Shown: positions 1 through 64,000 of the stretch, piece after piece
Numbering within the stretch: the stretch's first letter is position 1
Layout: every line of letters starts with the position of its first letter
Virus record (IMG/VR): IMGVR_UViG_3300032227_001252
Reading direction: 5' to 3' (one strand)
DNA: 64,000 bases
Source of the DNA: an uncultured virus (IMG/VR IMGVR_UViG_3300032227_001252)
Lineage: Duplodnaviria > Heunggongvirae > Uroviricota > Caudoviricetes
Program-made: the position numbers and the translations under genes
The notes under the pieces: model-generated
What the model was told of the DNA's origin: nothing
The model's input: only the letters and a program-made list of their open reading frames with translations
The model's database searches: none

Positions 1-36
1 GATCACGCCAGACCTCTCTACTCACGGAGCCTCACC

Positions 37-501
37 ATGAACGTCCTACCCTTCCTCTTCCTCTTCCCCCTCGGCGTGGCCTGCGGCAGTGAGGATGGAA
101 GTCTCGCCCTCTACACCAGTCCCGACGGTGGCAAGGAACTCAACTACGTGCCGTGCGCGGACATGGCTCTGGACACTGCAAGTGACGAGAACTCGATCAC
201 TGACCTCGCAGGAACTGGCTGGGTCAGCGGGGACGTGCAACTCGCCCTCAACAACCCCGAAGGGATGTGGAGTGACGGTTGCAGCGGGGGCCACATCCCC
301 GCCCCGTTTGCAGTGTCTGGGGGCAACTTCGAGTGGGACGCTCGCTCCCACGAGGTCGAACCCCAGCCGCTGAAGGTTTCCGGTTTCGTAGTGAGTCGGG
401 ATGCCCTCTGCACGTCCTTCCTATCGCCCGAGGGAGAACTGTATTGGGGGCCGATGCTGTTCTCCGCCACCGACAATATCGAAATCGCGTGGTGCGACTG
501 A
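37..501 (+). CDS. Hypothetical protein, possible lipoprotein
   Basis: 154 aa; GGAG upstream; hydrophobic N-terminus ending LGVAC (lipobox-like). Confidence 0.6.
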   Translation: MNVLPFLFLFPLGVACGSEDGSLALYTSPDGGKELNYVPCADMALDTASDENSITDLAGTGWVSGDVQLALNNPEGMWSDGCSGGHIPAPFAVSGGNFEWDARSHEVEPQPLKVSGFVVSRDALCTSFLSPEGELYWGPMLFSATDNIEIAWCD

Positions 502-528
502 CCCGCCAGCGGTCAAGGAGGAGAAGAC

Positions 529-612
529 ATGAGCGCATCGTGCTGCCGTCGCGTCGAACACTTCACGGACTACATCGAACGCGGCTGGCATCGCCGCGAG
601 GAGGAGGCATGA
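529..612 (+). CDS. 27-aa micro-ORF (MSASCCRRVEHFTDYIERGWHRREEEA)
   Basis: Strong SD AAGGAGG; stop overlaps next ATG (ATGA); C-terminus resembles the end of the 1285-1551 protein. Confidence 0.4.
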   Translation: MSASCCRRVEHFTDYIERGWHRREEEA

Positions 613-1076
613 CCGACAAGTGGGAGCCGACAATCGAGCCGACACCCTGCGTGGACAAGAACGGGGTGTTCATCACCAAGGGCATGACGGTGCGCTGCGA
701 CCGGACGCAGCACACGCCCCCCTTCAATCAGGTCGAGCAGGAGGGGGTCACCATCTCTGATCCCGTTTTCACGCGGAACATCTGGGGCGAGCACTACTGG
801 ATCGTTGACATCAAGGGCAACGGGTGGAGCACCAAGTTCACCCGCGTCCACACGCTTGAGGCCGTCGTCGAGGAGCGCGTGGAGAAACGCCCCTCAGACA
901 TCCAGCTGGAGCGCGACTCCATCGCAGACTGGCTTCGAAGCGAGCCGGAGACTGTGAAGGAGTGCAACGGCCACAGGCACAAGGACGGCAAGAAGTGCCT
1001 CGTCATCATGCCGATGACGCTGGAGGAGCTCGCCGACGCAATCGCGAAGGGCGACTACCCGAAGGAGACGCCATGA
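609..1076 (+). CDS. Hypothetical phage protein
   Basis: ATG at 609 after GAGGAGG; ATGA-coupled to neighbours; ends ERDSIADWLR...LADAIAKGDY. Confidence 0.7.
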   Translation: MTDKWEPTIEPTPCVDKNGVFITKGMTVRCDRTQHTPPFNQVEQEGVTISDPVFTRNIWGEHYWIVDIKGNGWSTKFTRVHTLEAVVEERVEKRPSDIQLERDSIADWLRSEPETVKECNGHRHKDGKKCLVIMPMTLEELADAIAKGDYPKETP

Positions 1077-1285
1077 ACGACCAGAACCCGCACGCCTGCT
1101 CGGACGGAGGCTGTGTCTTCAAGGTGCGAAGCCGATCTAGTGGCATGCACACGAATGGGGGGTGTCACTGCATCCCCGGCCCCGGAAGAACCATGACCAT
1201 GGACGATCGCACGAACATCAGGCTGGCCATCCTCTGGATGAAGTCAGAACTCGAGCGCCTGGACAAGGCCGCGAAGGAGAAGTGA
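1073..1285 (+). CDS. Small Cys-rich hypothetical protein
   Basis: SD AAGGAG; CSDGGC...GMHTNGGCHC; translationally coupled. Confidence 0.65.
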   Translation: MNDQNPHACSDGGCVFKVRSRSSGMHTNGGCHCIPGPGRTMTMDDRTNIRLAILWMKSELERLDKAAKEK

Positions 1286-1551
1286 TGGACTTCGAAGAGC
1301 ACAAGAAGAGGCAGGCGCGCGCTCGAGACCTGGGACTTGACTACGCCAAGATCCGAGAGGTCATCCAGAACGTCCACCTGGACGACATCCACGGCACTTC
1401 GATAGGCCGGGCCGTCGAAGAGATCCGTGAGCTCGCCCTGCAGGCTGTAGAGAAGGCCATCGAAGAGGAGCGGAAGGACGTCACGCGCTGGCTCCGGCTC
1501 ACGACGAAGTGGATCTCGGAAGGCGAACACCGCAGGGAGGACAGGTCGTGA
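1285..1551 (+). CDS. Hypothetical phage protein
   Basis: SD AAGGAG, TGATG coupling; ends ERKDVTRWLR...ISEGEHRRE. Confidence 0.65.
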   Translation: MDFEEHKKRQARARDLGLDYAKIREVIQNVHLDDIHGTSIGRAVEEIRELALQAVEKAIEEERKDVTRWLRLTTKWISEGEHRREDRS

Positions 1552-1754
1552 TGCTGCTCGTTGTGCTTCTGGGGTGCGGCCTGATTCAGGGGAGCGCGAG
1601 CGTGCCGGGTCAAGATCCGCCTCCCGTGCGCGCGGGGTGGAGGCCTCTCCAGCCTCCCCACGCGGGCGTGAGGTGCTGGTACACATCAAGCGTGGGGCAC
1701 GGCGCCGTTTTCTGCGAACCTGACCCCACGGCCACGCATGGAGCGGGGCTCTAA
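1551..1754 (+). CDS. Small putative lipoprotein
   Basis: MLLVVLLGC lipobox-like start; SD GGAGG; coupled to the previous stop. Confidence 0.5.
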   Translation: MLLVVLLGCGLIQGSASVPGQDPPPVRAGWRPLQPPHAGVRCWYTSSVGHGAVFCEPDPTATHGAGL

Positions 1755-2245
1755 GCCGGCCCCGGCTTCGCAGCCTCTTTCTTCGCCTTCTCGCGCGCGT
1801 GTGCGTTCTTGTTGCTGCACGTGCGAGAACAGTACCGAGACGTCATCGTGTGATCGTTCTCACACGGAGGCCAAGCACATTTGGCGTTTCGCAGTATCTC
1901 TGCCTCCAACGCGGCACGGCGTGCGGCCTTCTTCTGCTGCGCCTGCTCCTCCTGCCGCTTGATCTGGGCTTCCTCTTCAGCCTTGCGCGCTGCTTCGGCT
2001 GCCTTCTGCTCTGCTTCAATTGCCAGGCGGAGCATTTCACGGTCTACAGCCAGGCGCTCTTCTTCGCGTCGCTGACGAGCGAGTTCCGCGTCGCGTAGAG
2101 GTCCTACGCGCTCGGGGCCGTAGACGCGAGTACCACAGGTGACGCAGATCAGCACTTCGTCGTTCTGGCCCGACATCCAGGGATGGCGAGGGTACGAGAT
2201 GTGAGTCGCGCGACTGGAACACTTCGGACAGGGGATCTTGACCAT
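1751..2245 (-). CDS. Zn-ribbon/coiled-coil protein
   Basis: CPKC...CVTC at N-terminus, charged helix, C-terminal CAWPPC...YCSRTC. Confidence 0.7.
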   Translation of the reverse strand: MVKIPCPKCSSRATHISYPRHPWMSGQNDEVLICVTCGTRVYGPERVGPLRDAELARQRREEERLAVDREMLRLAIEAEQKAAEAARKAEEEAQIKRQEEQAQQKKAARRAALEAEILRNAKCAWPPCENDHTMTSRYCSRTCSNKNAHAREKAKKEAAKPGPA

Positions 2246-2417
2246 GACCCCCGCTAACACGTCTACGAGGTGCTCCTCAACAAGGCCTGATCTGCACTCT
2301 CTACTTGACGGCCGTCATACTGGAGGGTACACTCAGGATGTACCTCGGGGCAGGCAAGGTCGAGGTCTTCGCGGGCGGTCACGGGCAGGTGACCGCCCGC
2401 TTCTTCTTTGGCCGCTG

Positions 2418-2888
2418 TCAGTCTGTCTCGTCTCCGGTCAGTTTGGCCCAGTCCCGACGACGATCGTCGCGCTTGGGCACCTGGCGGCCCATGTACTTGA
2501 ACATGGCGACTCTGGCCCACTCAGAGATGGAGACACCCTTCTCTGCTGCCGCACGCCTGATGGCAGTCTCTTCCTCTTCCGACATGGCGATGGAGATGGT
2601 GTTCCTCCTGCGCTGGTCTGGTTTCATGCGGGGCCTGCCCGGAGGGTTCGCACTCGGCTTCTCCTCCTTGGGGGCGCGTGTCTCTTTGAACCTCCGAGGC
2701 CAGGCTTCGGGGGTCGAGTACACGCTCAGGTGATCCTGCACGGGAGGCTCGATTTCCGGCGTCGGCTTCACCGGCGGCGGGTCTGTCTGCGTGCGCTGAG
2801 GTGAGGCTGGGGGGTTAGGGGGATTACGTCGCGGCACTTTGTTGACGGACGTAAGTGCGCGAGACCAGATGGTGAGGCGGCTGCTCAT
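2418..2888 (-). CDS. Ribbon-helix-helix (CopG/MobC-like) DNA-binding protein
   Basis: TISIAMSEEEETAIRRAAAEKGVSISEWAR matches the RHH pattern; TATGTT 6 nt before the ATG (leaderless); alternative GTG start at 2837 would give MPRRNP. Confidence 0.7.
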   Translation of the reverse strand: MSSRLTIWSRALTSVNKVPRRNPPNPPASPQRTQTDPPPVKPTPEIEPPVQDHLSVYSTPEAWPRRFKETRAPKEEKPSANPPGRPRMKPDQRRRNTISIAMSEEEETAIRRAAAEKGVSISEWARVAMFKYMGRQVPKRDDRRRDWAKLTGDETD

Positions 2889-2970
2889 GTCAGCAACATA
2901 ACCCGATTCTTACTCGGGCGCCTGTGCGCGCAGGGAGCAAGGGATTACGTCGGGACGCGGAGGTTCCAGA

Positions 2971-5739
2971 GTGCCCACGAAGCCCAAGAACTCGTCTACA
3001 CAGGACGATGCAGTCCGCCGTTCCCGCACCCGCGGGTCCGCAGTTCCTCAGCCTGAGCCGCCCGAAGAGGACGACTTCGAGGACGAGCTCGATGAGGACG
3101 AACTCCAAGACGAGATCGACGACGCGGTCAGTGACGCGTCCGCTCTCCGTGCTCTGAACGACCCCTCCACCATGCCGCTCGGTCCGGCCCCGCTCCTGGG
3201 CGGGTCAGAGACCTCTGTGGGCAACCTCTACGGTCGCGACGCGATGGCGCTCGGCCGTGCGAGCAGTCCCCGTCTGTGGGCACAGGCAGCGCAGTTCCCC
3301 ACCTGCTCGCAGCTCCGTGTTTGGCGCTGGGAGAACGGTATCCCCGTCGGCCTCGGCGCCATCGACGCGGAAGCGAACGAGGAGGACTTCGTCCGCGAGT
3401 TCTTCGAGGCGATGCCCAAGGTCGGTCAGGGCCGCATGATGTTCAAGCTCCGCCCCATCGACATCCGCGGGGAGGAGATGGGCAAGGAGCTGTCTCTGGT
3501 CATAAGCGAGCACCACGCAGCGTTGCAGGCGATCCGCCGTGCGAGGAAGGCAGAAGCAGAGGAGTCCATTCAGATGAACCAGCAGTCCGGCGCCCCCATC
3601 TACATGCCTCCCATGCAGGACGACTCTGGCGCTGCGTACGCCTCCGAGATGTCGCGCATGTTCGAGAAGGCCGTCGAAGCAGCGGACTCCCGCGCCACGG
3701 CTCTTGAAAATGCCCTGCTCGACGAGCGCGAGCGGCTTCGCTCAGAGGACGACAAGAGGGCGCAGGAGCGGATCGACCTGGCGACCAACGCGGCAGCAGG
3801 GGTTCAGGCCATCACCGAGCGCATGATGCGCGACGAGTCGAATCGTGCAGAGCGCGCCATGAAGGCGCAGACGGACCAGTCGCAGATGCTTCTGACGACG
3901 CTGACGCAGATCTTCGCGTCTGCGCAGGCTCAGCAGCACAGCATCAGCGAGACTGCCCGCGCTGCAGACCAGCAGCGCCTCGAGCAGGAGCGCCAGTACG
4001 CAGAGCGAGTGCGTTCAGAGCAGGAGGAGCGCCGCAAGCGCGACCTCCAGGAGATGGAGGAGCGCCGTAAGGCCGAGCAGAACCGCCTCGAAGACGAGCG
4101 CAAGCAGCTCCGCGATCAGCGTGAGTTCGAGATGAAGCAGCTCGAGCTCCGTGCAGAGCGCGAGCGCCAGGAACTCCTCTCGAAGCTGGAGCGGGACAAG
4201 GCAGAAGCCGCCGCCAAGCTCTCGCTCGAAGAGCGTCGTCTGGAGAAGGATCGTCAGGACAACGAGTCCCGCCTCCAGAAGATGCGCGAGGACGAAGAGC
4301 GCAAGCTGTCCGTCGAGAAGAGCGAGATCGACCGCCGCATGGAGCGCGAGCGCCTGGAATGGGAGCACCGCTGGAAGCTGGAGGCTGAAGAGCGCGACCG
4401 GCGCGAGCGCATGGCCCGCGAAGAGCGTGAACGAGTCGCCGCGATCGAGACGGAGCGTCGCCGCATGGAGATGGAGGAGCGCGAGCGCCGGGATCGCATC
4501 GACCGCGAGGAGCGGGATCGCCGTGCGAAGCTCGACGCGGACATGGCCGCGCTCAGGACGGCAGAGATGGAGCGTCGGGCCCGTGCTGAGGACGAGTCCT
4601 CGCGTATTCGCGAGGCGGAACGGCAGCGTGCCCACGAACTGGCCATCAAGCAGATGGAAGTCGCGGCAGGGCGTGACCGCGAGCACGCCGAGCGCATGCT
4701 CCAGATGCAGCAGCTCCAGATGCAGGAGCAGCGCGCCACGATGGAGGCGCGTGAACGCCGTGAGAAGGAAGAGGCGTCCAACCGCGATGCGGATCGCCTC
4801 CGCCAGCACGAGCGCATGCTCAAGGAAGTCGAGCTTCAGGCCCAGAAGGACCGGGAGCACGCTGAACGGATGATGCAGCTCACGCAGATGCAGTACCAGC
4901 AGAAGGCCTTCGGCGGTCTTGGGGAGCTCATCCCGAAGGCGAAGGAGTGGCTGGGCGATCTGGGTCTTGAGCCGGCTGACATCATTCAGCGCGTCTTCTC
5001 TCCTGAGCCCCAGGGCGGGGGAGGCGGCGGTGGCGGCGGCTGGGCCGATGCCATTCCGAAGGTGCTCGGCTCGCTCGCAGAGATGGGCAAGGTTGCCATC
5101 GAGGCACAGGCAGCAGCGAAGATGCCGCCGCGTGGGGCGCAGCAGCAGATCCCGCAGCAGCCCATGATGATGCCTCCGTTCAACCTTCCGCCGGGAGCGT
5201 CGGTCTCTCCCGTTCCGGGGTACCCTGGCATGATGGCGGTGCAGATGCCGTCTCAGCCCGGCACCAACGCGCTCGTCCCCACCAACCCGACGCAGCAGGC
5301 CGTCGACACGATCCTCGACGAGACCGTGTACAACGAGCCGTTCCCCGAGGTCGACCTCACGGCTGGCGAGGAGGCCGAGGGCGCGGAGGGCGGCGAAGAG
5401 CAGCCCGCAGTGGAAGAAGAGCCGGCTCCTCCCGCGGTCGAACCCGAGAAGATGACCATCCAGATGGCGACCGAAGCGGGCCTCTCGATGGCCACGCAGA
5501 AGCGCGCACGAAAGGCGCTTCGAACCTTGGTTCGCAAGTTGGGCGGAACCAAGAAGGAGGACTGGTTCGGGCACATCGCCGCGGCCATCCAGAACGAGAT
5601 CGGCATCTACCACTACGTCAAGGCTGTGACCGTGCGTGCGGCTCTCATCGAGGGCGGTGCGGACGAAGAACTGGCTGGTCGCGTGATGGAAGCCATGCGT
5701 GAATCCGGAATGATCCCCGCTGACGTCGAGTACGAGTAG
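2971..5739 (+). CDS. Large coiled-coil protein (922 aa)
   Basis: Long E/R-rich helical region with internal duplication (DREHAERM x2); acidic N-terminus; Gly/Pro/Gln-rich C-terminal part. Confidence 0.85.
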   Translation: MPTKPKNSSTQDDAVRRSRTRGSAVPQPEPPEEDDFEDELDEDELQDEIDDAVSDASALRALNDPSTMPLGPAPLLGGSETSVGNLYGRDAMALGRASSPRLWAQAAQFPTCSQLRVWRWENGIPVGLGAIDAEANEEDFVREFFEAMPKVGQGRMMFKLRPIDIRGEEMGKELSLVISEHHAALQAIRRARKAEAEESIQMNQQSGAPIYMPPMQDDSGAAYASEMSRMFEKAVEAADSRATALENALLDERERLRSEDDKRAQERIDLATNAAAGVQAITERMMRDESNRAERAMKAQTDQSQMLLTTLTQIFASAQAQQHSISETARAADQQRLEQERQYAERVRSEQEERRKRDLQEMEERRKAEQNRLEDERKQLRDQREFEMKQLELRAERERQELLSKLERDKAEAAAKLSLEERRLEKDRQDNESRLQKMREDEERKLSVEKSEIDRRMERERLEWEHRWKLEAEERDRRERMAREERERVAAIETERRRMEMEERERRDRIDREERDRRAKLDADMAALRTAEMERRARAEDESSRIREAERQRAHELAIKQMEVAAGRDREHAERMLQMQQLQMQEQRATMEARERREKEEASNRDADRLRQHERMLKEVELQAQKDREHAERMMQLTQMQYQQKAFGGLGELIPKAKEWLGDLGLEPADIIQRVFSPEPQGGGGGGGGGWADAIPKVLGSLAEMGKVAIEAQAAAKMPPRGAQQQIPQQPMMMPPFNLPPGASVSPVPGYPGMMAVQMPSQPGTNALVPTNPTQQAVDTILDETVYNEPFPEVDLTAGEEAEGAEGGEEQPAVEEEPAPPAVEPEKMTIQMATEAGLSMATQKRARKALRTLVRKLGGTKKEDWFGHIAAAIQNEIGIYHYVKAVTVRAALIEGGADEELAGRVMEAMRESGMIPADVEYE

Positions 5740-5748
5740 GAGACCGCC

Positions 5749-6393
5749 ATGAAGTACACCTTTGAGTCGAGTGAGACGGAAGTCACGGAGCTGTACGGGC
5801 TCATCGGACTGATCGCCAAGGAGGTCGGCAAGACCGTCCGTCACGCGAATGAGCTCAGGGCTCATACGCGGCACGGCAGCGGTACGCTGAGCACCTCCGC
5901 GGTCCCGCCGCTGCACGTGGTCAGCGACAGTGACGGTGAGTCCGCCGACGCTGACGTCATCGAGTTCCCCCGCCCGTCCGCTCGCAAGACGGAGCAGCAG
6001 ATCGAGGATGAGATCGTAAACGAGCCCGAGCCGCTTCCCGCTGACGTGGTCAAGCAGGCAAAGGCGGAGAAGAAGGGCCGCGACTCGTTCACGGGCTTCA
6101 TCCAGGACTGGCTCGTGGGCATCGACCCCGAGACCATGGCGCTCATCGAGGGGATCGTTCAGCCCGACCGCGCTCAGATGCTGCGAGACCTGCAGAATGG
6201 GCCTCACGCCTACAATCTGCTGATCTTCGTGAAGAAGTGCGGCGGCCTGCAGCGTGCGATCAAGGAAGTGACCGGTTCGGAGTCCCTCGCGCTCGCGCTT
6301 GCTCCGTTCATCGTACCGCCCGCCAGCATCGCCTTCAGCGACTTGGCTGACACCTACGAGTACACCAACCCCTTCGTGAAGGACGAGGATTAG
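5749..6393 (+). CDS. Hypothetical protein
   Basis: SD AGGAG; typical codon bias; in operon. Confidence 0.75.
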   Translation: MKYTFESSETEVTELYGLIGLIAKEVGKTVRHANELRAHTRHGSGTLSTSAVPPLHVVSDSDGESADADVIEFPRPSARKTEQQIEDEIVNEPEPLPADVVKQAKAEKKGRDSFTGFIQDWLVGIDPETMALIEGIVQPDRAQMLRDLQNGPHAYNLLIFVKKCGGLQRAIKEVTGSESLALALAPFIVPPASIAFSDLADTYEYTNPFVKDED

Positions 6394-6395
6394 CC

Positions 6396-6836
6396 ATGAA
6401 CATCCGCTATGAGTGCGCCATCTCCGGCGTGGAAGAAGACGCCTCGCTGGACAAGGTCGCCCCGCTCGGCGGGCTTCCTCTGGGCTGGTTCAAGGTCACG
6501 TTCGCACGTCAGGTGATGAACCCGAAGTGGATCGCGATCCAGCAGCTCAAGGAGGCGATGGTGTCCAACGTGCTGGGCCAGATCCAGAAGGCTGAGGATC
6601 GCGAGCTTCAGCAGGTGGCCGTCTCATTGCAGGTCGAAGCGCAGTTCGCCGCGCTTGAGGCTGCTACGCCGAAGTACCTGACGGAGGAAGACACCGTGTA
6701 CACCGCGCCGCCTGAGGCCGAGGACGCGATCCGCCAGGTGTTCAACGAGATCCGGGAACCGCTCGGACTCTCTTCCTTCTCGCAGGAAGATGCGGCGGAC
6801 GAAGAGGGCGACGCTGCGCCTGCATCGGCCGAGTGA
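6396..6836 (+). CDS. Hypothetical protein
   Basis: SD GAGGA; in operon. Confidence 0.75.
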   Translation: MNIRYECAISGVEEDASLDKVAPLGGLPLGWFKVTFARQVMNPKWIAIQQLKEAMVSNVLGQIQKAEDRELQQVAVSLQVEAQFAALEAATPKYLTEEDTVYTAPPEAEDAIRQVFNEIREPLGLSSFSQEDAADEEGDAAPASAE

Positions 6837-6902
6837 AGAACCGCTTCCCGGCGTAGCACTCGCCCATGGTTCGGGGGCAGCGGCCGGTCTACCATCTGAC
6901 CG

Positions 6903-7856
6903 ATGGAACCGACCACTGCCCCCATCAAGCTCCCCGTGAAGTCCAACCGGATCCCTCTGGATGGACCGAAGGTGCATCATATCCCCACCTGGGGCGCGCT
7001 CGGTGACGGGCAGCGCCTCAACGTGATCCGTCAGATCGCGATGCAGCGAGCACGCGATCCCCGGATCACGACCCTCGCCTTGACGATCATCAAGGGTGCT
7101 GGGGTTCAGCCGCGAGACTACAAGGGGCAGGCCGCGGCGCTCCTGAAGTGGGTCCAGAACCCCCAGAACGTCTATTACATCAACGAGCCTGGTGAGCGCC
7201 TGCAGGACCCGCTGTACACCCTGAAGGTGAAGTACGGCGACTGCGACGACATGGCCCTGCTCCTGTGCTGCTTCTTTGAAGCCGTGAAGCTCGAGTGGAA
7301 GCTCGTCCTGTCTGGCCGCCAGCGCGGCACGGGGCACAAGAAGCGCTACATCGAGGGCGGCGCCATGCCTCCCGCGGTCAACTGGTCGCACATCTACTGC
7401 GTCGTCGGAACCCCGCCGTTCAAGCCGACGAAGTGGTACTTCTGCGAGCCCACGGTCCCGAACGTCCCGCTCGGCTGGGACGTCATCGACGGCGACCACA
7501 CGATGCTTCCCGAGATGGGCGGCACGGGCGTGTCGAAGCGTCCTGCAAACGGTCGTGTTTCTCGTCCCGCATCGAACCCGCTGTCGGGTCTTGCAGGACT
7601 GCTGCCCCTCGGCAACGGCGGCATCTCGTCCGCGGTTGCGAGCGCTGTTGCAACAGAGTTCGAGGACGACGCCCACGACGTCCAGCCTGCACGCCCGAAG
7701 GCGAAGTCAGAGCCTGGCATCTGGGGCATGGAGTTCAAGAAGATGCTGCCCGCCATCGTGATCGGCGTTACGACCTCTGTCGTCTCTCAGCTCCTGATGG
7801 ACGAGATCCGGGCGAGCCGTCAGGCATCCCGTGACGCGAAGAGGGTTCAGGAATGA
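6903..7856 (+). CDS. Transglutaminase-like (papain-fold) Cys enzyme with C-terminal hydrophobic segment; candidate maturation protease
   Basis: GDCDD (Cys), SHIY (His), CEPT (acidic residue); preceded by ...LLKWVQ...YYINEP...LQDP..TL. Confidence 0.8.
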   Translation: MEPTTAPIKLPVKSNRIPLDGPKVHHIPTWGALGDGQRLNVIRQIAMQRARDPRITTLALTIIKGAGVQPRDYKGQAAALLKWVQNPQNVYYINEPGERLQDPLYTLKVKYGDCDDMALLLCCFFEAVKLEWKLVLSGRQRGTGHKKRYIEGGAMPPAVNWSHIYCVVGTPPFKPTKWYFCEPTVPNVPLGWDVIDGDHTMLPEMGGTGVSKRPANGRVSRPASNPLSGLAGLLPLGNGGISSAVASAVATEFEDDAHDVQPARPKAKSEPGIWGMEFKKMLPAIVIGVTTSVVSQLLMDEIRASRQASRDAKRVQE

Positions 7857-10800
7857 CGTTCATCGTCCGCACTCGGATCGGCGACATCGACGTGAATCCC
7901 AAGGGCACCCCGATGGGCCGTCGTGAACTCTTGAAGCGTGCGCAGCGCCTCGTGCAGCGCGCTCTTCAGGAAGGCGAGGCTGCTCTTGTCTTCGAGCGGG
8001 CGAACGGGCGGGAAGCTCAGGTCGATGCGGTAAGCGGGCAGTATGTCCGCACTGGATCGCCCGCGAACGTGGTAGCAGCAGGTCTGCAGCGTCGTGGCGG
8101 TGCGGGTGCTGGCCGCCACCACACGCGCACCCGCGACGTGGCCAAGGGAAGCTCCCGCAAGGCCCGTCACGGCGGACGTGCAGGGGTTCGCGAGCGCGAA
8201 AACCCTGACGACGACTTCACCTTCGAGCACCTCAACCGCCCGCACCCTGAGGAGGAACGCTCCTCGCGGCGCACTTCTACTCCTGGCACCCGCACCACGC
8301 GCCCTTCCAAGGAAGTGTGGAAGCAGATGTCGAAGGAAGAGAAGGCGGAGGTTGAGCAGCAGATCGCGACGGAACTCCTTGCACAGTTGCAGGGTGTGTC
8401 CCTCGAATCGCTGACGTCCGTGCTCGAAAAGGGCGCGGTGCCGAGCTACCCTGGCTCCGACACGCCTGTGAATCCGTTCGGGTTGCAGATCTTCTCCGAC
8501 GTGCCGGACGTTGTCGCTGCGGCGAACGCGCTCAAGATCCCCGTCTCTGAAGTGGTCTATTACGAGCCCGAAAAGGGCCCGCCCTGGCAGGGCGAGATCC
8601 ACGTCGACAACGAGATGTCGACTGAAGGGGCGGTGTTTGGCCTCTCCTACCCCCCGCGCGCGCCCCGCGTCGAGATCGCGGATCGCGCAGCGAAGGGTTT
8701 CTCTCCGTTCAGTTGGACTGCCCTGACCGCACTCTCGAAGTGGCTTCGCGACAACGACATCCACAGCGTCCTGATCAAGGCTCGTCCCCCGTACGGACGC
8801 TTCGGCGATCCTGTTGCCTACCCCGCAGCAGGCGACGCAGTCTTCCTGCTCTCGACGCTGCCCGAAGTGCAGCCCGGGCGGGTCTCGGAGTCGTTTCTCC
8901 GCTCCCCCGTGTCTGGGAAGGTGGTCAACATCACCCCCAGTTACGTCGAGATCGAAGAGGGGAAGAACTACGCGAGCGAGTACTCTCGCCTGGCGAACGT
9001 CGTCGCCGATGCTCGCGCTGCTCTGACCAGCCTTCAGGCTCACGCGGGTAAGCACGAGCGGAAGGTCGTTGCCCGTCGCCGGGAACTCGCCGGAGAGCGA
9101 GAGGCGCTGGTGCGCAGCCCCAGTACTGATCGCAACCGCGCTTCTATCGCACGACTCGACCGAGAGATCGCGGAGCTGAACGCGTCGTTGGGAAGTGCCC
9201 GAAAGCAAGACTGGCGTGAGGATCTCGAGTACGAGAACGCCCACGCTGCCTTCTACGGGAACGCGCGGCCCGAAACCTGGATGTTCACCAGCTTCGAGGG
9301 CACAAGCACGACCCTGAGGCGCCCCACGGAACTCCCGCGTGCCATTCCGCCGCTCATCCCCGCACTCGGATACGAGTCCGCGAAGGGCTACCCCTCGTTG
9401 AGTCAGGAAGCCTCGCTCGACGAGGTGCGCCGCGCTTCGCAGGCGCTCTTCGCGCCTGATCTCCAGAGCGAGAGCATCGTCGTGCGGCCTGAAGGTCGCG
9501 AACTGTGGCGGGTTCAGGTCGTCGCACGCCAGCCCGTGCACGAAGCAGAAGTGGCGCAGGCTTTGGCTCGTGCCGCAGTTCTGGAACGGGAACACGCGAA
9601 CGTGACCGAGCACCTCCTGATGCTCGAGTCTCGCGAGCCCGGGGCGCTGCCGCTCATCACAGCGGCACGCGAGCGCATCCTCGAGGAGCGGACGGCTGCT
9701 GCGACGCTTCAGCGTGAGCAGGCCCGATCCAAGCGTGAGTTCCGCCCTCTGGCGCAGGCGCTCGGAAAGGCTCTGAACATCGACGAGCCGCAGGCGGATC
9801 AGGGGCCTGTGCAGGTTGAAGCACCTGCTGACATCAACAACATGGCCCGCCTGCGCGCCATGTCGGACGTGAAGGACAAGCTCGACCGCATCGACGGAGA
9901 ACTTCGTAAGGTGCGTGCGCTCCTGCGTGACAAGTCCGTCTCTCGGATGGTCTTCCGCGGCGCAATCGTTCGGCGTGTGCGTGTCCCCACCGGAGGACGG
10001 TCTGCTTCCCTGGCTGACGGCGTCGAGATCGGTGCGACCATCACGGCCGGGCAGCAGCTCACGAAGGTTCCTGAACGGGCAGCGCTGGTGCCTTCGGGCC
10101 GTAGCACTTCGGCCGCTCCTGCGCAGGCGTCAGCTCCTCGAATCCGCCCCATCAACGTCTACCTGCGTCGCGACACGGACGTGGACGCTATCGCAGGGAT
10201 GTTCGCTCCGAAGGGCACGGCGCTTCCAGTTCGCTCTGTCCTCATCCGAGATGGTGTGCGCCTGGCGCCCAACGAGGTGGGCTCGTTCGTGCTCAACTTC
10301 GACGGCACGCCCTACACCGTCTACGCCACCACGAAGACGGAAACTCCGCTGAAGGTGGAACCCACTATCCGCATGCTCGGAGGTCTTGGGAACTTCCTCG
10401 AGAAGCTCGGCATCCTCGCTGCGGCAGACGTGGCTCGTATGACCCCTGCCGCCCGAGAGTCCTTCACGCTTCCAGCAGCGCAGGTGCAGAGCGTGGCATC
10501 GACTGCGTTCGGTGATGACCCCCGCATGACGCGGTGGCTCAAGGGCGAGACGGCAGCACACGCCCTGTTCCTCAGCACGGAACCCCCGGCCGGAGCCGTG
10601 CGCGGCTACGGTGCTGGCTCCGGAGCACCGGAAACGAAGTTTCTGGCACCCCTCAACCGTACGGATCGTGACGCGGTTCCGGTCGATGAGATTATCGGGC
10701 TGACCCTGTACGCCTTCGTTCATACGCGCCCTCTCGACATCGCGCCAATGAAGGTCGTGAAGGGTCGTGAACTGATGGAGGGCGGGGTGTCGTTCGCTGA

Positions 10801-13800
10801 CGCCCTCGCAGAGGCGTCTGCACTTCAGGACAAGATTCAGTCTCGCGTTCGGCAGATGGAAGCAGAGGTGGAGGCGGTCCCGCGTAATCAACGGGTTGAG
10901 GTCTTCGTTCAGCCTGCTGATGTCGTCGTAGCGGGGAAGCGCGCTCAGGCGTACGGCAACGAGCAGGACATTCGCTCTGCGATCAACCGTCTCGTGCGCA
11001 AGCGCCTGACAGCGATGGTCGCTGAGGGCGGTCAGGAAATCCTCGCGAAGATCAACGCGGCGGATCCCGAGAACAAGATGAGCCCGTTCCGGAAGCTGGC
11101 TGAAGCCGCTCGCCGCACGGACCCGTCCATGGCTGAAGTCACTACGGAAGACTTCCTTCGCTCGATCAGGCCTCGCGTCGAGGACGTGAGCGCGATGCTC
11201 GACATGTATCGGGCCCTGTCCGAAGGGAAGCTCTCCAAGGCTGACCTCGCTTCGCAGGCACTCCAGATCAAGATGAACGACCCGAACAAGGGTGTGGCGA
11301 ACGCCGTATCTGCGATGGAGGGCTTCGACGAAGTCCTGCGCATCCGCAAGACGATGCTCGAGCCTCGCGTCATCGAAGATCCGATGGGTGAAGTCCTTCT
11401 GGTCGCGACGCGCAAGCCTGACAACAGCGGCCGCAGTCGCCCCAAGTTTGAGGTCGTCATTCGCGATGGCGTGCCCTACAAGGGCTACGGCGGCAAGCCG
11501 ATGACTCACAAGATCAACGCCTTCAAGCGCATCGAGGCGATCGGGTACGTTCCGAGCGAGATGCCTGCGACCAAGGAACTCAAGTTCGCCCGCAAGGATC
11601 TTGCCGCTGCGACGTCGATGTCCTCTTCAGTCGCTCTTGCCGCTGCCCGCGGGGGCCTCCGCACGGAGCACATCGGCGGATACGGTGCTCGGAGCCTCAC
11701 CCCGTCTGCGACCCGCGGCGGAGTCATCTACGGCGAGGGTTCCGCCATCGTCGGCGCCAAGGGTGCAGGTGTGCCTGCTGCTGAAGCTGGCGGAGACCGC
11801 GGCTCGTTCGGCACTCTGGCCGGCGTCTCGCCTGAGAGCCGCATGGAGTCGATCCTTTACCGCTACCGCTCCATGTTCCCCGATGAAGCGGAGGCAGCAG
11901 AGGCGCAGATGGGTGCGCGTGGCACTTCCAGCGAGCGAATCGCGGAGAAGCGCTACTCCATCGCAGAAGCGGCCCGGCAGGCTGGGGTTGAGATGCCCCT
12001 CACCGTCGAAGAGGCAGCCGAGCGCCGCCGCCAGGCGACGATCGGGAAGCGTGAGACCGTTGCGTCGGTCTTCTCTGCGCCCGCGGAGAAGGAAGTCACC
12101 GAAGACGATTTCACTGGACTCAACAACCCGCGAGGCCGCATGCGCCGGAGCCGTGTCGTTCGCCGCAGGAACCCGTGGGGCGATGATCTCTTCGCGATCC
12201 TGAACGCGAGCACGAACGTCGAGCAGAAGCTCGCGTCGGGCATCGCCACGGCACTCGAGGTACTCGCATCTGCACCCACGGTAGCACTTCCGCCCGAAGC
12301 GGCGCGCTCCGTTGACGCGGCGGGTTTCTACCTAGGCGCGATGACGTGGGGCTTCCGGTCTCTCGGCGAAGAGGGAATGGCAGACGCTGCGGCTGTCTCG
12401 GCCATGCTCGATCAAGTTCTTGCGCCGGATTTCCTCAAGGCGATGGGTTCGGGGGCACCTGCCGCCGTGACCGTAATGGGTCAGACTTACACGCCGACCG
12501 ACAGCGACCGTCGCTCCTTCTTCCGCCAGTGGAAGGCGGGCCCGTTCTACTCAGTTCGTCCTGATGGCGGGGTGGAAGAACGTCGTCTCGCAACCGCGGC
12601 CGCCCTCTTTGTTCGTGGGCTCCGCTGGGGCGCTTGGCTGGCAGTGCGTTCCGCGTTCGAGACCTCGGAGGCGGAGCGCACCGCAATCAGCCAGAGTTCT
12701 GTCGCCTTCCAGCAGCAGATGGCGGACGCGGCTGAGAACATTCAGAAGCTGCGCACCCTCGACCCTAAGCGTCTTGGCAATGCCGCGCGCGTTCTCGCGC
12801 GGGAAGACGACAAGATCGTCGTCAAGCAGAGTGGCTTCGTCCTCACGCGCTCTTCCCTAGACGTGCTCGGGGGCCGCGCTGATGTAGGGGAAGCCGTCGC
12901 CTCTGTGCAGGCTCTCCGCAATCAGGCTGAAGGGGCCTACGCCGACTTCATGGCAGACGTCATGGGCGCGAGCCAGGGAGAGACGGTCGATCGGAGCGCG
13001 CTCACCGCCAAGATGGAGCGGTACGAGCGCGCCGGTACGGCCCTGCGTGAGCAGCTTCGCAACCTCGAGTTGCGCGGCCTTCCACTGGACAAGGATCCTG
13101 CAGTCGTGAGCATGATCGAGTCGGGTGTGGTCCACTACCTTGCGGGACGCACTCGTCCTGGCGAGCGCCCGGCACCGCGAGACACCCGTCTTCTTCGGCT
13201 CCGCGAGTCTGTGTCCCGGCTCCTGGACATGTACGGCCGCCCGGTGATCCCTGTTGATCAGAGGACGCTGCAGGCTCTCGGCCTGCGGGCACTCAACTAC
13301 GGCGAGGGCTATACCCTCGAGAGTCGACCCTCCCTCCTGGAAGCGCGCGAGATCATCGTCCGCACTACAGCGAAGGGCGAGAAGGCTCCTCCTGCCACGG
13401 CCACCCTCATGTGCCGCCCCGGGACCCGTGCTGTTCGCGAGTTCCCTGCGCCGTTCAAGCAGTACCGCCCTGCGGAGTGGGACGGCAAGGGCTTCCTCAA
13501 CGTGATCTGGCTCTCTCCTGACGGCCAGCTCGCGCGCCTGTACCGTGCTGGGGCTTCGGTCTGCATCCTGCGCCGTCACCCCAACGAGGGCCTGCAGCCG
13601 TTCCTGGACGAGGTGGCTGAGAACTGGAACCTGTGGCTCACCGACCCCGAGCACCAGCGCCAGGCCCGCGATCAGGCCTTGAACGTGTGGATGGGCCAGT
13701 CGGGTGACATCTCTGGCGCGATGTTCAAGCTCAACACTAAGGGTGATCGAGGCGCTCTGAGCCGCAACGTCATGGCCGCGCGCATGCGCCGGGCAGGCGT

Positions 13801-14923
13801 TGGCGTTGCCGCAGACGGCAACTCCATCGTCCCCGTGCAGCGCACCGCGAACTTCTTCAAGGAGAAGATCGACGCCGGCTACCTCACGAAGTGGGGCGAC
13901 AGCGACGCCGTCGAAGCGGATGCCCGTCTCTTCTCGGACGCGATGGAGCAGGCAGGTCTGGTCACGCCCAAGGAAGCGGATGAGGCCCTCAACCGGCTTC
14001 TGGGCGACCGTGCAGGTGCGGCTCAGGCCGCGGGTGCCGACGCCTCCCGCGATGCAGCAACAAGCCTCGTTGTGCTGGCGCCCGCGCTGGCAGAGTATGC
14101 AGGCGGAGAAATCCGTGGCATCGGTGGCGACGGGCGTTTGCCCGAGGGTGCCGACCGCGTAGTCAACTTCATCCTCGGACAGCCTGCAAGCGGCACGGTT
14201 CGTGTGTACGACCAGGCCTACATCTCAGACGGAAACGTCCGACTTCGCTCCCTCGAAGCGGCACTCCTCACGGGCTCGGATGAGGTCAACAACCGTGCAC
14301 TCCGGCTGGTCAACCTGTCGCTGGCTGGTTCGCTCATCGTCGCTCGCGCGAAGGAAGACTCTGAAAGCGGGCCGAAGCTCGAGATCGTGGCGGGCAACCC
14401 GGCGGGGCGCTCAGGCGCGGAGGTCAACGCTCTTCAGAACGAACTGACGAAGAGCTCTGAAGGCGACATCACCTTCAACGCACGCGCCGCTGTTCTGCCT
14501 CAGACTCGAGTCGATGATCTCACGCAGATCGCGCTCTCCGCGGGCGCGCCTGTTCTCGTGGTGGACACTCACGATGTTCCGGATCTCGTTCCCAACGACA
14601 AGTCGGCCCTGCTCCTGTTCGCCAATGCTGTTGCCAAGATGGTTCGGTCTGGCACCGTGAGCCCGATCGTGTACGTGACCCCCGAGGAGTCCGAACGCGC
14701 AAGGATCAGTGTGAACGTCGTTCGCATGGATGCGGCCCAGAAGCTGGGCATTCAGCCCGAAGAAGTGCCGGTCATGTACGCGACGTACGCGACCCTGAAC
14801 AGGGTGAAGTCGCTTCTGACTCGGGTCGCAGCCAACCCGCTTCGTCGCCGCATGAACCCGCGCCAGCGTGAAGTCCGGCAGGTCGCCGCATCCTGGATGC
14901 GCGCTTATCCGTTCCCCGGTTGA
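7853..14923 (+). CDS. Giant hypothetical protein (2356 aa), probable virion/core polyprotein
   Basis: Uninterrupted ORF with ATGA coupling; Arg-rich NP linkers (ERENP, LNNP...RRRNP, AANP...RRMNP). Confidence 0.8.
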   Translation: MTFIVRTRIGDIDVNPKGTPMGRRELLKRAQRLVQRALQEGEAALVFERANGREAQVDAVSGQYVRTGSPANVVAAGLQRRGGAGAGRHHTRTRDVAKGSSRKARHGGRAGVRERENPDDDFTFEHLNRPHPEEERSSRRTSTPGTRTTRPSKEVWKQMSKEEKAEVEQQIATELLAQLQGVSLESLTSVLEKGAVPSYPGSDTPVNPFGLQIFSDVPDVVAAANALKIPVSEVVYYEPEKGPPWQGEIHVDNEMSTEGAVFGLSYPPRAPRVEIADRAAKGFSPFSWTALTALSKWLRDNDIHSVLIKARPPYGRFGDPVAYPAAGDAVFLLSTLPEVQPGRVSESFLRSPVSGKVVNITPSYVEIEEGKNYASEYSRLANVVADARAALTSLQAHAGKHERKVVARRRELAGEREALVRSPSTDRNRASIARLDREIAELNASLGSARKQDWREDLEYENAHAAFYGNARPETWMFTSFEGTSTTLRRPTELPRAIPPLIPALGYESAKGYPSLSQEASLDEVRRASQALFAPDLQSESIVVRPEGRELWRVQVVARQPVHEAEVAQALARAAVLEREHANVTEHLLMLESREPGALPLITAARERILEERTAAATLQREQARSKREFRPLAQALGKALNIDEPQADQGPVQVEAPADINNMARLRAMSDVKDKLDRIDGELRKVRALLRDKSVSRMVFRGAIVRRVRVPTGGRSASLADGVEIGATITAGQQLTKVPERAALVPSGRSTSAAPAQASAPRIRPINVYLRRDTDVDAIAGMFAPKGTALPVRSVLIRDGVRLAPNEVGSFVLNFDGTPYTVYATTKTETPLKVEPTIRMLGGLGNFLEKLGILAAADVARMTPAARESFTLPAAQVQSVASTAFGDDPRMTRWLKGETAAHALFLSTEPPAGAVRGYGAGSGAPETKFLAPLNRTDRDAVPVDEIIGLTLYAFVHTRPLDIAPMKVVKGRELMEGGVSFADALAEASALQDKIQSRVRQMEAEVEAVPRNQRVEVFVQPADVVVAGKRAQAYGNEQDIRSAINRLVRKRLTAMVAEGGQEILAKINAADPENKMSPFRKLAEAARRTDPSMAEVTTEDFLRSIRPRVEDVSAMLDMYRALSEGKLSKADLASQALQIKMNDPNKGVANAVSAMEGFDEVLRIRKTMLEPRVIEDPMGEVLLVATRKPDNSGRSRPKFEVVIRDGVPYKGYGGKPMTHKINAFKRIEAIGYVPSEMPATKELKFARKDLAAATSMSSSVALAAARGGLRTEHIGGYGARSLTPSATRGGVIYGEGSAIVGAKGAGVPAAEAGGDRGSFGTLAGVSPESRMESILYRYRSMFPDEAEAAEAQMGARGTSSERIAEKRYSIAEAARQAGVEMPLTVEEAAERRRQATIGKRETVASVFSAPAEKEVTEDDFTGLNNPRGRMRRSRVVRRRNPWGDDLFAILNASTNVEQKLASGIATALEVLASAPTVALPPEAARSVDAAGFYLGAMTWGFRSLGEEGMADAAAVSAMLDQVLAPDFLKAMGSGAPAAVTVMGQTYTPTDSDRRSFFRQWKAGPFYSVRPDGGVEERRLATAAALFVRGLRWGAWLAVRSAFETSEAERTAISQSSVAFQQQMADAAENIQKLRTLDPKRLGNAARVLAREDDKIVVKQSGFVLTRSSLDVLGGRADVGEAVASVQALRNQAEGAYADFMADVMGASQGETVDRSALTAKMERYERAGTALREQLRNLELRGLPLDKDPAVVSMIESGVVHYLAGRTRPGERPAPRDTRLLRLRESVSRLLDMYGRPVIPVDQRTLQALGLRALNYGEGYTLESRPSLLEAREIIVRTTAKGEKAPPATATLMCRPGTRAVREFPAPFKQYRPAEWDGKGFLNVIWLSPDGQLARLYRAGASVCILRRHPNEGLQPFLDEVAENWNLWLTDPEHQRQARDQALNVWMGQSGDISGAMFKLNTKGDRGALSRNVMAARMRRAGVGVAADGNSIVPVQRTANFFKEKIDAGYLTKWGDSDAVEADARLFSDAMEQAGLVTPKEADEALNRLLGDRAGAAQAAGADASRDAATSLVVLAPALAEYAGGEIRGIGGDGRLPEGADRVVNFILGQPASGTVRVYDQAYISDGNVRLRSLEAALLTGSDEVNNRALRLVNLSLAGSLIVARAKEDSESGPKLEIVAGNPAGRSGAEVNALQNELTKSSEGDITFNARAAVLPQTRVDDLTQIALSAGAPVLVVDTHDVPDLVPNDKSALLLFANAVAKMVRSGTVSPIVYVTPEESERARISVNVVRMDAAQKLGIQPEEVPVMYATYATLNRVKSLLTRVAANPLRRRMNPRQREVRQVAASWMRAYPFPG

Positions 14924-14957
14924 CGCCGTGCCCCTGCATGAATAATGTCGGGGCATG
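14920..14957 (+). promoter_or_regulatory. Sigma70-type leaderless promoter
   Basis: TTGACG(14920)-17 bp-TAATGT(14943), then 6 nt to ATG 14955; no SD. Confidence 0.65.
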
Positions 14958-15323
14958 GCTGCACACGTCGAACTGGAAGAGTGGATCACCCCTGAACTCG
15001 TGGAGGCGGCCTACAGGACTGCCATCCGCATGCAGCAGGCGCGAGCGGAGTGGTGGGCGAACGTCGGGTGGAAAGCGGCCCAGCAGCGCGACCCCAAGCT
15101 CCTGAAGGCGCTCGAGAAGGCCGCAGAAGTCGTCACCAAGATGGACGAAGAGCAGCGCGGCCGCACGCGGCGGCACGCTCAGTACCTCAACCATCAGACT
15201 GAGACGACGGAGACGCAGCTCTTCCGTGAGTCGTACCGCCTGATGGACGAAGGTCGGCCCATCGAGAACCTGAAGTGGATCTACGGCGCCGGCGCTTGGC
15301 TCTGCGGCTACAACAACGCGTAG
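14955..15323 (+). CDS. Hypothetical protein
   Basis: 122 aa; leaderless promoter; codon bias. Confidence 0.7.
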   Translation: MAAHVELEEWITPELVEAAYRTAIRMQQARAEWWANVGWKAAQQRDPKLLKALEKAAEVVTKMDEEQRGRTRRHAQYLNHQTETTETQLFRESYRLMDEGRPIENLKWIYGAGAWLCGYNNA

Positions 15324-15377
15324 CACAGGCCGCCACTCGAGCTGCCCCCCTCGCCGTAGAGTGAGCGGGAGGTCCAC

Positions 15378-15881
15378 ATGCGCCGCATCCGTCCCGTCAG
15401 TTTGACGATCCGCAGGAACCCGTCCGAGTTCTGGAAGCAGCACCTCCCTAAGGCGATTGAAGAGTTCAAAGCCCGCCGGAGCCTGATGCTGGGTTACATC
15501 CCTGGAGAAGCCGAAGGTAGGGATCTGTCTGGTGCCGACCTCAGAGGCGTCCGCCTTCAAGGAGCCACCCTTGAAAGCAGCCTACTCACGGACGCTAACC
15601 TTGAGGACGCTGACCTCACGGGTGCCCGCCTGACGAACGCCAACCTCGACGGCGCCAACCTCACGGGGGCTAACCTCAGGGACGCCAAACTCAACAATGC
15701 CTTCTTGGCGGACGCTGACCTTACCGGCGCCAACCTCGTGTATGCAGACTTCCGGGACGCTGACCTCTCCCGCGCTAAGCTCGATGAAGCTGAGCTCTGG
15801 CATGCCAACTTCACGTTCGCATGGGGCCTGTCAGCGGAGCAGAAGGCGGACTTCAAGAGGCGGGGCGCCATCGTCGACTGA
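15378..15881 (+). CDS. Pentapeptide-repeat protein with N-terminal RRNP leader
   Basis: A(D/N)LxG repeats (ADLRG, ANLED, ADLTG, ANLDG, ANLTG...). Confidence 0.9.
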   Translation: MRRIRPVSLTIRRNPSEFWKQHLPKAIEEFKARRSLMLGYIPGEAEGRDLSGADLRGVRLQGATLESSLLTDANLEDADLTGARLTNANLDGANLTGANLRDAKLNNAFLADADLTGANLVYADFRDADLSRAKLDEAELWHANFTFAWGLSAEQKADFKRRGAIVD

Positions 15882-15899
15882 ACGGGTTAGCGTCGGGTC

Positions 15900-16334
15900 A
15901 TGAGCCACTACGTCGACTCGCGAGTTCAGAAGTTCTACGACGAAGCGAGCGCAGCCAAGAAGGAACTTCGACGCCTGGCGGTGGACATTGCCGGGTGGCG
16001 AATCGACCACGCGGACATGCCCGTGTTCGACACTCCGCGGCTGCACTTGAGTTCTCAAGTGATCCCTGACGTGGTCTGGGCGCTGGAGAACGGGCGGCTG
16101 GACATCGCCAGTCGCATCATCGAGATGGTGGATCAGTACAACAACTCCATGGGCTCGGCCGCGATGATGCAGCTGCGCGTCCATCGAGAGCTGCACGAGA
16201 AAGCAGTGCAGGCGCACGATGGCGGCGACGTGCCGGACTACCTCGACGACGAGGACGAGGATCCTCCTGTGCTGCGGCTCTCCCCTGAGGAGGCACAGGC
16301 GGCGTTCGGGCCGATCGAAGTCGAAGAGGACTAA
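15900..16334 (+). CDS. Hypothetical protein
   Basis: 144 aa; TAGCGT-6 nt-ATG; acidic C-terminus. Confidence 0.7.
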   Translation: MSHYVDSRVQKFYDEASAAKKELRRLAVDIAGWRIDHADMPVFDTPRLHLSSQVIPDVVWALENGRLDIASRIIEMVDQYNNSMGSAAMMQLRVHRELHEKAVQAHDGGDVPDYLDDEDEDPPVLRLSPEEAQAAFGPIEVEED

Positions 16335-16402
16335 AGCACCGCGGTGCTATCTGCGCGTTGCCGGGTGCTCGGTCGCTCCGTATCATTCGACCCGAGGCCG
16401 AC

Positions 16403-17959
16403 ATGAACGACAACAACAACGCCGCCCTCCTTGCAGAGGCGAAGTCCCTCGACACCCTCATCTCGAACCTCGAGGTTGAGGCATTCCGTCAGTCGAGTGC
16501 GGGAGCGCCGCACCGTGCGATGGAATCTGCGCGTCGGGCCAAGGACCTCCGCGAGCGGCGGGCCGCGATCCTCGAACAGCTCCGCGTCCGGCAGGTGCTC
16601 GGCGAGTTCGACAGCCTGGGCGCGGCGGATGCCGGGGGAAAGCGGGTCAGCGGCATTACGCAGGCTGAGTACGAGGCCGCGAACAGGGCTTACGTTGCAG
16701 CAGAGCAGACTGTCCTCGCGCAGGAGAATTTGCTCGCGAAGATCGCCAAGCTGACGGCAGGAAAGGCTCTTGCCGCTGCGAAGGGCATCATGCCTGACGA
16801 CGTCCTTGCGGCGTACTCCAAGATGACCCGGGCTTCGGCTGACATGATGGATGCCGCCGGCACCCGTGAAGCCTTCAGCAGCAAGAACCTCCTGCGTCGT
16901 GCATACGGCGAGCGCCTCCAGGGCCAGCGTTCGCTCGAACGTCACGAGAAGTTCTGGGCAAAGCTCCCCCAGAAGTTGGCGAAGGCGCAGGCTGAGGCGT
17001 TCCAGAAGGGCCGCGCAACTCTCCGCACGTTCATCCTGAAGCGCGCACGCGCTGCCGGGGCTACTCCGGCTGCTGTGACTGCTGCGCCTGCTGCAGCAGC
17101 GCCGAAGGTCAGGCACGTGCGCCGCTACTCGGTGACCTGCCGTCCTGGCGACCGGTGCTTCAAGTTGGCGGATCGCGTCACTGCCATCCGCCGTCGCGAG
17201 GTCTCCCCCACGAAGCTCCGTGCAGTGAAGCGCCGTCTAGCTCTCCAGCAGGGCGCACGCCTCCCTGATCCGATCGTGCTGCGGCTCATCGCGAATCGCA
17301 TCGCGAAGCGCTACCCCCGCCCCTCCAGCATGCGTGAAGAAGTCTACGGGGATCTCATCCTCGAGCTGACCAAGCGCGCCGCCATCCACACGGCGAACGC
17401 ACAGGCCGGCGGCACTCCCGCTCCGAAGGCAGCAGAGGCAGCCGCGGCCCAGGTCGTGTCTCAGGATCTCGCAGCGGTCAAGGAAGAGGTCACCACGGGT
17501 GTTTCGGCCCCCGCGGGCGAGCAGGTGGCGGCTGCTGCCGTGGCGTCTGCTGCGGCTCAGGTTCTGCAGGGTGCTGCAGACGCGGGCACCATGCCGTCCG
17601 TTCCCGCAACACCTGCTGCTGTTCAGCAGCAGGTCGTGCAGGTGGCATCGGCTCCGGATCCGGCAGCAGCCGCAGCCACGACGCCCGACGTCGAGATTTC
17701 GATGTCGGAAGACTTCTTGATGGACGATCTCGCCCCGACGGAAGCGTCCGCAGAGCTGGCACCCAGCGCATCTGCTGACGCTGCTACCGCGGATACTGTG
17801 ACGGAAGTCTCTGTCGCCGACGATTCGGAACCCTTCTACAAGAAGCCGCTGTTCTGGGCCGCGGCTGCAGGTGTAGTCGGCGTTGGATACATGGTCCTTC
17901 GCAAGAAGGGAGAGGAGGCCGGGGCGGTCCCGGCTCCTGCTCCTGAACTTGCGGAGTGA
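16403..17959 (+). CDS. Ala-rich tail-anchored membrane protein
   Basis: TTGCCG-17-TATCAT promoter upstream; C-terminal TM KPLFWAAAAGVVGVGYMVLRKK. Confidence 0.8.
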   Translation: MNDNNNAALLAEAKSLDTLISNLEVEAFRQSSAGAPHRAMESARRAKDLRERRAAILEQLRVRQVLGEFDSLGAADAGGKRVSGITQAEYEAANRAYVAAEQTVLAQENLLAKIAKLTAGKALAAAKGIMPDDVLAAYSKMTRASADMMDAAGTREAFSSKNLLRRAYGERLQGQRSLERHEKFWAKLPQKLAKAQAEAFQKGRATLRTFILKRARAAGATPAAVTAAPAAAAPKVRHVRRYSVTCRPGDRCFKLADRVTAIRRREVSPTKLRAVKRRLALQQGARLPDPIVLRLIANRIAKRYPRPSSMREEVYGDLILELTKRAAIHTANAQAGGTPAPKAAEAAAAQVVSQDLAAVKEEVTTGVSAPAGEQVAAAAVASAAAQVLQGAADAGTMPSVPATPAAVQQQVVQVASAPDPAAAAATTPDVEISMSEDFLMDDLAPTEASAELAPSASADAATADTVTEVSVADDSEPFYKKPLFWAAAAGVVGVGYMVLRKKGEEAGAVPAPAPELAE

Positions 17960-17961
17960 TC

Positions 17962-18213
17962 ATGAAGTGGAATCCGATGGCCATGCTCCCCCTCGTCAGC
18001 AAGCTGGGGGAGTACCTCAAGGAAGGGTTCGAGCACTACGCTACTCTTCATGCGAGCGGTCAGAAGCTCAGCCCTGACATGCTTGCCGTCTTCATGTCCA
18101 TGAAGATGGCGAACTGGAACCCGCAGATGAACGGCAAGAACCTGATGGATGACGATACGCGGCAGGCCGCGGCGCGCTTCCTCGCAGGGGTTGCCATCAA
18201 CATGGCGAAGTGA
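17962..18213 (+). CDS. Small hypothetical protein
   Basis: SD GGAG; coupled within operon. Confidence 0.7.
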   Translation: MKWNPMAMLPLVSKLGEYLKEGFEHYATLHASGQKLSPDMLAVFMSMKMANWNPQMNGKNLMDDDTRQAAARFLAGVAINMAK

Positions 18214-18219
18214 GGCAGG

Positions 18220-19608
18220 ATGTACGACGACAACGGCTACGCAGGCATCCCTGACGAACTCCCCAGCGGGTACGGCTACGCCGACTCGCAGCCTGCAACC
18301 GTGCACGCGAACGCGGACACGGCGAAGGCCGCAGAACTGTTCGCGCCGCAGGCGTCGTACTCCATGACCACGACCTCGGACGGTCGGGGGTCGGTGCAGC
18401 AGCACCCTGGCAACGTGCGGCCTTCGATGCTGCCGCCCCGCCAGACGTTCACTGCTCCTCCCCCTCCTCGTGCACGCGTCGTCGGGCCGCGTGGATTCCA
18501 GTCTTCTGGTCTCCACACCACCCCGTCGAACGCGATCAGCATGCGGGCACGCCCCACCGAGCAGCAGATCCCTTCCGGCGTGCCGAAGGCGATCCGCTAC
18601 GAAGACCTCCCCGGGAACGCACTCGACGGGGACGACGATGACGCACTCGGCGCAGACTACGGTCTGACCTCCGAGGAGAAGGCGGCCAAGAAGAAGGCCA
18701 AGGAAGAAGCCAAGGCCAAGGCCGCCGCAGAGAAGGCCGCAGGCAAGCAGCGCAAGGCAGCGGAGAAGTCCGCCTCGAAGGAAGCCCTTCGCGGCTGGCA
18801 GCAGGCGGCTCAGCTCGGCCTTCGCTTCGACCAGGCCCGGGGCAAGTGGTACCGCGACGTCAAGATCGCGGGCGGGGCTGTCGAAGTCACGCAGGAGGCC
18901 CGGCCTCTTCTGACTCTCAAGGCCAAGGGCCCCGCGGTCAAGCGCCTGCAGAGCCTCCTCGCCCAGCGGGGTTTCCCTGCAGGGACGAGCGGCACGTACG
19001 ATGCCGCGGTCAAGCAGCAGGTGATTGCCTTCCAGAACAGCGTGGGTCTTGAAGGCGACGGGAAGGTGGGCGCGGAGACGTGGGAGGCTCTTGATCCCAC
19101 GCAGAAGGACGCTCCTGGCGGCCGCACTGTCCGGCAGTATCAGGAAGGCGCTGTCGCCATCATGAAGGGCTCCTTGCCTGCGGGAGCATCCGCCGGTGTC
19201 GTCCTCTCACCCACGAAGTTCAAGGATCTGGTGCTCACGCTCAAGGCAGACGTGGAAGAAGGCTACGGCCCGTTCCCGCTGCCCGGCCTGACGCCCCCGC
19301 CCGCGAACTGGGACTTCAAGCTGGGTAAGATGAAGCCCGGCTTCACCCTGGACGTGGCCGCTCTCGAGAAGCAGCTCACCAAGGTCGCCAGCAAGTTCAA
19401 GCCCTCCGGCACCGCGGCTCCCGCCGAAGAGTCCCTCGCAACGGACATGACTGTGCCTGGCGGCACGCCTTCGACCGGGGAGAAGCCCACCAACTGGCTT
19501 TTGATCGGCGGAATCGCGGCCGGCGTGCTCGTGATCGGCGGTCTGTTCATCGCCTTCAGCGGAGGAGACGACAAGAAGGCGGCTCCTGCCGCGGGCGCAG
19601 AGGGGTAG
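18220..19608 (+). CDS. Peptidoglycan-binding-domain protein with C-terminal TM anchor
   Basis: PG_binding_1-like GPAVKRLQSLL...VIAFQNSVGLEGDGKVGAETWEAL; TM NWLLIGGIAAGVLVIGGLFIAF. Confidence 0.85.
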   Translation: MYDDNGYAGIPDELPSGYGYADSQPATVHANADTAKAAELFAPQASYSMTTTSDGRGSVQQHPGNVRPSMLPPRQTFTAPPPPRARVVGPRGFQSSGLHTTPSNAISMRARPTEQQIPSGVPKAIRYEDLPGNALDGDDDDALGADYGLTSEEKAAKKKAKEEAKAKAAAEKAAGKQRKAAEKSASKEALRGWQQAAQLGLRFDQARGKWYRDVKIAGGAVEVTQEARPLLTLKAKGPAVKRLQSLLAQRGFPAGTSGTYDAAVKQQVIAFQNSVGLEGDGKVGAETWEALDPTQKDAPGGRTVRQYQEGAVAIMKGSLPAGASAGVVLSPTKFKDLVLTLKADVEEGYGPFPLPGLTPPPANWDFKLGKMKPGFTLDVAALEKQLTKVASKFKPSGTAAPAEESLATDMTVPGGTPSTGEKPTNWLLIGGIAAGVLVIGGLFIAFSGGDDKKAAPAAGAEG

Positions 19609-19611
19609 GAC

Positions 19612-20049
19612 ATGTTCCACACGAGCTACCAGCCGTACAAGCCGTTGACGCCCTACGCCCCCACAGGGCAGGGCGCGCAGTTCGGCTTCGGTGCTGCTGC
19701 GGACAGCATGGAGACGGACACCACCCGTCTTGTGTCCCAGGGCGCGGACATCGCCTCTACCCTTATCGGTAAGGGGATCACGGCCCGTTCTGCGCGGAAG
19801 CTCGAGCAGGAAAAGCGAAAGACAGCCAAGGTCACGAAGAAGTACGACATCAAGATCTCGGCCTCGAAGGCGAAGCAAGAAGAAGCGAGGGCTCAAGCCG
19901 CCGCTGCTGAAGCAGAAGCCCGCCGTGTTGAGGCGGAGCAGGCCGCGAAGGCACAGACCACGAAGTACGCAGTGCTCGGAGGTGTTGGCCTCGCAGCCGT
20001 TCTCGCGGGAGTCATCATCGTGAAGACGCTGAAGAGGAGGACGGCATGA
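19612..20049 (+). CDS. Tail-anchored membrane protein
   Basis: FGFGA motif, basic coiled coil, C-terminal TM followed by KRR. Confidence 0.8.
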   Translation: MFHTSYQPYKPLTPYAPTGQGAQFGFGAAADSMETDTTRLVSQGADIASTLIGKGITARSARKLEQEKRKTAKVTKKYDIKISASKAKQEEARAQAAAAEAEARRVEAEQAAKAQTTKYAVLGGVGLAAVLAGVIIVKTLKRRTA

Positions 20050-20543
20050 GCCAGTTTCAGACCACGTTCCAGCCGTTCCGCACGGGGTGGGGCGCCGACG
20101 CGTCGGGTGTAGAAGTTACCCCAGAAAACGCACAGGCGGCAGTGAACTCTCTCGCGACCCCGCCCTCGACGGTCGGCGAATACGACGAGTACATCTCCTA
20201 CTTCAACAAATCTGCCGAAGGCCTGAAGACCCTGCTCTTCGGGAAGGACGCCCGCACTACGGCGGCCATCCTGCAAGCGCGCTTGGTCAACCTCAAGGGT
20301 GACAAGAAGCGCTACGGCAAGATCCCTGTCGTGGGCAAGCTCGTGAGCGGGTTCATCGACAACCAGATTCGATCCGCACAGGCTGAGTACAACGCCGCGG
20401 CAACGCAGGCGCAGGAAGAGCAGTACGCGGCCAACACCAAGTTGGTCATCGGCACGCTCACCGTCGGCCTTGGTGTCCTCGGTTCTGTTGCACTTCTGCA
20501 GTACATCGCGTTCCTGCGCGCTCGTACGAAGGCGATCAGCTGA
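20046..20543 (+). CDS. Tail-anchored membrane protein
   Basis: SD GAGGAGG; WGAD motif; C-terminal TM. Confidence 0.8.
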   Translation: MSQFQTTFQPFRTGWGADASGVEVTPENAQAAVNSLATPPSTVGEYDEYISYFNKSAEGLKTLLFGKDARTTAAILQARLVNLKGDKKRYGKIPVVGKLVSGFIDNQIRSAQAEYNAAATQAQEEQYAANTKLVIGTLTVGLGVLGSVALLQYIAFLRARTKAIS

Positions 20544-21193
20544 TGAAGCCGCTCCTCAACAAGGGTGATTCGTGGGCAGGACGCTCCTACGAGGAGATCT
20601 CGAAGGATCCTCGCTACACTGAGGCGTACACGCGCTGGCACTGGGGCGTGAACCCGGTTCAGGCTGCCGAGTGGGAAGACAAATCGAAGGATGCACGGGG
20701 CCGCGCTATCTACCCCGACGCTCTCACAGAGTGCGGCCGTCTGTTTGAGCTCCGCTTCCGCATCCCAGGCACGCGCCGGGACATGGCGATGAAACTGGAG
20801 CCGGAACAGGCCAACCGTAGCCACCTTGCCTTCGACCCCGACCATCCTCACGAGCGGCTCTACATCCTTCTGCCGAAGGACGTACTCCGCGGGGCCAAGC
20901 AGGCCTACTGGACGCAGAACAAGTTCGACGCGATGGACATGAACGACCTCGCCTCCTTCGTGGGCGGGCGTCACGGCAAGACCGCCGACTACCCTCGTCT
21001 CATCGTCAAGCCCGTCGGGATCTTCACTTCGTTCGTGTACGCATGCGAGAAGAAGGGCGACGGTTTCTCGCTCTACGTCCACCGAATGGGCGAGGAAAGC
21101 GGCATTCGCCCGGTCATCGCAGCGGATGAGCAGGGTCGCATTTGGGTCGTGGGCGGTAACTACACCTCCCCGACTCCGGGCGTGACAGACTGA
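20543..21193 (+). CDS. Globular hypothetical protein, probably virion-related
   Basis: 216 aa; TGATG coupling; YVHRMGEESG...VVGGNY. Confidence 0.75.
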   Translation: MKPLLNKGDSWAGRSYEEISKDPRYTEAYTRWHWGVNPVQAAEWEDKSKDARGRAIYPDALTECGRLFELRFRIPGTRRDMAMKLEPEQANRSHLAFDPDHPHERLYILLPKDVLRGAKQAYWTQNKFDAMDMNDLASFVGGRHGKTADYPRLIVKPVGIFTSFVYACEKKGDGFSLYVHRMGEESGIRPVIAADEQGRIWVVGGNYTSPTPGVTD

Positions 21194-21194
21194 C

Positions 21195-21584
21195 CTAGGG
21201 CTCGAACAGGTCTTCTTCGTCCTCTTCGGGCTCGAGACCCTCCGCGAGGAGCGCGTCCAGTTCGTTCAGGGCGTTCTCCGCTTCGAGCACCTCTGCCTCC
21301 TCGCCGAGGGCGTCGTCCTCTTCGTTCGTCTGAACAGGCGGGAGTGAGAGCGGACTCGGGACGAAGACCTTCTTCATGACGTCAGCCTGCGAAGCAAGAC
21401 GCTTCGCGCTGGCGTTGATGTGCAGCCAGTCCATGATCGCCGACCGGACCAGGTCGCTGACGGTCGTGTACTCGCCTGTGAGGTGGGTCTCTTCCATCGC
21501 TGCGGCCTGCAGTTCGTAGAAGTGCTGCTTCTTCACGCGCACGCGAAGGAGATGGAAAGAGCTGTCGGGGCTTTTGGACGGCAT
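21195..21584 (-). CDS. Ribbon-helix-helix-like regulator with acidic tail
   Basis: HLLRVRVKKQHFYELQAAA...TVSDLVRSAIMDWL; very acidic C-terminus; divergent from the structural operon. Confidence 0.65.
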   Translation of the reverse strand: MPSKSPDSSFHLLRVRVKKQHFYELQAAAMEETHLTGEYTTVSDLVRSAIMDWLHINASAKRLASQADVMKKVFVPSPLSLPPVQTNEEDDALGEEAEVLEAENALNELDALLAEGLEPEEDEEDLFEP

Positions 21585-21686
21585 AGCACACCTCGAGGGC
21601 ACAGGGGATAGCACTCGACTTGTAACAGCCGCTTGGCTCATACGGAAGGGGCATGTCATGTTGCCCCTGAACCCCCAGGAGGCTCC

Positions 21687-23762
21687 ATGGCCGATTTCTT
21701 CAACAACCCGATGCCCATCAGCGGCGCTCACTACGTGGAGAACCCCGCGAAGGTGACCGTCGAGCGTATCGCTCGTGCCATCGAGTACGACGCTGACCTC
21801 GCTTCCAAGTACAACAGCGGTACCTTCTTCGACGACGCGTCGAACATCCGCCGCGCGTTCGACCTCTCGCGCAGCTTCCGCGACGGCAAGGGCCGTGAGA
21901 TCCGCCACCTCAAGGCACAGCTCGGTTCCCGCGGCAAGCGCGGCAAGAAGGGCGAGCCCCTCGATGAGACGGCACGCAAGTTCGACGAGCGCGTTCTTGC
22001 AGCCTGGGGCGGTTCGCTCCCCACCAAGCAGACCAACGTCGGCGAGGGCGGGCGCAAGGCCATCGCAGCGGCCATCGGCCGTGCGCGCGGCTTCGTGAAG
22101 ACCAACATCCGCAACCGTGGCCGCTACCTCAAGGTGTACGGACAGGTGTCCGGCGTCAAGATGGGCCAGATCAAGAGCCGCAAATGGGGCAGCAACCGCG
22201 GCCTCGCAGCCTGGAAGTTCGGCGACGAGAATGCCTCCAACGCTGGCAAGACCTACGGGCGTAGCCGCGAGGGCGGCAGCCTCATGAAGTTCGGCCCTGG
22301 CGCCTCGTCCTCGAGCGACTTCAAGAAGGCCGAGCTCGCCAAGATCCGCAAGCAGTTCGCCGCCCAGATCAAGGACGCGGGCGGCCGCTGGTGGGAAGTG
22401 CCGGCAGCGAAGGCCGCGTACGACAGCGCCGTCAAGGGCCGTCGTCACAGCGAGCACCTCACCGCCGAGCAGTCCAACGCACGCATGTTCGCCCGCTTCG
22501 GCGGCAAGAACCTCGCGAGCCGTTACTCCGGTGAGACCTACGGCCTCGCTGGCCGTCGCACGCTCCGCGCCGCTCCCGCTCGCGCCTTCCCCCGCCCCTT
22601 CGGTGGCGGTCGCGCTTCGGCGGTCGGTGAGGCAGCAGCAGCCGGCGCAGCGGCAGGCTTCGAGGCTGGCGTTGCAGCGGGCTCCGAGCTGGCAGCGGGC
22701 GGCGAGGCTCCCGTCGCGGCTCCCACCCGTCGCCGTCGTAGTCGTCGTGCTGAGGCGCCCCTCGAGAACCCGTTCGGCAGCCTCGGCTACGGCGAGTTCG
22801 GTGACCTGGCTCTGTCGAACCCCACGGGCATCGGCATGCTGGACAGCCTCGAGAACAGCGTCGAAGGCCTCCCGGTCGTCGGCCCTGTCATCGCCCCGAT
22901 CATCGCTCCCGCGGCTCTCGGCGCGGCGGCTGCTGCGGTGCACATCCTCGTCGTCCCCCGCCTCGAGGGCTACCTCCCGGCATGGGCACAGCCGTACAGC
23001 TACTCCATCGGCGGCGCTGCTGTCGGCATGGTGAGCGGTGTCGTGGCTGCGAAGTCGAACGACAGCACCGTCCGCACCGCAGCCGGCCTCATCGGCGGCG
23101 CAGCGGTCGCGATCGGCCTCGGCATCGACGCCTACCGTCACTTCATCGCCAAGAGCGGTGGGATGAGCGGCGCCGATGAGATGGGCGATCTCGCTCTCTC
23201 GGGCGACGACATGGGCGACCTCGCCCTGTCCGGCCTGAGCGGCGAGCTCGGCGGCGAGCGCGCAGCCTTCGGCGACCGCGCAGCGTTCGGCGACGGCGGT
23301 GCGTACCAGGTGCAGACCCTCGGGTTCGCGGGCGACCACAGCGCCCTCAGCTCGATGTACGCCGACAGCTCCATGGCTGACGCGTACTTCTCGGGTCCGG
23401 ACCTCGACGGCGTTGAGGGTGAGGCGGCTCTCGCAGGCCCCTCGTCCTTCATGGGCACGTTCGGCGCCGCACCGGTCCGCGCAGCGGGTCAGAAGCGCAT
23501 GCAGAGCCGTCACGCTGGTCTCCGCGGTCACCGCTGGGGCTGGATGATCAAGATGGTCGGCTACGAGAACTTCCAGAAGATCGTCGCCCTCCCCCCGGAG
23601 CAGCGCGTCAGCGTCATCAAGCAGCTCCGTGAGCAGGCGATGGCGTCCGTGCAGCGCTTCGTGGACGAGAGCAAGGCCGCGCAGCTGGCTTCCAAGCCGG
23701 TCACCGCTCCCGATGCGCTCTCTGGTTACGGTACGACCCTGTTCAGCGGCGGCAGCTACTGA
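21687..23762 (+). CDS. Probable major core/membrane polyprotein
   Basis: SD AGGAGG; strong C-ending codon bias; basic N-half, hydrophobic central segments; NP motifs and MGDLALSG/RAAFGD repeats. Confidence 0.8.
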   Translation: MADFFNNPMPISGAHYVENPAKVTVERIARAIEYDADLASKYNSGTFFDDASNIRRAFDLSRSFRDGKGREIRHLKAQLGSRGKRGKKGEPLDETARKFDERVLAAWGGSLPTKQTNVGEGGRKAIAAAIGRARGFVKTNIRNRGRYLKVYGQVSGVKMGQIKSRKWGSNRGLAAWKFGDENASNAGKTYGRSREGGSLMKFGPGASSSSDFKKAELAKIRKQFAAQIKDAGGRWWEVPAAKAAYDSAVKGRRHSEHLTAEQSNARMFARFGGKNLASRYSGETYGLAGRRTLRAAPARAFPRPFGGGRASAVGEAAAAGAAAGFEAGVAAGSELAAGGEAPVAAPTRRRRSRRAEAPLENPFGSLGYGEFGDLALSNPTGIGMLDSLENSVEGLPVVGPVIAPIIAPAALGAAAAAVHILVVPRLEGYLPAWAQPYSYSIGGAAVGMVSGVVAAKSNDSTVRTAAGLIGGAAVAIGLGIDAYRHFIAKSGGMSGADEMGDLALSGDDMGDLALSGLSGELGGERAAFGDRAAFGDGGAYQVQTLGFAGDHSALSSMYADSSMADAYFSGPDLDGVEGEAALAGPSSFMGTFGAAPVRAAGQKRMQSRHAGLRGHRWGWMIKMVGYENFQKIVALPPEQRVSVIKQLREQAMASVQRFVDESKAAQLASKPVTAPDALSGYGTTLFSGGSY

Positions 23763-23865
23763 TACAGTGTCCGTGTGAGAGTGAGGGGCGAGCGCCTGAA
23801 CGCCGCCCCTCACCACCCCACACCGCTTTCTTCACCCTCTCTTCCCAAACTCCCAGGAGTCTCAC

Positions 23866-24567
23866 ATGTTCGGTGCACCTCTCACCTCCCCCGACGCTGG
23901 CCCGATCCCCGGCGTTCCGATGGAGCAGCCCAAGAACCTCTTCCGCTTCGGCGAGCAGACGATCTGGTCCACGCAGTACCACGCGTCGGGCGCCCCGATC
24001 GCCTCGGGCACCTTCCGCCTCTTCACGACCCCCCTCGGTCAGGTCGGCCAGGGCTTCAACCAGGCTCTCTCCATCGGTGAGACCAACCTGAAGGAAGGCG
24101 GCCGCGTGCCCAGCGGCGTCGCATATGACGTCTTCGGCGTCGCATGCCAGGTCGAGGAGTCGTCCACGCTCAACGAGCAGAACGGCGTCGCCACTCTCAA
24201 CCTCCCGGTCAACAGCCCGGAGGCGGTCGGCAACCTCGTCAACATCATCCAGAACGGCATCCTGAGCTGGGACTTCACCCAGACCCAGGTCGACATCTGC
24301 CCGATCACCCTCGCGGGTGCCGGCGGTGGCGCGTTCGGTGCGGTTGCGACGGCTGACGCCGGCACCCCTGTCACGACCGGTCACATGAACAACGGCGCCG
24401 GCGGCGTGTGGATGTATCGCAAGCACCCCGTCGCGCTCCCGGGCACGACGACCTTCGCGATCGTCCTCCGCTACGGCTCCCGCGCGGCGACCATCGGTGC
24501 GAACGGCTCTTGCGCCGTCCGCGTCACGCTCCTCGGCTACTACAAGAACGTGATCGAGATTGGGTAG
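23866..24567 (+). CDS. Candidate major capsid protein (single jelly-roll-like)
   Basis: 233 aa, beta-rich; strongest codon bias; pyrimidine-rich leader plus CAGGAG; followed by a terminator. Fold is inferred, not shown. Confidence 0.55.
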   Translation: MFGAPLTSPDAGPIPGVPMEQPKNLFRFGEQTIWSTQYHASGAPIASGTFRLFTTPLGQVGQGFNQALSIGETNLKEGGRVPSGVAYDVFGVACQVEESSTLNEQNGVATLNLPVNSPEAVGNLVNIIQNGILSWDFTQTQVDICPITLAGAGGGAFGAVATADAGTPVTTGHMNNGAGGVWMYRKHPVALPGTTTFAIVLRYGSRAATIGANGSCAVRVTLLGYYKNVIEIG

Positions 24568-24616
24568 TATTCAGAAGATCGCCCCGGCGGTCAACTGAGC
24601 GTCGACCCAACGATGC

Positions 24617-24662
24617 AAGAAGGCCCACTCCGAAGGCAACTTCGGGGTGGGTTCTTCGTTTT
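24617..24662 (+). terminator. Intrinsic terminator
   Basis: Stem CCCACTCCGAAG-GCAA-CTTCGGGGTGGG followed by TTCTTCGTTTT. Confidence 0.8.
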
Positions 24663-24718
24663 GGCCTTGCGCGGTACGAGGGAAGCGGGTAGTTTCTGCT
24701 GAAGGAGGATTTCAGCAG

Positions 24719-25486
24719 ATGCGCATGTGGAAGCCGGAAGATGAGGACGCAGAAGCGTTGTCGAGAGAAGGTGTGGAAGTTTGGTCACCCGTTGAAGAGG
24801 CGCCGGGTCGCTACTTTGTCAGCAATCTCGGCAATGTCGCCAGCGCTGCACAGACTCGCGGCGCGCCGCGTCTCATGACGCTGACGCAAATGCCGTCCGG
24901 GTACCTCAGCGTGGGTCTGGTGAAGTCGGTCGGGGAGAAGGCAGCTTTCCGGCTGGTGCACAAACTGGTGGTTCAGGCGTTCCGGGGGGACAAGCCCACC
25001 CTTGAACACACGGACGTGAGACACAAGGACAGGAACAAGACGAACAACCGTCTACTCAACGTGGTCTGGGGCACCCGCAGTGAGAACATGCTGGATGTCT
25101 GGGAACACCGCAAGACTGGCACTTCAGGCACACCTTCGGAAGTCCGGGATCCTGGGATGTACGTAGGCGACACGAATGACGTCCGACTCCTCACGGTCGG
25201 GCTCGAACTGCACCGAGAAGGCAAGCTCAACACCGCAGATCTCGCACGGCTCTGGGGGTGCTCAGACGACGTAGCGTTCAACATCGTCCACGGTAAAAGG
25301 AAGGCTCACTGCGCGCAGACGGGCGCTGTGCCGACGAAGAAGTACCGCAGCCCGGAGCAGAAGGCCGCCATCTCTGAACTCGTCGCCGCGGGCAAGGGCT
25401 TCAAGGAGATCAACGAGGCCCTCGGTGAGACACTCACCGCCCAGGACGTGTACTACTACCGCTCGAAGGCTGCCGCGAAGAAGTGA
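24719..25486 (+). CDS. NUMOD4-HNH homing endonuclease
   Basis: WSPVEEAPGRYFVSNLGNV (NUMOD4); VHKLVVQAF...VRHKDRNKTNNRLLNVVWGTRSEN (HNH); SD AAGGAGG. Confidence 0.9.
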   Translation: MRMWKPEDEDAEALSREGVEVWSPVEEAPGRYFVSNLGNVASAAQTRGAPRLMTLTQMPSGYLSVGLVKSVGEKAAFRLVHKLVVQAFRGDKPTLEHTDVRHKDRNKTNNRLLNVVWGTRSENMLDVWEHRKTGTSGTPSEVRDPGMYVGDTNDVRLLTVGLELHREGKLNTADLARLWGCSDDVAFNIVHGKRKAHCAQTGAVPTKKYRSPEQKAAISELVAAGKGFKEINEALGETLTAQDVYYYRSKAAAKK

Positions 25487-25555
25487 GAGCGTCGAGTGCC
25501 CTCGAGACGTGCTCTGTGCTACTCGTGAGGATACGCTGACAAGCGGAGCTACCTC

Positions 25556-26236
25556 ATGCCGTACGACCAGTTCGGCCGCCCGATCCCCGGCGGCGCACCC
25601 ACTCACGAACCCCACTACAACTATGGCCAGGCAGAGTCCGGCCATGGGTACGGGGACGCGTCCGGGATGGGCGGAGGCCCCCACGAGGGCTATCGTCAGG
25701 CTCTGCTTGCGATGCCGTCCGCGGGACAGCTCGGTGGACCCGGCCCTGTGCCGTTCGTCCGTTACCCCTTCTTCCCGACCGCGCCCTTCTACAGCACGAA
25801 CCCCAATGTGGGGTATCAGACCCGGTTCTACTCGACGGGAGTCCAGTACACGGACGCGGACTACACGGTCGGTTCGGAGATGATCCGGACGATCCAGTTC
25901 GACATCCCGTGCCGTCTCGTGGCGTTCAACGGCTCCGCACTCTACTACTTCGGCAGCCCGGCCGTGCCCGCGGCACTGCCGCTGGGTGTCAAGCCGAACG
26001 ACACCTACCTGTTCCGTGGCGAGTACACGACGGGCGACAAGCTCCACATCGCAGCCCGTCTCGGCTCCACGGTCGTGGGCTCTGACGAGAATCCTGGCGA
26101 GATCGGCGGAACCGGCTACACCATCGACGCCGGCGCCTCGTTCGTGATCGGCATCACGCCGCTCATCGCCAACCTTCGCATTGACGTCACCCTCGTCTGC
26201 CTCGAGATGCGCGGTCCGCGAAACTTCTCCCGGTAA
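25556..26236 (+). CDS. Beta-rich structural protein (second capsid-like protein candidate)
   Basis: Gly-rich leader with YG/MG motifs, then a beta-strand pattern. Confidence 0.6.
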   Translation: MPYDQFGRPIPGGAPTHEPHYNYGQAESGHGYGDASGMGGGPHEGYRQALLAMPSAGQLGGPGPVPFVRYPFFPTAPFYSTNPNVGYQTRFYSTGVQYTDADYTVGSEMIRTIQFDIPCRLVAFNGSALYYFGSPAVPAALPLGVKPNDTYLFRGEYTTGDKLHIAARLGSTVVGSDENPGEIGGTGYTIDAGASFVIGITPLIANLRIDVTLVCLEMRGPRNFSR

Positions 26237-26245
26237 GAGGTCCCC

Positions 26246-26869
26246 TTGCCCCCCTCGAACATCCCGCCGTACCAGATGCGTCAGTTCCCGGGGCAACCGC
26301 TTCCGGGGACAGACGGCAACTACGAGACCGGGAGCATGTTTCAGAACCCGGCTGGGACGATGCCGTTCCCGGCGCCGTTCAACATGCCGTACGCGCAGTG
26401 GCAGTCGGCCAGGACGCCTCTCAACTGGACGAACCCGGGGTCTCTCGACGCCGGGTACGTCACCGCGGCCTACTGGTCGTCTCCGCTGTTCGACCTTCGG
26501 CCGGAAATCAAGAGCGCGGACGGTTCCAAGGCTTCTGGCGTCCCGATCTGGGGTTCTGGCGGCAGGAAACTGTGGGTTCAGGTGGACGGGCTCCTCAGCG
26601 TGACCGACGGCGTGGTGGCGACTGCGGAGCTGTACGTGGTCTCGCGCGAGTACTCGAACATCTTCGACCCGAATCAGGTTCAGCGTGTTCTTGCGGACGC
26701 AGACATCAGCGCGGACTGGGCTTCTGGAACGAACCAGCCGCCCAGCATCATTCTGAGCTTCAACCCGATCGGATCCGGGTACTCGGTGCGTTACTGGCGT
26801 TGCGAGCTGGCGTTCCGACGTCTCGACCGCGTCACCCACCCTCTGGCCATTTCGGCGGCGTTCTACTGA
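26246..26869 (+). CDS. Beta-rich structural protein
   Basis: TTG start after GAGG; in structural operon. Confidence 0.6.
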   Translation: MPPSNIPPYQMRQFPGQPLPGTDGNYETGSMFQNPAGTMPFPAPFNMPYAQWQSARTPLNWTNPGSLDAGYVTAAYWSSPLFDLRPEIKSADGSKASGVPIWGSGGRKLWVQVDGLLSVTDGVVATAELYVVSREYSNIFDPNQVQRVLADADISADWASGTNQPPSIILSFNPIGSGYSVRYWRCELAFRRLDRVTHPLAISAAFY

Positions 26870-26870
26870 T

Positions 26871-27287
26871 ATGCCCCTCAACCGCACCCCACTCACCGGC
26901 AATCAGATCGTCGCAATGGCGAACGTGTCGCTGCAGCGCAACTACACGCTGCAGGGCGCCGCCGTCGTCGGCCAGAACACGTTCGTCATTGTCAATGAAC
27001 TGAACGTCCTCGGCCTGCCCTCGCTCACGTACTGGGTGCGGCTCAACTCGGGCAACCCGAGCATCGTCTTCACGCCCCTGTTCTCGGTGCAGAACACCAC
27101 CGTAGGCGGCACGACGACTGTTCCAGACTGGCTGCCGTTCACGAACGGATCCGTGCTCGTGCCCGGCAACGTGTTCACCTTCATCGTCCGTTCCGCTGTA
27201 GCGAACGCTGCGGTGGAGTTCACGATCCCGGGCGCGATCCCCGCAGCAACCGTCAACGTTGACGTTGTCATCACGGCAGGTGGCTGA
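26871..27287 (+). CDS. Small beta-rich structural protein
   Basis: V/T/N-rich, few charged residues; coupled. Confidence 0.6.
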   Translation: MPLNRTPLTGNQIVAMANVSLQRNYTLQGAAVVGQNTFVIVNELNVLGLPSLTYWVRLNSGNPSIVFTPLFSVQNTTVGGTTTVPDWLPFTNGSVLVPGNVFTFIVRSAVANAAVEFTIPGAIPAATVNVDVVITAGG

Positions 27288-27814
27288 TGCCGCTCAATCC
27301 CGCGTCCTCAACTCTGGGGCTGGCGCCCATTCAGTTCGCCTACGTCGCTACTGACCTGGCTGTGCGCGCGTGGGTGTTCCCCACCAACCGAGCACAAACC
27401 ACGTTCCAGTGGCCGTCGTCAAACACGCGCCAGATCGTGATCTTGAACACGGGTAACGCTCCTCTTCTGTTCGGCCTTCAGGGGTACTCCGACAGCACGC
27501 AGTTGCCGGGTCAGGCTACCGTCGGACTTGCAGAGCCCTACGCCCTGCCCGCGATTGCGTACCCGACGGCTATCGGCGCCGGACCCGTGCCTGTTGAGGG
27601 CAACAACTGCACGCGCATCCCTGCAGGAGCCTCATTCAGCATCGACCTGCTGTCCTTCGAAGAGCGTGGCAACTTCGTGCCCATCAGCCCCCTCGCGTTC
27701 GGCGGGCCGACGCTGCTGAAGACGGCCTTCCCGACCTACTTGCTCTTCTTCAGCTCCGTGGGCGGGAACACGACTGCTGACCTCACCTACGTCAACAAGT
27801 TCGGGACGTTCTGA
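27287..27814 (+). CDS. Small beta-rich structural protein
   Basis: TGATG coupling; QIVILNTGNAPLLFG strand pattern. Confidence 0.6.
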   Translation: MPLNPASSTLGLAPIQFAYVATDLAVRAWVFPTNRAQTTFQWPSSNTRQIVILNTGNAPLLFGLQGYSDSTQLPGQATVGLAEPYALPAIAYPTAIGAGPVPVEGNNCTRIPAGASFSIDLLSFEERGNFVPISPLAFGGPTLLKTAFPTYLLFFSSVGGNTTADLTYVNKFGTF

Positions 27815-27876
27815 GTAGCACAGCGGCGCCTGCCAGAAGGCGGTTCGGGTGGTAGCCTGCTCCTGTCGGAGTACAG

Positions 27877-30800
27877 ATGCCAGCGCCCAAGGTCGGAGAT
27901 CGCGTCGTTGAAGGTCGCCGTTTTGGCGAGGTCGTCGCCCTACGCCCCCAGAACATGGTGGACGTGGTGTTTTCCGATCTGGACTACCCGATCCGTCGCC
28001 CCGCAGGAGCGCTCACTGTGATGCAGCGGAACCCGAAGCCCAAGATGCCCGTGTTCATCGCAGCGGTGCTCACGCCCGATGCGAAGAAGAAGCTGTATCG
28101 CTGGTGGTCGACTCAGCCCCTGGCACCCGACCCGCTTCCCATCACGAAGTCCACTCACATGACCATCCAGTTCCGCCCCTCGTTGGCGGATGTGGCTGCT
28201 GCGCCGATCGGCTCTGACGTCATGCTGCAGATCACGGGCTGGGCCGCGGACAACCAGATTCAGGCGGTTTCCGTCAAGCCGCAGGGCGTCGGCTCTGCGA
28301 ACGCGGTGCCGCACGTGACGTTCGCCATCAAGGATGCTTCTGTCGCTCCGAAGCTCTCGAACGACCTGTTCGTGACGCCGGGCGTGAAGAAGAAAGAGGT
28401 CGAGGGCCCCCTTCTCGCTGCCCGCGTGGGCTGGAGCGACGGCGGGACGTACCACTACGAGATGCCTGAGGGTGTGCAGAGCAACCCCGGCCCGCGGGGC
28501 GGCCTGACGGCTCGCGAACGCGAGCAGCTCGAGGGCTCTGCCTTCGCTCTGCCCGGCCGCCGCTGGCCGATCAACGACCGCCGTCACGCCGTCATCGCGA
28601 TGCAGTACATGCTGCGCGGCTTCGGCAGCGCGTCGGACTACCCCTCCATCCTCAAGGCGATCGCCAAGCGCTACCCCATGTCGGACAAGCGCAACGCCGA
28701 GATCTGGACGTTCTACGGGAAGCACAAGCAGAGCTTGGGCCGCCGCAAGATCGCCGCGAACCCCAGCACGGATCTCGCTGCTGCCAGCAAGTATCTGGAA
28801 GTGGCGTACGATGACGCGCCCGCCTACTTCGCAGCCGAGCCCCTCAGCGTGAAGATCAGGGGAAAGCAGAGTCAGTTCGAGGGTCGGTGGGTCATGCCCG
28901 GCGGGCCCCTCTCCCGCGTGTCGGCTGTGTTCGGCGAGGCTGTTGCTAACTTCATGGCGGACAAGTTCAGGGGTGGCGAGAAGAACTATCGCCCCACGAG
29001 GGCAGACCGCGAGGCCGTCTTCGAGCGCGTGAACCGCTCTTCTGGCTCCCCGTTCACGTCGCTGGAGGACTTCGAGCGTCAGCAGAAGCGTGCATTTGAG
29101 CGCTTCGAGAAGTTCATGAATGCCTTCCACGCAGCGCCTCCCGCCGTACAGCGCGAACTCACGACGACGCTTCAGTTGAGGACCCCCCTTCGTAAGGGTG
29201 TCATCGACCTGCACACGAACCCGGCCGAGGATGTCTACGACCCTGCCAAGGAGCAGTTCCGCTCCGTAGTGCAGGGCGTGTACGAGAGCCAGGTTCGCAA
29301 GTCCCTGAGACTGCCCTACAACGCACCCTTCACGGATGCGCGCGGGCACCGCTTGGACTCTTCCCTCGACGACGGGGCGAAGCGCAAGCTGCTTTCCAGC
29401 GCATACGCCATCGCGACCCGTCAGGGCCAGAAGCACGGCTGGCTCATGCCCGGCACACAGACGCCGACAGAAAAGGGGCAGGCACGCGCGTTCGAGAGGC
29501 TCTCTCAGCAGCAGGCGGAGCATGCTGCCCAGAACCGAATGGACTACGAGCGCACGCTCGGTGCCGCCCGCAAGAGTGGCTACTACCGTGTCGTCGCCGA
29601 AGAAGTCACCACCGGCTCGGGGCGTAAGGCGCTCCAGTACAAGGTTCAGCCCACCCCGCCTCGGGAGGCAGGTCTCCCCGCCTACCGCCTCTCGCAGCGT
29701 GCTGCGGAGCAGGACGCCGCCAAGGCCGAGCGGTTTCGTTCCTCCGCGCCCTCCCAGGCCCGTCTTCGAATGAATCCTGACCGCACCAAGCGTCGTGAGC
29801 AGTCCCCCGGGACGCAGGGGGAGCTGGAGTACATGGCGCGGATGGAGGATTTCCTCGATAAGCCGGTCGCGGAAGCCCGCGAGGCTTTCCGCTGGGACAT
29901 TGACAACCATGTTCGAGTCGAAAGCTCCCTGCGCAGGCAGATCGCAGAGAAGGGTCTCGACTGGGACGATGACAGCGAGCAGAAAGCTGTCGCCGTGTCG
30001 CGCCGCATCGTGAATCGCAACCGGGCCTTCTTGGAGAAGAAGTATGAGGCCCGCGAGTCCGACCTCGAAGACATGAAGCCCTCCATGGACGAGAAGCTCA
30101 CCTCGGCGCAGCGAATCGCCCCTGACCCCATGCTCTTCAAGCAGATCCAGCACATTCGAACCTTGCAGCGTCGCGACGACCCTCTGTTCCGCGATGCGAT
30201 GGCGAAGTGGATCCCTCACCGAAACATGCTCGACATCGAAACCGTTCGCGCCATGACTGAAGGCGCGAAGCTGGGCGGTATTGCAGGTAGCGGCAAGAAC
30301 CGCAAGGACTCCGACGAGACCGGACGTGTATTCATCCCTGCGCTCCAGGCCTTGAACGCCGCGTCTCGCAGCCGCGGTGAGCCCGAACTCACCGACGACA
30401 CGTTCGCGGTCATTGAGCCGAAGCAGGCGATCGACGACTTCCTTCGAGCGACCTCCACCGAGGAGGAGCTCGCAGGAAAGATCCGTCTTGACGACATCCC
30501 CTTGGAGCTGCGTTCCAACATCGTCGAGGAGCGCGACAAGAAGGGTCGCGTCACCAAGATGACCCTCGTCCTGCCCTACATGCAACTGGAGAAGGGCGTG
30601 ATCGCCCCCGTCGAGGGCGAAGGGAAGAGCGAGCAGCAGGAAAACGCGCTCGATCGTGCCCAGGAACAGCGTGAGACGAAGAAGCTCATCCAGACCGTTC
30701 AGCGTGGCTTTGACGCGAACGAACCCTTCTGGGACGTTGAACGCACGGTGCTCCTCTACTTCCCCAAGAAGGACGAGAAGGGGCAGCCGGTCGTGGGCTC

Positions 30801-32220
30801 GTCAGGCTACCCGCTGAAGCAGTACGTCAACTACACCATGCGCCCCAAGCAGACGCTGGAGCAGGTGTTCGAAGAGACTGGCTTCCGTCCGTTCGCTGTT
30901 CCTTCTGGCAAGGAAGGGCAGGTCTCGATCGAGCGCCCTGAGATCCAGATGCGCTATGTGATGTACATCCCGCGCGTCCGTCGCGCGATTGTCCGCAAGC
31001 TCAAGACCGGTATCGCTCAGACCCTGTCTACGGCGGACATCCAGAACCTCAAGGCCGTGCGCTCTCCCAAGGGTCTGGGTCTTCGCCTTGAGCAGCTCCC
31101 GGAGCAGACGGGCCGCCGTAAGCGCACGACGCCGTACTGGTCGGATCGAGGCATCACCGATCCCGACATCGTGTCTGTGTACCCCAGCATGATCCTGTCC
31201 AAGTACTTCGTCGTGACCGACGAAAACGGCATCGGGGCTGAGGGCAAGAAGGCCGCCGCCGACACCGACCTGCTGGAGTCTGCTGCGACCACGGCCCAGC
31301 GCGCCGCAGAGATGGCGGAAGCGGTCGGAACGGTCGACGCGCTGACGGTCGAAGGCGTGCCCATCGAGCAGCTCATGCTGCAGCGTCAGCGGGAACGCAA
31401 CGCAGCCGCGCGTGCAAAGGGGAAGACCACCAAGGACAGCGGTCGAGTCTTCCTCTCGCCTGAGAACAACTGGGTGAAGTACAACAAGCTCTCGAACTCC
31501 TTCCGTCGGCTCCGTAAGGGCCGCTGGGACGAGAACGCGAACGAGGGCCGCGGCGGGTACGTCGATGGCGTCGAGATCCCCCAGTACGACGTGTTCTACA
31601 CCCTGAGCGCGCCCCTGGCGTACCTCACCTTCAAGTACTTCAACACTCCCGACGCGCTCCCGCACGTCGAGGCGAAGATGGAAGACGTGGCGAACGTCTT
31701 GAAAGTCCTCGCCCCCAAGCGCGTGCCCAACAGCAAGACCCGCGAGGTTGAGGAGTACGAGCAGGTTGAGCCTGTGCGCGTGGGCTCAATCGCTGTCATC
31801 GGTCTCGATCAGAAGCTGGCTGACGTGCTGCGTCGCCCCTCCGAGCGTCCTGTCCGTAGTCGGGCCGAGACCCTTGGCGGTCTCTCCGTGTCCGAGAGCG
31901 AGTTCATGATCTCGCCGCTCAACCTCCTGATGGTCGGTGACCTTGTCACGGCTCAGGAGCAGGCGCGCAAGCACGCTGCGATGCGCGAGCAGGGTCTCGA
32001 AGACAGGTTGAGCCTGACGCTGAAGTTGCAGGAGCAGGCGCACAGGGAAGGCACCCGCGTCGGCGAGTTCCAGGGCCGTCAGGTCTACGCTCTCCCTTCC
32101 CCGAAGGCGCCCGAGGCCGCGACGCCTGTCGGAGAGTCTGACTTCGACCTCGATGATCTGCTCGGCAACCCCCGCCCGCGCCGGTCCGCAGTTCACCGCA
32201 CGTCCCGAAAGAGGTACTGA
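27877..32220 (+). CDS. Modular polyprotein (1447 aa): SH3-like module, 2H phosphoesterase-like module, DUF6582-like module, unknown modules
   Basis: HMTIQF and HVTFA (two HxT motifs); FALPGRRWPINDRRHA; modules bounded by NP motifs. Confidence 0.75.
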   Translation: MPAPKVGDRVVEGRRFGEVVALRPQNMVDVVFSDLDYPIRRPAGALTVMQRNPKPKMPVFIAAVLTPDAKKKLYRWWSTQPLAPDPLPITKSTHMTIQFRPSLADVAAAPIGSDVMLQITGWAADNQIQAVSVKPQGVGSANAVPHVTFAIKDASVAPKLSNDLFVTPGVKKKEVEGPLLAARVGWSDGGTYHYEMPEGVQSNPGPRGGLTAREREQLEGSAFALPGRRWPINDRRHAVIAMQYMLRGFGSASDYPSILKAIAKRYPMSDKRNAEIWTFYGKHKQSLGRRKIAANPSTDLAAASKYLEVAYDDAPAYFAAEPLSVKIRGKQSQFEGRWVMPGGPLSRVSAVFGEAVANFMADKFRGGEKNYRPTRADREAVFERVNRSSGSPFTSLEDFERQQKRAFERFEKFMNAFHAAPPAVQRELTTTLQLRTPLRKGVIDLHTNPAEDVYDPAKEQFRSVVQGVYESQVRKSLRLPYNAPFTDARGHRLDSSLDDGAKRKLLSSAYAIATRQGQKHGWLMPGTQTPTEKGQARAFERLSQQQAEHAAQNRMDYERTLGAARKSGYYRVVAEEVTTGSGRKALQYKVQPTPPREAGLPAYRLSQRAAEQDAAKAERFRSSAPSQARLRMNPDRTKRREQSPGTQGELEYMARMEDFLDKPVAEAREAFRWDIDNHVRVESSLRRQIAEKGLDWDDDSEQKAVAVSRRIVNRNRAFLEKKYEARESDLEDMKPSMDEKLTSAQRIAPDPMLFKQIQHIRTLQRRDDPLFRDAMAKWIPHRNMLDIETVRAMTEGAKLGGIAGSGKNRKDSDETGRVFIPALQALNAASRSRGEPELTDDTFAVIEPKQAIDDFLRATSTEEELAGKIRLDDIPLELRSNIVEERDKKGRVTKMTLVLPYMQLEKGVIAPVEGEGKSEQQENALDRAQEQRETKKLIQTVQRGFDANEPFWDVERTVLLYFPKKDEKGQPVVGSSGYPLKQYVNYTMRPKQTLEQVFEETGFRPFAVPSGKEGQVSIERPEIQMRYVMYIPRVRRAIVRKLKTGIAQTLSTADIQNLKAVRSPKGLGLRLEQLPEQTGRRKRTTPYWSDRGITDPDIVSVYPSMILSKYFVVTDENGIGAEGKKAAADTDLLESAATTAQRAAEMAEAVGTVDALTVEGVPIEQLMLQRQRERNAAARAKGKTTKDSGRVFLSPENNWVKYNKLSNSFRRLRKGRWDENANEGRGGYVDGVEIPQYDVFYTLSAPLAYLTFKYFNTPDALPHVEAKMEDVANVLKVLAPKRVPNSKTREVEEYEQVEPVRVGSIAVIGLDQKLADVLRRPSERPVRSRAETLGGLSVSESEFMISPLNLLMVGDLVTAQEQARKHAAMREQGLEDRLSLTLKLQEQAHREGTRVGEFQGRQVYALPSPKAPEAATPVGESDFDLDDLLGNPRPRRSAVHRTSRKRY

Positions 32221-33003
32221 ATGGCCACCATCACTTCGCCCCAGGGCGCTCGCTTCAAGGTGTTGTCGAGGGGCTTTCAGGTCAGCACCTTCCCTCCGTA
32301 CCTCGCCAGCCCGTTCTGGCCGACGGCGCCCTACGTTCCGGCTCCGAAGTTCGTGATCATGCCCCAGAACGTGCGCTTCGTTCCGGAGTACAACTGGGGC
32401 TGCCCGGATCACATGCCGGATCCCAACTGCGCATGCCGGCGGGGGGATGACAGCGATGAGTTCGGGGCTCTCGGCGATGCCGCTGCCCGTAAGCGCCGCG
32501 CCAAGAAGAAGGCCGCGAAGCTGCGCGCGAAGGCCATCAAGATCGAGAAGAAGGCAGGCATCGTCAAGAAGGTGAAGAAGGCCGTAGCCCCGAAGAAGGA
32601 CGGGAAGTCACTCTTCCAGAAGGCTTCCGCCGTACCGGCTGCGCCCGCACAGCAGGAGGCTCAGGAGGAGCCTGCAGAGGCGCTCCCCACGCCCGAGGGC
32701 GTGCCTCAGAACGCCGAAGAAGGCTCGAGCAACATGAAGCTCATCATCGGCGGGACTCTCGCGCTGATGGCCGCCATCGGTATCGGCTTCGCGATGCAGC
32801 AGAGCAGGAAGAGGTCTGCCTACGCGACCGCACCCGCAGCCCCGATGCCGACGATGGTGCCTGCTCGTGCCCCGGTCGCAACCCTCCCTGCGCCCGCACC
32901 CGTGAGGACTGCAGACGAAGTGGCCGCGGAGTTCGCCGAGATGCCGATCTCTGCGAACCCCCGCGGCCGGGCGATGTTGACTGTTCGGCCCTCGCGGGTC
33001 TGA
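32221..33003 (+). CDS. Membrane protein with Lys-rich segment
   Basis: EFGALGD motif; TM LIIGGTLALMAAIGIGFAM; C-terminal SANPRGR. Confidence 0.75.
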   Translation: MATITSPQGARFKVLSRGFQVSTFPPYLASPFWPTAPYVPAPKFVIMPQNVRFVPEYNWGCPDHMPDPNCACRRGDDSDEFGALGDAAARKRRAKKKAAKLRAKAIKIEKKAGIVKKVKKAVAPKKDGKSLFQKASAVPAAPAQQEAQEEPAEALPTPEGVPQNAEEGSSNMKLIIGGTLALMAAIGIGFAMQQSRKRSAYATAPAAPMPTMVPARAPVATLPAPAPVRTADEVAAEFAEMPISANPRGRAMLTVRPSRV

Positions 33004-34644
33004 TCAGTTGCCGGAGGCCTTCAGGGCGCGCATACGGTCAGCAAAGCCACGTTCAACGAGTTGCGCACCGCGGAGGTCGTCCCCGTCCACGCTCTGGAAG
33101 GGGTAGTACTTCCGCACGCGCTCACCGCCTCCCACCGGCTCGAACCCCTGCACGACGACTCGGCCGTCGTTCATCGTACGGCGGACGACGCAGTGGTGAT
33201 CCTGGGAGGGCATGTAGAGGTGATCGCCCACCTCGACATGATCGGCGGGGTTTGCCAGGCGGCGATGCGGGCCGCGGCGCGCCGGAGCGGAGTAGGCTGC
33301 AGAGCTCCACGCCGCCGCCTCGGAAGCCTTCTTCGAGGCCGCCTGCGCCTGCAGAGTCTTGGACTCAGCCCGCGTGATGAAGCGAGGGTACTGACGGCGG
33401 ATCTCCTCGACGCTCGTGCGGGCGAGCTGAGCCATACGCTGCAGTTCTGCCTCCGTGACGACGGTGTAGTTCACGCCCATGATGTGGGGGTTGGAGAACA
33501 TTTTCAGCGGATCCTTTGGCGCAGTCTTCTTGCGCCGGCGAGGCTTCAGTTTGATGTCGAGAGGGTCATGCGGTGTCTTCAGAACGCTGGGCGTCTTCCC
33601 CCGCATGGAGCGGGCTTCAGCACCTGCCGTACGGAAGATGTTCATGAGCGAGAGCTCGTCCGCTAAACCAGAAGTAGCCAGACTTTCGTCCATCGAGGTC
33701 AGCCGCATAGCACGCAGACCCGCCTCTGCTCCGACAGGCCCCATCGAGACGTCCAGGGTGACGTCCTTCGTGTACGGGGTCATGGGCGACCCGTCTCGAT
33801 TCCTCGGCGACAGAGCATCGGAAATGCCCGCCTCCACGAGTGCGTCTTGACGCAGTTTCTCAAGGTGGGCCAGACGAGCCTCGAAGCTGGCATCCACGGG
33901 CTTGTTCGCAGCCGGCGTAGGGCGTCCCGAGACGCGCCAGGGGCGACCCTCTGCCTCATGGATCCTGCGTGCGCGCCCGATCAGGAAGTAGGGCAGCGCA
34001 ACAGCCGTCCCATCGCCGAAGAAGACGACGTCCTTGTCGGGCACGAACACGACACCCATCATCTCTGAATAGAGGGCTGAGTTCGCCACAGCGTCGGCGT
34101 TGTTGATGGTGCGCTTCGCCTCGTTGACGCCGATGGAGCTCGCGTCCTCCACCGTAACGACGCGGATCGCCTCGATGCGACCCGTAATGGAGGCGAACAG
34201 GCCTTCGTCCGCGATCCAGAGGGTCAGTTCGACGCGAGGCTTCCCATCAACGTCGAGGTCGATGCGGTCCCGCGGCACGGCGCCGCCGAAGAGCACGAAC
34301 TCGATGTCGGGAACCCGCATGACGCCGCGGGCCCAGGCTCGCTGCTCAGGCCGAACCCGACGCAGGAAAGTGCCCTGCGTGCGAGCGTCCTTGGGCGTGT
34401 CGTCGTGATCGAGAACGTCCGTCCATCGGGTCGAAGGGGCGCCCTTCCAGCCTGTGGGCGTAGGGCGCTTCTCTCGCGGCACCTTCTTGCCCGAGATCAG
34501 CGACCCTTCTCGGCCGCCCGTAACCATGACATGCGACTTCCGAAGGTGCTCTGGGTACTCGGTGCGCTTCGGCACGACCCTGCCCGTGGGCCCGACAGAG
34601 TGGCTGAAGTATCGCGGCGCGAGAGAGGTAGGAGCCTTAGCCAC
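33004..34644 (-). CDS. Hypothetical modular protein with NP-bounded C-terminal modules
   Basis: 546 aa; FSNP and RLANP; last module SH3-like (VEVGDHLY...VVRR...GRVVV). Confidence 0.7.
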   Translation of the reverse strand: MAKAPTSLAPRYFSHSVGPTGRVVPKRTEYPEHLRKSHVMVTGGREGSLISGKKVPREKRPTPTGWKGAPSTRWTDVLDHDDTPKDARTQGTFLRRVRPEQRAWARGVMRVPDIEFVLFGGAVPRDRIDLDVDGKPRVELTLWIADEGLFASITGRIEAIRVVTVEDASSIGVNEAKRTINNADAVANSALYSEMMGVVFVPDKDVVFFGDGTAVALPYFLIGRARRIHEAEGRPWRVSGRPTPAANKPVDASFEARLAHLEKLRQDALVEAGISDALSPRNRDGSPMTPYTKDVTLDVSMGPVGAEAGLRAMRLTSMDESLATSGLADELSLMNIFRTAGAEARSMRGKTPSVLKTPHDPLDIKLKPRRRKKTAPKDPLKMFSNPHIMGVNYTVVTEAELQRMAQLARTSVEEIRRQYPRFITRAESKTLQAQAASKKASEAAAWSSAAYSAPARRGPHRRLANPADHVEVGDHLYMPSQDHHCVVRRTMNDGRVVVQGFEPVGGGERVRKYYPFQSVDGDDLRGAQLVERGFADRMRALKASGN

Positions 34645-34957
34645 GCTTGCCCCTGCGCGTCTGATGCTGAGAGTATGCCTCTTCGAGGAGGCCGCCGACT
34701 CCGCCCACGTCGAGCGGGTCGCCGCGGAGCGACTGGTTGACCGCCATCAGTTTCAGGCAGCGATAGCAGGTCACCACCTCCCCCTGTACGCGGTGCAAGA
34801 TCGTGGGGCGCTTGCGGAGCTCCTTCTCATCATCGTTGGGCATGCAGAGGGTGCCAGGCAGCAGAGGATGCTTGACGTGCACCATCTCCCCCTTGCCCAC
34901 GCGGACGAGGTCGGCATCACCAAGACGGCGACCCAGAGGGTTGATGAGGATCCGCAT
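34637..34957 (-). CDS. Small putative Zn-binding protein
   Basis: H...C...CYRC; TAGGAT-6 nt-ATG leaderless start. Confidence 0.65.
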   Translation of the reverse strand: MRILINPLGRRLGDADLVRVGKGEMVHVKHPLLPGTLCMPNDDEKELRKRPTILHRVQGEVVTCYRCLKLMAVNQSLRGDPLDVGGVGGLLEEAYSQHQTRRGKRG

Positions 34958-35025
34958 GAGTGCATCCTACCGCGGAGTGGTCACAGTGCGTACCGTCCGA
35001 TGGCCCCCTGTGCTAGGAGTTCGTC

Positions 35026-36591
35026 ATGCACACACTCAGGCCCTTTCAGCAGGAAGACCTGGACAACCTCACCCAGAACGACTACCGAGCGCTCATCGCG
35101 AACGCTCCCGGCACCGGAAAGACGATCCTCGTCCTGTCGTCCATCCTCCGAAGCCCCCACAAGCTCCTGCCCGCAGTCGTCATCAGCCCTGCCTCCGTTG
35201 TCCGAAACTGGAGGAAGGAAGCGCGCAAGTGGGCGCCGGGCCTTCGTATCCACCTCATCGAAGACACCAGTACGCCTGTCCCCGCTCGCCCCGTGGACAT
35301 CTACATCCTCTCCTGGTCGCTGCTTCCTTCTCGGTGGGCGGAACTCGCGCAGAAGAACCCCCAGCTCATCGTCGGCGACGAGATCCACTTCGCCAAGAAC
35401 GAGGACGCGCTCAGAACGCAGGCCATGGCCTCGCTGTGCGCTCGGACTGCACACCTGCTCCTGCTGTCGGGAACGCCGATCATCAACGACACCGACGAAC
35501 TTGACGCCATCAACAACCTGTTCGGCGCAAAGCGGCCCGTGATGATCCGCCGTCTTCTGGAGGACGTGGCGAAGGACATCCCACCGAAAACACGCGCTCG
35601 CGTTCACGTTGAACTCCCTCCGAGGGTTGAAGCCCGGTATCGCAGTGCTGCAGAGGACTTCGCGGCCTGGCTCGAGAAGGAGATGGCGCAGCGCAAGTCT
35701 CGCGGCGAAGCCGAGGACGCTGCAACACGCGCCTTGGCCGCGGAAGCTCTGGTGAAGGTCGGCTACCTTCGCCGCATTTTGGCCCTCGGAAAGGTGTTCG
35801 CCGCCGCGGACTTCACTGCGCGTCTGGTGCGGGCAGGCGAGCCTGTTGTGCTCTTCGCCGAGCACAAGTCCGTCATCTCCCGCCTTCAGAAGTGCCTCCG
35901 CAAGCAGCGAATCCCCTTCGTGACCATTGACGGGTCAACATCTTCGAAGATGCGCCACCGCGCTGTTGAGGACTTCCAGAGGAACAGAGTGCCGGTGTTC
36001 ATCGGGTCCAAGGCCGCGAAAGAGGGCCTGACGCTGACGACCGCCCGGCACCTCATCTTCGTGGAGCGCTACTGGACTGCGGCCGAGGAGGAGCAGGCAG
36101 AGGATCGCATCCGCCGCATCGGACAGACCTTCCCGACGAAGATCTGGTTCTTGCACGTCCCGCAGACCGTAGACGACCGCATCTCTGCCATCATCGACAG
36201 GAAGCGCCGCATCGTCCGTCAGGCGATCGGAGCCGCCACCATCGCCGAGACACCAGAGCGGACTGTGGAGATGATGATTTCGGAGTGGTCGCGGCACGCG
36301 GGTGCTCCCGTCATGGAGAGCACGGATCTTGGGCGCTCGGAACCGCTTCCTCCGATGCCGCGCAGCCGTGACGTCTACTGCATCCGGTTCAAAGGGGATC
36401 GCTGGAAGCCCGAGAACGCACTCCGCTGGTGCAAGATGCTTGGGTATCGACCCTCACGCAGCACGCCGACGAAGGCGGGCTTCGAGTTCATGCTCAACAC
36501 CCCTGACCTCTATGTGCCAGGGACGTTCACGCTGTTCCGCGTAGCACAGGACATAGCCATGTACACCGGAACTCGTCGGGAAGCGGGATAG
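35026..36591 (+). CDS. SNF2-family (HARP/SMARCAL1-like) helicase
   Basis: LRPFQ, APGTGKT, GDEIH, LLSGTP, KEGLTLT, QAEDRIRRIGQ. Confidence 0.92.
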   Translation: MHTLRPFQQEDLDNLTQNDYRALIANAPGTGKTILVLSSILRSPHKLLPAVVISPASVVRNWRKEARKWAPGLRIHLIEDTSTPVPARPVDIYILSWSLLPSRWAELAQKNPQLIVGDEIHFAKNEDALRTQAMASLCARTAHLLLLSGTPIINDTDELDAINNLFGAKRPVMIRRLLEDVAKDIPPKTRARVHVELPPRVEARYRSAAEDFAAWLEKEMAQRKSRGEAEDAATRALAAEALVKVGYLRRILALGKVFAAADFTARLVRAGEPVVLFAEHKSVISRLQKCLRKQRIPFVTIDGSTSSKMRHRAVEDFQRNRVPVFIGSKAAKEGLTLTTARHLIFVERYWTAAEEEQAEDRIRRIGQTFPTKIWFLHVPQTVDDRISAIIDRKRRIVRQAIGAATIAETPERTVEMMISEWSRHAGAPVMESTDLGRSEPLPPMPRSRDVYCIRFKGDRWKPENALRWCKMLGYRPSRSTPTKAGFEFMLNTPDLYVPGTFTLFRVAQDIAMYTGTRREAG

Positions 36592-36613
36592 TCTGTCAGC
36601 GAGAGAGCGTGCC

Positions 36614-37087
36614 GTGAACGACCAGCAGTTTTCCAATGTACTTCTGGGTCTCCTTGCCGCCTCGCGCGCGCACTACCTGTGGTTCCACGGAGCCCACCAT
36701 GTGACCCGTGGTGTCGGCTTCGAGGGCGACCACAAGCTGTACGCCAAGATCTACGAGACCTACCTCGCCGAGTACGACGCGGCGGCAGAGAAGGCCATCG
36801 CAGCAGTTGGAGAGCGGATCGCTGACCCCATCACGGTCACGGGCGCCGCCCAGCAGATGCTGTCTGGCATGCCCAGCCCGACGTCGATGGCCGCGACCGG
36901 GATCGCGGCTGCTGGTCTCACTCTGACTCGCTCTTTCATCTCCCGTCTCGAGAAGACGCGCGCGGACCTCAACGCAGGGAACCGCCTCAGCCTCGGGATG
37001 GACAACTTCCTCGCCCAGGCCGCGGACGATCACGAGACGTTCGTCTACAAACTCGGTCAGCGGGTCAAGGTCAACGAGGCACGCTGA
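36614..37087 (+). CDS. Dps/ferritin-like protein
   Basis: HGAHHVTRGVGFEGDHKLYAKIY...DAAAEK...DDHETFVY four-helix pattern. Confidence 0.8.
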   Translation: MNDQQFSNVLLGLLAASRAHYLWFHGAHHVTRGVGFEGDHKLYAKIYETYLAEYDAAAEKAIAAVGERIADPITVTGAAQQMLSGMPSPTSMAATGIAAAGLTLTRSFISRLEKTRADLNAGNRLSLGMDNFLAQAADDHETFVYKLGQRVKVNEAR

Positions 37088-37470
37088 TGGAGTCGGACGC
37101 GTACATCAACGCTGTGGCTCTTCTTGGCGGCGGTATCGTCTCGCTGGGGGCTGTCATCGCGGCGGTGGTGCAGATCCGTTCTTGGATCCGCGAGCCGTTC
37201 CAGAAGCTCGAGAGCGCGATCGAGTCCTCGAAGGCAGCCCACGCTGCAGACATCGCCGCACTGGCTTCGCGCGTGAACGTGCTCACGACAGAGATGCAGA
37301 CGCTTCAGGTCCACTTCGACCCCAACGGCGGCAACCTGCGCGGGCGCATCGTCGCGATCGAGCAGAAACTCATCGGCCTTGAGATGAATGGCGCTGCGGA
37401 GCGCGCTGAACTTCGAGGCCTTATCGTTGATCTCCGCCCCATCTTGAACGACCTTCGGGAGCGTCCATGA
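37087..37470 (+). CDS. Membrane protein with N-terminal TM and coiled coil
   Basis: AVALLGGGIVSLGAVIAAVV followed by a heptad pattern. Confidence 0.7.
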   Translation: MESDAYINAVALLGGGIVSLGAVIAAVVQIRSWIREPFQKLESAIESSKAAHAADIAALASRVNVLTTEMQTLQVHFDPNGGNLRGRIVAIEQKLIGLEMNGAAERAELRGLIVDLRPILNDLRERP

Positions 37471-37601
37471 CGGAACGGATTTCTGCGAAGACGCGGGAAG
37501 CTCTCGGAAGGCTGGCACAGGTGGTCTCATGCGCGGACAGAGCGCTGACCCGTGACGTGCTGCATTTCGAGCAGATCACCGAGTACCCGCACACGGACGA
37601 G

Positions 37602-38198
37602 TCAACCGGTGAGGAAGGCGTAGATCCGAGCGGAGATGCGCTCTCCGACAGCGCGGGCAAACGCCTGCTTCTGCGCGTCATTTAGCCGGGCCTTGGCCGT
37701 AATCAGGTCCGCGAACGTGACCGCAGCGGTGAGGCGGATGACCCCCGCACGCGTACGGTTCTCCTCCATGGACACGCAGGCGTCCGCGAACTGACGTCCT
37801 GCTTCCGCGTTGATGACCGTCTCGGTCAAACCCTGCGCTGCCTTGAACGCGGTGCCGAGAACGTCACCCCACGACCCCCACGGAGTGCCTCCCGGCTTCA
37901 CACCCGGAGGTGTGCCAGGAGGGGGCGTCTTCTCTGACCCCGGCGGAGGGCTTCCCGTCCACCACTGCCCGCCTGACGGACCGGCCGGGGGAGGCGGCGG
38001 TTCAGGAGGCTCACCGCGGGCTGCACGCTTCTGCGCGGCGTCCCACCGAAGCGCTTCGAGGCCCAGCCCCGGATACTTCTCTTCCAGGCGCGCACGCGCG
38101 ACCCCAGCCGCACTGCGCTCACCGGGCTCAGTCGACTGCTCGGCGAGGTTGTGCACGCCCATGTACTTCTTGAGGAGTTCTTCGGGGAAGGCTGGCAT
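37602..38198 (-). CDS. Hypothetical protein with DUF2786-like N-terminus
   Basis: NLAEQSTEPGERSAAGVARARLEEKY; Pro/Gly linker. Confidence 0.6.
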   Translation of the reverse strand: MPAFPEELLKKYMGVHNLAEQSTEPGERSAAGVARARLEEKYPGLGLEALRWDAAQKRAARGEPPEPPPPPAGPSGGQWWTGSPPPGSEKTPPPGTPPGVKPGGTPWGSWGDVLGTAFKAAQGLTETVINAEAGRQFADACVSMEENRTRAGVIRLTAAVTFADLITAKARLNDAQKQAFARAVGERISARIYAFLTG

Positions 38199-38258
38199 CA
38201 TCAGCAATCTGTCCCGACGCGTGCTCCGCTGCAAGAGCAGTAGAGCACCTCAAGAGCA

Positions 38259-38795
38259 CTACTTCTGGCGCGCCTGCATGTCCTCGAGGATTTCCTGCGC
38301 GGCGCCGATCATGCCCTCAGGGCTCTTGTCCCCGAGCACGGCCGCGCGACGCTTCACCGTCTCATTGAAGCGGTTGCGGTCAACGGGACGGCCCAGCAGC
38401 TGCTCGATGTCACGCACGATGCCGTCGTACATGCGACGCTTCGCCCTCAGATCTTCCTCATGGGCCGAGGCATCTCGCTGGGCCCCGCGCTGAGCCTCAA
38501 GTTCGTTCGCGATTCGAGCGAGCTGTCCGGCATGGAAACGGGCGATCTGGAGCGCGCGCTGGAAGGCTGCCGAGTCGAGCGGCTGGCGGGCAAGGATCAT
38601 CATGGCGAGGCGCGTGCCGTCAGGCGCGGTGGTCTGGGAGAAGCCTGCGCTGTTGCGGCGCTTCGCGCTGCCGGACGAGCGCTCGTCCTCTGTCTGCCGC
38701 TCGTGGAGGGCAAGGATGGCGCGCTTCACGGCGTCGGGGTTGCCATTGAGGAGGGCCAGGATGTGGTCCTTCGTGAACTTGTTGGACGCGGCCAT
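38259..38795 (-). CDS. Phage-type hypothetical protein
   Basis: SD GGAG; RAILALHERQTEDE...NSAGFS. Confidence 0.7.
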   Translation of the reverse strand: MAASNKFTKDHILALLNGNPDAVKRAILALHERQTEDERSSGSAKRRNSAGFSQTTAPDGTRLAMMILARQPLDSAAFQRALQIARFHAGQLARIANELEAQRGAQRDASAHEEDLRAKRRMYDGIVRDIEQLLGRPVDRNRFNETVKRRAAVLGDKSPEGMIGAAQEILEDMQARQK

Positions 38796-38882
38796 GCGCT
38801 TCATCTCCGCATGAAGTGTAGGAAACGAGTCGCGATTCCCGAACGCGGATGTGCTCTCGAAAGTTTTTCTCGCCTGGAGTGC

Positions 38883-38911
38883 TTGACGGTCTTGGCCAGG
38901 GGGAGTACCTT
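38883..38911 (+). promoter_or_regulatory. Sigma70-type promoter for the DGQHR gene
   Basis: TTGACG-17 bp-TACCTT. Confidence 0.6.
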
Positions 38912-38959
38912 CACACCACCTGGCGCTTCTGCTCAACCCTGCCAGGCGGAGTAAACACA

Positions 38960-40255
38960 ATGTCGACCCTCGCTGACCTCGTCCAGTCCAACAAGCCCAC
39001 GGGCCACCGCCTCATCGAGATCTTCTGCCGCCCCAGCAACAACCTTGGCTCCATCACGCTCACGACCTCCATCGACGTCGGTACCTTCCTCAACCAGTCG
39101 AAGGTCGGCAACGACGCGGCTCTCGGCCACGTCACCCAGCGTCCGCTGAACGAGAAGCACGCCACCGGCATGGCTGCCTTCAACCTGTCCGCGCTCATCA
39201 ACTACACCGTGAAGGACTACGAAGCGAAGCACGGCCCGATCCCCACCGAGATCGTCGAGGTGTTTGACCACGTCTCGCGCAAGTCCTACTACTCGTGGGC
39301 TCCCCTCGTCTGCTCGGTCCGCTTCCCCTTCTCGGAAGTCCTCGCCACGCGCTACGCCACGGGCGAGTACAGCGTCAAGCTGCGGCCCGACCAGCTCCTC
39401 TGGGTGGTGGACGGCCAGCACCGCCGCGTGGGCCTCGAGTTCACCCGCAAGTGGATCGAGGAGATCTCCACCACGCGCAAGTACCCCCGCGTGAAGGACG
39501 CCTTCCCCCCGGGCCTCCGTCAGGTCGGTGACGAGGCGCTCCTGTTCTGGCGCATGGCGGATGAGAAGTTCCAGTCCGAGTTCTCCGTCACCACGGAGGT
39601 GCACTTCGGCATGAGCATCGACCAGGAGCGGCAGCTCTTCTACTTCCTCAACGACCTCGGCCGCGCCGTCCCCGCCGCCATCAGCCAGGCCTTCGATCAG
39701 GACAACCCCATCAACCTCTTCACGCAGACCCTCGTCGCCGACCTGTTCCCCGCGGACTCCGTGGAGATGGTGAAGCCGCAGGTCAACTGGGAGGACGAGA
39801 AGTGGATCCGTCTCGACAGCCTCAACGGCATCAACGCCCGCCTGCTCCTGAACCACGGCAGCATCGACAACGCCAAGGCGTCGGTGGTCAACCCGCGGCT
39901 CGATGAGGCGCGCGCCTTCTGGGAGGTCGTCACCAAGATCCCCGGCGTCTTCGACCGCAAGACCTCCCTCGCGGCCCAGCCCGCGATGCTCAAGGCCATT
40001 GCCAAGTGCTTCTACGACCTCAAGTGGGCCCGCGGGTCCGGTCGCAAGGCTCTCCCCGCTGACATCGCGGAGAAGTTCCTCGCCGCCCTCCCGACCGTGG
40101 ACTTCAGCCACACCAACCCGCTGTTCCAGTCGGCTGGTGGGAACAAGAACATCGGGTCCCTGCACGCGGACGGCACCTTCCGCTTCAGCCCGTCGCACAA
40201 CGAGATCGTTCCTCTTCTCGCGGTTGTGCTCCGCCAGTTGACCCAGACGCTGTAG
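38960..40255 (+). CDS. DGQHR-domain (DndB/ParB-like) protein
   Basis: QRPL...WVVDGQHRR...QERQLFYFLN. Confidence 0.85.
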   Translation: MSTLADLVQSNKPTGHRLIEIFCRPSNNLGSITLTTSIDVGTFLNQSKVGNDAALGHVTQRPLNEKHATGMAAFNLSALINYTVKDYEAKHGPIPTEIVEVFDHVSRKSYYSWAPLVCSVRFPFSEVLATRYATGEYSVKLRPDQLLWVVDGQHRRVGLEFTRKWIEEISTTRKYPRVKDAFPPGLRQVGDEALLFWRMADEKFQSEFSVTTEVHFGMSIDQERQLFYFLNDLGRAVPAAISQAFDQDNPINLFTQTLVADLFPADSVEMVKPQVNWEDEKWIRLDSLNGINARLLLNHGSIDNAKASVVNPRLDEARAFWEVVTKIPGVFDRKTSLAAQPAMLKAIAKCFYDLKWARGSGRKALPADIAEKFLAALPTVDFSHTNPLFQSAGGNKNIGSLHADGTFRFSPSHNEIVPLLAVVLRQLTQTL

Positions 40256-40329
40256 ACTGTAGATAGGCCGCCTGCCCAGAGTGCCCTCGTCTCCCCCTGC
40301 CCAGGGGAGGCGGGGGCTATTCTCGTTCC

Positions 40330-41313
40330 ATGTCGCAGCCCGTCCTGAACCCGGTGAACATCGGAGCCGTCGGCGCTGCCGTTCTGCTCGGCGGGCTCGG
40401 GTACGCCTTCACGAACAAGCCCGGATACGCCGCGGCAGGCGCTGTGACCGGCCTCGGGCTCGTACTCGGGTACTTCAAGGTCATCGAGCCGGGCCGCATC
40501 TACATGTTCGCCAAGCTCCGCCCTGGAGCCCGCGGGCTCGCAGTGGCCAAGGCCCAAGAGCGGCTCCTGAAGCACGGGTACCCGCCCCTCGCGGGTGAGA
40601 CCCCTGGCGTGTTCGGCACCTTCACTCAAGACGCCGTGAAGAAGTTCCAGAACGCACGCGGGCTCCCGACGACCGGCGTCATTGACTCCGCCACATGGTC
40701 TGAACTCGCTGCCCGCCCCAAGCAGGGTCTTACCGAGTACGACACCAACGACATCCTCAAGACCATGCGCCGCCTCGGCTACAAGGTGTCGGAGGACGGC
40801 AAGTGGAACATCGTCGGCCTGCGGTCGCGCGCAGGCTCGACCAACTCCTTCGACGACGAGATGCACCTCCTTCGCAAGACCGCGAAGGGGTGGGAGCACT
40901 ACGCCTACCCGATGACGGCTGACCCCGGCACCTATTACCTGACTACACCCTACAACGGGCAGGCAACTTCGGCAGTTGTACCGGGTCAATATCCAGACGC
41001 TTACACGTTCGGGCTGCACCGCGGCCAGTACGAGGCTCTCGTTCAGATTGGTCACCTCAAGGTGTACCGAGACGGGAACAGGGACGAGCGCTTCGACTAC
41101 GATCCGCGGAGCATCGTCACTGGGGTGTACGGCATCAACATCCACAAGGCGAGCGCAGACAGCAAGAGCGTCGACAAGTGGTCTGCTGGCTGTCAGGTCT
41201 TCGCGCGAGAGCGCGACTTCACCGAGTTCCTCAACCTGCTGAAGCAATCGGGTCAGCAGAAGTTCACCTACACGCTCCTCGCTGAGAACCAGGTGCGAGG
41301 ACTGATCGCGTAG
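40330..41313 (+). CDS. Membrane-anchored peptidoglycan-binding protein with YkuD/L,D-transpeptidase-like catalytic domain (lytic enzyme candidate)
   Basis: Two N-terminal TMs; PG_binding_1 (AVKKFQNARGLPTTGVIDSATW); GINIHKA...WSAGCQV His/Cys motif. Confidence 0.75.
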   Translation: MSQPVLNPVNIGAVGAAVLLGGLGYAFTNKPGYAAAGAVTGLGLVLGYFKVIEPGRIYMFAKLRPGARGLAVAKAQERLLKHGYPPLAGETPGVFGTFTQDAVKKFQNARGLPTTGVIDSATWSELAARPKQGLTEYDTNDILKTMRRLGYKVSEDGKWNIVGLRSRAGSTNSFDDEMHLLRKTAKGWEHYAYPMTADPGTYYLTTPYNGQATSAVVPGQYPDAYTFGLHRGQYEALVQIGHLKVYRDGNRDERFDYDPRSIVTGVYGINIHKASADSKSVDKWSAGCQVFARERDFTEFLNLLKQSGQQKFTYTLLAENQVRGLIA

Positions 41314-41373
41314 CACAACCAGAGGCTGCACTACAGGCGAACACGCTACCCTTCATCACAGGATCACCGCACC

Positions 41374-42108
41374 ATGAGCAACTTCCACTCCAGCTTCGGC
41401 GCGTTCGCCGGTGCAGACCTTGGCGATTTCGGCGCTGCTGGCAAGCCCCGCAAGAAGGCGGTCTCGGCCAATCAGCGCACGCAGCTCCTGAAGAAGTACC
41501 GCTGGCTTCGGGACGAGGACGAGCAGCTGAACTTCGCTTACGGCCACAAGATGCCGAAGCAGGCCAAGGCTGTCTTCCGCAAGTTGGCGCGCATGCGCGA
41601 TCACTTCCGCAAGAAGGCGATGGCAGTCATCGCAGGTCGTCAGGCGGGGCAGCTGGCAGGTCGGAGCTACCTCGCTCTGCACACGCTCGGCGTCTCCGAA
41701 CTGGCGCGCCTGGCCCTGAAGAAGCCCATCGCCAAGGCTCACAAGGCACGCGCTGTGAAGATCCTCGCGAAGGCCGACGCCTGCGACATGCTTCTCCGTT
41801 ACTGGGCCGGCAAGTTCCGGCAGCGCGCCGAGGACCTGCGCAAGAAGGCCGCCAAGAACACGGCGTTCGTCGCAGAGTTCCGCGCAGCAGCGGCCGCGGC
41901 TCAGGCTGGCGGTGCAGTTGTGGCTGACGGAGCCACTGAAGGAGCGGCGCCCGAGGCTGATGACATCGACATCACGGCGACGGTCTCCGCCTCCGAAGAG
42001 GACGATGATCAGGAGAGCGGGGACGTGGGCGGATTCATGGGTCTGTCGGGCCGTGAAGTTCTCGCCTTCGGTGCTCTTGGCGCCTTCGCGGGCCTCGCAG
42101 TTTCCTAG
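41374..42108 (+). CDS. Basic tail-anchored membrane protein
   Basis: N-terminal FGAFAGADLGDFGA; C-terminal hydrophobic tail. Confidence 0.75.
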   Translation: MSNFHSSFGAFAGADLGDFGAAGKPRKKAVSANQRTQLLKKYRWLRDEDEQLNFAYGHKMPKQAKAVFRKLARMRDHFRKKAMAVIAGRQAGQLAGRSYLALHTLGVSELARLALKKPIAKAHKARAVKILAKADACDMLLRYWAGKFRQRAEDLRKKAAKNTAFVAEFRAAAAAAQAGGAVVADGATEGAAPEADDIDITATVSASEEDDDQESGDVGGFMGLSGREVLAFGALGAFAGLAVS

Positions 42109-42130
42109 CCCGCCGCGATACGTGAGAGCC

Positions 42131-42358
42131 ATGCAGCGATCCCTCGAAACCGCGAAGTACATGGCTCTCCTCCACGACCTCCTCAAGGAGGCGCACGAGG
42201 ACGGGGTCGACCCTGACGAGATCATGGACGGCCTCATCTGCGGGTTCATCACCGTGGGGATCCACAATAGGATCGAGCCGGAAGCGGTATTCTGGGAGCT
42301 ACGCGAGCGGTGGAGCACTGCTCGCGAACTTCATTCGACAATCGTGTCGGGACACTAA
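42131..42358 (+). CDS. Small hypothetical protein
   Basis: 75 aa from ATG 42131; helical, typical codon bias. Confidence 0.55.
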   Translation: MQRSLETAKYMALLHDLLKEAHEDGVDPDEIMDGLICGFITVGIHNRIEPEAVFWELRERWSTARELHSTIVSGH

Positions 42359-42423
42359 GCGTCCTGCGCCCAGGGACGAAGCCCCGACTGCTTCTGAATG
42401 GTAATCAAGAGTCGGAGGCATCC

Positions 42424-44151
42424 ATGCACGAGGGCGTTCCCCACACCAGCACCACCGCCGTAGGCTACGGCATGCTCAACGCGTTGGGCATCCTCGCCGA
42501 CGCGTTCGCGGATGCTGTGCCCTCCAAGGGTGATTTCGAGGCCGCCGTCGCACGCCAGGGCGCGTTGAAGCTCGGCGGCAAGCCGCTGAAGGCGGCGATC
42601 GCAGCGCTCCGCGGTGCCAACCCCGCAGCCGCGAAGGCTGTGCTCCGCAACCTCACCCGCCTCATTGACGCGACTGTCACTGCGGCACGCCGCGCAGAGA
42701 AGAAGAAGGACAAGGCACGGGCGAAGGCACTTCGTGCCCGCGCTCACGACCTCCGTACCATCTCCCTCTTCGCAGCCACGAGGTTCCGTATTCGCGCGGT
42801 CACCCACGCGCGAGCCGCCGGCATCAAGACCGCTCCTCCGAAGGTCTCCGAGGTCGCGCAGCTCTCCAAGTCGGAGCAGTCGGGCAAGATGACCATCGGC
42901 GAGGAGATCCCCTCTGGCGTGCCCGGTGCGGCGCCCGAGATCTCCTACCTTGGCATCAAGGCTGACGAGATGGCAGGCGACGACTACAGCGACGTGGGCG
43001 CAGCCTTGGCAGGCTACGCCGGTGCATGTGGCTGTGGCTACGGCGACGTGAGCACGCTCTCGGTCGATGACTCTGACATCAACGACCCCGAACTCAACGA
43101 GGACGCCGCGCTCTTCCTCCTTCTCCCGAAGGTTGAGCAGGCTGCTGTCGCTGACGCTGCTCTCGTCTACCCGGGCGCAGCCAAGGCACTCAGCCAGGGC
43201 TTCCTGACCCGCTCCGCTCGACTTGCAGCTCGCGCCTTCACGTTCCTGCGTAAGCAGCGCATCGCGGCGGCCGACATTTCTTGGAGTGCGCCACAGGGTT
43301 CGCTCCAGGCGTCGAGCGCCCGTCGTCACCTTGCAGCCGCCAACAACCTCATCGTCTACTGGGCTCAGCGCTACTACCAGCGCTACCTCGAGGACGCGCT
43401 CGCAGCGAGCGGCAAGCTCCCCAACGGTACCAAGACGCTTCAGGCTCAGGTGACTGCACCTGCAGCGGCGAAGTTTGCTCTGGCAACGCAGCGTGCTGCT
43501 GCTCCCAATCAGGCGATGCAGCTCGCGGCTTCTTCAGCAGCCAAGAACGAGGCAGCCTCCGCAGCAGCAGCGGTCATCAAGGCGTCGAGCGCGACCATGC
43601 CGAGTGTCGCTGCAGCGATCCGCGACACCACGGCGAAGAAGGCCCTCGCGGCAGCGCTCAAGGACTACCGTGAGGAGCTGACCAAGGAGATCTTCGACGA
43701 GGCAGCAGCCTACGGTCGTGCGACCGCGCGCTCTCTCGCAGTGCCCGCGCAGCATCACCGTGCTCGTCTCCGCGATCTCCTCGCGAAGCGGCGTGCGGTC
43801 ATCGTTCGTGAGCTGGGTCTGACGGCAGGTCAGGCCAAGCAGCTCTTCGCGCTCGAGTCCCGCATCATGACGGTGTTGGCGGACAAGGCGGGCAACGAGT
43901 ACCGCGTGTCCGTCGCCAAGACGCCGCCGGTTCGCGCGAAGCTCACTGCGAAGATCACCAACAACGAGAAGATCCTGGCTGCCCTCCGCGAGAAGCGTCG
44001 TCTGCTCCTGAAGTTCGCCAAGGCTGGAAAGCCCTCCGGCCTCGCGGGCCTCATGGTGGACGTCGGTGACGCAGTGTCGGATCTCGGGTGGGCAGGCTTC
44101 GGTCTCGGTGCCGCAGGTCTGGTGATCGGCGGGGCACTGGGCTCCCGGTAG
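42424..44151 (+). CDS. Ala/Lys/Arg-rich tail-anchored protein
   Basis: SD GGAGG; YG/LG motifs (GYAGACGCGYGD); C-terminal TM. Confidence 0.8.
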   Translation: MHEGVPHTSTTAVGYGMLNALGILADAFADAVPSKGDFEAAVARQGALKLGGKPLKAAIAALRGANPAAAKAVLRNLTRLIDATVTAARRAEKKKDKARAKALRARAHDLRTISLFAATRFRIRAVTHARAAGIKTAPPKVSEVAQLSKSEQSGKMTIGEEIPSGVPGAAPEISYLGIKADEMAGDDYSDVGAALAGYAGACGCGYGDVSTLSVDDSDINDPELNEDAALFLLLPKVEQAAVADAALVYPGAAKALSQGFLTRSARLAARAFTFLRKQRIAAADISWSAPQGSLQASSARRHLAAANNLIVYWAQRYYQRYLEDALAASGKLPNGTKTLQAQVTAPAAAKFALATQRAAAPNQAMQLAASSAAKNEAASAAAAVIKASSATMPSVAAAIRDTTAKKALAAALKDYREELTKEIFDEAAAYGRATARSLAVPAQHHRARLRDLLAKRRAVIVRELGLTAGQAKQLFALESRIMTVLADKAGNEYRVSVAKTPPVRAKLTAKITNNEKILAALREKRRLLLKFAKAGKPSGLAGLMVDVGDAVSDLGWAGFGLGAAGLVIGGALGSR

Positions 44152-44159
44152 GGTGCCCC

Positions 44160-44990
44160 GTGAAAGAGGTCGCCGAGTGTAAGAGGTTCGAGACCGCCTT
44201 CGACAAGGCCAAGGCTGCGCGCAAGGACACCAAGCTCTTCTCTGCGAAGCGGAAGGCCGCCAAGAAGAAGGAGGCTGAGGCCAAGCGCGCGCTGAAGACC
44301 TGCATCAAGTCCAACACCGGTAAGGGCGGGCTCCGTTTCACGAAGGGGCTCGCACGCGCCGCGGCTGACGCCAAGGTCAAGTTCCCGCTCAGGCGGGACT
44401 TCCACAAGCACGCGGGCCTCTTCAAGGCTGACAACCTCACTCGGGACGCCTTCAAGGTGAAGACCGACGACGAGGTCATGCCCGCAGCTCGGAAGTTCGC
44501 CAAGAAGAACGACCTCGACGAAGCAGCTCAACACGCAGCCGCGGTCTACATCCTTCAGGACGCGCTGAAGGGGACACAGGCCGGTTTCATCACCGCGCAG
44601 GTCACCCTCGCGGTGCTGGACGCGCTCGTTGGAGTTGTGTCCCTCGGCTCTTACGCCGCTGCAGCCCCCTTCATCCATGCGGGCGTGGGTGCAGGTCAGA
44701 CTGTGTCCGTGGCGGCCATCAAGGCCGACATGAACAAGCACGAGGAGATGTACAAGAACGCCCTCGCCAAGCGCAAATCGAAGCGAGACGCGGCAGCGGC
44801 TCTGAAGGCGCAGAAGGAGCAGGAGAAAGCGGCCGGTGAACTGGCTGCGTCCGCAGCGGAGCGCAAGCAGACCGCCCTCACAGCGATGGCTTCTGTGAAG
44901 CCCTGGTACACGGAGCCGCTCGTGATCGGCGCCGCTGTCCTGCTTGGGGCTTCTGTCGTCGGCTTCGTGGCCACGAAAGATCGCTCGTGA
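44160..44990 (+). CDS. Basic membrane protein
   Basis: GTG start; internal hydrophobic segment and C-terminal TM. Confidence 0.7.
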   Translation: MKEVAECKRFETAFDKAKAARKDTKLFSAKRKAAKKKEAEAKRALKTCIKSNTGKGGLRFTKGLARAAADAKVKFPLRRDFHKHAGLFKADNLTRDAFKVKTDDEVMPAARKFAKKNDLDEAAQHAAAVYILQDALKGTQAGFITAQVTLAVLDALVGVVSLGSYAAAAPFIHAGVGAGQTVSVAAIKADMNKHEEMYKNALAKRKSKRDAAAALKAQKEQEKAAGELAASAAERKQTALTAMASVKPWYTEPLVIGAAVLLGASVVGFVATKDRS

Positions 44991-45625
44991 CCGCCCCGCG
45001 CATCGTCCTCGTTGGGGACAGTCAGGCTGAGGCGCTCTGGCCGCGTGTCCAGAAGCTGATGCCCGAAGCGGACTTCGTACTGTCTCGCTTCCAGCGCGGG
45101 TGGTCAGAGTGGAGCTACAAGAAGGACGGCACCTTGGCAGAGCAGCTCGCCGCTGCGCGCCCAGACCTCGTCGTCATCGAACTGGGCGGCAACAACTCCT
45201 TCCTCTCGGAAGCGAAGTACCGCCCGAACATCGACTGGGTGCTGAACGCAGCGAAGGCTTCGGGCGCCCGCAAGATCCTGTGGCTCGGACCGGCTGCTGC
45301 CACCAAGGAGCCGTTCAAGTCCAACAAGGAGTGGACACGCGCCTACCAGAGTCAGTATCTGCCCCAGATGGGCGTCCTCTGGTACGACAACTTCCCGCAC
45401 ACGCAGGCGGGCCACGTTGATGGCGTCCACTTCGGCGGGAACGTCTACAACGCCTGGGCGCCTGCCCTCGTAGAGCAGATCAAGAAGGCTCTGACCGAAG
45501 CGCCTTCTGAAGTTGTTCCCCATTCAGCGCGCTCTTCCGACAAGACTGCCCTCTACGCAGGTCTTGGAGTCCTAGCTGGAGGCGTCCTTCTGGCGTTCGC
45601 GCTCCGGCGGCTGACCTCGACTTGA
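44987..45625 (+). CDS. SGNH/GDSL hydrolase with C-terminal TM anchor
   Basis: VLVGDSQ, IELGGNN, DGVH. Confidence 0.88.
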   Translation: MTAPRIVLVGDSQAEALWPRVQKLMPEADFVLSRFQRGWSEWSYKKDGTLAEQLAAARPDLVVIELGGNNSFLSEAKYRPNIDWVLNAAKASGARKILWLGPAAATKEPFKSNKEWTRAYQSQYLPQMGVLWYDNFPHTQAGHVDGVHFGGNVYNAWAPALVEQIKKALTEAPSEVVPHSARSSDKTALYAGLGVLAGGVLLAFALRRLTST

Positions 45626-45684
45626 GTGCTACGCTGGACTGTCTCGTCCTTCCTCTTCATGCTCTACTTCAGGTGGAGGCCGTC

Positions 45685-45873
45685 ATGGCAAAGAACCGCA
45701 AGAAGAACCCCGGCGTCGAGACGTTCTACGCCGAGATGGCAGACATGGGCGTTCCCGCTCTCGAGAACCCCCGGGGCAAGGGCCGCAAGGGTGGCGGCGT
45801 CAACCGTGGCGTCGAGAGCTCGTACTCGGCCCTCGCCGACGAGATCGCTGAAGCCACCGGCCAGTTCAAGTAG
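45685..45873 (+). CDS. Small NP-motif protein
   Basis: SD GGAGG; MAKNRKKNP...ALENPRGK. Confidence 0.7.
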   Translation: MAKNRKKNPGVETFYAEMADMGVPALENPRGKGRKGGGVNRGVESSYSALADEIAEATGQFK

Positions 45874-45914
45874 ACCCTGCTCCGCGCGGTTATAGGCCTG
45901 CGCGAGGAGGATAC

Positions 45915-46283
45915 GTGAACGACCCGATCTTCACCGCTGCGATGTCCAACGTCGAGGCTCTCTTGCGCGCCGCTGTGCGTGCTGGAGAGACCGGCGATGC
46001 TGGAGCCGTCGGAGCGGAGCTCGTGCGTGCAGCCTTGAACATCGGGGTCCAGATCGGATCCCTCAAGACGCGCTACGCGGCGAACTACCCCAGCACCCCT
46101 CAGGCGAAGCAGATCGAGAAGGCGCTTCGCATGCTGCAGACGACTGCCGTACGGGCGTACGCCCGTGTCGAAGAACTCCGAGGAGCAGAGACCGAGGACG
46201 AGATCCTCGATGAGCCCGCGCAGCCTACCGCTGAGTTCGAGACGCCGTACAGTGAGGAAGAGGAGAGCGAGTACATCCCATGA
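45915..46283 (+). CDS. Hypothetical protein
   Basis: SD GAGGAGG with GTG start. Confidence 0.7.
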   Translation: MNDPIFTAAMSNVEALLRAAVRAGETGDAGAVGAELVRAALNIGVQIGSLKTRYAANYPSTPQAKQIEKALRMLQTTAVRAYARVEELRGAETEDEILDEPAQPTAEFETPYSEEEESEYIP

Positions 46284-46534
46284 GCGTCAGCATGCGAGAC
46301 CGCCTCCTCGACGTCGCCGCGACCCAGATGGGTCTGAAGGTCGATCCTGTCGTGCAGAAGAGGCGCGAGGAGCAGGCTGCTTTCAAGACGTATCAGGCGA
46401 AGCAGGCTCTTGGTCTCGCAAAGGTGTCCAGGCAGGTAGCCTACGTCGGCGCCGGTCTTACAGCCTTCTCCATCGTCGCGGTCATGCTCTTCCTCGCCAA
46501 GCGCAGTGTCTCCGCGCAGTCCATCGAGGGATAG
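46280..46534 (+). CDS. Small membrane protein
   Basis: C-terminal TM; ATGA coupling. Confidence 0.7.
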   Translation: MSVSMRDRLLDVAATQMGLKVDPVVQKRREEQAAFKTYQAKQALGLAKVSRQVAYVGAGLTAFSIVAVMLFLAKRSVSAQSIEG

Positions 46535-46592
46535 CACTCGCGTGACCGCCCCATCCCGTCGACCGCCTACTCTCCACCAGTAGAGGTTCCGG

Positions 46593-47228
46593 ATGAGCAC
46601 GAAGTCGTACGCGGCAAGCAAGCGCAGCGCCCATGCTGAGCTGGGCCACGCCATCCGCAATCTCCAGGGCGAGATCCGCCGCCGCAACGAGCAGATCCAG
46701 AAGCTCACCAACCGCGCCGGGAAGACGAGCTGGAGCGAGGTTGGAAAGCGCCAGTACCTCGGCAACGAAGTTGAGGAACTGAAGCGCCAGAACGCCAAGG
46801 ACGCGGCCAAGATCAAGAGCCTCGAGAAGGACGCAAAGGCTGCTCTCGCGCTGCTCAACGAGGCGCTCGAGATCGAGCGTGGAGCAGAGGCTTTCCGCCG
46901 CAAATACACCGGGCTCGTCCTCGACGCCAACCAGCGGCACGCCGCCTTGAGCGTAGACATCAAGAAGATCGACGCCAAGATCCGAGAGCTGGAGGCGGAC
47001 TACAACCGCGCCGGGACGCTCGACATCGCCGCGAAGGGCTTCATCCGTGACCGACAGAAGGCGCTCAAGGCCAAGCGGAACGCCGCGGTGCTCGGTCAGC
47101 AGAAGCAGATCGAGCGCAAGCGCCACTTCGAGTCCAAGATCGCTCTCGTCGACAAGGTGACGTCTTCGGGCCTCGCAGGGTGGGGCGTTGCCGCACTCGG
47201 CGGTCTGTTCGTCGCCGCCAACATCTGA
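46593..47228 (+). CDS. Coiled-coil tail-anchored protein
   Basis: Heptad pattern; C-terminal GWGVAALGGLFVAANI. Confidence 0.75.
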   Translation: MSTKSYAASKRSAHAELGHAIRNLQGEIRRRNEQIQKLTNRAGKTSWSEVGKRQYLGNEVEELKRQNAKDAAKIKSLEKDAKAALALLNEALEIERGAEAFRRKYTGLVLDANQRHAALSVDIKKIDAKIRELEADYNRAGTLDIAAKGFIRDRQKALKAKRNAAVLGQQKQIERKRHFESKIALVDKVTSSGLAGWGVAALGGLFVAANI

Positions 47229-47255
47229 CCCCTCTCTCACCTACAGGAGCCTATC

Positions 47256-47798
47256 ATGGCCAACTTCGTCGAAGTCCAGTCTTCCGTCAGCGTCCAGTTC
47301 TTCGCCGCTGATGCAGGCGTCGTTCAGCAGAACCTCGTCGCCAACCCTCTCACCGTCCTCGCCAACCGCTCCTACAACGTGGCTGACTTCGCCGTGTGCG
47401 TGCTTGTCGGCGGCGGCGCAGGCAACCCCGGCGTCGACCAGGCTCGCATCAACATCGACGAGTACACGACCGCTGGCGCACTCGTGACGGCTCTCGGTAC
47501 GGTGCCGGCAGACAACGCCAACGCCAACACCTGGATCCGCCCGGCGAGCGCCACCATCACCGTGGCTCCGGCGGCTGCAACTGCGGCCCTGATCGGCAGC
47601 GCGACTGTGGCTCGCGGCAACAACCTCCGCATCTCTGCTTCGTCCTCGGGCGCCAGCGTGGCGTCCAACGTCCGTGCTCTCGGCACACTCCGAGTCCTTC
47701 CGGGCAACCGCTACAGCGCGACCACCTTGACGACCGCTTACTACGCGAACAACACCGCGTCGGGCGCGCAGGGCAGCTCCGCGACTCAGTCCATCTAG
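47256..47798 (+). CDS. Beta-rich structural protein, paralog A
   Basis: SD CAGGAG; ends LPGNRYSA...AYYANN.ASGAQGSSA.QSI. Confidence 0.75.
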   Translation: MANFVEVQSSVSVQFFAADAGVVQQNLVANPLTVLANRSYNVADFAVCVLVGGGAGNPGVDQARINIDEYTTAGALVTALGTVPADNANANTWIRPASATITVAPAAATAALIGSATVARGNNLRISASSSGASVASNVRALGTLRVLPGNRYSATTLTTAYYANNTASGAQGSSATQSI

Positions 47799-47828
47799 TC
47801 TTTCACCCTCTTCTCACAGGAGCCTCTC

Positions 47829-48311
47829 ATGGCCAACACCATCTCCGTCCGTTCCTCCCAGGTCGTTCAGTTCAACCTCGACACCAACGGCGCTGGCGCC
47901 ACCGCGCCCAAGCTCACGCTGCTCTGCAACCGTGACTACAACGTGGTCGACTACCTCGTTCTCGTCACGGCGGCCGCGGGCGGCGCAGGCAACCTGACCG
48001 TGCAGTCCACGGACATCCAGGCGGTGCCCGTCACCACGACGATCGGTTTCGTGACCGGCGTCGCCGCGAACGCCTACCAGCGCCCCACTCAGAGCAACGT
48101 CGCTGCCAACACCGGTTACCTCCCGGCCTCGGCAGTCGTCGTTCGCGGCGGCACGCTCACTCTCGCGTCCACCGACGCCGGTGACTTCAGCCAGGGCTAC
48201 CTGACGATCCTCCCGGGCAACCGCTACAGCGCAGTGACGTCGGGCACGGCGTACTACGCCAACAACGTGACCTCGGGCGCTCAGGGCTCCAGCGCAGTCG
48301 CTTCGATCTGA
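47829..48311 (+). CDS. Beta-rich structural protein, paralog B
   Basis: Shares NRxYNVxD and the whole C-terminus with 47256-47798. Confidence 0.75.
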   Translation: MANTISVRSSQVVQFNLDTNGAGATAPKLTLLCNRDYNVVDYLVLVTAAAGGAGNLTVQSTDIQAVPVTTTIGFVTGVAANAYQRPTQSNVAANTGYLPASAVVVRGGTLTLASTDAGDFSQGYLTILPGNRYSAVTSGTAYYANNVTSGAQGSSAVASI

Positions 48312-48340
48312 TCTGATCGACGATCCGTCCCTACACGGAT

Positions 48341-48381
48341 ACACAGGGGCGTGGTTCCTTCGGGGGCCACGCCCTTCGTGT
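48341..48381 (+). terminator. Stem-loop with cUUCGg tetraloop (terminator or mRNA stabiliser)
   Basis: GGGGCGTGGTTCC-TTCG-GGGGCCACGCCCT; weak U-tract. Confidence 0.7.
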
Positions 48382-48391
48382 TGGGAGTCAC

Positions 48392-48787
48392 ATGAGCGCG
48401 CTCTGGGATCGGACTGTACGTTTCCTCCGCAGGATCAAGGCCTTCGTCTTTCCCGTCGCGGGCTGGAAGAAGCGCATCGCCAAGTACCGAGGCGGTCAGA
48501 CTGCGTGGGCCCTCCCTGGAGCCCCCGAGGGCGCGCCGGGTGTCGGGCCTTGGCCTCTCGAGTGGACTCCCTGCATCGTCACGTTCGAGCATGACGAGGA
48601 GGGCAAGCCAACCGGCGCCAAGCTCGAGTTCCTGAACTTCACCTCGGACGTGTCCGGCCGTATGGCTGAAGACGAAGAGGCGGTAGCCTGTGCCCGGTGC
48701 GGCATCCACATGCACGTTGCCGACACCGACATGGAGACGAACCTCGACGTTCCGCTGTGCCCTTGGTGTGTCCGCGTTGCCGAGTAG
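48392..48787 (+). CDS. Small Zn-ribbon protein
   Basis: CARC...CPWC; SD GGGAG. Confidence 0.65.
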   Translation: MSALWDRTVRFLRRIKAFVFPVAGWKKRIAKYRGGQTAWALPGAPEGAPGVGPWPLEWTPCIVTFEHDEEGKPTGAKLEFLNFTSDVSGRMAEDEEAVACARCGIHMHVADTDMETNLDVPLCPWCVRVAE

Positions 48788-48820
48788 ACATGATACCCTC
48801 TTCTCGACTGGAGTCCCTCC

Positions 48821-49180
48821 ATGGCCAATCGCTTCGCCATCCGCAACCCGCAGACGATCCGCCTCGTCGTTGACTCTGACGCGACCGGTGCAGGTGTCAG
48901 CTACACGGCTCTGGGCCCGTTCGAGATCATCGAGTCTTGGGTCATCAACACCGTGGCTGTGGCCAACAACACGACCATCAAAAATGGCGCGACCACGCTC
49001 GCGACGGTCGCCTCTGGCGCTGCTGTCGGCGACGTCGATTACGCCATCCCGCTCGGCGCCGCGGACATCACCAAGCTCTACTTCGGCCCCGGTGACGTCT
49101 TGAACGTCACTGCGAGCGCTGGGACGGCACGCTTCGAGGCGTTCTTCACCATCCTTCCTGGCGTCACTGCCGCGACCTGA
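48821..49180 (+). CDS. Small beta-rich structural protein
   Basis: FEIIESWV...FGPGDVLNV; SD GGAG. Confidence 0.65.
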   Translation: MANRFAIRNPQTIRLVVDSDATGAGVSYTALGPFEIIESWVINTVAVANNTTIKNGATTLATVASGAAVGDVDYAIPLGAADITKLYFGPGDVLNVTASAGTARFEAFFTILPGVTAAT

Positions 49181-49192
49181 TAGGAGCACGCC

Positions 49193-49555
49193 ATGGCGAA
49201 CACGCAGAACTACTACTACGCAGTCCAGACCCACTACTTCAAGCTGGACACGGACATCACCGCGGGCCTGCTGAGCCCCGTCTTCAACCGGAACTTCCGA
49301 GTTCTGGATGCAACGGTGTTCGTGACTGCACCTGTCGGCGGGGCCACGCTGACGATCAACCGCATCCGTGGCGGAGTGGCGACCACCGTTGCGGTTCTCG
49401 ACGTGTCGGGTGTCGGCCGCGCGCCCTTCGTCCTGGACATCAGCCAGACCAATGGACTCTTCGAGAGCGGCGACCAACTGCAGCTCCTCACGAGCGCGGG
49501 TGCAGGTGCGGTCGATGCGAACGTCATCGTCTACCTGCAGCAGTTCAGCGTTTGA
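49193..49555 (+). CDS. Small beta-rich structural protein
   Basis: RNFRVLDATV...FESGDQLQL; SD AGGAG. Confidence 0.65.
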   Translation: MANTQNYYYAVQTHYFKLDTDITAGLLSPVFNRNFRVLDATVFVTAPVGGATLTINRIRGGVATTVAVLDVSGVGRAPFVLDISQTNGLFESGDQLQLLTSAGAGAVDANVIVYLQQFSV

Positions 49556-49572
49556 CGCGTTAGTGTCGGGGC

Positions 49573-49920
49573 ATGACCTCGACACCTCGGTTCAAATCTC
49601 CAGCCCTTATCGAGCTCACGACTGACCGCGAAGGGCTGTCGAGCGTTACCCTCACTCGCGACGTGAAGGTGGTTGACGCCTTCGCGTTCGCCCACGGCGT
49701 CGCTGACGGGGCGTTCTTTCAGATCACCGTTCTGGACGGGCCTGCTATGCAGAACTGGAACCTGATCGGCGAGACGATGTTCGTCAACGACACCATCGTC
49801 AGGGCTGCGCACCTGAACTCCGCCAAGGCTTTGGTGAAGACCGGCCAGAGCCTGGCTGTCATCATGAGCGGACAGGCGACCGCCACGATCTGCTTGTGGG
49901 TCATCCCCCAGCCGAAATAG
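49573..49920 (+). CDS. Small beta-rich structural protein
   Basis: RDVKVVDAFA...VKTGQSLAV; leaderless start. Confidence 0.6.
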   Translation: MTSTPRFKSPALIELTTDREGLSSVTLTRDVKVVDAFAFAHGVADGAFFQITVLDGPAMQNWNLIGETMFVNDTIVRAAHLNSAKALVKTGQSLAVIMSGQATATICLWVIPQPK

Positions 49921-49970
49921 CAGGGCACACGCAGCCGCGCCGAAGCGTGTAGCCGTGCTACCCTGCCAAC

Positions 49971-50423
49971 ATGCCGTCCCGCGACCCGTACGCACCGCCG
50001 CCCATGCTGCCTCGTCAGTGGCTCCCGCTCAATCCGGGAACCATCGTCGGGACTCCTGCGAACCTGCCCGCGCCCAACCCGTTCAGCGTGAACTGGCCCA
50101 AGGCGCAGTTCTCCAACCCGTCCTACGTCGGGAGCAAGGTGGCCTTCAAGCCGCTGACTGCAATCCCGGCCAAGGAGCGGGTGGGTGCAGGGCCGATGCA
50201 CTGGTCGTGGGCCCAGTTCGGCAATGGCAAGCAGACCCTTCCGCGGTTCGCTCCGAACGCGCAGCAGAAGCCGCCTCGCGTGCTCTACAGCGGGCCCGAT
50301 CTGGGTGCAGCAGAGGACGCCGTTCCCAAGAGCGGCGGCAGCCTGCTCCCCTTCCTCATGGGCGCTCTCACCCTGGCCGCCTTCGTGATCGTCGCAGATC
50401 GGACGCTCGCTCCGGCACGCTGA
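49971..50423 (+). CDS. Pro-rich tail-anchored membrane protein
   Basis: DLGAAED motif; C-terminal TM; TACCCT-6 nt-ATG. Confidence 0.7.
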   Translation: MPSRDPYAPPPMLPRQWLPLNPGTIVGTPANLPAPNPFSVNWPKAQFSNPSYVGSKVAFKPLTAIPAKERVGAGPMHWSWAQFGNGKQTLPRFAPNAQQKPPRVLYSGPDLGAAEDAVPKSGGSLLPFLMGALTLAAFVIVADRTLAPAR

Positions 50424-50424
50424 C

Positions 50425-50883
50425 ATGACTGAAGACCAGCTCGCATCGCTCTTCGAGCGCCGTCTGACCGAAGTCCGTCAGGCGTGCGGCCCCATGACGA
50501 TCTGTCTCATGGAGGCAGGGAACGACCTGTTCCCGATGCGGCGTTCGTACGCGTTCTTCTCCGTGAGCTGCAAGCCGTACCTTATCGCTCCGCCTGGAAC
50601 CTCCGTGATCGCGTTCGCGGAGAAGTACAAGAACGCTCCGCTGAGTCGCATCGAGGCTGTCTTGATGCACGAGTTCGGGCACGCGATGGACTTCCTCGCG
50701 CACCGCTACCCCACCTTGCCCTCCGATCGCGCATCCGACCCCGCGGTACACCGTCAAGGTACCGAGCGACGTGCAGATGCCCTCGCGGAGGGGCTCTGGG
50801 GCGTGAAGATCAAGTACGACGATGACACCGTGCAGTCTCTCTGCTGCGGTGTCCGCCCTCGCCCGAGTGCTCTGGGACTCTGA
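50425..50883 (+). CDS. Small zincin-like metallopeptidase
   Basis: LMHEFGH (HExxH) and downstream ERRAD. Confidence 0.65.
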   Translation: MTEDQLASLFERRLTEVRQACGPMTICLMEAGNDLFPMRRSYAFFSVSCKPYLIAPPGTSVIAFAEKYKNAPLSRIEAVLMHEFGHAMDFLAHRYPTLPSDRASDPAVHRQGTERRADALAEGLWGVKIKYDDDTVQSLCCGVRPRPSALGL

Positions 50884-50923
50884 GGTCGGGCGAGGCTCGA
50901 GATAGCATCTTCAGGAGGCTCCC

Positions 50924-51241
50924 ATGCACGATCTCCCTCCGGGCTTCGGCTCACCTGACCTTGCTGACCAGCACCTCGGCTTCGCGCCCTTCGGCCCGCA
51001 GGGTCCGGTTCAGGCCGTTCAGTTCGGACAGTCCTCCGCGCTGGGCAACCCCGGCGTGCTCGAGGGCATGAACCCTTGGGTTCTGGCTTCCATCGGAGCC
51101 GTCGTCGCGGGTGCTGCAGGTGGGGCCATCGGCTACCAGAAGTCGCCGCAGGTCGCGGCGATCGCAGGTGGCGCTGGCGCGCTCGTGGGAGGACTGCTGG
51201 GCTACTACGGCCCCTCGCTCTTCGCCCGACTGACGAAGTAG
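50924..51241 (+). CDS. Small glycine-zipper membrane protein
   Basis: SD AGGAGG; two Gly-rich TM segments. Confidence 0.75.
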   Translation: MHDLPPGFGSPDLADQHLGFAPFGPQGPVQAVQFGQSSALGNPGVLEGMNPWVLASIGAVVAGAAGGAIGYQKSPQVAAIAGGAGALVGGLLGYYGPSLFARLTK

Positions 51242-51247
51242 GCCCTC

Positions 51248-52036
51248 GTGAGCCTGCAGGAGCATCTCGCCCAACAGCAGCTCCTTCCCTCAACGAAGGC
51301 GCAGTACAAGTCCATCCTCTCACGCACAGAGGGGAAGGACCCCATCTCCTGGCTGAAGAGCAGGATTCACGCCCGCACGCCCATCGGCACGGTTCTGCCG
51401 TACCGCGCTGCGGTCAAGCACTACCTCATGTCCGAGCAGGGCTACACAGAGGAGGAGCTCAAGGAGCTGCTCCCCAAGGCCAAGGGGCGCCCGACCGCGT
51501 ACCGCCACGCTCTGACTCCAGAGGCTTTGGCGACGTACCATGCTGCGGTTGAGGACGTACCCGACCCCTCCATGACGATCCTCACCTTGCTGCCCAAGAC
51601 GGGACTGCGCATCAGCGAGATCTGCGGTCTGCAGGTCGGCGATGTGCAGAACGTCTCGGGTGTCAGGGCGTTCGTGTTCCGCGGCAAGAGGGACAAGCAG
51701 CGGGTGGTGCCGCTGACGAAGTCAGCGGAGACGACGCTGGATGCGTACCTCGCCTCTCACCAGCCCACGAAGTGGCTCTTCACAGGGCAGATGGGTGGAC
51801 CTCTGACACCGCACGCCGTGCGAAAGCACACGCGCGCGATTGCCGCTCTGAACCCTGACCTCAACGAACTCAGTCCTCACGTCCTCCGCCACACCTACGC
51901 GACCCTGTTGGTGGCTCGTGGTGTCGACTTGAAGACGATCCAGAACCTCCTCGGGCACGAGAGCATCGAGACGACCTCTCGGTATTTGCACCCGACCGTC
52001 TCCGACCTCGCGGTTGCCGCCGCGAAACTGGAGTAG
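51248..52036 (+). CDS. Tyrosine recombinase (XerC/D-like)
   Basis: TGLRISE, GKRDKQR, HVLRH, LLGHE, TSRYLH: full R-K-H-R-H-Y set. Confidence 0.93.
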   Translation: MSLQEHLAQQQLLPSTKAQYKSILSRTEGKDPISWLKSRIHARTPIGTVLPYRAAVKHYLMSEQGYTEEELKELLPKAKGRPTAYRHALTPEALATYHAAVEDVPDPSMTILTLLPKTGLRISEICGLQVGDVQNVSGVRAFVFRGKRDKQRVVPLTKSAETTLDAYLASHQPTKWLFTGQMGGPLTPHAVRKHTRAIAALNPDLNELSPHVLRHTYATLLVARGVDLKTIQNLLGHESIETTSRYLHPTVSDLAVAAAKLE

Positions 52037-52038
52037 GT

Positions 52039-52431
52039 GTGAAGTCCCTCTCCTCCATGCGCCGTACCATCGACGCCTTCCTCGCATTTCACGGCCTGAG
52101 CCCTGAGACGCCCTACATGGTGACTGCAGGCGCCGCCCTGTACGTCTGGGGTCTTCGCGAGACCTACTCGGACATCGACATCATCGTTCCCGCTCTCCCA
52201 GAGGAGCACAGCGCCCTCGACATCTACGGTCAGGAGATCGAGGGCGGCAACCTCGCGGGCTGGCGCAACATCCCCAACTTCAGCATCGACAGGGAGTGGT
52301 CGGAGCGGCGGCTGGTGGACGGCATCTGGGTGATGTCCCTCGCAGGCATCCTGCGCTTCAAGGTCGCGCTCAACCGCCCGAAGGATCAGGCGGACATCGA
52401 GAAGCTCCTGCGGATCCTTCGTCATGTATGA
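52039..52431 (+). CDS. Minimal nucleotidyltransferase-fold protein
   Basis: AGAALYVWGLRETYSDIDI...NRPKDQADIE. Confidence 0.7.
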   Translation: MKSLSSMRRTIDAFLAFHGLSPETPYMVTAGAALYVWGLRETYSDIDIIVPALPEEHSALDIYGQEIEGGNLAGWRNIPNFSIDREWSERRLVDGIWVMSLAGILRFKVALNRPKDQADIEKLLRILRHV

Positions 52432-52717
52432 CGTGCTGGAGTGTGACCGCAGACCAACCGGCTTCGGCGAGGCGATGTACGTCCGCATACACCGTAAAGA
52501 CATGGCCGTCATGGGCTTCCGCGAGCTCTGGGATCTCTTCGACAGGCTGTACCCGAGTCTGTGGGCCGTGCAGGTGTTCCCGCCTCGGGAGAGCCTCCTG
52601 GATCAGGCAAACAAGTACCACCTGTTCGTCTACGCCCACAAGCCTGAAGGGCTGAGCCTCATGGACGGCCCGCCTCGTGGCTCGACGCTCATCGCCAACC
52701 AGCGCCAGGTCGAGTAA
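52424..52717 (+). CDS. Small phage-type hypothetical protein
   Basis: AVQVFPPRESLLDQANKYHLF. Confidence 0.7.
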   Translation: MYDVLECDRRPTGFGEAMYVRIHRKDMAVMGFRELWDLFDRLYPSLWAVQVFPPRESLLDQANKYHLFVYAHKPEGLSLMDGPPRGSTLIANQRQVE

Positions 52718-53298
52718 TGCGCGTTCGACTCCTGCCCACCGTGAGGCGGAACCCTGCCGTCGCGTTCGTGACGGATCCCATGGCGTTCCTTCGGACAACC
52801 TCAGCAGCATGGGCAGAGGGGGACGGGACCCTGCGCTTGATCCCTGAAGGGAGAGAGCACAGCACGTTCGTTGACTGGCAGAAGGTCGAGCAGATGGGCG
52901 GCCCTACGGAAGACGAAGCGTGGGCTTTCGGCGATGAGCACAGTCTCAGCGCGGACGCGGCAGTGCTCGATAGGCTCCACTGGGTCGCCATAGGCAGCAT
53001 CCTGCAGGGGCGAACCTCCCAGCCCGCGGACCGCCGCGCGATGGAAGCTCTCGCCCTCTTCCTGGCCAGTGCTGTGCTCCACTTCGCACGGCAGCGCGCC
53101 AGCCTGTTGGAGCAGGACTTCATCCTCTACGACACCAACCACCCCTTCGACCGAGGGGCCCACATCAACATCGGCGACCTGATCTCGCGCCACGCCGCGC
53201 AGGGTGTCGAGGAAGCCATGTACGACCAGTTGTCGCGGCTGCCCACTCCGACCCACCCTGTGAACATCTTCGGGACGCCCACGAAGCGCCGCAAGTAG
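52717..53298 (+). CDS. Hypothetical protein with N-terminal RRNP leader
   Basis: MRVRLLPTVRRNP; TAATG coupling. Confidence 0.7.
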   Translation: MRVRLLPTVRRNPAVAFVTDPMAFLRTTSAAWAEGDGTLRLIPEGREHSTFVDWQKVEQMGGPTEDEAWAFGDEHSLSADAAVLDRLHWVAIGSILQGRTSQPADRRAMEALALFLASAVLHFARQRASLLEQDFILYDTNHPFDRGAHINIGDLISRHAAQGVEEAMYDQLSRLPTPTHPVNIFGTPTKRRK

Positions 53299-53299
53299 G

Positions 53300-53545
53300 C
53301 CTGCTCAGGGGTGAAGGGTTAGTTGTGTTAGTTGTCGACACGGTAAACATACCTGTGTACGCTCTATAGTACATATAGAAGTAGGCTGTAGAAGCACAAC
53401 GAAGTTTTTCATCCCCTTCGTGTTCTTGAGACCAGAGCGCGCGGAAAGGTTTGTTTACCGATAACATACTGGATAAAAATGAAGAACCGGGCGCGAGGGC
53501 CCGGTCCTTGATTCCCGTTCGAGCAGCCTGCTCGAATGTCTACGC
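53300..53545. other. AT-rich non-coding region with inverted repeats at a transcription convergence point
   Basis: IR 53341-53354/53447-53460; TTAGTTGT x2; palindrome 53518-53536. Confidence 0.6.
53474..53505 (-). terminator. Intrinsic terminator for the minus-strand block
   Basis: On the minus strand, ACCGGGC-CCTCGC-GCCCGGT followed by TCTTCATTTTT. Confidence 0.55.
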
Positions 53546-53548
53546 GCC

Positions 53549-53971
53549 TCAGTCCCCGTACCCGAACGGGTTCTGCAGGAGGTGCGCCGTTCCAGGTGCC
53601 GTCGGCTTGCTGCCCGGAATCCGCGCAGGACGGGCCTTGCGGCCGCTGCGGAGGATGGCCATGTACTTGGGGTAGGACAGGCCGAACTGCGCGCGGACTT
53701 CGGCGTGCGAGACGCCGCTGTCCAGGAGACGCTTCAGCTTGAGCCGCATGTGCTCCATCTCCGCGGGGGAGAGGCGGTCAGGCATTTCGGCGGGGTTCAT
53801 CCGATACGGGTTGGCCAGGGGCTCGCCGTGAGCGTCAACGGGGTACTCCCCCCGTGCGCCGAGCTCCTTCTTCATGCGGTACTCGAACTCTGCGAACGCG
53901 CCGCCACCACGAGGGGCCGGGTTGCCGCGAGTGGCGAGCATCTCGTAGAACGCTTCCTGATGCTTTCCCAT
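53549..53971 (-). CDS. NP-modular protein with HTH-like module
   Basis: Four NP motifs; LDSGVSHAEVRAQFGLSYP is shared with the neighbouring gene. Confidence 0.75.
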   Translation of the reverse strand: MGKHQEAFYEMLATRGNPAPRGGGAFAEFEYRMKKELGARGEYPVDAHGEPLANPYRMNPAEMPDRLSPAEMEHMRLKLKRLLDSGVSHAEVRAQFGLSYPKYMAILRSGRKARPARIPGSKPTAPGTAHLLQNPFGYGD

Positions 53972-53980
53972 GAGAGCCTC

Positions 53981-55474
53981 CTACTTGGTCCAGTGCGAGC
54001 GGAGCACCATCATGTAGATGGGGTACGAGAGGCCCATCTCGGCGCGGACGTCGTTGTGCGACATGCCGCTGTCGAGCTTGGCCAGGATCTGCGAGCGCAT
54101 CTGGAGCTTCGTGGCACCGCTGGCGCGCTTGACCGAGGCGTCGTTCGCCCCTGCACCCTTCGGGTTGGCCAGGTAGTCAGAGATGCGCGCGTGCTGGGGG
54201 AGCTGTCCAGACCGCATGGCGCCGTAGTAGCCACGCTGCACGTCACGCTCGGCGGCACGGGCGTTCATCGCCTGAGCCTTCGAGACGAAGCGGGCACCGA
54301 TGGCGGCTTCCGAGCGCGCGATCGCCTTCGCCTGAGACTTCTTGAGGGCCGCGGCAGCACGAGCAGACTTGCTCTTCGCCCCCGCAAACGTGCGGGGGTT
54401 GTTGTACATCTTGTCTTCGTACATCGCCGCTTCGTACTCGGCCTGGCGGGTGATGTCAGCCATGCGGCGCTGCGACGATGCGATGTGGCGGCCGGAGCGC
54501 TTCTTGGCTGCGGTTGCGCGCTGCGAGCCGCTCATCTGGCTGCGGTGACGGGAGGGGTTGTCGAGAGCGGAGTCCGAGTAGTCAGGCGTGAACACGATGC
54601 CCGGCTCGAGCTCTTCGTAGAGGCCGAACGGGTTGCGGCGCATCGGGCCCATCATCTGGGACATAGCGGAGGGCATCGTCGGAGTACGAACGTACTGGTG
54701 GTGGCTCGACGCTGCGGAGTGCTCCGCCTGCGCCTGGCTTGCCGAGACGCTGCTGCCCGAGTCCTGATCGTACATCTCGCCGTAGTACCGCCCGAACGGG
54801 TTCGAGCGTGCACCGAGAGCGCGCTCAACCTCGCCAGGGGCCAGCATGCGAGAGCCCATCTTCATGATCTGGTTCGGAGTCATGTAGAGCGTCTTGCCAC
54901 GCTTCGACTGCACTTCGATGCGCCCCTCGCCCGGCTCAGTGATGGGCTTGAAGGGGTTGTGGAGGAGGTGAGCAGTCCCATGGGCGGCAGGCATTTTTGG
55001 CATCTCCGATGTTTTGAGCTTGGCCCGCGCCGCTTCGAGCCCGCGAGCGAACTCGGGATCCACGTTATGGATTCCCCCCTTGCGGTACAAGAAAAGATCC
55101 GCAGCCGCCAGGGCCGCCCGTTCGCGCTTGGAGATGTGAGCCCCCGGCAGGTTGAGAGCACGGTAAATGAGTCCCCGAAGCGCAACCACGAACTTCTGGT
55201 CAGGGGGAACCTTGCCGCTGGTCACATCGCCGATCTTCTTGAGGGCCTGCGCGACGTTGTCCGGCTTCAGGAAGGAAGGAGGGAGCTCGCCGCTGAGCGG
55301 GTTGTTGTGGGTGACGAGGTTCGACATGTTGCTCTGGAGGGTGTTGGAAGGGGGAAGAGGAACTTCCGAACCCGAGTTGACACCACCAGAGGGCGTGTAC
55401 TTGGGCCAGAGGACCCGGGCAGCATAGCCACGAGCCGAGAGGATGGGCGAGATGCCGGGGTTGCGGCGGGCCAT
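53981..55474 (-). CDS. NP-delimited polyprotein (8 NP motifs)
   Basis: Starts MARRNP; SD GGAG. Confidence 0.8.
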   Translation of the reverse strand: MARRNPGISPILSARGYAARVLWPKYTPSGGVNSGSEVPLPPSNTLQSNMSNLVTHNNPLSGELPPSFLKPDNVAQALKKIGDVTSGKVPPDQKFVVALRGLIYRALNLPGAHISKRERAALAAADLFLYRKGGIHNVDPEFARGLEAARAKLKTSEMPKMPAAHGTAHLLHNPFKPITEPGEGRIEVQSKRGKTLYMTPNQIMKMGSRMLAPGEVERALGARSNPFGRYYGEMYDQDSGSSVSASQAQAEHSAASSHHQYVRTPTMPSAMSQMMGPMRRNPFGLYEELEPGIVFTPDYSDSALDNPSRHRSQMSGSQRATAAKKRSGRHIASSQRRMADITRQAEYEAAMYEDKMYNNPRTFAGAKSKSARAAAALKKSQAKAIARSEAAIGARFVSKAQAMNARAAERDVQRGYYGAMRSGQLPQHARISDYLANPKGAGANDASVKRASGATKLQMRSQILAKLDSGMSHNDVRAEMGLSYPIYMMVLRSHWTK

Positions 55475-55504
55475 GGAGGTCTCCGTAGTCGTAGGTAGGC
55501 TACG

Positions 55505-55819
55505 TCAGGAAGTAGAGGTTGGGGAGGTGGGGGTAGCACTCTGGAGAGCAGCCTCGACCTTGCGGTACGAAGCGGCGTGCCAATAGGTGCACGCCCCGCC
55601 GAGCGCGGCGATGAACAAACCGTAGATCGGCTTATCCTTCATGAGCAGCAGGCCCGCCACAGCGACCGCGGGACCTCCGACTGTATAGGCGAACTTCCTC
55701 TGATGCTGCAGCACGCGCTCAGACTCGACGTCGAGGCAGAGTGCAGTGATGTTCCCTGCGGCATCACGCTGCGCGGTAACCTGTGGCGACGCGGGGATCA
55801 TGTAGAGGATGGAGTTCAT
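55505..55819 (-). CDS. Small membrane protein
   Basis: Two hydrophobic segments; TGATG coupling. Confidence 0.7.
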   Translation of the reverse strand: MNSILYMIPASPQVTAQRDAAGNITALCLDVESERVLQHQRKFAYTVGGPAVAVAGLLLMKDKPIYGLFIAALGGACTYWHAASYRKVEAALQSATPTSPTSTS

Positions 55820-56742
55820 CAGTAATCCCGGCTCGGGTACTTGGAGTCCATGAGGCGGGCTTCCTGACGATAGCGGTCTTCGCGGATCTTCTCTTCACGA
55901 GCCTCGGCGAGGTCGTGAGAGACCTGCTCGTAGTGCTCGTCGATGGCGGCCTGCGAAGCCGCGGCCCCACGCGCACCGCGCTTCGCGGCACGGGCACTGC
56001 GGAAGCGATCCTTCGGGTTCTGACGCGGAGCGCCCCGAACCGAGGGGTACTGCTGGTAGATGGGGGCCTGAGCGCGGGTGTCTGCGAAGAGACCCAGCAC
56101 ATGAGGACGAAGACTGTCTGCCGTGGCGCTGTCCCCCGTCGCGGACGCGATGATGTACTCTGCCATCATCCGGCGGTTGTAGTAGTCGCCCATGGTGTTG
56201 TCCCACAGGGGGTCGGACTCGTACACCATGCTCATCGCAACGCCGAGGTGCTTCGGCTTCGGGTACTGCTTCATGACCGCCCCGAACTGCGCGATCATGT
56301 TGTTCAAGGTCTGGATCGCCTTGGCCATGGAGGCGTCGTGGCGGGCGTGCTGCCCGGCGATGTACCCGGAGTGAGCAGCCTGAGCGGCGTCGAACTGCGC
56401 GAGTTCGCGCTCAGGGCGCATCGCAGAACGAGCCTGAACTTGGCGGCTGGAGGGCTTGCGGTCGATGTCCGTGCGGCGGGGGTTGAAGCGCATGTACTTC
56501 TCCTGTGGCGTGACAGAGAACGGGGTCCCACGCACGCGGTCGATGTTTCCGGTCAGCCTGGCGAACTGTCTGGAGGCCTCGTGGACGTCTGACCACGGGC
56601 CAAGAAGCCGCCGACCAGAAGCAGCCTCGACGATGTAATAGACGCTGTCCCCGCCCTCGCGGACCTCTGCAACAGTGTACGGAGTGGCAGAGTCAGGGCC
56701 CATCCCCGTTGTAGAGAGGAACGCGGACGGGTTGCGGCGCAT
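55819..56742 (-). CDS. NP-modular protein
   Basis: MRRNP, MRFNP, PRQNP. Confidence 0.75.
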   Translation of the reverse strand: MRRNPSAFLSTTGMGPDSATPYTVAEVREGGDSVYYIVEAASGRRLLGPWSDVHEASRQFARLTGNIDRVRGTPFSVTPQEKYMRFNPRRTDIDRKPSSRQVQARSAMRPERELAQFDAAQAAHSGYIAGQHARHDASMAKAIQTLNNMIAQFGAVMKQYPKPKHLGVAMSMVYESDPLWDNTMGDYYNRRMMAEYIIASATGDSATADSLRPHVLGLFADTRAQAPIYQQYPSVRGAPRQNPKDRFRSARAAKRGARGAAASQAAIDEHYEQVSHDLAEAREEKIREDRYRQEARLMDSKYPSRDY

Positions 56743-56744
56743 GA

Positions 56745-57314
56745 TCAGAAGCCACTCCGCTGGAACCGACCAGCAGAGGGCTGGAAGCCTGCGAGCGGCG
56801 CCTTGCCCTTCGGTGCGAGACCTTCCGCGGCGAAGAGATCCGCCTCGTACTTCCTGCGTGCAGCCAGGCCCTTGAGGACCTTGCCGCCTGCCGTCTTCGG
56901 CCCGTCAGCGATGGCCTTCTTGGCGCCTGCGTAATCGCCCGAGTTGAGCTTGGAGAGGATGGCCTTGAAGGACTTGGCGCCGAAGCCGGTGTTGAACCCG
57001 AACGAGAACACCGCGTCGAACATGCTCTGCGTCACAGGGACAGTGATCATGCTCGTGAGCTTGGACTCACGGGGGTTGAACGTCTCGTCGATGACCTTCT
57101 TGAGCGCGGCACCCTCGAGCTTGGCCTTGCCTGCAAGGTAGGAGGCGAAGTTCTTCTTCTCGTGGGACTCGATCTTCTTCCCGAGAGCGATCGTGGGGTT
57201 GCCCTTGAGCGCTGCCCATGACGAGACATCCTTTCCCGTCGCGTCGTCATAGACGTGCGGGCGGATGGCCTCCATCTTCTTCATGTGCTCAAACAGAGTG
57301 GCGCTGATCTTCAT
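56745..57314 (-). CDS. Phage lysozyme (GH24)
   Basis: E-x8-D...PTIALG; QSMFDAVFSFGFNTG; GGKVLKGLAARRKYEADLF. Confidence 0.9.
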   Translation of the reverse strand: MKISATLFEHMKKMEAIRPHVYDDATGKDVSSWAALKGNPTIALGKKIESHEKKNFASYLAGKAKLEGAALKKVIDETFNPRESKLTSMITVPVTQSMFDAVFSFGFNTGFGAKSFKAILSKLNSGDYAGAKKAIADGPKTAGGKVLKGLAARRKYEADLFAAEGLAPKGKAPLAGFQPSAGRFQRSGF

Positions 57315-57553
57315 CAGTTCCTCCGTGCCAGCGCGAGGCCGATGCCCAAGAAGCCGAAAGCGACCGCAGCGATACCCGCACCGATCGCCCAGGTGGGGAT
57401 GGCAACCATCTGAACGCCGCCCGGTGCGAGCTGCGCCACTTCGAGCGGCGCGGAGCCGGGCTCGTTGGTCAGGTCGTCACCTGGCTGCGGATCGGGAGCC
57501 GGAGTGTTCTTCGCGGCTGCGGGCGGGACGGGGCGTCCCTTGCTCTTGGCCAT
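57314..57553 (-). CDS. Small tail-anchored membrane protein
   Basis: C-terminal WAIGAGIAAVAFGFLGIGLALARR; coupled to the lysozyme gene. Confidence 0.7.
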   Translation of the reverse strand: MAKSKGRPVPPAAAKNTPAPDPQPGDDLTNEPGSAPLEVAQLAPGGVQMVAIPTWAIGAGIAAVAFGFLGIGLALARRN

Positions 57554-57562
57554 GGGATGCTC

Positions 57563-57994
57563 CTACCGACGCCGCGGGTTGGCGCGCCAGTGCATGATCC
57601 CAGCACGGTTGAGATCCCAGTTCGCCCATTCCTGGCCGTCGATGTCCGCGATCACCTCCTCGAGGGAGATGCCGGGTACAGGGGACGGGTTGTGGCGGTA
57701 GGGGTTCGTGCGGCGGAGCATCTTCCCGAGGATCTCCTGACCGCGGCTCGGGGTGGAAGCGTACTTGCCGGTCGATGCGCCCGTCTGCGCGTCCACGACG
57801 TGCCAGAAGCCGTCGCTCAGCTGCTTGAGGATGTAGCGGCGGCCTTCCGTCTCGTGGCGCTGCGTGTGCTTCGCAGTTGCTGCCCACGTGCTCTTCTCTT
57901 CATCGCCCCAGGGGACAGCCTGTCCACCAGTGGTGACCATGAAGGGGTTGCGCCGGGCCTTCCGCGGACGCTTGGGGGGCTTGTAGCCGGCCAT
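57563..57994 (-). CDS. NP-modular protein
   Basis: SD AGGAG; ARRNP, RTNP, RHNP, RANP. Confidence 0.75.
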   Translation of the reverse strand: MAGYKPPKRPRKARRNPFMVTTGGQAVPWGDEEKSTWAATAKHTQRHETEGRRYILKQLSDGFWHVVDAQTGASTGKYASTPSRGQEILGKMLRRTNPYRHNPSPVPGISLEEVIADIDGQEWANWDLNRAGIMHWRANPRRR

Positions 57995-58016
57995 GAGGTA
58001 GCTCCTGATGGCCAGA

Positions 58017-59516
58017 CTACCTCCTCTTGCGGCGGACCGGGCCTCCCAGGTAGCACTCCCGCACGAGGGTCGCGTTGAAGTCACCGTTCGCACTTCGCTT
58101 CGCGACGCCCTCTACGGCCGTCCACCCTCCCGCGGGGAGAGCGAAGGGCACCGTGACGTTGATGTAGGTCTGCGGAGCGACACCGACCGTGAGGAAGGTG
58201 AGCTTCGTCTTGTCCTTCTTCGAGTACCAGACACGCGAAGCGGCGATCGGGCCACAGAACTTCCAGCGGTCGGAGCCGTCAACCAGTTCAGAGAACTCGG
58301 ATCCCGGCGGCATCTGCGGGGATGACCAGTAGCCGAACTTCGACCACTCCTGTCGGAGTGTCAGACTGAACAACTCCTCCTGGCGGGGGCGCGTGTCTAC
58401 GAAGGGCGCCGCCTCGTGAGGGTGGACCCACGGGCGGTACATGGAGTGCGCGTGCGCCAGCGTGGACTTCCAGAAGCGGTGCGGGTCTCGAGCCTTGTGG
58501 TAGGCGAGCGCCCACACGACCGCGCCGTAGGCCACGCCGTGGGACTTGCAGAAGGCGTAGGCTCTGAACGCCTCCACCCGCTTGCGGAGGGCTGCGTCTT
58601 TGAGGATGGGCTCTCCGTCGGCTCCTCTGATCTCCTCTCCTCGCCCCTTCACGATGGCACGACGGACAGCATCGGCGATCTCTGGAGAACAGCGGCACGC
58701 CTTCGCGATGGCGGAGATGACGTCGTCCTCGTAGACCAGCGGCTCCTCGCTCTTCTTGTCCTCGGCAGCGGCCGGGCGGATGAGGGACGTGGCCAGCATG
58801 GCATCCTCCATCCGCTGCACGCCGATGCTCACAGCCGCCTTGCGGAACGCGGGGCTCTCTCCACCGATGATGCCGATGGAGTTGCCACTCGAGAGCACCT
58901 GCGCGGCCAGGGGATCCTCCTTGGGGTAGTCGAAGAGCGGACGGTCGCTGATGCCGTCGAGCTGCGCGAGCGCACGGGAGGACAGCAGGTCGACCTTGTA
59001 GAAGCCTGCCTTCTCCACGTCGTCCTTGTTCATGTTCAACTGCCCGGGCTTGAGCAGCATGTGGGACGGGATGGCGTCGTCCATGATGATGAGCCCGCCG
59101 CAGTGCAGGGACCAGTGGTGGAACTCTCCGTCGCGGTGGACCTTGTTGCTCACGCGGGCGACGCGGTTCCCGTACTTGCGGAAGACCCTCTCGAACACTT
59201 CATCTCTGCGGTTGTACGGGACGTCGATGTCGATGTCTGGGGCATCGGGTCGAAGGTCGTGCATGAACCGCGTGACCGGGATCTCCCACGCAACAGGGTC
59301 GATCTCCGTGATGCCGAGGTAGTAGCAGAGGAGGCTCGACCCTGCAGAGCCGCGGATGTTGTGCGGCACGTCGGGCATGAGGTCGAGGATCTCTCTGACC
59401 TGCACGAACATGCGCTCCAGGCCGTGCTTCTCGGCGATGCGCAGTTCTTCTTGAAGCCGTTGGGCGTACACGTCCGAGGTCGGAAGTGGCCGACGGAAGT
59501 AGGGCAGCAGGTTCAT
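58017..59516 (-). CDS. dnaE: Compact family-C DNA polymerase (DnaE-like, 499 aa, no PHP domain)
   Basis: RGSAGSSLLCYYLGITEIDP, PDIDID, KVDLL, YAFCKSHGVAY; OB-like C-terminus; ATG 59516 after GGAG. Confidence 0.88.
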   Translation of the reverse strand: MNLLPYFRRPLPTSDVYAQRLQEELRIAEKHGLERMFVQVREILDLMPDVPHNIRGSAGSSLLCYYLGITEIDPVAWEIPVTRFMHDLRPDAPDIDIDVPYNRRDEVFERVFRKYGNRVARVSNKVHRDGEFHHWSLHCGGLIIMDDAIPSHMLLKPGQLNMNKDDVEKAGFYKVDLLSSRALAQLDGISDRPLFDYPKEDPLAAQVLSSGNSIGIIGGESPAFRKAAVSIGVQRMEDAMLATSLIRPAAAEDKKSEEPLVYEDDVISAIAKACRCSPEIADAVRRAIVKGRGEEIRGADGEPILKDAALRKRVEAFRAYAFCKSHGVAYGAVVWALAYHKARDPHRFWKSTLAHAHSMYRPWVHPHEAAPFVDTRPRQEELFSLTLRQEWSKFGYWSSPQMPPGSEFSELVDGSDRWKFCGPIAASRVWYSKKDKTKLTFLTVGVAPQTYINVTVPFALPAGGWTAVEGVAKRSANGDFNATLVRECYLGGPVRRKRR

Positions 59517-59618
59517 GGCGGTCTCCGGGCAGGGACGCCTCTGCGTATCCAGGGGTTTGCCAGTTGACAAACGGGCAGGGCTGTAGCGAGGGCGGGCGGC
59601 GGAGGTTATGAGGTCAGC

Positions 59619-60080
59619 ATGAGCTACCCCCGCTGGTTGACCGAGCCTCTCGACGAGATGAACCTCCGCGAAGTGTCCTCCCGACTCTACGTCGGTGACG
59701 AGCGGGCGCCCCTGCGTGGAGGGTGGAACACGATCATCGACTTCTACGGTCACTCCGACGGCACCGTGCGGGCCGCGCACAGGAAGGCGAAGCACTACCT
59801 CTGCCTGCCCTTCGACGACGGAGACGCCTTCCCTACGGGCGCACTCGACGCAGCGTGGAAGGCTTGGCAGGATGCACATGCCGAGGGCGGCGACACGCTG
59901 CTCCACTGCCAGGCGGGCCTGAGCCGGAGTGCCTCCGCGGCCTACGCCCTGCTTCGAAAGCGCTTTGCGCTGAGCCACCCTGAGGCGCTCAAGCGCGTCG
60001 TCACTCCCTACACGTCACACCAGTTCCCGATGCCCGACACCCTTCGCTCCGCAGAGACGTGGGTGCGACGGAAGTCCTAG
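59619..60080 (+). CDS. Dual-specificity/tyrosine protein phosphatase
   Basis: HCQAGLSRS (CX5R) and upstream PFDD loop. Confidence 0.9.
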   Translation: MSYPRWLTEPLDEMNLREVSSRLYVGDERAPLRGGWNTIIDFYGHSDGTVRAAHRKAKHYLCLPFDDGDAFPTGALDAAWKAWQDAHAEGGDTLLHCQAGLSRSASAAYALLRKRFALSHPEALKRVVTPYTSHQFPMPDTLRSAETWVRRKS

Positions 60081-60700
60081 CGGAACTCGATCTGGTTGCC
60101 CAGTTCAAAGTTCATCGTGCACCGCAGCGTGAGCGGGACGGGGCAGTTGAAGGCGTTCTTCATGTCAATGCGGAAGCCGAACTGCGACCCCGTGGGAATG
60201 TTCAGGGGCTTCGGGAAGGTCACCGGAGCTTGAGCGTACTGCGCCTCGGGGCGCATGCCCCCGACTACGACCGTGGAGAGCGGCAGGGTCATCCATCGCG
60301 TAGATCCCGTGTCGACGCTGAACAGGGCCGAGAGGAAGAACCCGCAGGGCGTCTCCCAGAGCGGGCGATTCGCGAAGCTCTCGGTCGAGCGCGCGATGTC
60401 CTCAAGACCGCTGGATGGCGGCGTGACGAAGACCTCCCAGATGACCTGGTTCACGAGCTGAAGCGCGCCGGCAGGGATGGGCGTGAGATGGAAGCACTTC
60501 CCGCCGTGCTGCTCGTCCGCGGGGACTTTCATCTCCATGCTGGAGCTCCCAGAGCCGACCCGCAGGTAGGAGGGCGTGGGGGAAGCGGAGTAGGCGTTGC
60601 TCGACCACAAGTTGCTGTGGGAGATGATCGTCCCGCTCAGGTTCACGTTCCCGAGCGTAGTGTTGATCGAAGGGCCGCTGTGTGGGGGATGGTTCGCCAT
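60077..60700 (-). CDS. Beta-rich protein resembling the capsid-like genes
   Basis: SD AGGAG; PIPAGALQLVNQV...PKPLNIPTGSQFGFRI...LRCTM. Confidence 0.55.
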   Translation of the reverse strand: MANHPPHSGPSINTTLGNVNLSGTIISHSNLWSSNAYSASPTPSYLRVGSGSSSMEMKVPADEQHGGKCFHLTPIPAGALQLVNQVIWEVFVTPPSSGLEDIARSTESFANRPLWETPCGFFLSALFSVDTGSTRWMTLPLSTVVVGGMRPEAQYAQAPVTFPKPLNIPTGSQFGFRIDMKNAFNCPVPLTLRCTMNFELGNQIEFR

Positions 60701-60885
60701 CAGGGCGCTCCTGCGGGGAGGACGAGGGTGTAGTAGAGCACCGCCAAGATGCTTGCCATCACGAAGATGCGCAGAACCCGTCCGACCTTGCGGATCCAGC
60801 GGGCAACAGCACGATCGGCAGCCATGAGCACGAGCGCAGCGATGACGAAGAGTGTCATGCCCTCCCCTACCATCAACTTTGACAA
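60700..60885 (-). CDS. Small two-TM membrane protein
   Basis: Two hydrophobic segments; start uncertain. Confidence 0.5.
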   Translation of the reverse strand: MSKLMVGEGMTLFVIAALVLMAADRAVARWIRKVGRVLRIFVMASILAVLYYTLVLPAGAP

Positions 60886-60902
60886 CCGTCAACCGCGCCG
60901 GG

Positions 60903-61589
60903 TCAAGCGTCTACGCCAGTCATCGCCCTGCCGAACTGGGCCAAGGCGAAGCGGCCAGGGGCCGTGTCGAACCACGCCTCCACGGTGGGGCGCAAGGGGC
61001 CGTTCTGCTCGTAGTTGACGTCCTTGGTGTACTGCCACACCAGCCGCGCCTCATCAGGCACGTCGAAGCGGAACCAGCGGAACACTTCGGTGAGGTGCTG
61101 GGCGACGGCACCGGTCTTCCAGTGCAACCCGCCCGCGACCACGCCCAGGCGTTTCCCTGCCATCGGGTACGGCTCTCCCCAAGATGAGCCACGGTTCTCG
61201 AGCGTGTCCATGCGCTCGATGATGGTCTGCGCCAGCGCAGAGTGGCTGCCCCACCGAGTCGAGGTGCAGAACAGCACCGTGTCCGCCCACTTGAGCCCGT
61301 CGTAGATGACCGGCATCTGATCGAAGCCGCCGTACTTCGCGGGGTCGCGCAGGGACTCCTGATGTGCCCAGCAGCGGTACGGGCCTGACGCGGGGTTCGC
61401 ACAGTCGCGCTTGCCGTTGGCGTAGCAGCTCAAGTTCTTGACGATGTGGAGCTTGTTCGCGTCGATCACGCGCACTTCCGAGCGCGGTACGCGACGCTGC
61501 AGTTCGCCGACTGCGGCCTGTCCCATCGCCCAGCTCGTGGACTTCGCAGGGTCGTGCGTGGTGGTCATCACAGCAAGGATGCGTCGCAA
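60903..61589 (-). CDS. Flavodoxin-fold / NADPH-dependent FMN reductase-like protein
   Basis: DQMPVIYDGLKWADTVLFCTSTRWGSHSALAQTIIERM...AGKRLGVV; TTG start after GAGGA. Confidence 0.8.
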   Translation of the reverse strand: MRRILAVMTTTHDPAKSTSWAMGQAAVGELQRRVPRSEVRVIDANKLHIVKNLSCYANGKRDCANPASGPYRCWAHQESLRDPAKYGGFDQMPVIYDGLKWADTVLFCTSTRWGSHSALAQTIIERMDTLENRGSSWGEPYPMAGKRLGVVAGGLHWKTGAVAQHLTEVFRWFRFDVPDEARLVWQYTKDVNYEQNGPLRPTVEAWFDTAPGRFALAQFGRAMTGVDA

Positions 61590-61593
61590 CTCG

Positions 61594-61995
61594 TTAGTCC
61601 TCGTCGCCGTACGCGCTCTCTTCCGCGGAGGCCTCTTCAACCAGTTCCCGCCACGCGTGAAGCGGGAGTTTCGCGCGGTTGACCGTGCGGTCGAAGAGAT
61701 CCTTGAAGCCCACAGCGTGGCGGGCCTTGAACGCGCCCGGCTTCAGGGGCGCGACTCCAGGCGCGACGGTGTGAGAGCAGTTGGTGGCCGCGAGGTCGAG
61801 GAGCAGAGGCATCAGCGCAGGGTCGTCCGCGTACACAGACTGCAGTTCGGCGGAGCCGCCGAAGGTCATCACAGCGGCTCCAGCCACGAGGCGGCGCGTC
61901 TTGAGGTCGTACAGGAACACCCAGTAGGTGTCCTCGTCCTGTGCGCGTGCTGCGGCGAGGTGGTCTGTCGGCGGTGCGGTGTGGAGTCGAGCCAT
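61594..61995 (-). CDS. Hypothetical protein
   Basis: SD GAGG; extended -10 TGcTAGTCT upstream. Confidence 0.65.
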   Translation of the reverse strand: MARLHTAPPTDHLAAARAQDEDTYWVFLYDLKTRRLVAGAAVMTFGGSAELQSVYADDPALMPLLLDLAATNCSHTVAPGVAPLKPGAFKARHAVGFKDLFDRTVNRAKLPLHAWRELVEEASAEESAYGDED

Positions 61996-62062
61996 GGGGT
62001 CCTCGCCGTCCAGACTAGCACGACCCGCTCCCGTACGGGGAGCAGCAGTCCCCCCGTCCAGA

Positions 62063-62090
62063 GGTACGGAAATACCTCATTATCGTAACT
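62063..62090. other. dif-like 28-bp recombination site candidate
   Basis: GGTACGGAAAT-ACCTCA-TTATCGTAACT in an intergenic region. Confidence 0.35.
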
Positions 62091-62190
62091 CCTACGGAAG
62101 TGCCCGTAGAACCTGCGTTTTCGCCGGTTTTGGGCTTTCGATGGCACTCCGCGCGTGTGCGCGCTCGCGGGAGGCGCGTAGGGTGCACCC

Positions 62191-62670
62191 ATGCGGCGAA
62201 ACCCCGACTACACCTGCTCCGTCTGCGGCGCGACCTTCCCCAGTAGGTCGCAGCTCAAGAGCCACGCCTACAAGGAACACGAGGTGTACGTCACCGCGGG
62301 GAAAGCCCCGACCAGTGTGCTCTACAGCGGTCCGCGGTGGAAGTGCTCCACGTGCGGGGAGGCGTTCTACACGAAGGCTGAACTGTCGAAGCACATGGAT
62401 CAGTACGCTAGGCGGTCGGCTGCGAACGCGACGCATGAGTACTTGGCAGAGGTTGCCCGGCGGCAGGCCGCGTACGAGCGCGCGCAGGAAGAACTCATGC
62501 GGAGGCAGCGCGCCGCTGCCGTTCAGGAGCGCAGTGTGTCTACCCAGCGCGCGCCCCAGAGAACGGGCGACAAGGGCGGCGCCAATGACATCGTGGTGTT
62601 GGCGACGTTGGCTATGCTCGCCGGCGGGCTCATGCTCGCGAATGATCGCAAGAAGGCAAAGAAGAAGTAG
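62191..62670 (+). CDS. C2H2 zinc-finger protein with RRNP leader and C-terminal hydrophobic segment
   Basis: CSVCGATFPSRSQLKSHAYKEH; CSTCGEAFYTKAELSKH. Confidence 0.8.
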   Translation: MRRNPDYTCSVCGATFPSRSQLKSHAYKEHEVYVTAGKAPTSVLYSGPRWKCSTCGEAFYTKAELSKHMDQYARRSAANATHEYLAEVARRQAAYERAQEELMRRQRAAAVQERSVSTQRAPQRTGDKGGANDIVVLATLAMLAGGLMLANDRKKAKKK

Positions 62671-62688
62671 ACCGGTTACTGTCGGGGC

Positions 62689-63291
62689 ATGGAAGACACC
62701 CCCTTCGCTGAAGCCGAGCGTGTGTTCGAGCACGTTCTTGATCTGATGGAGCAGGCCATTGAGGCCAAGTACCCGGGTGCAGGCGCGCTCCAGTACCACT
62801 TCCACTGGATGGGCGATCTGGCCGAGTACCGGCGCATCGGAGCCACCTTCAGGGACGCGCAGGATCGCTCCCGCGAGGCGGTTTTCCACCTGCCGGGCTC
62901 CACAGCGTTCACCTCCCACACGCGGGAGCGGCTACTCAGCAGCGAGCTGCAGTTGACGAGTCAAGACTACGCGCTGTTCCTCGACCTCGTGCACCTGGGC
63001 GGGTGCATCGGCTGCTGGAAGGTGGACGGCTTGATGTCGAAGAAGGCCAACGCGGAGGTGTACGGGCCCGGCATCACGTTGGGCCCCCTGCCGATCCAGC
63101 GCTACACCTACATCACGCCACTCGCCATCCTGGCCGCGTTTGCGGGAGGGACGCTCGAAGAGGCATGGCCTGACCGCAGGTTCCACATCGAGACCGCGTG
63201 GTACTTGTGGCAGGCGCGCCACGCCGAAGTGCGCGTAGCAGAGACCCCTGACGTCTTCCCTGAGGATCTGGACGCGCCCTCGTACCTGTAG
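62689..63291 (+). CDS. Hypothetical protein
   Basis: 200 aa; TACTGT-6 nt-ATG leaderless start. Confidence 0.65.
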   Translation: MEDTPFAEAERVFEHVLDLMEQAIEAKYPGAGALQYHFHWMGDLAEYRRIGATFRDAQDRSREAVFHLPGSTAFTSHTRERLLSSELQLTSQDYALFLDLVHLGGCIGCWKVDGLMSKKANAEVYGPGITLGPLPIQRYTYITPLAILAAFAGGTLEEAWPDRRFHIETAWYLWQARHAEVRVAETPDVFPEDLDAPSYL

Positions 63292-63353
63292 GTGTGCTAC
63301 CAGGAGGCCTCGGCGGGCCGCAGGACTGCTACACCTTGACACGAGAGGACATC

Positions 63354-63761
63354 ATGGCCCGCACCACTCTTCGAGCACTTCGGACCCGCATCGACACCAT
63401 CAACTCCGCGCTCGTGAACGCGGAGGCGCAGCTCCGCCGGCACTACGCGATGGGCGCTTTTTTCCGCGACCCGCGCTCCATCGAGCTTGAGGCGCAGGTC
63501 AAGATGCTGGAAGAAGCTGCGATGAAGGCAGCGGAAGAGGCGTACATGGTCTACCGCAACGAGGATGTGGCTATGGAGGCTGCACGGCACTCCGCCCCTG
63601 CCCTCCAGCGCCTCAGCGAACTCATCCGCAAGAAGGATAGCATCCGCTCCTCGCGGAACATCACGTTCCGCCGGAACCCGAACCGCGAGCTCGACCTGCA
63701 GCCCGATTCGCGCTCGATGGCTCAGGGGAACATGATGCGCAAGGCCTGGATGCGTGGGTAG
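63354..63761 (+). CDS. Helical hypothetical protein with C-terminal RRNP
   Basis: SD GAGGA; FRRNPNR. Confidence 0.7.
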   Translation: MARTTLRALRTRIDTINSALVNAEAQLRRHYAMGAFFRDPRSIELEAQVKMLEEAAMKAAEEAYMVYRNEDVAMEAARHSAPALQRLSELIRKKDSIRSSRNITFRRNPNRELDLQPDSRSMAQGNMMRKAWMRG

Positions 63762-63764
63762 AAG

Positions 63765-63841
63765 TGGCTCCCGCTCCCTGACTCGAACAGGGGACCCCTT
63801 CGTTAACAGCGAAGTGCTCTAACCAACTGAGCTAAGCGGGA
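63765..63841 (-). tRNA. tRNA-Asn(GTT)
   Basis: Full cloverleaf: acceptor TCCCGCT/AGCGGGA, D GCTC/GAGC, anticodon CTTCG-CTGTTAA-CGAAG, T CCCTG-TTCGAGT-CAGGG, encoded CCA. Confidence 0.97.
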
Positions 63842-63866
63842 ACGTGAGGACGCCTAACCGGTCGGG

Positions 63867-64000
63867 TCAGAAGATGTCGATCTCAATGACCATGTCTGCG
63901 GCGGCGCCCGCGGCCGGGATGCCGTCCGTCTGAACGGCGAGGTACTCGCCCTGTAGGAAGTCCACGCTGACGCCGTACTGCACCGCCGAGGTGCTGGCGC
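63867..64000 (-). CDS. 3' end of a beta-rich protein (partial)
   Basis: ...VDFLQGEYLAVQTDG...DMVIEIDIF*, similar to the F.xGD.L.V pattern of 48821-49920. Confidence 0.5.
   Translation of the reverse strand, partial: ASTSAVQYGVSVDFLQGEYLAVQTDGIPAAGAAADMVIEIDIF

Follow-up and report, generated by a model that had tools for sequence, protein, structure and literature searches.

A 64-kb stretch of DNA that probably comes from within the genome of a large tailless bacterial virus of jelly-roll build and undescribed lineage

The 64,000-nucleotide stretch of DNA analysed here (the window) probably derives from the interior of the genome of a large tailless bacterial virus with jelly-roll coat proteins, belonging to an undescribed, widespread lineage. 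The source virus is most likely uncultured and of freshwater origin. Genomes of the lineage measure about 90-180 kb and are devoid of every tailed-phage hallmark; if this assignment holds, the genome is several times larger than that of any cultured virus of such build. A preliminary description had proposed a large tailless, membrane-containing virus. Its observations on the 64-kb window were confirmed. The checks proposed there spoke in its favour to the extent that they were run, yet its interpretation was only partly supported: jelly rolls were predicted and the relatives carry no tailed-phage hallmarks, but both membrane and tailless shape are deduced indirectly, kinship to PRD1-type viruses was not borne out, and the window covers 64 kb of a genome of probably ~178 kb.

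The window has a dense, operon-like, bacterial-type coding style. GC3-based gene calling gave 62 credible genes, which occupy 91% of positions 2971-64000, and 26 of the 54 same-strand neighbour pairs overlap or are separated by ≤10 bp. A GGAG/GAGG core was present at -20 to -4 of 33 of the 62 gene starts, compared with 15% of random 17-mers. The phage-like gene density, coupling and SD sites reported earlier were thus reproduced. No Pfam family was assigned to 54 of the 70 window ORFs. Terminase, portal, HK97 capsid and tail families matched none of these ORFs in Pfam (0/70) or PHROGs (0/70) and none in NCBIfam (0/66), and a motif scan of the 64 kb found no packaging ATPase with a Walker A motif, both in agreement with the preliminary description. 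A conserved same-strand block, the virion block, runs from 2971 to about 33000 and is common to five related contigs (G1-G5). Divergent from it lies a gene for a ribbon-helix-helix regulator (2421-2909, minus strand) with RelB/MobA-like NCBIfam matches, all below cut-off, and 41% identity over 54 aa to a NikA-like ORF at the equivalent place in G4.

Two candidate capsid proteins, g21 (23866-24567) and g23 (25556-26236, both plus strand), are encoded within this block. No genes of the lineage are better conserved than these two and one for a flavodoxin-like protein, which show 59-65% identity to relatives, with g21 foremost; other shared genes are mostly 30-50% identical, with the SNF2 and Xer-like genes reaching 53-54%. 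The search with g21 returned 853 relatives at E<=0.01, falling into 277 clusters at 50% identity; the 120 listed were 56-96% identical and had no Pfam family and no name beyond 'hypothetical'. The 508 relatives of g23 were likewise unnamed. Contigs bearing g21 reach 162 kb and those bearing g23 reach 178 kb. Neither protein had a homologue in 50,697 GenBank phage records, nor did g21 in 72,556 plasmid records.

AF2 predicted a single jelly roll with an N-terminal arm for both proteins. The g21 model was of moderate confidence (pLDDT 68, pTM 0.68); that of g23 scored pLDDT 64 overall and 80-90 in the barrel (residues ~87-222), which follows a disordered Gly/Pro-rich arm. Jelly rolls had been anticipated among the proteins of 23866-27814, and these two are predicted to adopt that fold; the accompanying claim of many beta-rich proteins held for both, the two that were folded, as beta sandwiches. 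Best VIA Z scores (6.9 for g21, 8.0 for g23) equal the tool's stated typical best score for models without a true match. The top two rows for g21 were tailed-phage cement proteins, of KHP40 (Z 6.9) and of Pam1 (Z 6.2). Next in rank stood the capsid entry of Ralstonia GP4 and a tail-fibre chain from phage 7-7-1; a jelly roll alone is therefore no proof of a capsid role. Foldseek placed the SPV1 capsid first for g21 (E 0.014). For g23, the VIA matches were led by the STIV penton base (Z 8.0; 5.9 for g21), SPV1 (7.2; 5.7 for g21) and P23-77 VP17 (7.0), with phage fibre and turret chains also high. Further matches of the models included HHIV-2, HCIV-1, P23-77 VP16 (Z 6.4) and PRD1 P3 (Z 4.8). In the ESM Atlas, the PM2 P2 and PRD1 P3 capsid families were the named clusters lying closest to g21 (0.76-0.77, a lead only), and the g21 clusters themselves carry the label 'Uroviricota'. 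No profile similarity was found among g21, g23 and g24 or to any solved protein.

Between g21 and g23 an HNH/NUMOD4 homing endonuclease gene is inserted (24647-25486, plus strand; HNH_3 E 1.1e-9, phrog_59 E 3e-32), at a site that is also occupied in G3 and G4 and empty in G1, G2 and G5. Downstream, g24-g26 (26246-27814, plus strand) encode small, apparently beta-rich proteins that are candidate vertex or minor capsid proteins; g24 is conserved, with tblastn orthologues in G1-G5 (29-34% identity). The gene following this cluster in relatives is a peptidoglycan hydrolase: SLT in G4, M23 in G3 and Phage_lysozyme2 in G2.

The remainder of the virion block, all on the plus strand, opens with g6 (2971-5739), in which a conserved N-terminal domain precedes a Glu/Arg-rich coiled coil of ~500 aa; a region rich in Gly and Pro then leads to a C-terminal domain. 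Orthologues were present in G1, G3 and G4 (49-53% identity to G4 over residues 55-385), and no Pfam or PHROG family matched. The small acidic conserved proteins g7 and g8 (5749-6836) have tblastn orthologues in the same three contigs. Next come g9 (6903-7856), a papain-fold, transglutaminase-like protein whose C-terminus holds a membrane anchor (Transglut_core E 8.7e-4; 4.4e-11 in the G4 and 9.3e-8 in the G3 orthologue), and the giant 2356-aa g10 (7853-14923), which gave no Pfam/PHROG family, PDB match or phage tblastn match and is missing from G1 and G4 by tblastn. The core protein g11 (14955-15323) is 44-59% identical in G1, G3 and G4. It is followed by an Ala/Lys-rich run with hydrophobic, membrane-anchoring C-termini, g14-g18 (16358-20543), which includes the peptidoglycan-binding g16 (18220-19608; PG_binding_1 E 2.5e-13) and g15, a conserved protein of 85 aa that has orthologues in G1 and G3. 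Inspection of the sequences revealed basic Ala/Lys-rich segments in g16, g17, g28, g37 and g38. Core protein g19 (20543-21193) has orthologues in all five relatives (35-46% identity), whose alignment gave the C-terminal motif Y.H..GEE...GG.YT.P..GIT; neither PDB nor Atlas yielded a lead. The long g20 (21633-23762) is conserved only in its last ~100 aa, tblastn matches in G1-G5 being limited to residues 586-709. Finally, the giant 1447-aa g27 (27877-32220) is partly conserved (residues 443-580 match G2 and G4), with no phage or PDB match. The block as a whole holds many tail-anchored membrane proteins, together with membrane-anchored peptidoglycan-binding and -cleaving proteins. A Kyte-Doolittle scan, a crude measure that also flagged some beta strands, marked hydrophobic C-terminal anchors in about ten window proteins (g9, g14, g16, g17, g18, g38, g39, g42, g43, g61 and g67), consistent with the membrane-anchored proteins noted before.

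Enzymes and lysis genes lie downstream. The SNF2-family ATPase/helicase g31 (35026-36591, plus strand; SNF2-rel_dom E 2.5e-22, phrog_62 E 2e-71) is the only P-loop ATPase of the window by Walker A/B scan; its orthologues in G1-G4 are 35-53% identical and keep its location adjoining the virion block. Another peptidoglycan-binding protein (40330-41313, plus strand) is anchored by its N-terminus and ends in an endolysin-like domain; it matched PG_binding_1 (E 3e-15), phrog_3000 (E 2e-31) and phrog_33083 (endolysin, E 2e-14). Four small beta-rich 'MAN...' paralogues (47256-47798, 47829-48311, 48821-49180 and 49193-49555, plus strand) were recognised by BLASTP (g44/g45 42% identity, E 8e-27; g45/g48 E 3e-4) and gave no tblastn matches in G1-G5. 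The Xer-like tyrosine recombinase (51248-52036, plus strand; Phage_integrase E 5e-34) has orthologues in G1-G4; its NCBIfam match to XerC (E 1.6e-40) fell short of the cut-off. On the minus strand are a lysozyme (56745-57314; Phage_lysozyme E 1e-17, phrog_7, endolysin), a small protein with one TM segment and a putative holin role (57314-57553), a short DnaE-like DNA polymerase of 653 aa (58017-59978; DNA_pol3_alpha E 1.2e-29), whose best tblastn match was LR756508.1, an uncultured phage of 484 kb (33% identity, E 7e-78), and a flavodoxin/FMN-reductase-like protein (60903-61640; FMN_red E 8.8e-8; 59-64% identity in G1, G3 and G4). They are followed by a tRNA-Asn (GTT) gene (63765-63841; ARAGORN; Rfam tRNA, 65 bits) and the C-terminal end of a fibre-like protein (63867-64000) whose gene leaves the window; this end shares 56% identity with the C-terminus of a G4 protein of 552 aa that matches fibre and decoration PHROGs (phrog_11518 E 4.5e-18). 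The peptidoglycan-targeting genes described earlier were thus recovered as two PG_binding_1 proteins and one lysozyme. DnaE, SNF2 and Xer enzymes were present as claimed; of the tRNA genes, there was one, not several.

Among the relatives, G4 (92,743 bp) has an exact 141-bp terminal direct repeat and was taken as a complete genome of 92.6 kb without the overlap; G1 (105 kb) is 85% complete by CheckV estimate. Tailed-phage hallmark families matched 0/119 (Pfam) and 0/113 (PHROGs) G4 ORFs, 0/112 G1 ORFs and 0/111 ORFs of G2, G3 and G5 together. Six-frame searches of the related contigs for TerL_ATPase, Phage_capsid, FtsK_SpoIIIE and AAA_25 returned only a sub-threshold P-loop match in an SbcC-like gene of G2, and one for Terminase_6N on G001-G003 returned nothing. 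The ATPases found by motif scans were SNF2, VapE, SbcC-like, thymidine kinase and Sak4-like only.

Origin from a huge tailed phage of HK97 type, its hallmarks outside the window or beyond HMM detection and its jelly rolls serving as cement or decoration proteins or fibre tips, is a rather unlikely alternative. It would fit the cement and fibre rows for g21, the fibre and turret chains for g23, the Uroviricota label, the 484-kb phage match of DnaE and the tail-fibre PHROGs of the G4 protein whose C-terminus recurs in the window. The window also covers roughly one third of a contig that probably spans 178 kb, so the rest of this virus's own genome could hold anything, and some ten unassigned G4 ORFs of 300-550 aa could include a divergent HK97 capsid, portal or terminase. 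Against it, HK97 capsid, terminase, portal and tail genes were absent from the relatives by ORF and six-frame searches, including the terminally overlapping G4 and the largely complete G1. Of all phage genes, that for terminase is as a rule detected most readily. Moreover, g21 and g23 belong to the best-conserved genes of the lineage, whereas cement and fibre proteins usually rank with the least conserved, and the GenBank phage records hold no homologue of either.

A large plasmid-like or integrative element, with surface, adhesin or secreted jelly-roll proteins and lytic enzymes for wall remodelling, appears quite improbable. The lack of a packaging ATPase, the Xer-like recombinase, the MobA/NikA/RelB-like regulator, the circular appearance of G4 and the four relatives in bacterial MAG bins would suit it. 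Yet g21 is absent from plasmid records, Pfam scans of the window and relatives detected neither a relaxase, VirB4 or coupling protein nor a partition system, and the lysozyme/holin-like and endolysin/Rz-like genes, homing endonucleases, ORFan-rich unidirectional operon layout and homology to two virion proteins of Salisaeta phage SSIP-1 all speak for a virus, as does the viral classification of three relatives as IMG/VR records. The visible flanks carry more phage-like genes rather than an ordinary chromosome or plasmid. A differently built virus (pleomorphic, enveloped or nucleoprotein-filled), with spike or matrix jelly rolls in place of an icosahedral shell, would account for the missing motor and agree with the numerous membrane proteins, the basic Ala/Lys-rich segments and the occurrence of jelly rolls in spikes and turrets. 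We regard it as very improbable: known pleomorphic prokaryotic viruses have genomes far below 90-180 kb, the SSIP-1 links point to an icosahedral, membrane-lined particle, and strong conservation and N-terminal arms suggest that g21 and g23 are lattice-forming coat proteins.

The large tailless jelly-roll virus also agrees with the lysis genes, the homing HNH gene within the candidate capsid cluster and the phage-type replication genes. In such a virus, g21 and g23, going by their predicted folds, would build the icosahedral shell, and g24-g26 would sit at its vertices or be minor components. An internal membrane, suggested by hydropathy, may lie beneath it and carry the anchored proteins. In a capsid of very large size, scaffolding or size determination could fall to g6, with its coiled coil, and to the conserved g20 C-terminus. 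Anchored peptidoglycan enzymes would open the wall at entry, and the lysozyme and small membrane protein (56745-57553) would release progeny. The DnaE-like polymerase and SNF2 helicase may serve replication, and the Xer-like recombinase could resolve circular dimers. For a dsDNA virus with a large icosahedral particle, the lack of a packaging ATPase would be unusual; DNA might enter through an unrecognised motor, or the particle might assemble around condensed DNA.

Kinship with PRD1, PM2, P23-77 and SH1, as suggested earlier, was not upheld: the window has neither a double jelly roll nor an FtsK/HerA-type ATPase, and Z scores were 8 or less, with cement proteins of tailed phages placed level with capsid proteins. 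The size range of roughly 10-31 kb then given for tailless membrane viruses is also too narrow, as cultured ones reach 44 kb: Table 1 of PMC6260650 gives SSIP-1 a circular 44-kb genome and a T=49 capsid. According to passages of PMC6356626 and PMC4958249, its particle has no tail, contains an internal membrane and comprises two types of capsid protein. SSIP-1, the real cultured neighbour, was missing from the known viruses listed in the preliminary description. It has a packaging ATPase, gp40 (AAA_25), whereas neither the window nor its relatives, including terminally overlapping G4, revealed a terminase, FtsK/HerA, AAA_25 or other known kind. BLASTP against a 38-protein database matched g9 (E 1.5e-8) and its G4 orthologue (E 4e-10) to SSIP-1 gp34, which itself matches Transglut_core. 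The 2319-aa structural protein gp43 occupies the gene position filled by g10 in the window, and the 726-aa protein in this position in G3 matches gp43 residues 757-927 (42% identity, E 1e-30). Through this transglutaminase-like virion protein and the giant protein in the same gene position, SSIP-1 is the lineage's only cultured link.

Two neighboring small proteins of the window, the capsid-protein candidates g21 (23866-24567, 233 aa) and g23 (25556-26236, 226 aa), belong to large families. Searches returned 853 relatives of g21 at E<=0.01, counted at 90% clustering and lying on contigs of 39 to 66% GC, and 508 relatives of g23. Among the 120 g21 matches listed, identity ranged from 56 to 96% on contigs of up to 162 kb, and neither a Pfam domain nor an informative name was attached to any of them. 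A full HMMER profile search resolved the g21 family into 277 clusters at 50% identity, and 33 distant members were free of any meaningful Pfam family. The longest contig in the record of the 100%-identical cluster of g23 measures 178,212 bp and is probably the parent contig of the window.

Five related contigs were compared with the window. Three are IMG/VR records, G1 (105 kb, CheckV 85% complete), G2 (39 kb) and G3 (41 kb), and two are MAG contigs, G4 (92,743 bp), which carries an exact 141-bp terminal direct repeat, and G5 (22.6 kb, 39% GC). We take this repeat to mean that the G4 assembly, about 92.6 kb in length, is circular and complete. By tblastn, a syntenic block recurs in these relatives that comprises g6, g7, g8, g9, g11, g15, g19, the C-terminus of g20, g21, g23, g24 and part of g27; an SNF2 helicase, a recombinase and a flavodoxin-like protein are common to them outside this block. 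A match was found in G4 for 19 of the 70 window proteins and in G1 for 15 of the 70. Conservation was highest for g21 (56-62%), g23 (47-65%) and the flavodoxin-like protein (59-64%). The last of these, FMN-reductase-like and encoded at 60903-61640(-), is conserved like the capsid candidates, which is unexpected for an accessory gene. An HNH/NUMOD4 endonuclease gene (24647-25486) lies exactly between the two candidate genes, occupies the same site in G3 and G4 and is lacking from G1, G2 and G5, as is usual for mobile homing genes directed at a highly conserved site. In G5 the g21 gene occurs as two tandem copies (L029, G005:C8, 7777-9205), 62-66% identical to that of the window, and the gene is likewise duplicated side by side on a Gemmatimonadales MAG contig (P0061, P0092). 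Hosts of widely differing composition are therefore covered by the family, and some of its members encode two g21-type proteins. Neither g10 nor g27 had a tblastn match in phages, and matches to g27 and to the DnaE-like polymerase were absent from IMG/VR.

The window itself has a GC content of 64% and, by GC3-guided gene calling, about 70 ORFs, 62 of them credible. Between 2971 and about 53300 the genes lie on the plus strand, and between 53549 and 62000 mostly on the minus strand. Past 2971, 91% of the sequence is coding, 26 of 54 same-strand neighbor pairs overlap or are separated by no more than 10 bp, and a GGAG/GAGG core precedes 33 of 62 starts, compared with 15% of random positions. Over the first ~2.9 kb the coding signal is weaker and genes are small; those within 1-2900 share a repeated C-terminal '...GEHRR.E' theme. 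A 2.7-kb metagenome contig (L001) is 98.3% identical across window positions 1-601 and divergent beyond, so that 1-2900 looks like a hypervariable early region. This contig continues upstream of the window start with at least 1.9 kb more of similar small phage-like genes; the window is thus internal to a larger element. No exact 50-mer match to the window was present among the viral contigs or genome contigs searched.

Few of the encoded proteins could be assigned to a family. Any Pfam family was matched by 16 of 70 ORFs and any PHROGs family by 14 of 70, and all NCBIfam matches (10 of 66 ORFs) were sub-threshold. Within the virion block, the conserved run of same-strand genes from 2971, Pfam gave a weak transglutaminase-like match to g9 (6903-7856) and identified a pentapeptide-repeat protein (15378-15881, E 5e-36). 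The NCBIfam Qnr, MfpA and PipB models match the latter far under their cut-offs, and it therefore shares only the repeat fold with those proteins. Two PG_binding_1 proteins (18220-19608 and 40330-41313), the SNF2 helicase g31 (35026-36591), a C-terminally anchored GDSL-like hydrolase (44987-45625) and a Xer-like recombinase (51248-52036) follow. A DndB/DGQHR-like protein (38849-40255; Pfam E 2.6e-18, phrog_36010 E 7e-50), whose gene has the highest GC3 of the window (0.91), may serve in DNA modification or anti-defense. On the minus strand lie a lysozyme with an adjoining one-TM protein (56745-57553) and a 653-aa DnaE-like polymerase (58017-59978). The polymerase, in which the Pfam match begins at residue 166, has its best tblastn relative in LR756508.1, a 484-kb uncultured phage, at 33% identity. 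Since G1, G2 and G4 encode PolA in place of the DnaE-like enzyme, members of the lineage have exchanged the replication module. A further gene (62191-62670) encodes a C2H2 zinc-finger protein of eukaryotic style (Pfam zf-C2H2, E 7.6e-11), with RRNP at its N-terminus and a membrane anchor at its C-terminus. Tandem repeats in the window were confined to coding repeats. The preliminary description, which had pointed to phage-like gene organization, peptidoglycan-targeting genes and many membrane-anchored proteins, holds overall; its 'tRNA genes' come down to one tRNA-Asn, the sole Rfam match in the window.

Two further features concern the proteins of the window. Four small, beta-rich paralogues beginning 'MAN...' stand in tandem at 47256-49555, with g44 and g45 42% identical; counterparts were not found in G1-G5, and the four may form a variable, host-facing set. 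The tetrapeptide RRNP occurs eight times in seven of 62 window proteins, compared with an expectation of 0.2 (maximum 3) over 300 composition-preserving shuffles. Sites lie in g10 (residue 1438), g12 (12), g55 (10), g57 (3 and 279), g59 (2), g67 (2) and g69 (126), often at the extreme N-terminus as M(A)RRNP, and an RHH protein at 2421-2909(-) likewise carries the motif. Enrichment was also seen in G4 (3 against 0.3 expected) and G1 (2 against 0.3), and a second motif, NP[FW]G, was observed six times against 0.1 expected. RRNP may be a candidate targeting or cleavage signal.

The folds of the two conserved proteins were next predicted. The AF2 model of g21 (60-sequence alignment) is a single beta sandwich with pLDDT 68 and pTM 0.68. 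That of g23 (55 sequences) has pLDDT 64 overall and 80-90 in the barrel, and consists of a disordered N-terminal arm of ~85 aa followed by a jelly roll. Foldseek matched g21 to nothing in the PDB at E<=0.001; the best match was an SPV1 capsid chain (E 0.014), with the cement protein of a cyanophage and coats of plant viruses next. In BFVD the best E was 1.1e-3, again with none at E<=0.001, and most matches were unnamed. The best TM-score there (0.50/0.54) belonged to I1ZBH9, an unnamed protein of 211 aa, which may be a protein of the Salisaeta phage SSIP-1. VIA-align against 48,161 chains placed g21 nearest the cement proteins of KHP40 (Z 6.9) and Pam1 (Z 6.2), then STNV coat and STIV penton base (both Z 5.9), HHIV-2 (Z 5.8), SPV1 (Z 5.7), PRD1 P3 (Z 4.8), HCIV-1 (Z 4.7) and P23-77 VP16 (Z 4.6), scores that lie within the typical range of the tool for models with no true match. 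For g23 it returned STIV penton base and peptidylglycine monooxygenase (both Z 8.0), a phage fiber chain (Z 7.8), SPV1 (Z 7.2), P23-77 VP17 (Z 7.0) and VP16 (Z 6.4) and KHP40 cement protein (Z 6.2), a range that is likewise common among unrelated folds. The nearest named clusters to g21 in the ESM Atlas were the PM2 P2 and PRD1 P3 capsid families, at 0.76-0.77, which is a lead only by the tool's own calibration; g19 (20543-21193), a conserved core protein, gave no useful match there. The models support the jelly-roll fold class for g21 and g23; a relationship with a specific capsid family is unsupported.

No mutual similarity was detected among g21, g23 and g24 by hhalign, and the profiles A1-A4, g10 and g27 found nothing below E 0.08 among PDB sequences. 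A fused, double-barrel form was sought among the longer g21 relatives (up to 400 aa); these have helical N-terminal extensions and no second barrel, and a g23, g24 or g19 domain is also absent from them.

Indirect evidence of a membrane comes from hydrophobic C-terminal anchors in about ten window proteins, five of them within the virion block (g9, g14, g16, g17 and g18). G1 and G4 likewise encode conserved C-terminal anchors in their virion blocks, where an anchored SLT transglycosylase directly follows the jelly-roll cluster. We consider it probable that the window derives from a large tailless virus in which g21 and g23 form a shell around an internal membrane. In such a virus g6 and g20 could act as scaffold or ruler, the anchored wall-degrading proteins would serve in entry, and lysozyme with its holin-like partner would serve in exit. 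Replication would be of phage type, and the Xer-like enzyme may resolve the circular genome.

The main competing explanation is a tailed phage whose hallmark genes escaped detection and whose jelly-roll proteins are cement, as the first-ranked g21 matches are. Huge tailed phages such as LR756508.1 likewise combine a large genome, their own tRNA, a DnaE-type polymerase and giant ORFans. Unlike them, the window and its relatives are without HK97 capsid, portal, terminase and tail families. Terminase, portal, capsid, tail and packaging-ATPase families were absent from the window in Pfam, PHROGs and NCBIfam. In G4 no HK97 capsid, terminase, portal, tail tube or sheath was found among 119 ORFs (Pfam) and 113 ORFs (PHROGs), and tailed-phage hallmark families were also missing from 112 ORFs of G1 and 111 of G2, G3 and G5. 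Six-frame searches of the related contigs gave no match to Phage_capsid (PF05065), TerL_ATPase (PF03354) or AAA_25 (PF13481), nor to Terminase_6N (PF03237) in G001-G003, the contigs covered for that family. FtsK_SpoIIIE (PF01580) yielded only a sub-threshold P-loop match in an SbcC-like gene of G2, and other six-frame matches fell only on further contigs of the two MAGs. Scans for Walker A/B motifs produced no terminase candidate, and the SNF2 helicase was the one P-loop ATPase in the window by motif scan. P-loop ORFs of ~300 aa in G1 and G2 were considered as packaging ATPases and proved to be Sak4-like AAA_24 recombination proteins, which are missing from the window. The 'GGRHGKT...VIAADE' stretch of g19 was set aside as a Walker pair, its GKT not being conserved in the alignment, and neither g19 nor g20, upstream of the capsid candidates, has a conserved P-loop. 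From these ORF scans and six-frame searches, the lineage is therefore without recognizable tailed-phage hallmarks or packaging ATPase. Divergent hallmarks, including a highly divergent HK97 fold, could hide among ORFans with no predicted fold. Homologues of g21 and g23 were absent from 50,697 GenBank phage records, LR756508.1 included, and we regard the tailed-phage explanation as unlikely.

A non-viral element appears more improbable still. No g21 homologue was present in 72,556 plasmids, and G4 encodes, besides the anchored SLT transglycosylase, an M15 endolysin, an Rz-like protein and an HNH endonuclease. Its other products include a 552-aa fiber-like protein and a NUDIX/transglutaminase fusion. 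The replication and DNA genes of G4 comprise PolA, a VapE-type primase-helicase, methylases and SNF2 helicases, one of which (1090 aa, L031:751-4023(-) = G004:C152 75751-79023) has an Intein_splicing match at E 3.5e-6 that stays below the Pfam cut-off (27.3 against 35.8 bits). A virus of some other architecture we judge highly improbable. A large tailless virus with a jelly-roll shell stays the favored reading.

Sequence nearly identical to 20543-27814 was detected in one freshwater study (three runs, 0.41-0.52 of sampled words) and in a run of another study (0.23), with the probable source run and smaller shares left out of these counts. Freshwater runs from at least two studies besides that of the source contain the strain of the window. 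MAG bins with relatives are labeled Gemmatimonadota, Alphaproteobacteria or 'proteobacterium', labels that constitute weak evidence of host.

We know of no large prokaryotic dsDNA virus described so far that is not tailed, with HK97 capsid, portal and terminase, and of no tailless jelly-roll phage above 44 kb. Literature searches found no description of large tailless jelly-roll bacterial viruses or of SSIP-1 relatives from metagenomes. If the favored reading is correct, a widespread lineage would exceed this 44-kb limit, and viruses of bacteria, like the giant viruses of eukaryotes, would reach jumbo genome sizes with jelly-roll capsids. The question would also arise of how 100-180 kb of DNA is packaged with no recognizable motor. 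Because no standard hallmark model matches these genomes, marker-based virus detection would further prove to have a blind spot. More tentatively, the contigs may represent a high-rank, globally widespread lineage of 90-180-kb bacterial viruses with very large, membrane-lined icosahedral capsids of small single-jelly-roll proteins, of which SSIP-1 would be the only cultured, miniature relative. Such capsids might be filled with no known packaging ATPase, either by the conserved SNF2-type DNA translocase whose gene lies next to the virion block, or through assembly of the shell around membrane-tethered condensed DNA.

Among known systems, the Helvetiavirae (P23-77, SH1, HHIV-2 and HCIV-1) use two vertical single-jelly-roll capsid proteins; the window has two neighboring small jelly-roll predictions, with VIA scores in the range common among unrelated folds. 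Their genomes measure 16-31 kb and have a conserved order of packaging ATPase, small capsid protein and large capsid protein. That ATPase, directly upstream of their capsid genes, is missing in the window, and there is no sequence similarity. The portoglobovirus SPV1 (PDB 6OJ0) has the single-jelly-roll capsid proteins VP4 and VP10, again with no sequence similarity to the window. Its host is archaeal and its genome measures about 20 kb; it has an internal membrane and, to our knowledge, no known packaging ATPase. PRD1 and PM2 (Tectiviridae and Corticoviridae), with genomes of 10-15 kb, have a double jelly roll, in contrast to the one barrel per chain of the g21 and g23 models. Their FtsK/HerA-superfamily (A32-like) packaging ATPase had no counterpart in the ORF scans of the window and its relatives. 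PRD1 P7, a virion-associated, membrane-anchored peptidoglycan enzyme, resembles in kind the anchored peptidoglycan proteins of the window.

SSIP-1 offers the comparison with sequence matches. Passages in PMC6356626, PMC4958249 and PMC6260650 describe it as a tailless, membrane-containing phage of PRD1-type architecture with a 44-kb genome, and those in PMC6356626 and PMC6260650 attribute to it two capsid protein types in a T=49, 100-nm capsid. Its circular genome is 43,788 bp, above the upper size that the preliminary description had given for known tailless phages (31 kb). By HMM and hhalign comparison, profiles of g21, g23 and g19 (A1, A2 and A3) found nothing significant among 38 SSIP-1 proteins, the best being gp46 (E 0.29 and 0.59). 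SSIP-1 gp40, an AAA_25 ATPase among its structural proteins (E 5e-11), has no equivalent in the present lineage, and its tblastn search gave no match in the window or relatives. Matches to the annotated structural protein gp34 were obtained with window g9 (E 1.5e-8) and with its G4 orthologue (E 4e-10), and Transglut_core is matched on both sides. In both virion blocks a giant protein adjoins the transglutaminase-like one, gp43 (2319 aa) in SSIP-1 and g10 (7853-14923, 2356 aa) in the window. The former, a structural protein with methyltransferase and ParB_N domains, matches through residues 757-927 a 726-aa protein of G3 (42% identity over 174 aa, E 1e-30) at the position taken by g10 in the window; g10 itself has no match to gp43. 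The pair of a transglutaminase-like virion protein and a neighboring giant protein is thus present, with gp43 homology in G3 only. Further downstream in the block, SSIP-1 and the window each have a run of 130-260-aa proteins that match no family. A tyrosine recombinase is common to SSIP-1 and the window lineage, as is a circular genome to SSIP-1 and G4, and the two differ in size, 44 kb for SSIP-1 as against 92.6 kb to probably 178 kb for the present lineage.

Follow-up and report, generated by a model that had tools for sequence, protein, structure and literature searches.

An Arg/Leu-x-Asn-Pro element recurs at protein ends and internal module borders in an uncultured phage-like genome

The DNA analyzed here, referred to as the window, is a stretch of 64,000 nucleotides from an uncultured, freshwater, phage-like genome. 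Among its 79 called proteins (20,037 aa), the dipeptide Asn-Pro (NP), in part with an arginine two residues earlier (RxNP), recurs at the start of unrelated proteins, near the C-termini of others and between the modules of a mosaic gene cluster at 53.5-58 kb (Table 1).

Table 1. Features of the window that bear on the NP element
Feature	Position	Strand	Remarks
N-terminal 23 residues ending VPRRNP, then PNPP	2820..2888	-	NikA-like ribbon-helix-helix protein, gene 2418-2888
317-aa protein, weak Transglut_core (papain-like) match	6903..7856	+	candidate reader of the motif
Internal arginine run between two NP sites, NPRGRMRRSRVVRRRNP	12125..12175	+	2356-aa protein, gene 7853-14923
C-terminal NPLRRRMNP... 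segment	14834..14920	+	20-29 residues before end of 2356-aa protein, gene 7853-14923
Leader MRRIRPVSLTIRRNP	15378..15422	+	pentapeptide-repeat protein, gene 15378-15881; Pfam Pentapeptide E 4.9e-36
C-terminal tail NPRPRRSAVHRTSRKRY	32167..32217	+	1447-aa protein, gene 27877-32220; NPRPRR 15 residues before end
C-terminal tail NPRGRAMLTVRPSRV	32956..33000	+	260-aa protein, gene 32221-33003; NPRGR 13 residues before end
Leader MAKNRKKNP	45685..45711	+	62-aa protein; followed by second NP and basic run NPRGKGRKGG
Small HExxH protein	50425..50883	+	candidate reader of the motif; conserved in relative L003
Leader MRVRLLPTVRRNP	52717..52755	+	193-aa orphan protein; start not certain
140-aa protein, modules N-I-x-J	53549..53971	-	4 NP sites; C-terminal end NPFGYGD
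497-aa mosaic protein	53981..55474	-	8 NP sites, at residues 5, 58, 173, 225, 281, 306, 359 and 437
Optional helical module, residues 60-174 of 497-aa protein	54953..55297	-	bounded by H-N-N-P and H-N-P
Leader MARRNP	55457..55474	-	N-terminus of 497-aa mosaic protein, gene 53981-55474
307-aa protein, start MRRNP	55819..56742	-	3 NP sites
143-aa protein, leader MAGYKPPKRPRKARRNP (...RKARRNP), tail NPRRR	57563..57994	-	4 NP sites
Leader MRRNP	62191..62205	+	adjoins C2H2 zinc finger, gene 62191-62670
RRNP (in FRRNP)	63669..63680	+	26 residues before end of 135-aa orphan, gene 63354-63761

All eight N-terminal NP examples given in the preliminary description are present in the sequence as written there. 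Apart from their basic residues and NP, the leaders differ in length and sequence. For the pentapeptide-repeat protein, none of the best 150 relatives has a match that begins before query residue 17. The start of the MRRNP zinc-finger protein at 62191 is fixed by a Pfam C2H2 match at residues 7-30, and M[RK]RNP is kept in four of five C2H2 homologs; the same protein closes with a hydrophobic stretch followed by a basic tail. MARRNP is kept in 20 of the 22 homologs that have this N-terminus, the other two having MARHNP and MARRSP. VPRRNP (position 2888, minus strand) occupies residues 19-23 of the longest ORF, and the ATG at 52717 overlaps the preceding stop, the gene caller having chosen an ATG 21 codons downstream, at 52780. 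A further leader, ...RRRRNP, is found in relative L005, on an ORF with HD-type motifs that, as read by eye, resembles a CCA-adding tRNA nucleotidyltransferase. Arg-flanked NP had also been said to end several proteins. This holds for the 57563 protein with its terminal NPRRR, whereas in the proteins of genes 7853, 27877, 32221 and 63354 such sites lie only near the ends, 13 to 29 residues away.

The NP/RxNP enrichment on which the preliminary description depended was borne out by 2000 within-protein shuffles of the 79 proteins. NP occurs 85 times (36.9 +/- 5.8 in shuffles), R.NP 21 times (2.6), RRNP 10 times (0.22) and NPF nine times (1.3), and for each of these no shuffle scored as high; NP[FWY] occurs 13 times (2.8). 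The reverse dipeptide PN is below expectation (21 versus 37), and no other dipeptide is as over-represented as NP, at 2.35 times expectation. None of the control tetrapeptides RRDP, RRQP, RRSP, RRTP, RRNA, RRNG, PNRR and RRPN occurs in the called proteins. [RK]xNP lies within the first 25 residues of 10 proteins (0.33 in shuffles, none of which reached 10), and NP with basic residues after it lies within the last 30 residues of four (0.34; 2 of 2000 shuffles reached four). By BLAST, the tagged proteins are mutually unrelated, except that 53549 and 53981 have one module in common. With the same gene caller, NP reached 1.39 times expectation in the high-GC phage L5 (11th of the dipeptides) and 1.65 times in phiC31, likewise high-GC (3rd), with five and four R.NP, respectively, and no RRNP in either; the NP:PN ratio is about 4:1 in the window versus 1.2:1 in these control phages. 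Since plain NP is also in excess in L5 and phiC31, part of the excess in the window is generic. Just 16% of NP sites have at least three Arg or Lys within six residues on one side.

The excess peaks in the mosaic cluster, where five genes contain 21 of the 85 sites. Metagenomic relatives of the cluster are mosaics of 20- to 110-aa modules, nearly all joints of which read x-N-P. When 35 family proteins were cut at each NP and the 268 pieces (median, 43 aa) were clustered end to end, module orders were found to differ between proteins: B-A-E-G, B-A-F-G, B-A-F-E-I-J, B-C-N-A-D-O-P, K-C-A-D-L-M-H-Q, W-X-Y-A-R/D and, in the 497-aa protein of the window, B-x-A-S-C-R-T-U. In relatives, the modules of the 53549 protein lie inside longer proteins; the last module of the 143-aa protein recurs at the C-terminus of homologs P0025-P0032 as module H; and the L002 homolog of the 307-aa protein is without the first module, the break falling at ...NP|RRTD. 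Among 298 internal BLAST-match starts, 47% lie no more than three residues from an NP border (13% for random positions). NP ranks first of the 19 dipeptides with at least 100 occurrences, with 54% of starts and 28% of ends, while the medians of the other 18 are 4% and 8%. For the most part NP is a seam inside proteins, between modules that can be swapped, with Arg or Leu two residues earlier. The preliminary description had missed this main pattern. A literature search found no description of such NP seams.

The family is fast evolving: the mosaic proteins of the window and L002 are 42% identical, the neighboring polymerases 86%. A single copy of module A is kept in 31 of the 35 proteins, and B-type proteins retain an opening B-A followed by variable modules, which suggests that the parts work while joined. 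NP also marks the termini, since 20 of the 35 proteins end 1-9 residues past an NP (in FGG, FGY, FGD, W, RRR or K..KNRKR) and 32 have an NP within their first 20 residues. One module has been gained or lost between strains at NP codons. The residue 60-174 module of the 497-aa protein is missing from homolog P0002 and from contigs of freshwater runs X2-X4, which belong to a different study than the probable source run; in these contigs window positions 54909-55301, a stretch that begins at the Asn58 codon, are replaced. The DNA word CCACAAC (7 bases) is common to both junction zones of this optional module.

Arg and Pro codons differ among tag sites, the tags are preceded by dissimilar DNA, and the NP codons follow ordinary usage. 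At 36 family sites only AAC CC[GC] (5-6 bases) is conserved, with variable third codon positions and Arg codons. Because codons vary among sites, selection acts at the protein level. Residue -2 at these sites is Arg (17) or Leu (16). Conservation in homologs is 0.71 for Asn, 0.82 for Pro and 0.60 for position -2, compared with 0.22 for position -1, 0.41 for position +1 and 0.41 for all other residues; the residue directly after NP is variable. These observations support RxNP as real and portable, an element of the protein level carried by unrelated proteins, and the portable tag of the preliminary description is upheld to that extent, though not as a signal for virion packaging or for cleavage. 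Helix ends carry a signature in which a basic or hydrophobic residue is followed by Asn and then by Pro, and both the [Arg/Leu]-x-Asn-Pro shape and its conservation pattern fit it.

In two AlphaFold models of one family, of medium confidence (mean pLDDT, 61.5 and 64.1), all 18 NP sites fall outside predicted helices and strands, and 16 are in, or no more than two residues from, a segment with a pLDDT below 50. Nine sit 1-5 residues behind the end of a helix or strand. In the model of the 497-aa protein all eight sites are in or within two residues of low-confidence linkers, and module A (residues 175-222; pLDDT above 90) is exactly bounded by NP173 and NP225.

The account that we tentatively prefer, at rather less than even probability, is that [R/L]-x-N-P is a protein-level seam of this phage lineage that ends modules, caps basic arms and is not cut. 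Asn-Pro placed directly behind the last helix or strand would stop it and so close the folded module, and it would likewise close short Arg/Lys-rich arms at protein ends, giving basic arm, NP and domain at an N-terminus and domain, NP and basic arm at a C-terminus. What were described as N-terminal tags may be the shortest form of this arm-plus-NP unit. With an identical, neutral stop on each module, insertion, loss, reordering, gene splitting and first placement could be harmless to the neighboring modules, and such events may be helped by microhomology over a few bases between the repeated Asn-Pro codons with their neighboring codon. The tags are mostly on nucleic-acid-related proteins (the ribbon-helix-helix protein, the C2H2 finger, helix-turn-helix-like modules and the tRNA nucleotidyltransferase-like ORF of a relative), to which a basic arm would add nucleic-acid contacts. 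Consistent with a structural role of NP that has become amplified in the window, the dipeptide shows a generic excess of 1.4- to 1.65-fold in L5 and phiC31, two unrelated phages of high GC content. Several points count against this account. Mere hinge linkers usually drift, yet Asn and Pro are the best-kept residues here, which argues against a plain hinge, and joints that use almost no dipeptide other than NP suggest a single reader. Over the window as a whole, a crude test for sharp changes in composition finds them at 26% of NP sites versus 15% of all positions, a weak difference. A pure helix stop leaves the NP sites near both protein ends unexplained, no helix precedes NP in the MRRNP and MARRNP leaders, and the end-of-element reading is limited by its basis in two medium-confidence models of one family, in which only 1 of 18 sites is at a helix start.

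A possible though doubtful alternative is the processing and packaging code of the preliminary description. On this view a phage or host protease would cut at [R/L]-x-N-P, or the Asn-Pro bond would cut itself; basic NP leaders would carry unrelated cargo into the particle and be lost afterwards, like the T4 capsid targeting sequence, and mosaic proteins would be polyproteins cut into modules. One uniform, conserved motif at nearly all joints and at both kinds of protein end favors it, as do leaders that vary save for basic residues and NP on unrelated proteins. One tagless C2H2 homolog begins M-P..., and loss of its Met would leave an N-terminal Pro, just as cleavage at N|P would. In shape the motif parallels AXE in SPN3US and the T4 gp21 sites, with P3 hydrophobic or basic, P2 unrestricted and P1 a single fixed residue; in T4 a leader of 10 residues suffices for packaging, and Asn-Pro self-cleavage occurs at NPTH in SpaS/FlhB. 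Against this explanation, X-Pro bonds are to our knowledge not cleavable by most endopeptidases, and the 64 kb contain no recognizable gene for a capsid, portal, terminase or prohead protease. NPTH, the context of the FlhB/YscU precedent invoked earlier, occurs 0 times in the window proteins and the residue after NP varies, so that self-cleavage is improbable as a general event at the 85 sites. The window has two possible peptidases, both named in the preliminary description and both weakly assigned. The 50425 protein resembles ImmA/IrrE/U49/M48 peptidases by ESM Atlas features (score 0.91, a lead only) and has no Pfam, NCBIfam or PDB sequence match; the Transglut_core match of 6903 (Pfam E 8.7e-4) is below cut-off (20 bits versus 23), and this protein has no PDB sequence match. 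That each protein keeps a single module A attached to variable modules speaks for function in the uncut state, and some NP are plainly incidental, such as that of the 48821 protein, which is TP in the L003 homolog.

As a further alternative, RxNP and NP[F/W] could be short linear motifs of flexible linkers and tails that, without being cut, bind a single phage or host hub protein, which would bring many unrelated proteins together. We consider this unlikely, although NP lies in low-confidence, probably flexible stretches of the models, NPF and NP[FWY] are in excess, NPFGG, NPFGY or NPW ends many proteins, and several copies occur per protein. The motif has no known partner, the residue after NP is variable overall, Leu is as frequent as Arg at position -2, giving no single charge pattern, and the motif also abuts folded domains, as in MRRNP-DYTC of the zinc finger. 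Still less probable is a cause at the DNA level, with modules swapped at the short repeat AACCC and NP as its encoded product. Module borders do coincide with NP, the optional module is flanked on either side by H-N-(N)-P codons that have 7 bases in common, and the X2-X4 contigs break at the first such site. Against this stand the mere 5-6 conserved bases, AAT at NP sites at its ordinary rate, the unlike DNA upstream of leaders at gene starts, and NP conserved within orthologous modules without any swap. Most improbable of all is that NP is simply favored in high-GC phage proteomes, the rest being chance and the shared ancestry of paralogous modules. The L5 and phiC31 values and the quarter of NP sites in one related cluster speak for such an effect, which is largely refuted by the shuffles, the RRNP counts and NP:PN ratios of the controls, the N-terminal counts and the BLAST unrelatedness of the tagged proteins; outside the genes at 53.5-58 kb, NP still occurs 64 times against 33 expected, and RRNP six times.

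Asn-Pro (NP) is the most overrepresented dipeptide in the window proteome. The 79 called proteins contain 85 NP sites, compared to a mean of 36.9 in 2000 within-protein shuffles; the corresponding values are 21 and 2.6 for R.NP, 10 and 0.22 for RRNP, and 9 and 1.3 for NPF, and not one of the 2000 shuffles reached any of these four counts. The reverse dipeptide, PN, is below expectation (21, with a shuffle mean of 37), and none of eight control tetrapeptides (RRDP, RRSP, and PNRR among them) occurs in the called proteins. An [RK]xNP sequence lies within the first 25 residues of 10 of the 79 proteins (0.33 in shuffles), and NP followed by basic residues lies within the last 30 residues of 4 (0.34 in shuffles). 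NP and RxNP are therefore enriched over a shuffled control; the preliminary description had named a lack of such enrichment as grounds for its refutation. Its claim that the tag is found on unrelated proteins was confirmed, as BLAST showed the tagged proteins to be unrelated except for one module common to the products of genes 53549 and 53981 (genes are named by their start coordinates). All of its examples are present in the sequence; those said to end in Arg-flanked NP, however, mostly have the motif 13 to 29 residues before the end of the protein. Outside the cluster at 53.5 to 58 kb, 64 NP sites (33 expected) and 6 RRNP sites remain. The density is very uneven, with 16 to 32 NP per 1000 amino acids in a few proteins, about 2 per 1000, the expected value, in the helicase, and no NP in the polymerase-like protein.

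With the same gene caller, the ratio of observed to expected NP was 1.39 for phage L5, 1.65 for phage phiC31, 2.27 to 2.35 for the window, and 4.5 to 5.2 for the loci of its relatives. Part of the excess is thus generic, since L5 and phiC31 also exceed expectation. RRNP is absent from these two phages, and their NP:PN ratio is about 1.2, compared to about 4 in the window. At least three Arg or Lys residues are found within six residues on one side of 16% of the NP sites, versus a background of 7.6% and 2 to 7% for other X-Pro dipeptides, and 59% of the NP sites have fewer than two basic residues within six residues on either side.

The product of gene 53981-55474 (-), a 497-aa protein with the leader MARRNP and 8 NP sites, has 31 metagenomic homologs, which are mosaic in sequence. 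These 32 proteins and three window paralogs were cut at every NP, which yielded 268 pieces with a median length of 43 aa that group by end-to-end similarity into module families, designated by letters. The order of the modules varies and includes B-A-E-G, B-A-F-G, B-A-F-E-G, B-A-F-E-I-J, B-C-N-A-D-O-P, K-C-A-D-L-M-H-Q, and W-X-Y-A-R/D, with B-x-A-S-C-R-T-U in the window protein. A statistic that is independent of cutting the proteins at NP gave a similar picture: of 298 internal BLAST-match starts, 47% are no more than 3 residues from an NP border, as are 28% of 512 match ends, versus 13% and 12% at random positions. Among the 19 dipeptides with at least 100 occurrences in the family, NP ranked first, with 54% of starts and 28% of ends, while the medians of the other 18 were 4% and 8%. 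NP has a density of 17.8 per 1000 aa in this family (PN, 2.4) and occurs up to 10 times per protein, at every module border. It is found within the first 20 residues of 32 of the 35 proteins, and 20 of the 35 end 1 to 9 residues after an NP. Modules internal to the proteins of one genome begin a separate gene, 53549, in another, and the homolog of cluster gene 55819 in L002, a short metagenome locus related to the window, lacks the first module, with the break exactly at ...NP|RRTD. At the level of sequence, NP is the joint between swappable modules. A crude composition-change test at seams over the whole window gave a weak signal (26% versus 15%).

An event at the strain level was also seen. 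Contigs from three freshwater runs (X2 to X4), which belong to another study than the likely source run of the window, join window position 54908 to 55302, replacing the 393 bases between them with 48 other letters. The skipped DNA encodes residues 58 to 189 of the 497-aa protein, and the upstream break is inside the Asn58 codon. One metagenomic homolog, P0002, lacks residues 60 to 174, a helical module between H-N-N-P and H-N-P. P0002 is likely the form that the X2 to X4 variant takes, in which case the 48 letters are likely the beginning of module A in diverged form. The DNA word CCACAAC is present in both junction zones of this optional module. Taken together, the X2 to X4 contigs and P0002 indicate that modules appear to be gained or lost at NP codons among close relatives. 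Two more joints in contigs, 54332-56026 and 57814-57912, have short sides of 21 to 26 letters. The mosaic proteins of the window and L002 differ in arrangement and share 42% identity, whereas the neighboring polymerase-like proteins share 86%.

The conserved feature at these borders is a peptide. At 36 sites in the mosaic genes, taken from the window and two relatives, the sole conserved DNA is AAC CC[GC], that is, 5 to 6 bases; the flanking DNA carries no information beyond codon bias, and extended conserved DNA was not found at the junctions. Codon choice for Asn and Pro at NP sites does not depart from ordinary usage. A DNA motif was rejected because the codons used for Arg, Asn, and Pro differ between sites and the DNA upstream of tagged starts is dissimilar. 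The second residue before Asn is Arg at 17 and Leu at 16 of the 36 sites, which makes the motif [R/L]-x-N-P and more than a basic tag. Two other origins were considered. Fused genes that kept a ribosome-binding site at internal M..NP joints found no support in the window, as a Shine-Dalgarno-like word precedes 3 of 11 such joints, compared to 17% of all internal Met codons. A twin-arginine export signal was rejected by eye, since most leaders have no hydrophobic stretch after RRNP.

Two AlphaFold models of medium confidence from this single family, of the 497-aa protein (21 aligned sequences; mean pLDDT, 61.5) and of its homolog P0003 (mean pLDDT, 64.1), allowed 18 NP sites to be placed. All 18 are predicted to lie outside helices and strands, and 16 are in, or within 2 residues of, a segment with a pLDDT below 50, zones that make up 40 to 42% of residues. 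Nine sites sit 1 to 5 residues past the end of a helix or strand, and the next element usually begins 2 to 14 residues farther on. Module A is modeled as a two-strand, two-helix unit (pLDDT >90) spanning exactly NP173 to NP225. In these models, NP thus behaves as the closing mark of a module. A Foldseek search of the PDB with the 497-aa model gave nothing at an E value of ≤0.001, and a wide VIA-align search gave generic helical matches only (Z < 8).

Homolog alignments at 15 sites (matches of up to 90% identity, three or more subjects) revealed that NP is conserved, with values of 0.71 for Asn and 0.82 for Pro, compared to 0.51 and 0.54 for other Asn and Pro residues. Position -2 has a value of 0.60, position -1 of 0.22, and position +1 of 0.41, the last being equal to that of all other residues. 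The leaders are also kept. Among 22 homologs with the B-type N terminus, 20 have MARRNP, 1 has MARHNP, and 1 has MARRSP, and M[RK]RNP of the C2H2 protein is retained in 4 of 5 homologs, the fifth of which begins with M-P. In another related locus, L005, the open reading frame (ORF) 2622-4118 (-) begins with a basic leader, MKRRIILTSRPPSRRRRNP, some 19 residues long and ending in RRRRNP. By eye, this ORF looks like a CCA-adding tRNA nucleotidyltransferase with HD-type motifs; it is located between a recombinase and a homolog of 52039, and the window has no counterpart there. The leader of the pentapeptide-repeat protein lies outside the family domain, with matches beginning at residue 17 or later among the best 150 relatives from a search of 1.84 billion representatives that was dominated by long repeat proteins; residues 1 to 60 as the query yielded no homologs.

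The window, which has a G+C content of 64 to 65%, is a 64-kb part of a contig that is up to 178 kb long, and the majority of its approximately 79 proteins have no family match. The recognizable ones are listed in the table. No capsid, portal, terminase, or prohead protease was recognizable among the window proteins with Pfam, PHROGs, and NCBIfam, and the ESM Atlas offered nothing usable on whether the 691-aa protein (21687) might be a capsid protein. Searches of 50,697 phage records (megablast and tblastn) found no relative by DNA or by three large or mosaic proteins, and none were found among IMG/VR viral contigs with the 497-aa protein or alignments A1 and A4 or among GTDB genome contigs. 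The relatives found are five short metagenome loci, and the runs holding window DNA are labeled freshwater, lake, or river metagenomes.

Window proteins with recognizable family matches
Feature	Coordinates	Strand	Basis
NikA-like ribbon-helix-helix protein			Pfam/PHROGs/NCBIfam
Pentapeptide-repeat protein			Pfam/PHROGs/NCBIfam
Peptidoglycan-binding protein	18220-19608		Pfam/PHROGs/NCBIfam
Peptidoglycan-binding protein	40330-41313		Pfam/PHROGs/NCBIfam
HNH endonuclease (HNH/NUMOD4 homing-type)	24719-25486		Pfam/PHROGs/NCBIfam
SNF2 helicase			Pfam/PHROGs/NCBIfam
DndB-like (DGQHR) protein	38960-40255		Pfam/PHROGs/NCBIfam
GDSL hydrolase			Pfam/PHROGs/NCBIfam
Tyrosine recombinase			Pfam/PHROGs/NCBIfam
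Phage lysozyme	56745-57314		Pfam/PHROGs/NCBIfam
PolIII-alpha-like protein, fragment-sized (499 aa)	58017-59516	-	Pfam, 7.3e-30
Dual-specificity phosphatase			Pfam/PHROGs/NCBIfam
C2H2 zinc-finger protein	62191-62670		Pfam/PHROGs/NCBIfam

Our literature searches did not turn up an Asn-Pro or RxNP seam or tag described for phages, but several known systems resemble it in part. VENN in CdiA toxins and the His boxes and glycine-rich motifs of T-even tail-fiber adhesins are junction motifs of part-swapping proteins, and conserved DNA around them is thought to support homologous exchange. As in these systems, a very short conserved peptide is found here at the border of exchanged modules in module-exchanging proteins; unlike in them, only 5 to 6 bases are conserved, and the motif is present at every border and on unrelated proteins. 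Polyvalent proteins of phages and conjugative elements, said to have been described by Iyer et al. in 2017, are likewise strings of unrelated small modules in rapidly reshuffled mobile-element proteins. We know of no uniform seam peptide described for them, whereas one is present here, and the modules match no known family. SPKK and SPRR of sperm histones and the SPRRR repeats of the hepatitis B core tail are turn-capped basic DNA-binding motifs, and TGEKP is the linker before C2H2 fingers. They share with NP a polar residue and Pro beside Arg/Lys runs that border DNA-binding domains, and MRRNP-DYTC occupies the position of such a finger linker; here, however, Asn replaces Ser or Lys, and most NP sites have few basic neighbors. 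We would class the seam with the junction and linker motifs of modular proteins; cutting, if shown, would set it further apart.

Other precedents involve cleavage. T4 and SPN3US have a short N-terminal leader common to otherwise unrelated proteins, the short motif of their prohead-protease sites (T4 gp21; the AXE sites of SPN3US gp245) combines one fixed residue with a variable residue before it, and the motif is carried by paralogous, fast-evolving proteins (PMC9026906, PMC10052503). In all three respects, the window motif resembles these capsid-targeting and prohead-protease propeptides. It differs in that its fixed residues are Asn-Pro, in that it is mostly internal and also near C termini, in that its leaders are as short as 5 residues, and in that it has no recognizable protease in the window. 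Reovirus mu1 cuts at Asn-Pro. The NPTH site of FlhB, YscU, and SpaS, which are asparagine peptide lyases, is cut at the same dipeptide (PMC4620466). These lyases use one fixed, folded context once per protein, unlike the varied flanks and flexible linkers seen here. The FlhB/YscU N|PTH precedent invoked in the preliminary description did not hold: NPTH was found at 0 of the 85 NP sites, position +1 has a conservation of 0.41, and 16 of 18 modeled sites are in or beside low-confidence linkers. The 2A/StopGo core is not present as a pattern either (NPGP at 1 and NPG at 8 of 85 sites, with variable upstream residues).

The explanation that we tentatively favor is that [R/L]-x-N-P is a protein-level seam that is not cut. 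Arg or Leu, any residue, and then Asn-Pro would end a helix or strand and isolate the module, and the motif would also cap short basic arms at protein ends; such a uniform seam would make modules portable, and its codons may provide slight microhomology for exchanges. This explanation is preferred because of the structural placement of NP, the shape of the motif, and the generic NP excess in other phages. Furthermore, the proteins of the family retain a single module A each, connected to variable modules, which suggests that they function in the joined state. An uncut seam is less easily reconciled with how unusually well the dipeptide is conserved and how uniform it is, with the very short pieces before or after terminal NPs, and with leaders such as MRRNP, ahead of which there is nothing to terminate. 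A docking motif would fit the excess of NPF and NPW and the flexible context, but it has no known partner, and we consider it decidedly unlikely. It is very unlikely that NP is purely a DNA-level recombination scar, given the codon variation and the conservation of NP inside orthologous modules, and a composition artifact is highly improbable, being largely excluded by the shuffles, the L5 and phiC31 controls, the leader counts, and the unrelated nature of the tagged proteins.

That NP is a cutting or packaging code seems rather unlikely to us. T4 and SPN3US provide good precedents for its shape and NPTH for self-cleavage, but protease and particle genes are not recognizable in the window, NPTH is absent, and X-Pro bonds are poor protease substrates. 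An undescribed cut-and-sort code of many uncultured phages, in which basic leaders load cargo and polyproteins are cut, is an unlikely prospect. The zinc finger, ribbon-helix-helix, and pentapeptide-repeat proteins and the tRNA nucleotidyltransferase-like ORF of the relative would then enter the particle, and the mosaics would be polyproteins, with a dedicated enzyme or asparagine-lyase chemistry cleaving them at Asn-Pro; we know of no phage maturation system with Asn-Pro specificity by either route. Two window proteins had been proposed as enzymes reading NP. The product of 6903 has a subthreshold transglutaminase-core match with Cys and His in plausible places, and 50425 encodes an HExxH protein of 152 aa, conserved in the related locus L003, that resembles ImmA/IrrE/U49-type peptidases by language-model features alone (score, 0.91; a lead only). 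Neither had PDB sequence matches of note or a link to NP, and both are candidate readers only.

If the uncut seam is the correct explanation, this lineage assembles proteins from portable parts by a grammar that is both simple and uniform. This would account for the fast reshuffling of host-interaction proteins, as reflected by the different identities of the mosaic and polymerase-like proteins between the window and L002, and would provide a ready rule for dividing orphan proteins into domains for structural and functional work. If a protease or docking partner reads the seam, the motif would represent a new code for processing or sorting, from which the cargo that uncultured phages inject or package could be predicted and which could be used as a portable tag.

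Several other features of the window are of note. Met-Pro starts are found in 8 of 79 proteins, four of them consecutive (25556, 26246, 26871, and 27287; 25556-27814), and MP is the third most overrepresented dipeptide (52 versus 31); removal of Met would leave an N-terminal Pro, identical to the end produced by an Asn|Pro cut. In the peptidoglycan-binding protein encoded at 40330, which has endolysin-like PHROG matches, an N-terminal hydrophobic stretch lies directly behind NP (MSQPVLNP-VNIGAVGAAVLL...). C2H2 zinc-finger proteins are rare in phages; the one in the window has two fingers and, at its end, a hydrophobic stretch followed by a Lys-rich tail, a layout that is kept in homologs and suggests membrane anchoring by the tail. 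The bacterial PolIII alpha subunit is far longer than the PolIII-alpha-like protein, which matches solely the NTPase and finger parts, has its counterpart in L002 at 1062-2555, and ends in a basic tail, RRKRR. The DndB-like protein, the only one of four proteins searched that has relatives in cultured phages, is about 30% identical to proteins of Pseudomonas phages of about 96 to 107 kb (21 records). The HNH/NUMOD4 gene is flanked by highly expressed-looking orphan genes and resembles a mobile insert. Lastly, 47256-49555 is a tandem array of small proteins (120 to 180 aa) that all start with MAN and match no known family; 47256 and 47829 are 42% identical, 47829 is also similar to 49193, and homologs occur in the same order in L003.

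What the first reader, a model, noticed from the sequence alone, without database searches (positions are those of the whole stretch)
27877..32220. 1447-aa polyprotein whose recognisable domains start and stop at NP motifs
Seen: NP codons at 28030 (QRNP), 28483 (QSNP), 28759 (AANP), 29218 (HTNP), 29773 (RMNP) and 32167 (LGNP). The first interval is an SH3-like barrel. The second holds both HxT motifs of a 2H phosphoesterase-like domain. The third holds a DUF6582-like module (FALPGRRWPINDRRHA). Coincidence of motif and domain edges is the best internal evidence that NP is a module separator. Known: some viral 2H phosphoesterases degrade signalling oligonucleotides (T4 Acb1, coronavirus ns2). 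Inference: a cassette of virion-delivered effectors, possibly anti-defence.
Basis: partly seen in the sequence, partly recalled or inferred. Interest (0 to 1): 0.82.

Follow-up and report, generated by a model that had tools for sequence, protein, structure and literature searches.

The report
Asn-Pro seams in a viral polyprotein
A 1447-residue protein of an uncultured large bacterial virus is a chain of swappable modules, including an RNA/nucleotide phosphodiesterase, joined at strictly conserved Asn-Pro pairs in floppy linkers that look like cut-here marks, although no cutting has been shown.

Summary
ORF 27877-32220 is real and has Asn-Pro (NP) at residues 52, 203, 295, 448, 633 and 1431. 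The count alone is unremarkable: 6 against 2.7 expected, and NP is enriched about 1.4-1.5x in control phages. Position and conservation carry the case. NP is kept in 21-35 of 23-35 distinct homologue contexts at each of the five internal seams. Relatives gain, lose and swap modules exactly at these seams. In an AlphaFold2 model of residues 1-640, four NP lie in the segments with pLDDT below 50 and the fifth in a dip. Module 1-52 is a KOW/Tudor-like barrel. Module 53-203 is a 2H phosphoesterase nearest to CNPase (Z 12.2) with both HxT motifs. Module 204-295 resembles DUF6582 only below threshold. Module 449-633 is a widespread unnamed family that also occurs alone. Residues 634-1431 were not folded. 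The protein ends in an acidic tip, NP and an Arg-rich tail. The gene closes an operon headed by a very conserved jelly-roll (capsid-like) protein. Most likely the seams are processing sites read by one trans-acting factor, probably a protease (about 0.4). Cleavage, virion delivery and anti-defence roles are untested. I found no description in print.

The parts
27877..32220 (+). Whole ORF, 1447 aa (P0001), last large gene of a tightly packed + strand operon
   Evidence: GC3 0.82; 25 homologues in metagenomes
27877..28032 (+). Module A, aa 1-52: small beta-barrel of the KOW/Tudor/SH3-like type
   Evidence: AF2 pLDDT 83-96; VIA 4zn3_A Spt5 KOW Z 9.4, rmsd 1.3, 54 aligned, model 1..54
28030..28035 (+). 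Seam 1, N52-P53 (VMQR-NP-KPK)
   Evidence: NP in 25 of 25 distinct homologue contexts; pLDDT dip to 73 in block 51-60
28033..28485 (+). Module B, aa 53-203: 2H phosphoesterase, CNPase/tRNA-ligase CPD-like. HxT motifs are H94-M-T96 (nt 28156-28164) and H146-V-T148 (nt 28312-28320)
   Evidence: VIA 2xmi_A Z 12.2, model 54..189; Foldseek CNPase E 6.6e-4; Pfam PF08302 24.8 bits against cutoff 23; each motif kept in 20 of 22 homologues
28483..28488 (+). Seam 2, N203-P204 (GVQS-NP-GPRGG)
   Evidence: NP in 27 of 27 contexts; pLDDT <50 at 201-207. L009, L012 and L023 join module A directly to module C here
28486..28761 (+). Module C, aa 204-295: small mostly helical module with the FALPGRRWPINDRRHA core, distantly DUF6582-like
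   Evidence: phrog_16160 E 1.1e-7 at 209-241; no Pfam hit; stand-alone relatives hit DUF6582 below threshold; pLDDT 83-96
28759..28764 (+). Seam 3, N295-P296 (KIAA-NP-STD)
   Evidence: NP in 21 of 23 contexts; the 2 misses have NP a few residues on; pLDDT <50 at 289-316
28762..29220 (+). Module D, aa 296-448: optional helical module, disordered to about 335, helices 347-433
   Evidence: Absent exactly from seam to seam in P0002, P0011, P0012, P0014 and others; pLDDT 58-82. The weak Pfam ART hit (E 0.066) spans seam 4 and is rejected
29218..29223 (+). Seam 4, N448-P449 (DLHT-NP-AED)
   Evidence: NP in 35 of 35 contexts; pLDDT <50 at 434-450
29221..29775 (+). Module E, aa 449-633: most conserved module, alpha/beta, no named family; also found alone and in many other architectures
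   Evidence: pLDDT 84-97; profile A3 finds 311 representatives at E<=1e-3 in 1.84 billion proteins; stand-alone ORFs in L018/L019, L031, L027 and L014
29773..29778 (+). Seam 5, N633-P634 (RLRM-NP-DRT)
   Evidence: NP in 24 of 25 contexts; pLDDT <50 at 633-640
29776..32169 (+). Module F, aa 634-1431: large body without any NP. It has a charged variable part (634-~895), a conserved core (~896-1300) and an acidic-hydrophobic tip (FDLDDLLG)
   Evidence: BLASTP ranges. Invariant residues in A4 hold no Cys, His, Ser, Asp or Glu. No Pfam or PHROG hit. Not folded
32167..32172 (+). Seam 6, N1431-P1432 (DLLG-NP-RPR)
   Evidence: NP within the last 32 residues in 28 of 91 family proteins >=500 aa, against 14% expected
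32170..32217 (+). Arg-rich C-terminal tail, aa 1432-1447 (7 R/K in the last 15 residues)
   Evidence: P0003/4/9/10 instead end at the acidic tip (..ELDDF) with no NP and no tail
23866..24567 (+). Operon neighbour: 233-aa very conserved jelly-roll protein, candidate capsid protein
   Evidence: GC3 0.90; 853 clusters, the best 120 at >=56% identity. AF2 pLDDT 65.7, pTM 0.65. VIA best is SPV1 capsid 6oj0_T Z 7.6, rmsd 3.2, 136 aligned; other viral jelly rolls Z 5-7. Foldseek only E>=6e-3
25556..27814 (+). Four conserved small ORFs (226, 207, 138 and 175 aa) between the jelly-roll gene and the polyprotein, syntenic in many relatives
   Evidence: tblastn synteny in L006-L013, L023-L029, L036; alignment A5
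32221..33003 (+). Downstream 260-aa ORF starting at the base after the polyprotein's stop; it also ends in ..MPISA-NP-RGRAMLTVRPSRV
   Evidence: homologue follows the polyprotein in L005
7853..14923 (+). Second NP-punctuated giant protein (2356 aa), with an internal double seam DFTGLN-NP-RGRMRRSRVVRRR-NP-WGDD
   Evidence: 7 of 8 NP conserved in all 4 homologues at ~48% identity
6903..7856 (+). Transglutaminase-like (papain-fold) ORF with a Cys114-His163-Glu182 triad, overlapping the start of the 2356-aa gene; candidate seam-reading enzyme (lead only)
   Evidence: Pfam Transglut_core E 8.7e-4 here and E 4.4e-11 in the homologue on G001:C152; alignment A7

Best explanation
The ORF encodes a modular 'beads on a string' protein of an uncultured large dsDNA virus of bacteria. 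It consists of six independently folding, evolutionarily exchangeable modules:
- a KOW/Tudor-like barrel;
- a 2H phosphoesterase;
- a DUF6582-like helical module;
- an optional helical module;
- a widespread conserved module E;
- an 800-residue body.
A short Arg-rich tail follows. The modules are joined by disordered linkers that each carry an invariant Asn-Pro. Upstream of it the linkers tend to be basic at -4/-2, hydrophobic at -3 and small at -1.

Shown:
- the modules and their borders;
- the conservation of the seams;
- exchange of modules at the seams;
- the 2H fold with both catalytic HxT motifs;
- the position at the end of an operon headed by a jelly-roll, capsid-like gene.

Inferred:
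- The seams are read by one trans-acting factor, most likely a virus-encoded maturation protease. It would cut the chain into separate proteins and release short Arg-rich peptides, as adenovirus, ASFV, T4 and phiKZ do with their core or internal proteins.
- The protein is made late and packaged.
- The 2H module acts on 2',3'-cyclic phosphate RNA ends or on nucleotide signals early in infection.
For: Borders:
- AF2 pLDDT <50 only at the seams.
- Fold matches start and stop at the seams: model 1..54 and 54..189.

Exchange at seams:
- P0002 lacks aa 296-448 exactly.
- P0021-25 have other N-termini and then modules 203-295 and 448-633.
- L009, L012 and L023 join A directly to C.
- Segment test: 22% against 1.5-1.8%.
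- Endpoint test: 32% against 4% within 3 aa.

Module E across the wider family:
- 138 of the 150 best representatives were parsed; 12 rows whose match began after profile position 10 were dropped.
- 81 of 107 internal copies have NP within -5..+3 of the module start.
- 8 of 31 N-terminal copies begin with a short M..RRNP-type leader.

A common reader:
- Unrelated modules share the upstream tendency. At -4 R/K is 40%, at -3 LIVMF 62%, at -2 R/K 47% and at -1 A/G/S 53%. Backgrounds are 16%, 23%, 16% and 24%. This comes from 120 distinct contexts.
- There is little preference after the Pro.
- The pattern is non-prime-side specificity with a hydrophobic P4 and small P2, if the cut is after Asn. 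This last reading is my inference.

Protein-level signal:
- AAYCCN occurs in frame 76 times, against 10 and 10 in the other frames and 15-16 on the antisense strand.
- Eight synonymous hexamers are used.

Separable tail:
- 28 of 91 family proteins have NP followed by an Arg-rich tail at the C-terminus.
- P0003/4/9/10 end just where the others have NP.
- Double seams NP-(4-13 basic residues)-NP recur.

Context:
- The operon is conserved next to the polyprotein.
- It is headed by a jelly-roll protein.

2H module.
Against: - No cleavage product, peptide or protease has been shown.
- No recognisable protease family lies in the window (68 ORFs), apart from a weak transglutaminase-like hit. None lies in 74 ORFs of related loci, nor in 100 of 115 ORFs of a 92.7-kb relative, except that same family and an M15 wall peptidase.
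- Most known endopeptidases do not cut before Pro (own knowledge).
- The upstream pattern is a tendency, not a strict motif, and varies between module families.
- Stand-alone module proteins keep seam remnants at their ends: MRRNP-type starts and NP-plus-basic tails. A docking tag explains this at least as well as a cut site.
- The close relative on G001:C152 has only one NP in its 892-aa counterpart, and NP is only 1.4x enriched overall there.
- The capsid assignment of the neighbour rests on a mid-confidence model and Z below 8.
- Only one module has a recognisable enzyme fold, so 'effector cassette' is largely unproven.
- Module F, 55% of the protein, was not folded.
Confidence: 0.4

Rival explanations
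1. The seams are not cut. The basic-x-Asn-Pro peptide is a short docking or packaging tag, or a hinge. It would tether each module to DNA, to the capsid interior or to a packaging receptor, and the chain would work as one multi-domain protein.
For: - Stand-alone relatives of module E and unrelated window proteins keep the motif at their very N-terminus. MRRNP or MARRNP start ORFs 53981-55474(-), 55819-56742(-) and 62191-62670(+).
- 8 of 69 window ORFs have NP within the first 9 residues, against about 2 expected by my hand calculation.
- Arg-rich tails after a C-terminal NP.
- No protease found.
- X-Pro bonds resist most proteases (own knowledge).
Against: - A hinge needs no invariant dipeptide.
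- Strict Asn and strict Pro amid otherwise variable linkers suggest chemistry at that bond.
- Some relatives end exactly where the others carry NP plus tail, as expected for a removable piece.
- Modules occur as separate genes elsewhere, so they can work apart.
Confidence: 0.3
2. The seams cut themselves or are cut chemically. The Asn side chain attacks its own carbonyl (succinimide) and breaks the Asn-Pro bond, as in asparagine peptide lyases (FlhB/YscU Asn-Pro-Thr-His, reovirus mu1). This could happen slowly and spontaneously, or be triggered by assembly or by a bound partner.
For: - Both residues are invariant while the flanks vary.
- Asn-Pro is the bond cut in FlhB/YscU, and Asn lyases cut directly after their Asn (PMC3207474, passages read).
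- Pro after Asn blocks the competing deamidation route (own knowledge).
- This would explain why no protease gene is found.
Against: - All described Asn lyases act in cis inside a folded site with a nearby Asp or Glu (PMC3207474, passages). Here the seams are predicted to be disordered.
- The upstream residue preferences point to an outside reader.
Confidence: 0.1
3. The transglutaminase-like enzyme (ORF 6903-7856) acts on the seam Asn side chain. It would deamidate it, giving a labile Asp-Pro bond, or cross-link it to a Lys of a core or capsid protein, so that seams are anchoring points.
For: - The Cys114-His163-Glu182 triad is conserved with the homologue on G001:C152, which scores Transglut_core E 4.4e-11.
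- The gene overlaps the start of the 2356-aa NP-rich protein in the window and precedes a 950-aa protein with 6 NP in the relative.
- Enzymes of this fold act on Gln or Asn side-chain amides, for example transglutaminases and PNGase (own knowledge).
Against: - It lies 20 kb from the polyprotein.
- The family also holds plain cysteine proteases, so it fits the main explanation equally well.
- No test of binding was possible (tool not available).
- No co-occurrence survey was done.
Confidence: 0.05
4. NP is just a common linker or helix-cap dipeptide, and domain borders are natural recombination points. There would be no dedicated function. Alternatively, it is a 2A-like NPGP translational skip.
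For: - NP is enriched 1.4-1.5x in ordinary phage proteomes.
- 6 against 2.7 is not significant alone.
- Seam 2 reads NPGP.
Against: - NP is kept in 21-35 of 23-35 contexts per internal seam, amid variable linkers.
- Helices start 7 or more residues after the seams, so NP is not their cap.
- Only 1 of 6 seams has NPGP, and the residues before it are not conserved among homologues.
- 2A skipping is described for eukaryotic ribosomes (own knowledge; the papers were seen as listings only).
Confidence: 0.05

Closest known systems
Polyvalent proteins of phages and conjugative elements (Iyer, Burroughs, Anand, de Souza, Aravind 2017, PMC5512222; passages read)
   Same: - A giant phage-borne polypeptide combining unrelated domains, encoded next to virion genes.
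- The paper lists 2H phosphoesterase domains among the components.
- It predicts delivery with the DNA and release of domains by proteolysis.
- It notes extensive mosaicism.
   Different: - That work proposes cutting by built-in zincin-like (MPTase) peptidase domains and describes no junction motif ('linker' occurs 0 times in the text).
- Here every joint carries an invariant Asn-Pro.
- No peptidase domain is seen in the chain.
- Only one module has a known enzyme fold.
- The virus shows no tailed-phage hallmark genes in the 64-kb window or in a 92.7-kb relative.
Adenovirus core precursors (pVII, pX/mu) cut by adenain; ASFV pp220/pp62 cut at Gly-Gly-X (own knowledge; not read here)
   Same: - Jelly-roll-capsid dsDNA viruses whose core proteins are made as precursors and cut at a short motif with a hydrophobic P4 and small P2.
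- Release of a short Arg-rich peptide flanked by two sites resembles NP-RGRMRRSRVVRRR-NP.
   Different: - The motif is Asn-Pro, not Gly-Gly or Gly-X.
- No clan CE protease was found.
- The host is bacterial: peptidoglycan enzymes are present.
- Cleavage is unproven.
Prohead-protease substrates of T4 (gp21, cuts after L/I-x-E) and phiKZ/SPN3US (S/A/G-x-E): internal proteins, Alt, inner-body proteins (own knowledge; PMC10052503 and PMC5694885 seen as search listing and abstract only)
   Same: - One short motif recurs in many virion proteins: near N-termini, between parts of large proteins and near C-termini.
- The cargo includes enzymes injected into the host.
   Different: - A different motif.
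- No S77/S78-type protease, portal or HK97-fold capsid gene was detected.
- In those phages the sites do not delimit swappable cassettes.
Asparagine peptide lyases, MEROPS N6 (FlhB/YscU, Asn-Pro-Thr-His) and N7 (reovirus mu1) (PMC3207474, passages read)
   Same: The Asn-Pro bond is the one broken. A viral precedent exists.
   Different: - Those sites sit in a folded self-cleaving domain with an acidic helper residue, one per protein.
- Here there are six sites in disordered linkers between unrelated domains.
2H phosphoesterases: CNPase / fungal tRNA ligase CPD domain (PF08302); phage Acb1
   Same: - Fold match (Z 12.2 to CNPase, 7.5 to Acb1).
- Two H-x-T motifs.
- Pfam PF08302 above its cutoff when the module is scanned alone.
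   Different: - Compact form: 52 residues between the two His, and about 150 aa in total.
- Embedded in a polyprotein.
- Substrate unknown.
- It is nearer to the RNA-end-healing branch than to the anti-CBASS branch.

Membership tests
2H phosphoesterase superfamily | Two H-x-T/S-x motifs | tested here: met
   H94-M-T96-I and H146-V-T148-F. HMTI is kept in 20 of 22 homologues with this module, and HVTF/HITF/HVTY in 20 of 22.
2H phosphoesterase superfamily | Characteristic alpha+beta fold | tested here: met
   VIA 2xmi_A CNPase Z 12.2, rmsd 2.9, 135 aligned, model 54..189. Also Acb1 7t27_A Z 7.5, drCPDase 5h7f Z 7.0, 1fsi Z 7.0. Foldseek CNPase E 6.6e-4, prob 1.0. BFVD gives Acb1 and RNA-ligase hits at E about 1e-3.
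2H phosphoesterase superfamily | Curated family score (Pfam PF08302 tRNA_lig_CPD) | tested here: met
   24.8 bits against cutoff 23 for aa 53-203 alone. In the whole protein it scores 21 bits, below cutoff. 14 of 24 family members hit it.
2H phosphoesterase superfamily | Phosphodiesterase activity | not testable with these tools
   Needs an enzyme assay.
Polyvalent proteins (Iyer et al. 2017) | Two or more domains of disparate activity in one polypeptide of a phage or plasmid | tested here: inconclusive
   There are six structural modules, but only one (2H) has a recognisable activity.
Polyvalent proteins (Iyer et al. 2017) | Encoded beside virion genes, implying packaging and injection | tested here: inconclusive
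   Same operon as a jelly-roll, capsid-like protein. However Z is 7.6, the model pLDDT is 65.7, and there is no virion data.
Polyvalent proteins (Iyer et al. 2017) | Built-in processing peptidase (MPTase or other) | tested here: inconclusive
   No peptidase family in P0001 or in 24+57 relatives by Pfam. Module F was not folded.
Asparagine peptide lyases (N6/N7) | Cleavage directly after the Asn | not testable with these tools
   Needs protein chemistry.
Asparagine peptide lyases (N6/N7) | Scissile Asn held in a folded self-cleaving domain with an acidic helper | tested here: not met
   Seams lie in segments with pLDDT <50 between domains.
2A / StopGo peptides | D(V/I)ExNPGP consensus at each break | tested here: not met
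   Only seam 2 reads NPGP, and the residues before it vary among homologues (PVQP, KVEG, RRSR, VVRS...).
DUF6582 (PF20223) | Pfam score above the curated cutoff | tested here: not met
   No hit for aa 204-295 at E<=10. Stand-alone relatives L003, L038, L039 and L040 score 15-18 bits against cutoff 27.3.
Protease-matured core proteins of jelly-roll viruses (adenain-type) | Clan CE cysteine protease in the genome | tested here: inconclusive
   None in the 64-kb window or in the 92.7-kb relative by Pfam. The window is about a third of a 178-kb contig and the rest is not held.

The most novel reading that the evidence does not exclude
Asn-Pro is a genome-wide 'cut here' code of an undescribed lineage of large jelly-roll-capsid viruses of bacteria. 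One reader, a new kind of protease or an enzyme that triggers Asn-succinimide bond breakage, would dismantle cassette polyproteins inside the particle or the newly infected cell. This would free enzymes such as the 2H phosphoesterase together with short Arg-rich DNA-binding peptides. It would be a bacterial-virus counterpart of adenovirus/ASFV core maturation with a chemically different seam. The seam would also serve as the standard joint at which evolution swaps modules.
Probability: 0.2. Interest if true: 0.9.

Novelty: new variant of a known kind. Interest (0 to 1): 0.7.

Why it matters
If the seams are processing sites, this is a polyprotein strategy with a simple, readable punctuation mark in viruses of bacteria. 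Polyproteins of this kind are not part of the textbook picture there.

Practical consequences:
- Thousands of 'dark' giant viral ORFs could be parsed into functional units by eye.
- It would define a new protease specificity, or a new use of Asn-Pro bond chemistry.
- It would point to a set of packaged enzymes (here a CNPase-like 2H phosphoesterase) that act at the start of infection.

Even if the seams are not cut, they are a portable junction at which nature shuffles protein modules. That is of interest for protein engineering and for understanding how viral arsenals evolve.

The surrounding genome is itself unusual. It shows a jelly-roll capsid-like gene family with at least 853 clusters, no tailed-phage hallmarks, and contigs up to 178 kb.

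Tried and rejected
Searches that found nothing:
- tblastn of P0001, of module E and of the 233-aa neighbour against 50,697 GenBank phage records: no match.
- IMG/VR scans: none for the single protein. Only DUF6582-like minis for the alignment.
- Profile of the whole family against PDB sequences: only low-complexity hits. Profiles of the two neighbours: nothing.
- ESM Atlas on aa 634-1447: no usable hit.
- Pfam and PHROGs on single modules and neighbours: nothing beyond PF08302 and phrog_16160.
- Pfam on 57 further family proteins: only PF08302 once and DUF7831 twice. A second batch of 58 was not scanned.
- Search for a protease in related DNA: 74 ORFs of six loci and 100 of 115 ORFs of G001:C152. 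Nothing except Transglut_core and M15.

Rejected hits:
- Pfam ART hit (E 0.066, aa 397-464). It spans seam 4 and the region is modelled as helices.

- Foldseek and VIA lists for the 640-aa model are filled by modules A and B. Modules C, D and E are therefore barely tested: no Foldseek row below E 0.01 that is not 2H-like or barrel-like. This is no evidence of new folds.

Tools or data not available:
- The whole genome of the window is not held.
- Metagenome records cannot be searched whole.
- Complex prediction (transglutaminase-like ORF with a seam peptide) was not available.
- No PAE is returned by the tool, so borders rest on pLDDT and on fold-match ranges.

Literature:
- Searches for Asn-Pro seams in prokaryotic viral polyproteins found no such description.
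- No supplements were consulted.

Full report
**What is there.** ORF 27877-32220 on the + strand is open for 1447 codons. Its third-position G+C of 0.82 is typical of the window's genes. It closes a run of + strand genes with gaps of a few bases:
- 23866-24567;
- an HNH endonuclease at 24647-25486;
- 25556-26236, 26246-26869, 26871-27287 and 27287-27814;
- the ORF itself;
- 32221-33003, which starts at the base after its stop.

**Is it more than chance?** Not by number. Six NP against 2.66 expected from composition is unremarkable. NP is also over-represented in ordinary phage proteomes: odds 1.50 in 50 kb of T4 and 1.40 in phage L5, computed the same way.

In the window's 69 picked ORFs NP is the most over-represented dipeptide: 76 against 34.9, odds 2.19. 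The signal is at the protein level:
- AAYCCN stands in the reading frame 76 times, and 10 and 10 times in the other two frames.
- It occurs 15-16 times per frame on the antisense strand.
- Eight synonymous hexamers are used in relatives.

**The placement is decisive.** A word-indexed search found 25 relatives, all from metagenomes, on contigs up to 178 kb. A metagenome scan added 36 loci.

- At the five internal sites NP is kept in 25/25, 27/27, 21/23, 35/35 and 24/25 distinct sequence contexts, and at the C-terminal site in 3/4. The two misses at site 295 have NP a few residues on. In proteins lacking aa 296-448 the same NP aligns to both sites 295 and 448.
- BLASTP shows that relatives differ by whole inter-NP blocks. 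P0002 aligns over 1-300 and 443-1447, so it lacks 296-448. P0021-P0025 have other N-termini followed by 203-295 and 448-633. L009, L012 and L023 join block 1-52 directly to block 204-295.
- Of 4562 alignment endpoints at which both proteins continue for more than 40 residues, 32% lie within 3 residues of an NP against 4% of random positions. Within 10 residues the figures are 50% against 10%. The endpoints are not independent.
- Cutting 166 family proteins after every Asn of an NP gives 613 segments of 40 aa or more. Of 32949 segment-to-segment hits, 7362 (22%) cover at least 80% of both partners. Three random cuttings with the same number of cuts gave 491-573 of about 32-33 thousand, which is 1.5-1.8%.

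**Structure.** An AlphaFold2 model of aa 1-640 used alignment A2 with 38 rows. Mean pLDDT is 80.4. pTM is 0.37, as expected for beads on a string.

It has confident domains at 1-50, 58-200, 208-288 and 451-632, and a middling helical region at 336-433. Its only segments below pLDDT 50 are 201-207, 289-316/318-328/330-335, 434-450 and 633-640. These contain NP 203, 295, 448 and 633. NP 52 sits in a dip to 73.

With 12.5% of residues below 50, four of five NP falling there has a chance of about 0.001. This is my hand calculation. No NP lies inside a confident domain. The tool gives no PAE.

**The modules.**
- *A (1-52)* is a small barrel. The best matches are KOW, Tudor and SH3-like domains: Spt5 KOW 4zn3_A Z 9.4, rmsd 1.3, 54 aligned, model 1..54.
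- *B (53-203)* is a 2H phosphoesterase.
  - VIA gives mouse CNPase 2xmi_A Z 12.2, rmsd 2.9, 135 aligned, model 54..189. Phage Acb1 7t27_A scores Z 7.5, and three other 2H enzymes about Z 7.
  - Foldseek puts CNPase first at E 6.6e-4.
  - The viral library gives giant-virus RNA ligases and Acb1 at E about 1e-3.
  - Pfam tRNA_lig_CPD scores 24.8 bits against a cutoff of 23 for the module alone, and hits 14 of 24 family members.
  - The motifs H94-M-T and H146-V-T are each kept in 20 of 22 homologues.
- *C (204-295)* is a small, mostly helical module. It matches phrog_16160 of unknown function. It gives no Pfam hit. Four stand-alone relatives reach DUF6582 only below threshold.
- *D (296-448)* is optional and helical. 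The weak ART hit spans a seam and is rejected.
- *E (449-633)* is the most conserved part.
  - A profile of it (A3) finds 311 cluster representatives at E<=1e-3, and 183 at E<=1e-10, among 1.84 billion proteins. The hits range from 108 to 2767 aa and carry the module at the start, inside, at the end or alone.
  - I parsed 138 of the 150 listed; 12 whose match began after profile position 10 were left out.
  - 81 of 107 internal copies have NP within -5..+3 of the predicted module start, and several more have it within 10 residues.
  - 8 of 31 N-terminal copies begin with a short leader such as MIRRNP, MRGNP or MRRAAFNP.
- *F (634-1431)* has no NP. It has a conserved core at about 896-1300 and no invariant Cys, His, Ser, Asp or Glu. 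It could not be folded.

The chain ends FDLDDLLG-NP-RPRRSAVHRTSRKRY. Of 91 family proteins of 500 aa or more, 28 have NP within the last 32 residues, against 14% expected. It is nearly always followed by an Arg-rich tail. P0003, P0004, P0009 and P0010 stop at the acidic tip (..ELDDF) with neither NP nor tail.

**The seam motif.** From 120 distinct upstream contexts of seams that coincide with mosaic borders:

| Position | Residues | Seen | Background |
|---|---|---|---|
| -4 | R/K | 40% | 16% |
| -3 | L/I/V/M/F | 62% | 23% |
| -2 | R/K | 47% | 16% |
| -1 | A/G/S | 53% | 24% |

Positions after the Pro show little preference. The pattern is a tendency and differs between module families; only NP itself is constant.

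Read with Asn as P1, it is a hydrophobic P4 and small P2. That is the kind of non-prime-side specificity proteases have, and it recalls adenain. This reading is inference.

Double seams enclosing 4-13 basic residues recur. NP-RGRMRRSRVVRRR-NP lies in the window's 2356-aa protein, where 7 of 8 NP are conserved in all four homologues. Relatives show NP-KRRK-NP, NP-RRRRK-NP and others.

Eight of the 69 window ORFs have NP within their first nine residues. Three begin MRRNP or MARRNP. About two are expected by my hand calculation.

**Surroundings.** Neither PHROGs nor Pfam finds a terminase, portal, HK97-type capsid or tail gene among the window's ORFs.

A related 92.7-kb contig in a MAG (G001:C152) is syntenic with the window. 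It shows none of these either in 100 of its 115 ORFs.

The first gene of the operon (233 aa, GC3 0.90) belongs to a family of at least 853 clusters, the best 120 of them at 56% identity or more.
- Its AF2 model (pLDDT 65.7, pTM 0.65) is a beta sandwich.
- Its best matches are viral jelly rolls: SPV1 capsid 6oj0_T Z 7.6, rmsd 3.2, 136 aligned. Satellite panicum mosaic virus, HHIV-2, PBCV-1, HCIV-1 and P23-77 VP16 score Z 4.9-6.9.
- Foldseek gives only E of 6e-3 or more, including PRD1/PR772 P3.
- All Z are below 8, so this supports a jelly-roll fold and a capsid role only moderately.

Lysozyme, peptidoglycan-binding, SLT and M15 genes indicate a bacterial host.

**A candidate reader.** ORF 6903-7856 overlaps the start of the 2356-aa NP protein. 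Its homologue on C152 scores Transglut_core E 4.4e-11 and is fused to NUDIX. The pair share YGDC114DDMA, WSH163IY and E182-P-T, a Cys-His-acid triad.

This papain-fold family contains cysteine proteases as well as enzymes acting on Gln or Asn side-chain amides (own knowledge). It is a lead only. The docking test was not available.

**Mechanism and odds.**
- *Shown:* the borders, the exchange of modules at seams, the seam conservation, the 2H fold and motifs, and the operon context.
- *Inferred:* one outside factor reads the seams. I put cleavage by a trans-acting protease at about 0.4, self- or partner-triggered Asn-Pro lysis at 0.1, a docking tag or hinge without cutting at 0.3, side-chain chemistry by the transglutaminase-like enzyme at 0.05, and no function or a 2A-like skip at 0.05.
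- *Strongest points against cutting:* no protease has been identified, most proteases do not cut before Pro, and seam remnants are kept on stand-alone proteins.
- *Unproven:* packaging is supported only by context. An anti-defence role of the 2H module is possible, but the module is nearer to the RNA-end-healing CNPase/CPD branch than to Acb1.

**Comparison and novelty.** The architecture fits the polyvalent proteins of Iyer et al. 2017 (PMC5512222, passages read). That paper already lists 2H domains and predicts proteolytic release, but by built-in peptidases and without any junction motif. The processing logic resembles adenovirus/ASFV core maturation and T4/phiKZ prohead processing. The bond resembles that of the Asn peptide lyases (PMC3207474, passages read).

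Five full-text searches found no description of Asn-Pro seams in viruses of prokaryotes.

Earlier AI notes of this scan report the same seams in about ten other uncultured viral genomes, some called jelly-roll-capsid viruses. They show no cutting and no protease. They are leads and not independent evidence. The seams and the jelly-roll neighbour were tested afresh here.

Noticed in passing
window 7853-14923 (+): 2356-aa ORF with 8 NP, 7 of them conserved in all 4 homologues at ~48% identity. It has an internal double seam DFTGLN-NP-(13 Arg-rich residues)-NP-WGDD and a C-terminal ..VAA-NP-LRRRM-NP-RQREV. No Pfam or PHROG family.
   Followed up: partly
window 6903-7856 (+); L049:11614-13206: Transglutaminase-like ORF with a conserved Cys-His-Glu triad, overlapping the start of the 2356-aa gene. 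Its homologue in a 92.7-kb relative is fused to a NUDIX domain.
   Followed up: partly
window 23866-24567 (+): 233-aa jelly-roll protein with GC3 0.90 and at least 853 clusters in metagenomes. Two adjacent paralogues (P0232, P0263) lie on one 16-kb contig. No tailed-phage hallmark genes were found in the window or in the 92.7-kb relative, so this may be a large jelly-roll-capsid virus of bacteria.
   Followed up: partly
window 24647-25486 (+): HNH/NUMOD4 homing-endonuclease gene inserted between the jelly-roll gene and the next conserved operon gene. Endonuclease genes lie at the same place in L024, L026 and G001:C152.
   Followed up: no
window 53981-55474 (-), 55819-56742 (-), 62191-62670 (+): Three unrelated ORFs begin MARRNP or MRRNP. 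The 497-aa one has 8 NP (1.4 expected). The 159-aa one carries a C2H2 zinc finger (Pfam zf-C2H2 E 7.6e-11), which is unusual for a bacterial virus.
   Followed up: no
window 25556-26236 (+): 226-aa protein with a Gly/Pro/Gln-rich disordered N-terminal arm of about 65 residues. It is followed by a very conserved beta-rich domain (59-89% identity across loci of 40-68% G+C). It could be a second capsid protein.
   Followed up: partly
window 47256-47798 and 47829-48311 (+): Two adjacent paralogous small ORFs (MANF../MANT.. starts, shared ..NRYSA.T..TAYYANN..SGAQGSSA ends). They sit within a run of small ORFs starting MAN.., of unknown role.
   Followed up: no
window 38849-40255 (+): DndB-like protein (Pfam E 2.6e-18; phrog_36010 E 7e-50) with the highest GC3 of the window (0.91).
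   Followed up: no
window 58017-59978 (-): 653-aa ORF with DNA polymerase III alpha NTPase and finger domains only, a short form of the bacterial replicative polymerase. The relative G001:C152 carries a family A polymerase instead.
   Followed up: no
P0030 (aa 2371-2483), P0043 (aa 581-702): Two family members carry Pfam DUF7831 (E 6e-46 and 1.4e-34) near the C-terminus. In P0043 it is followed by ..DELAS-NP-YRRRRRRRRYGN.
   Followed up: no
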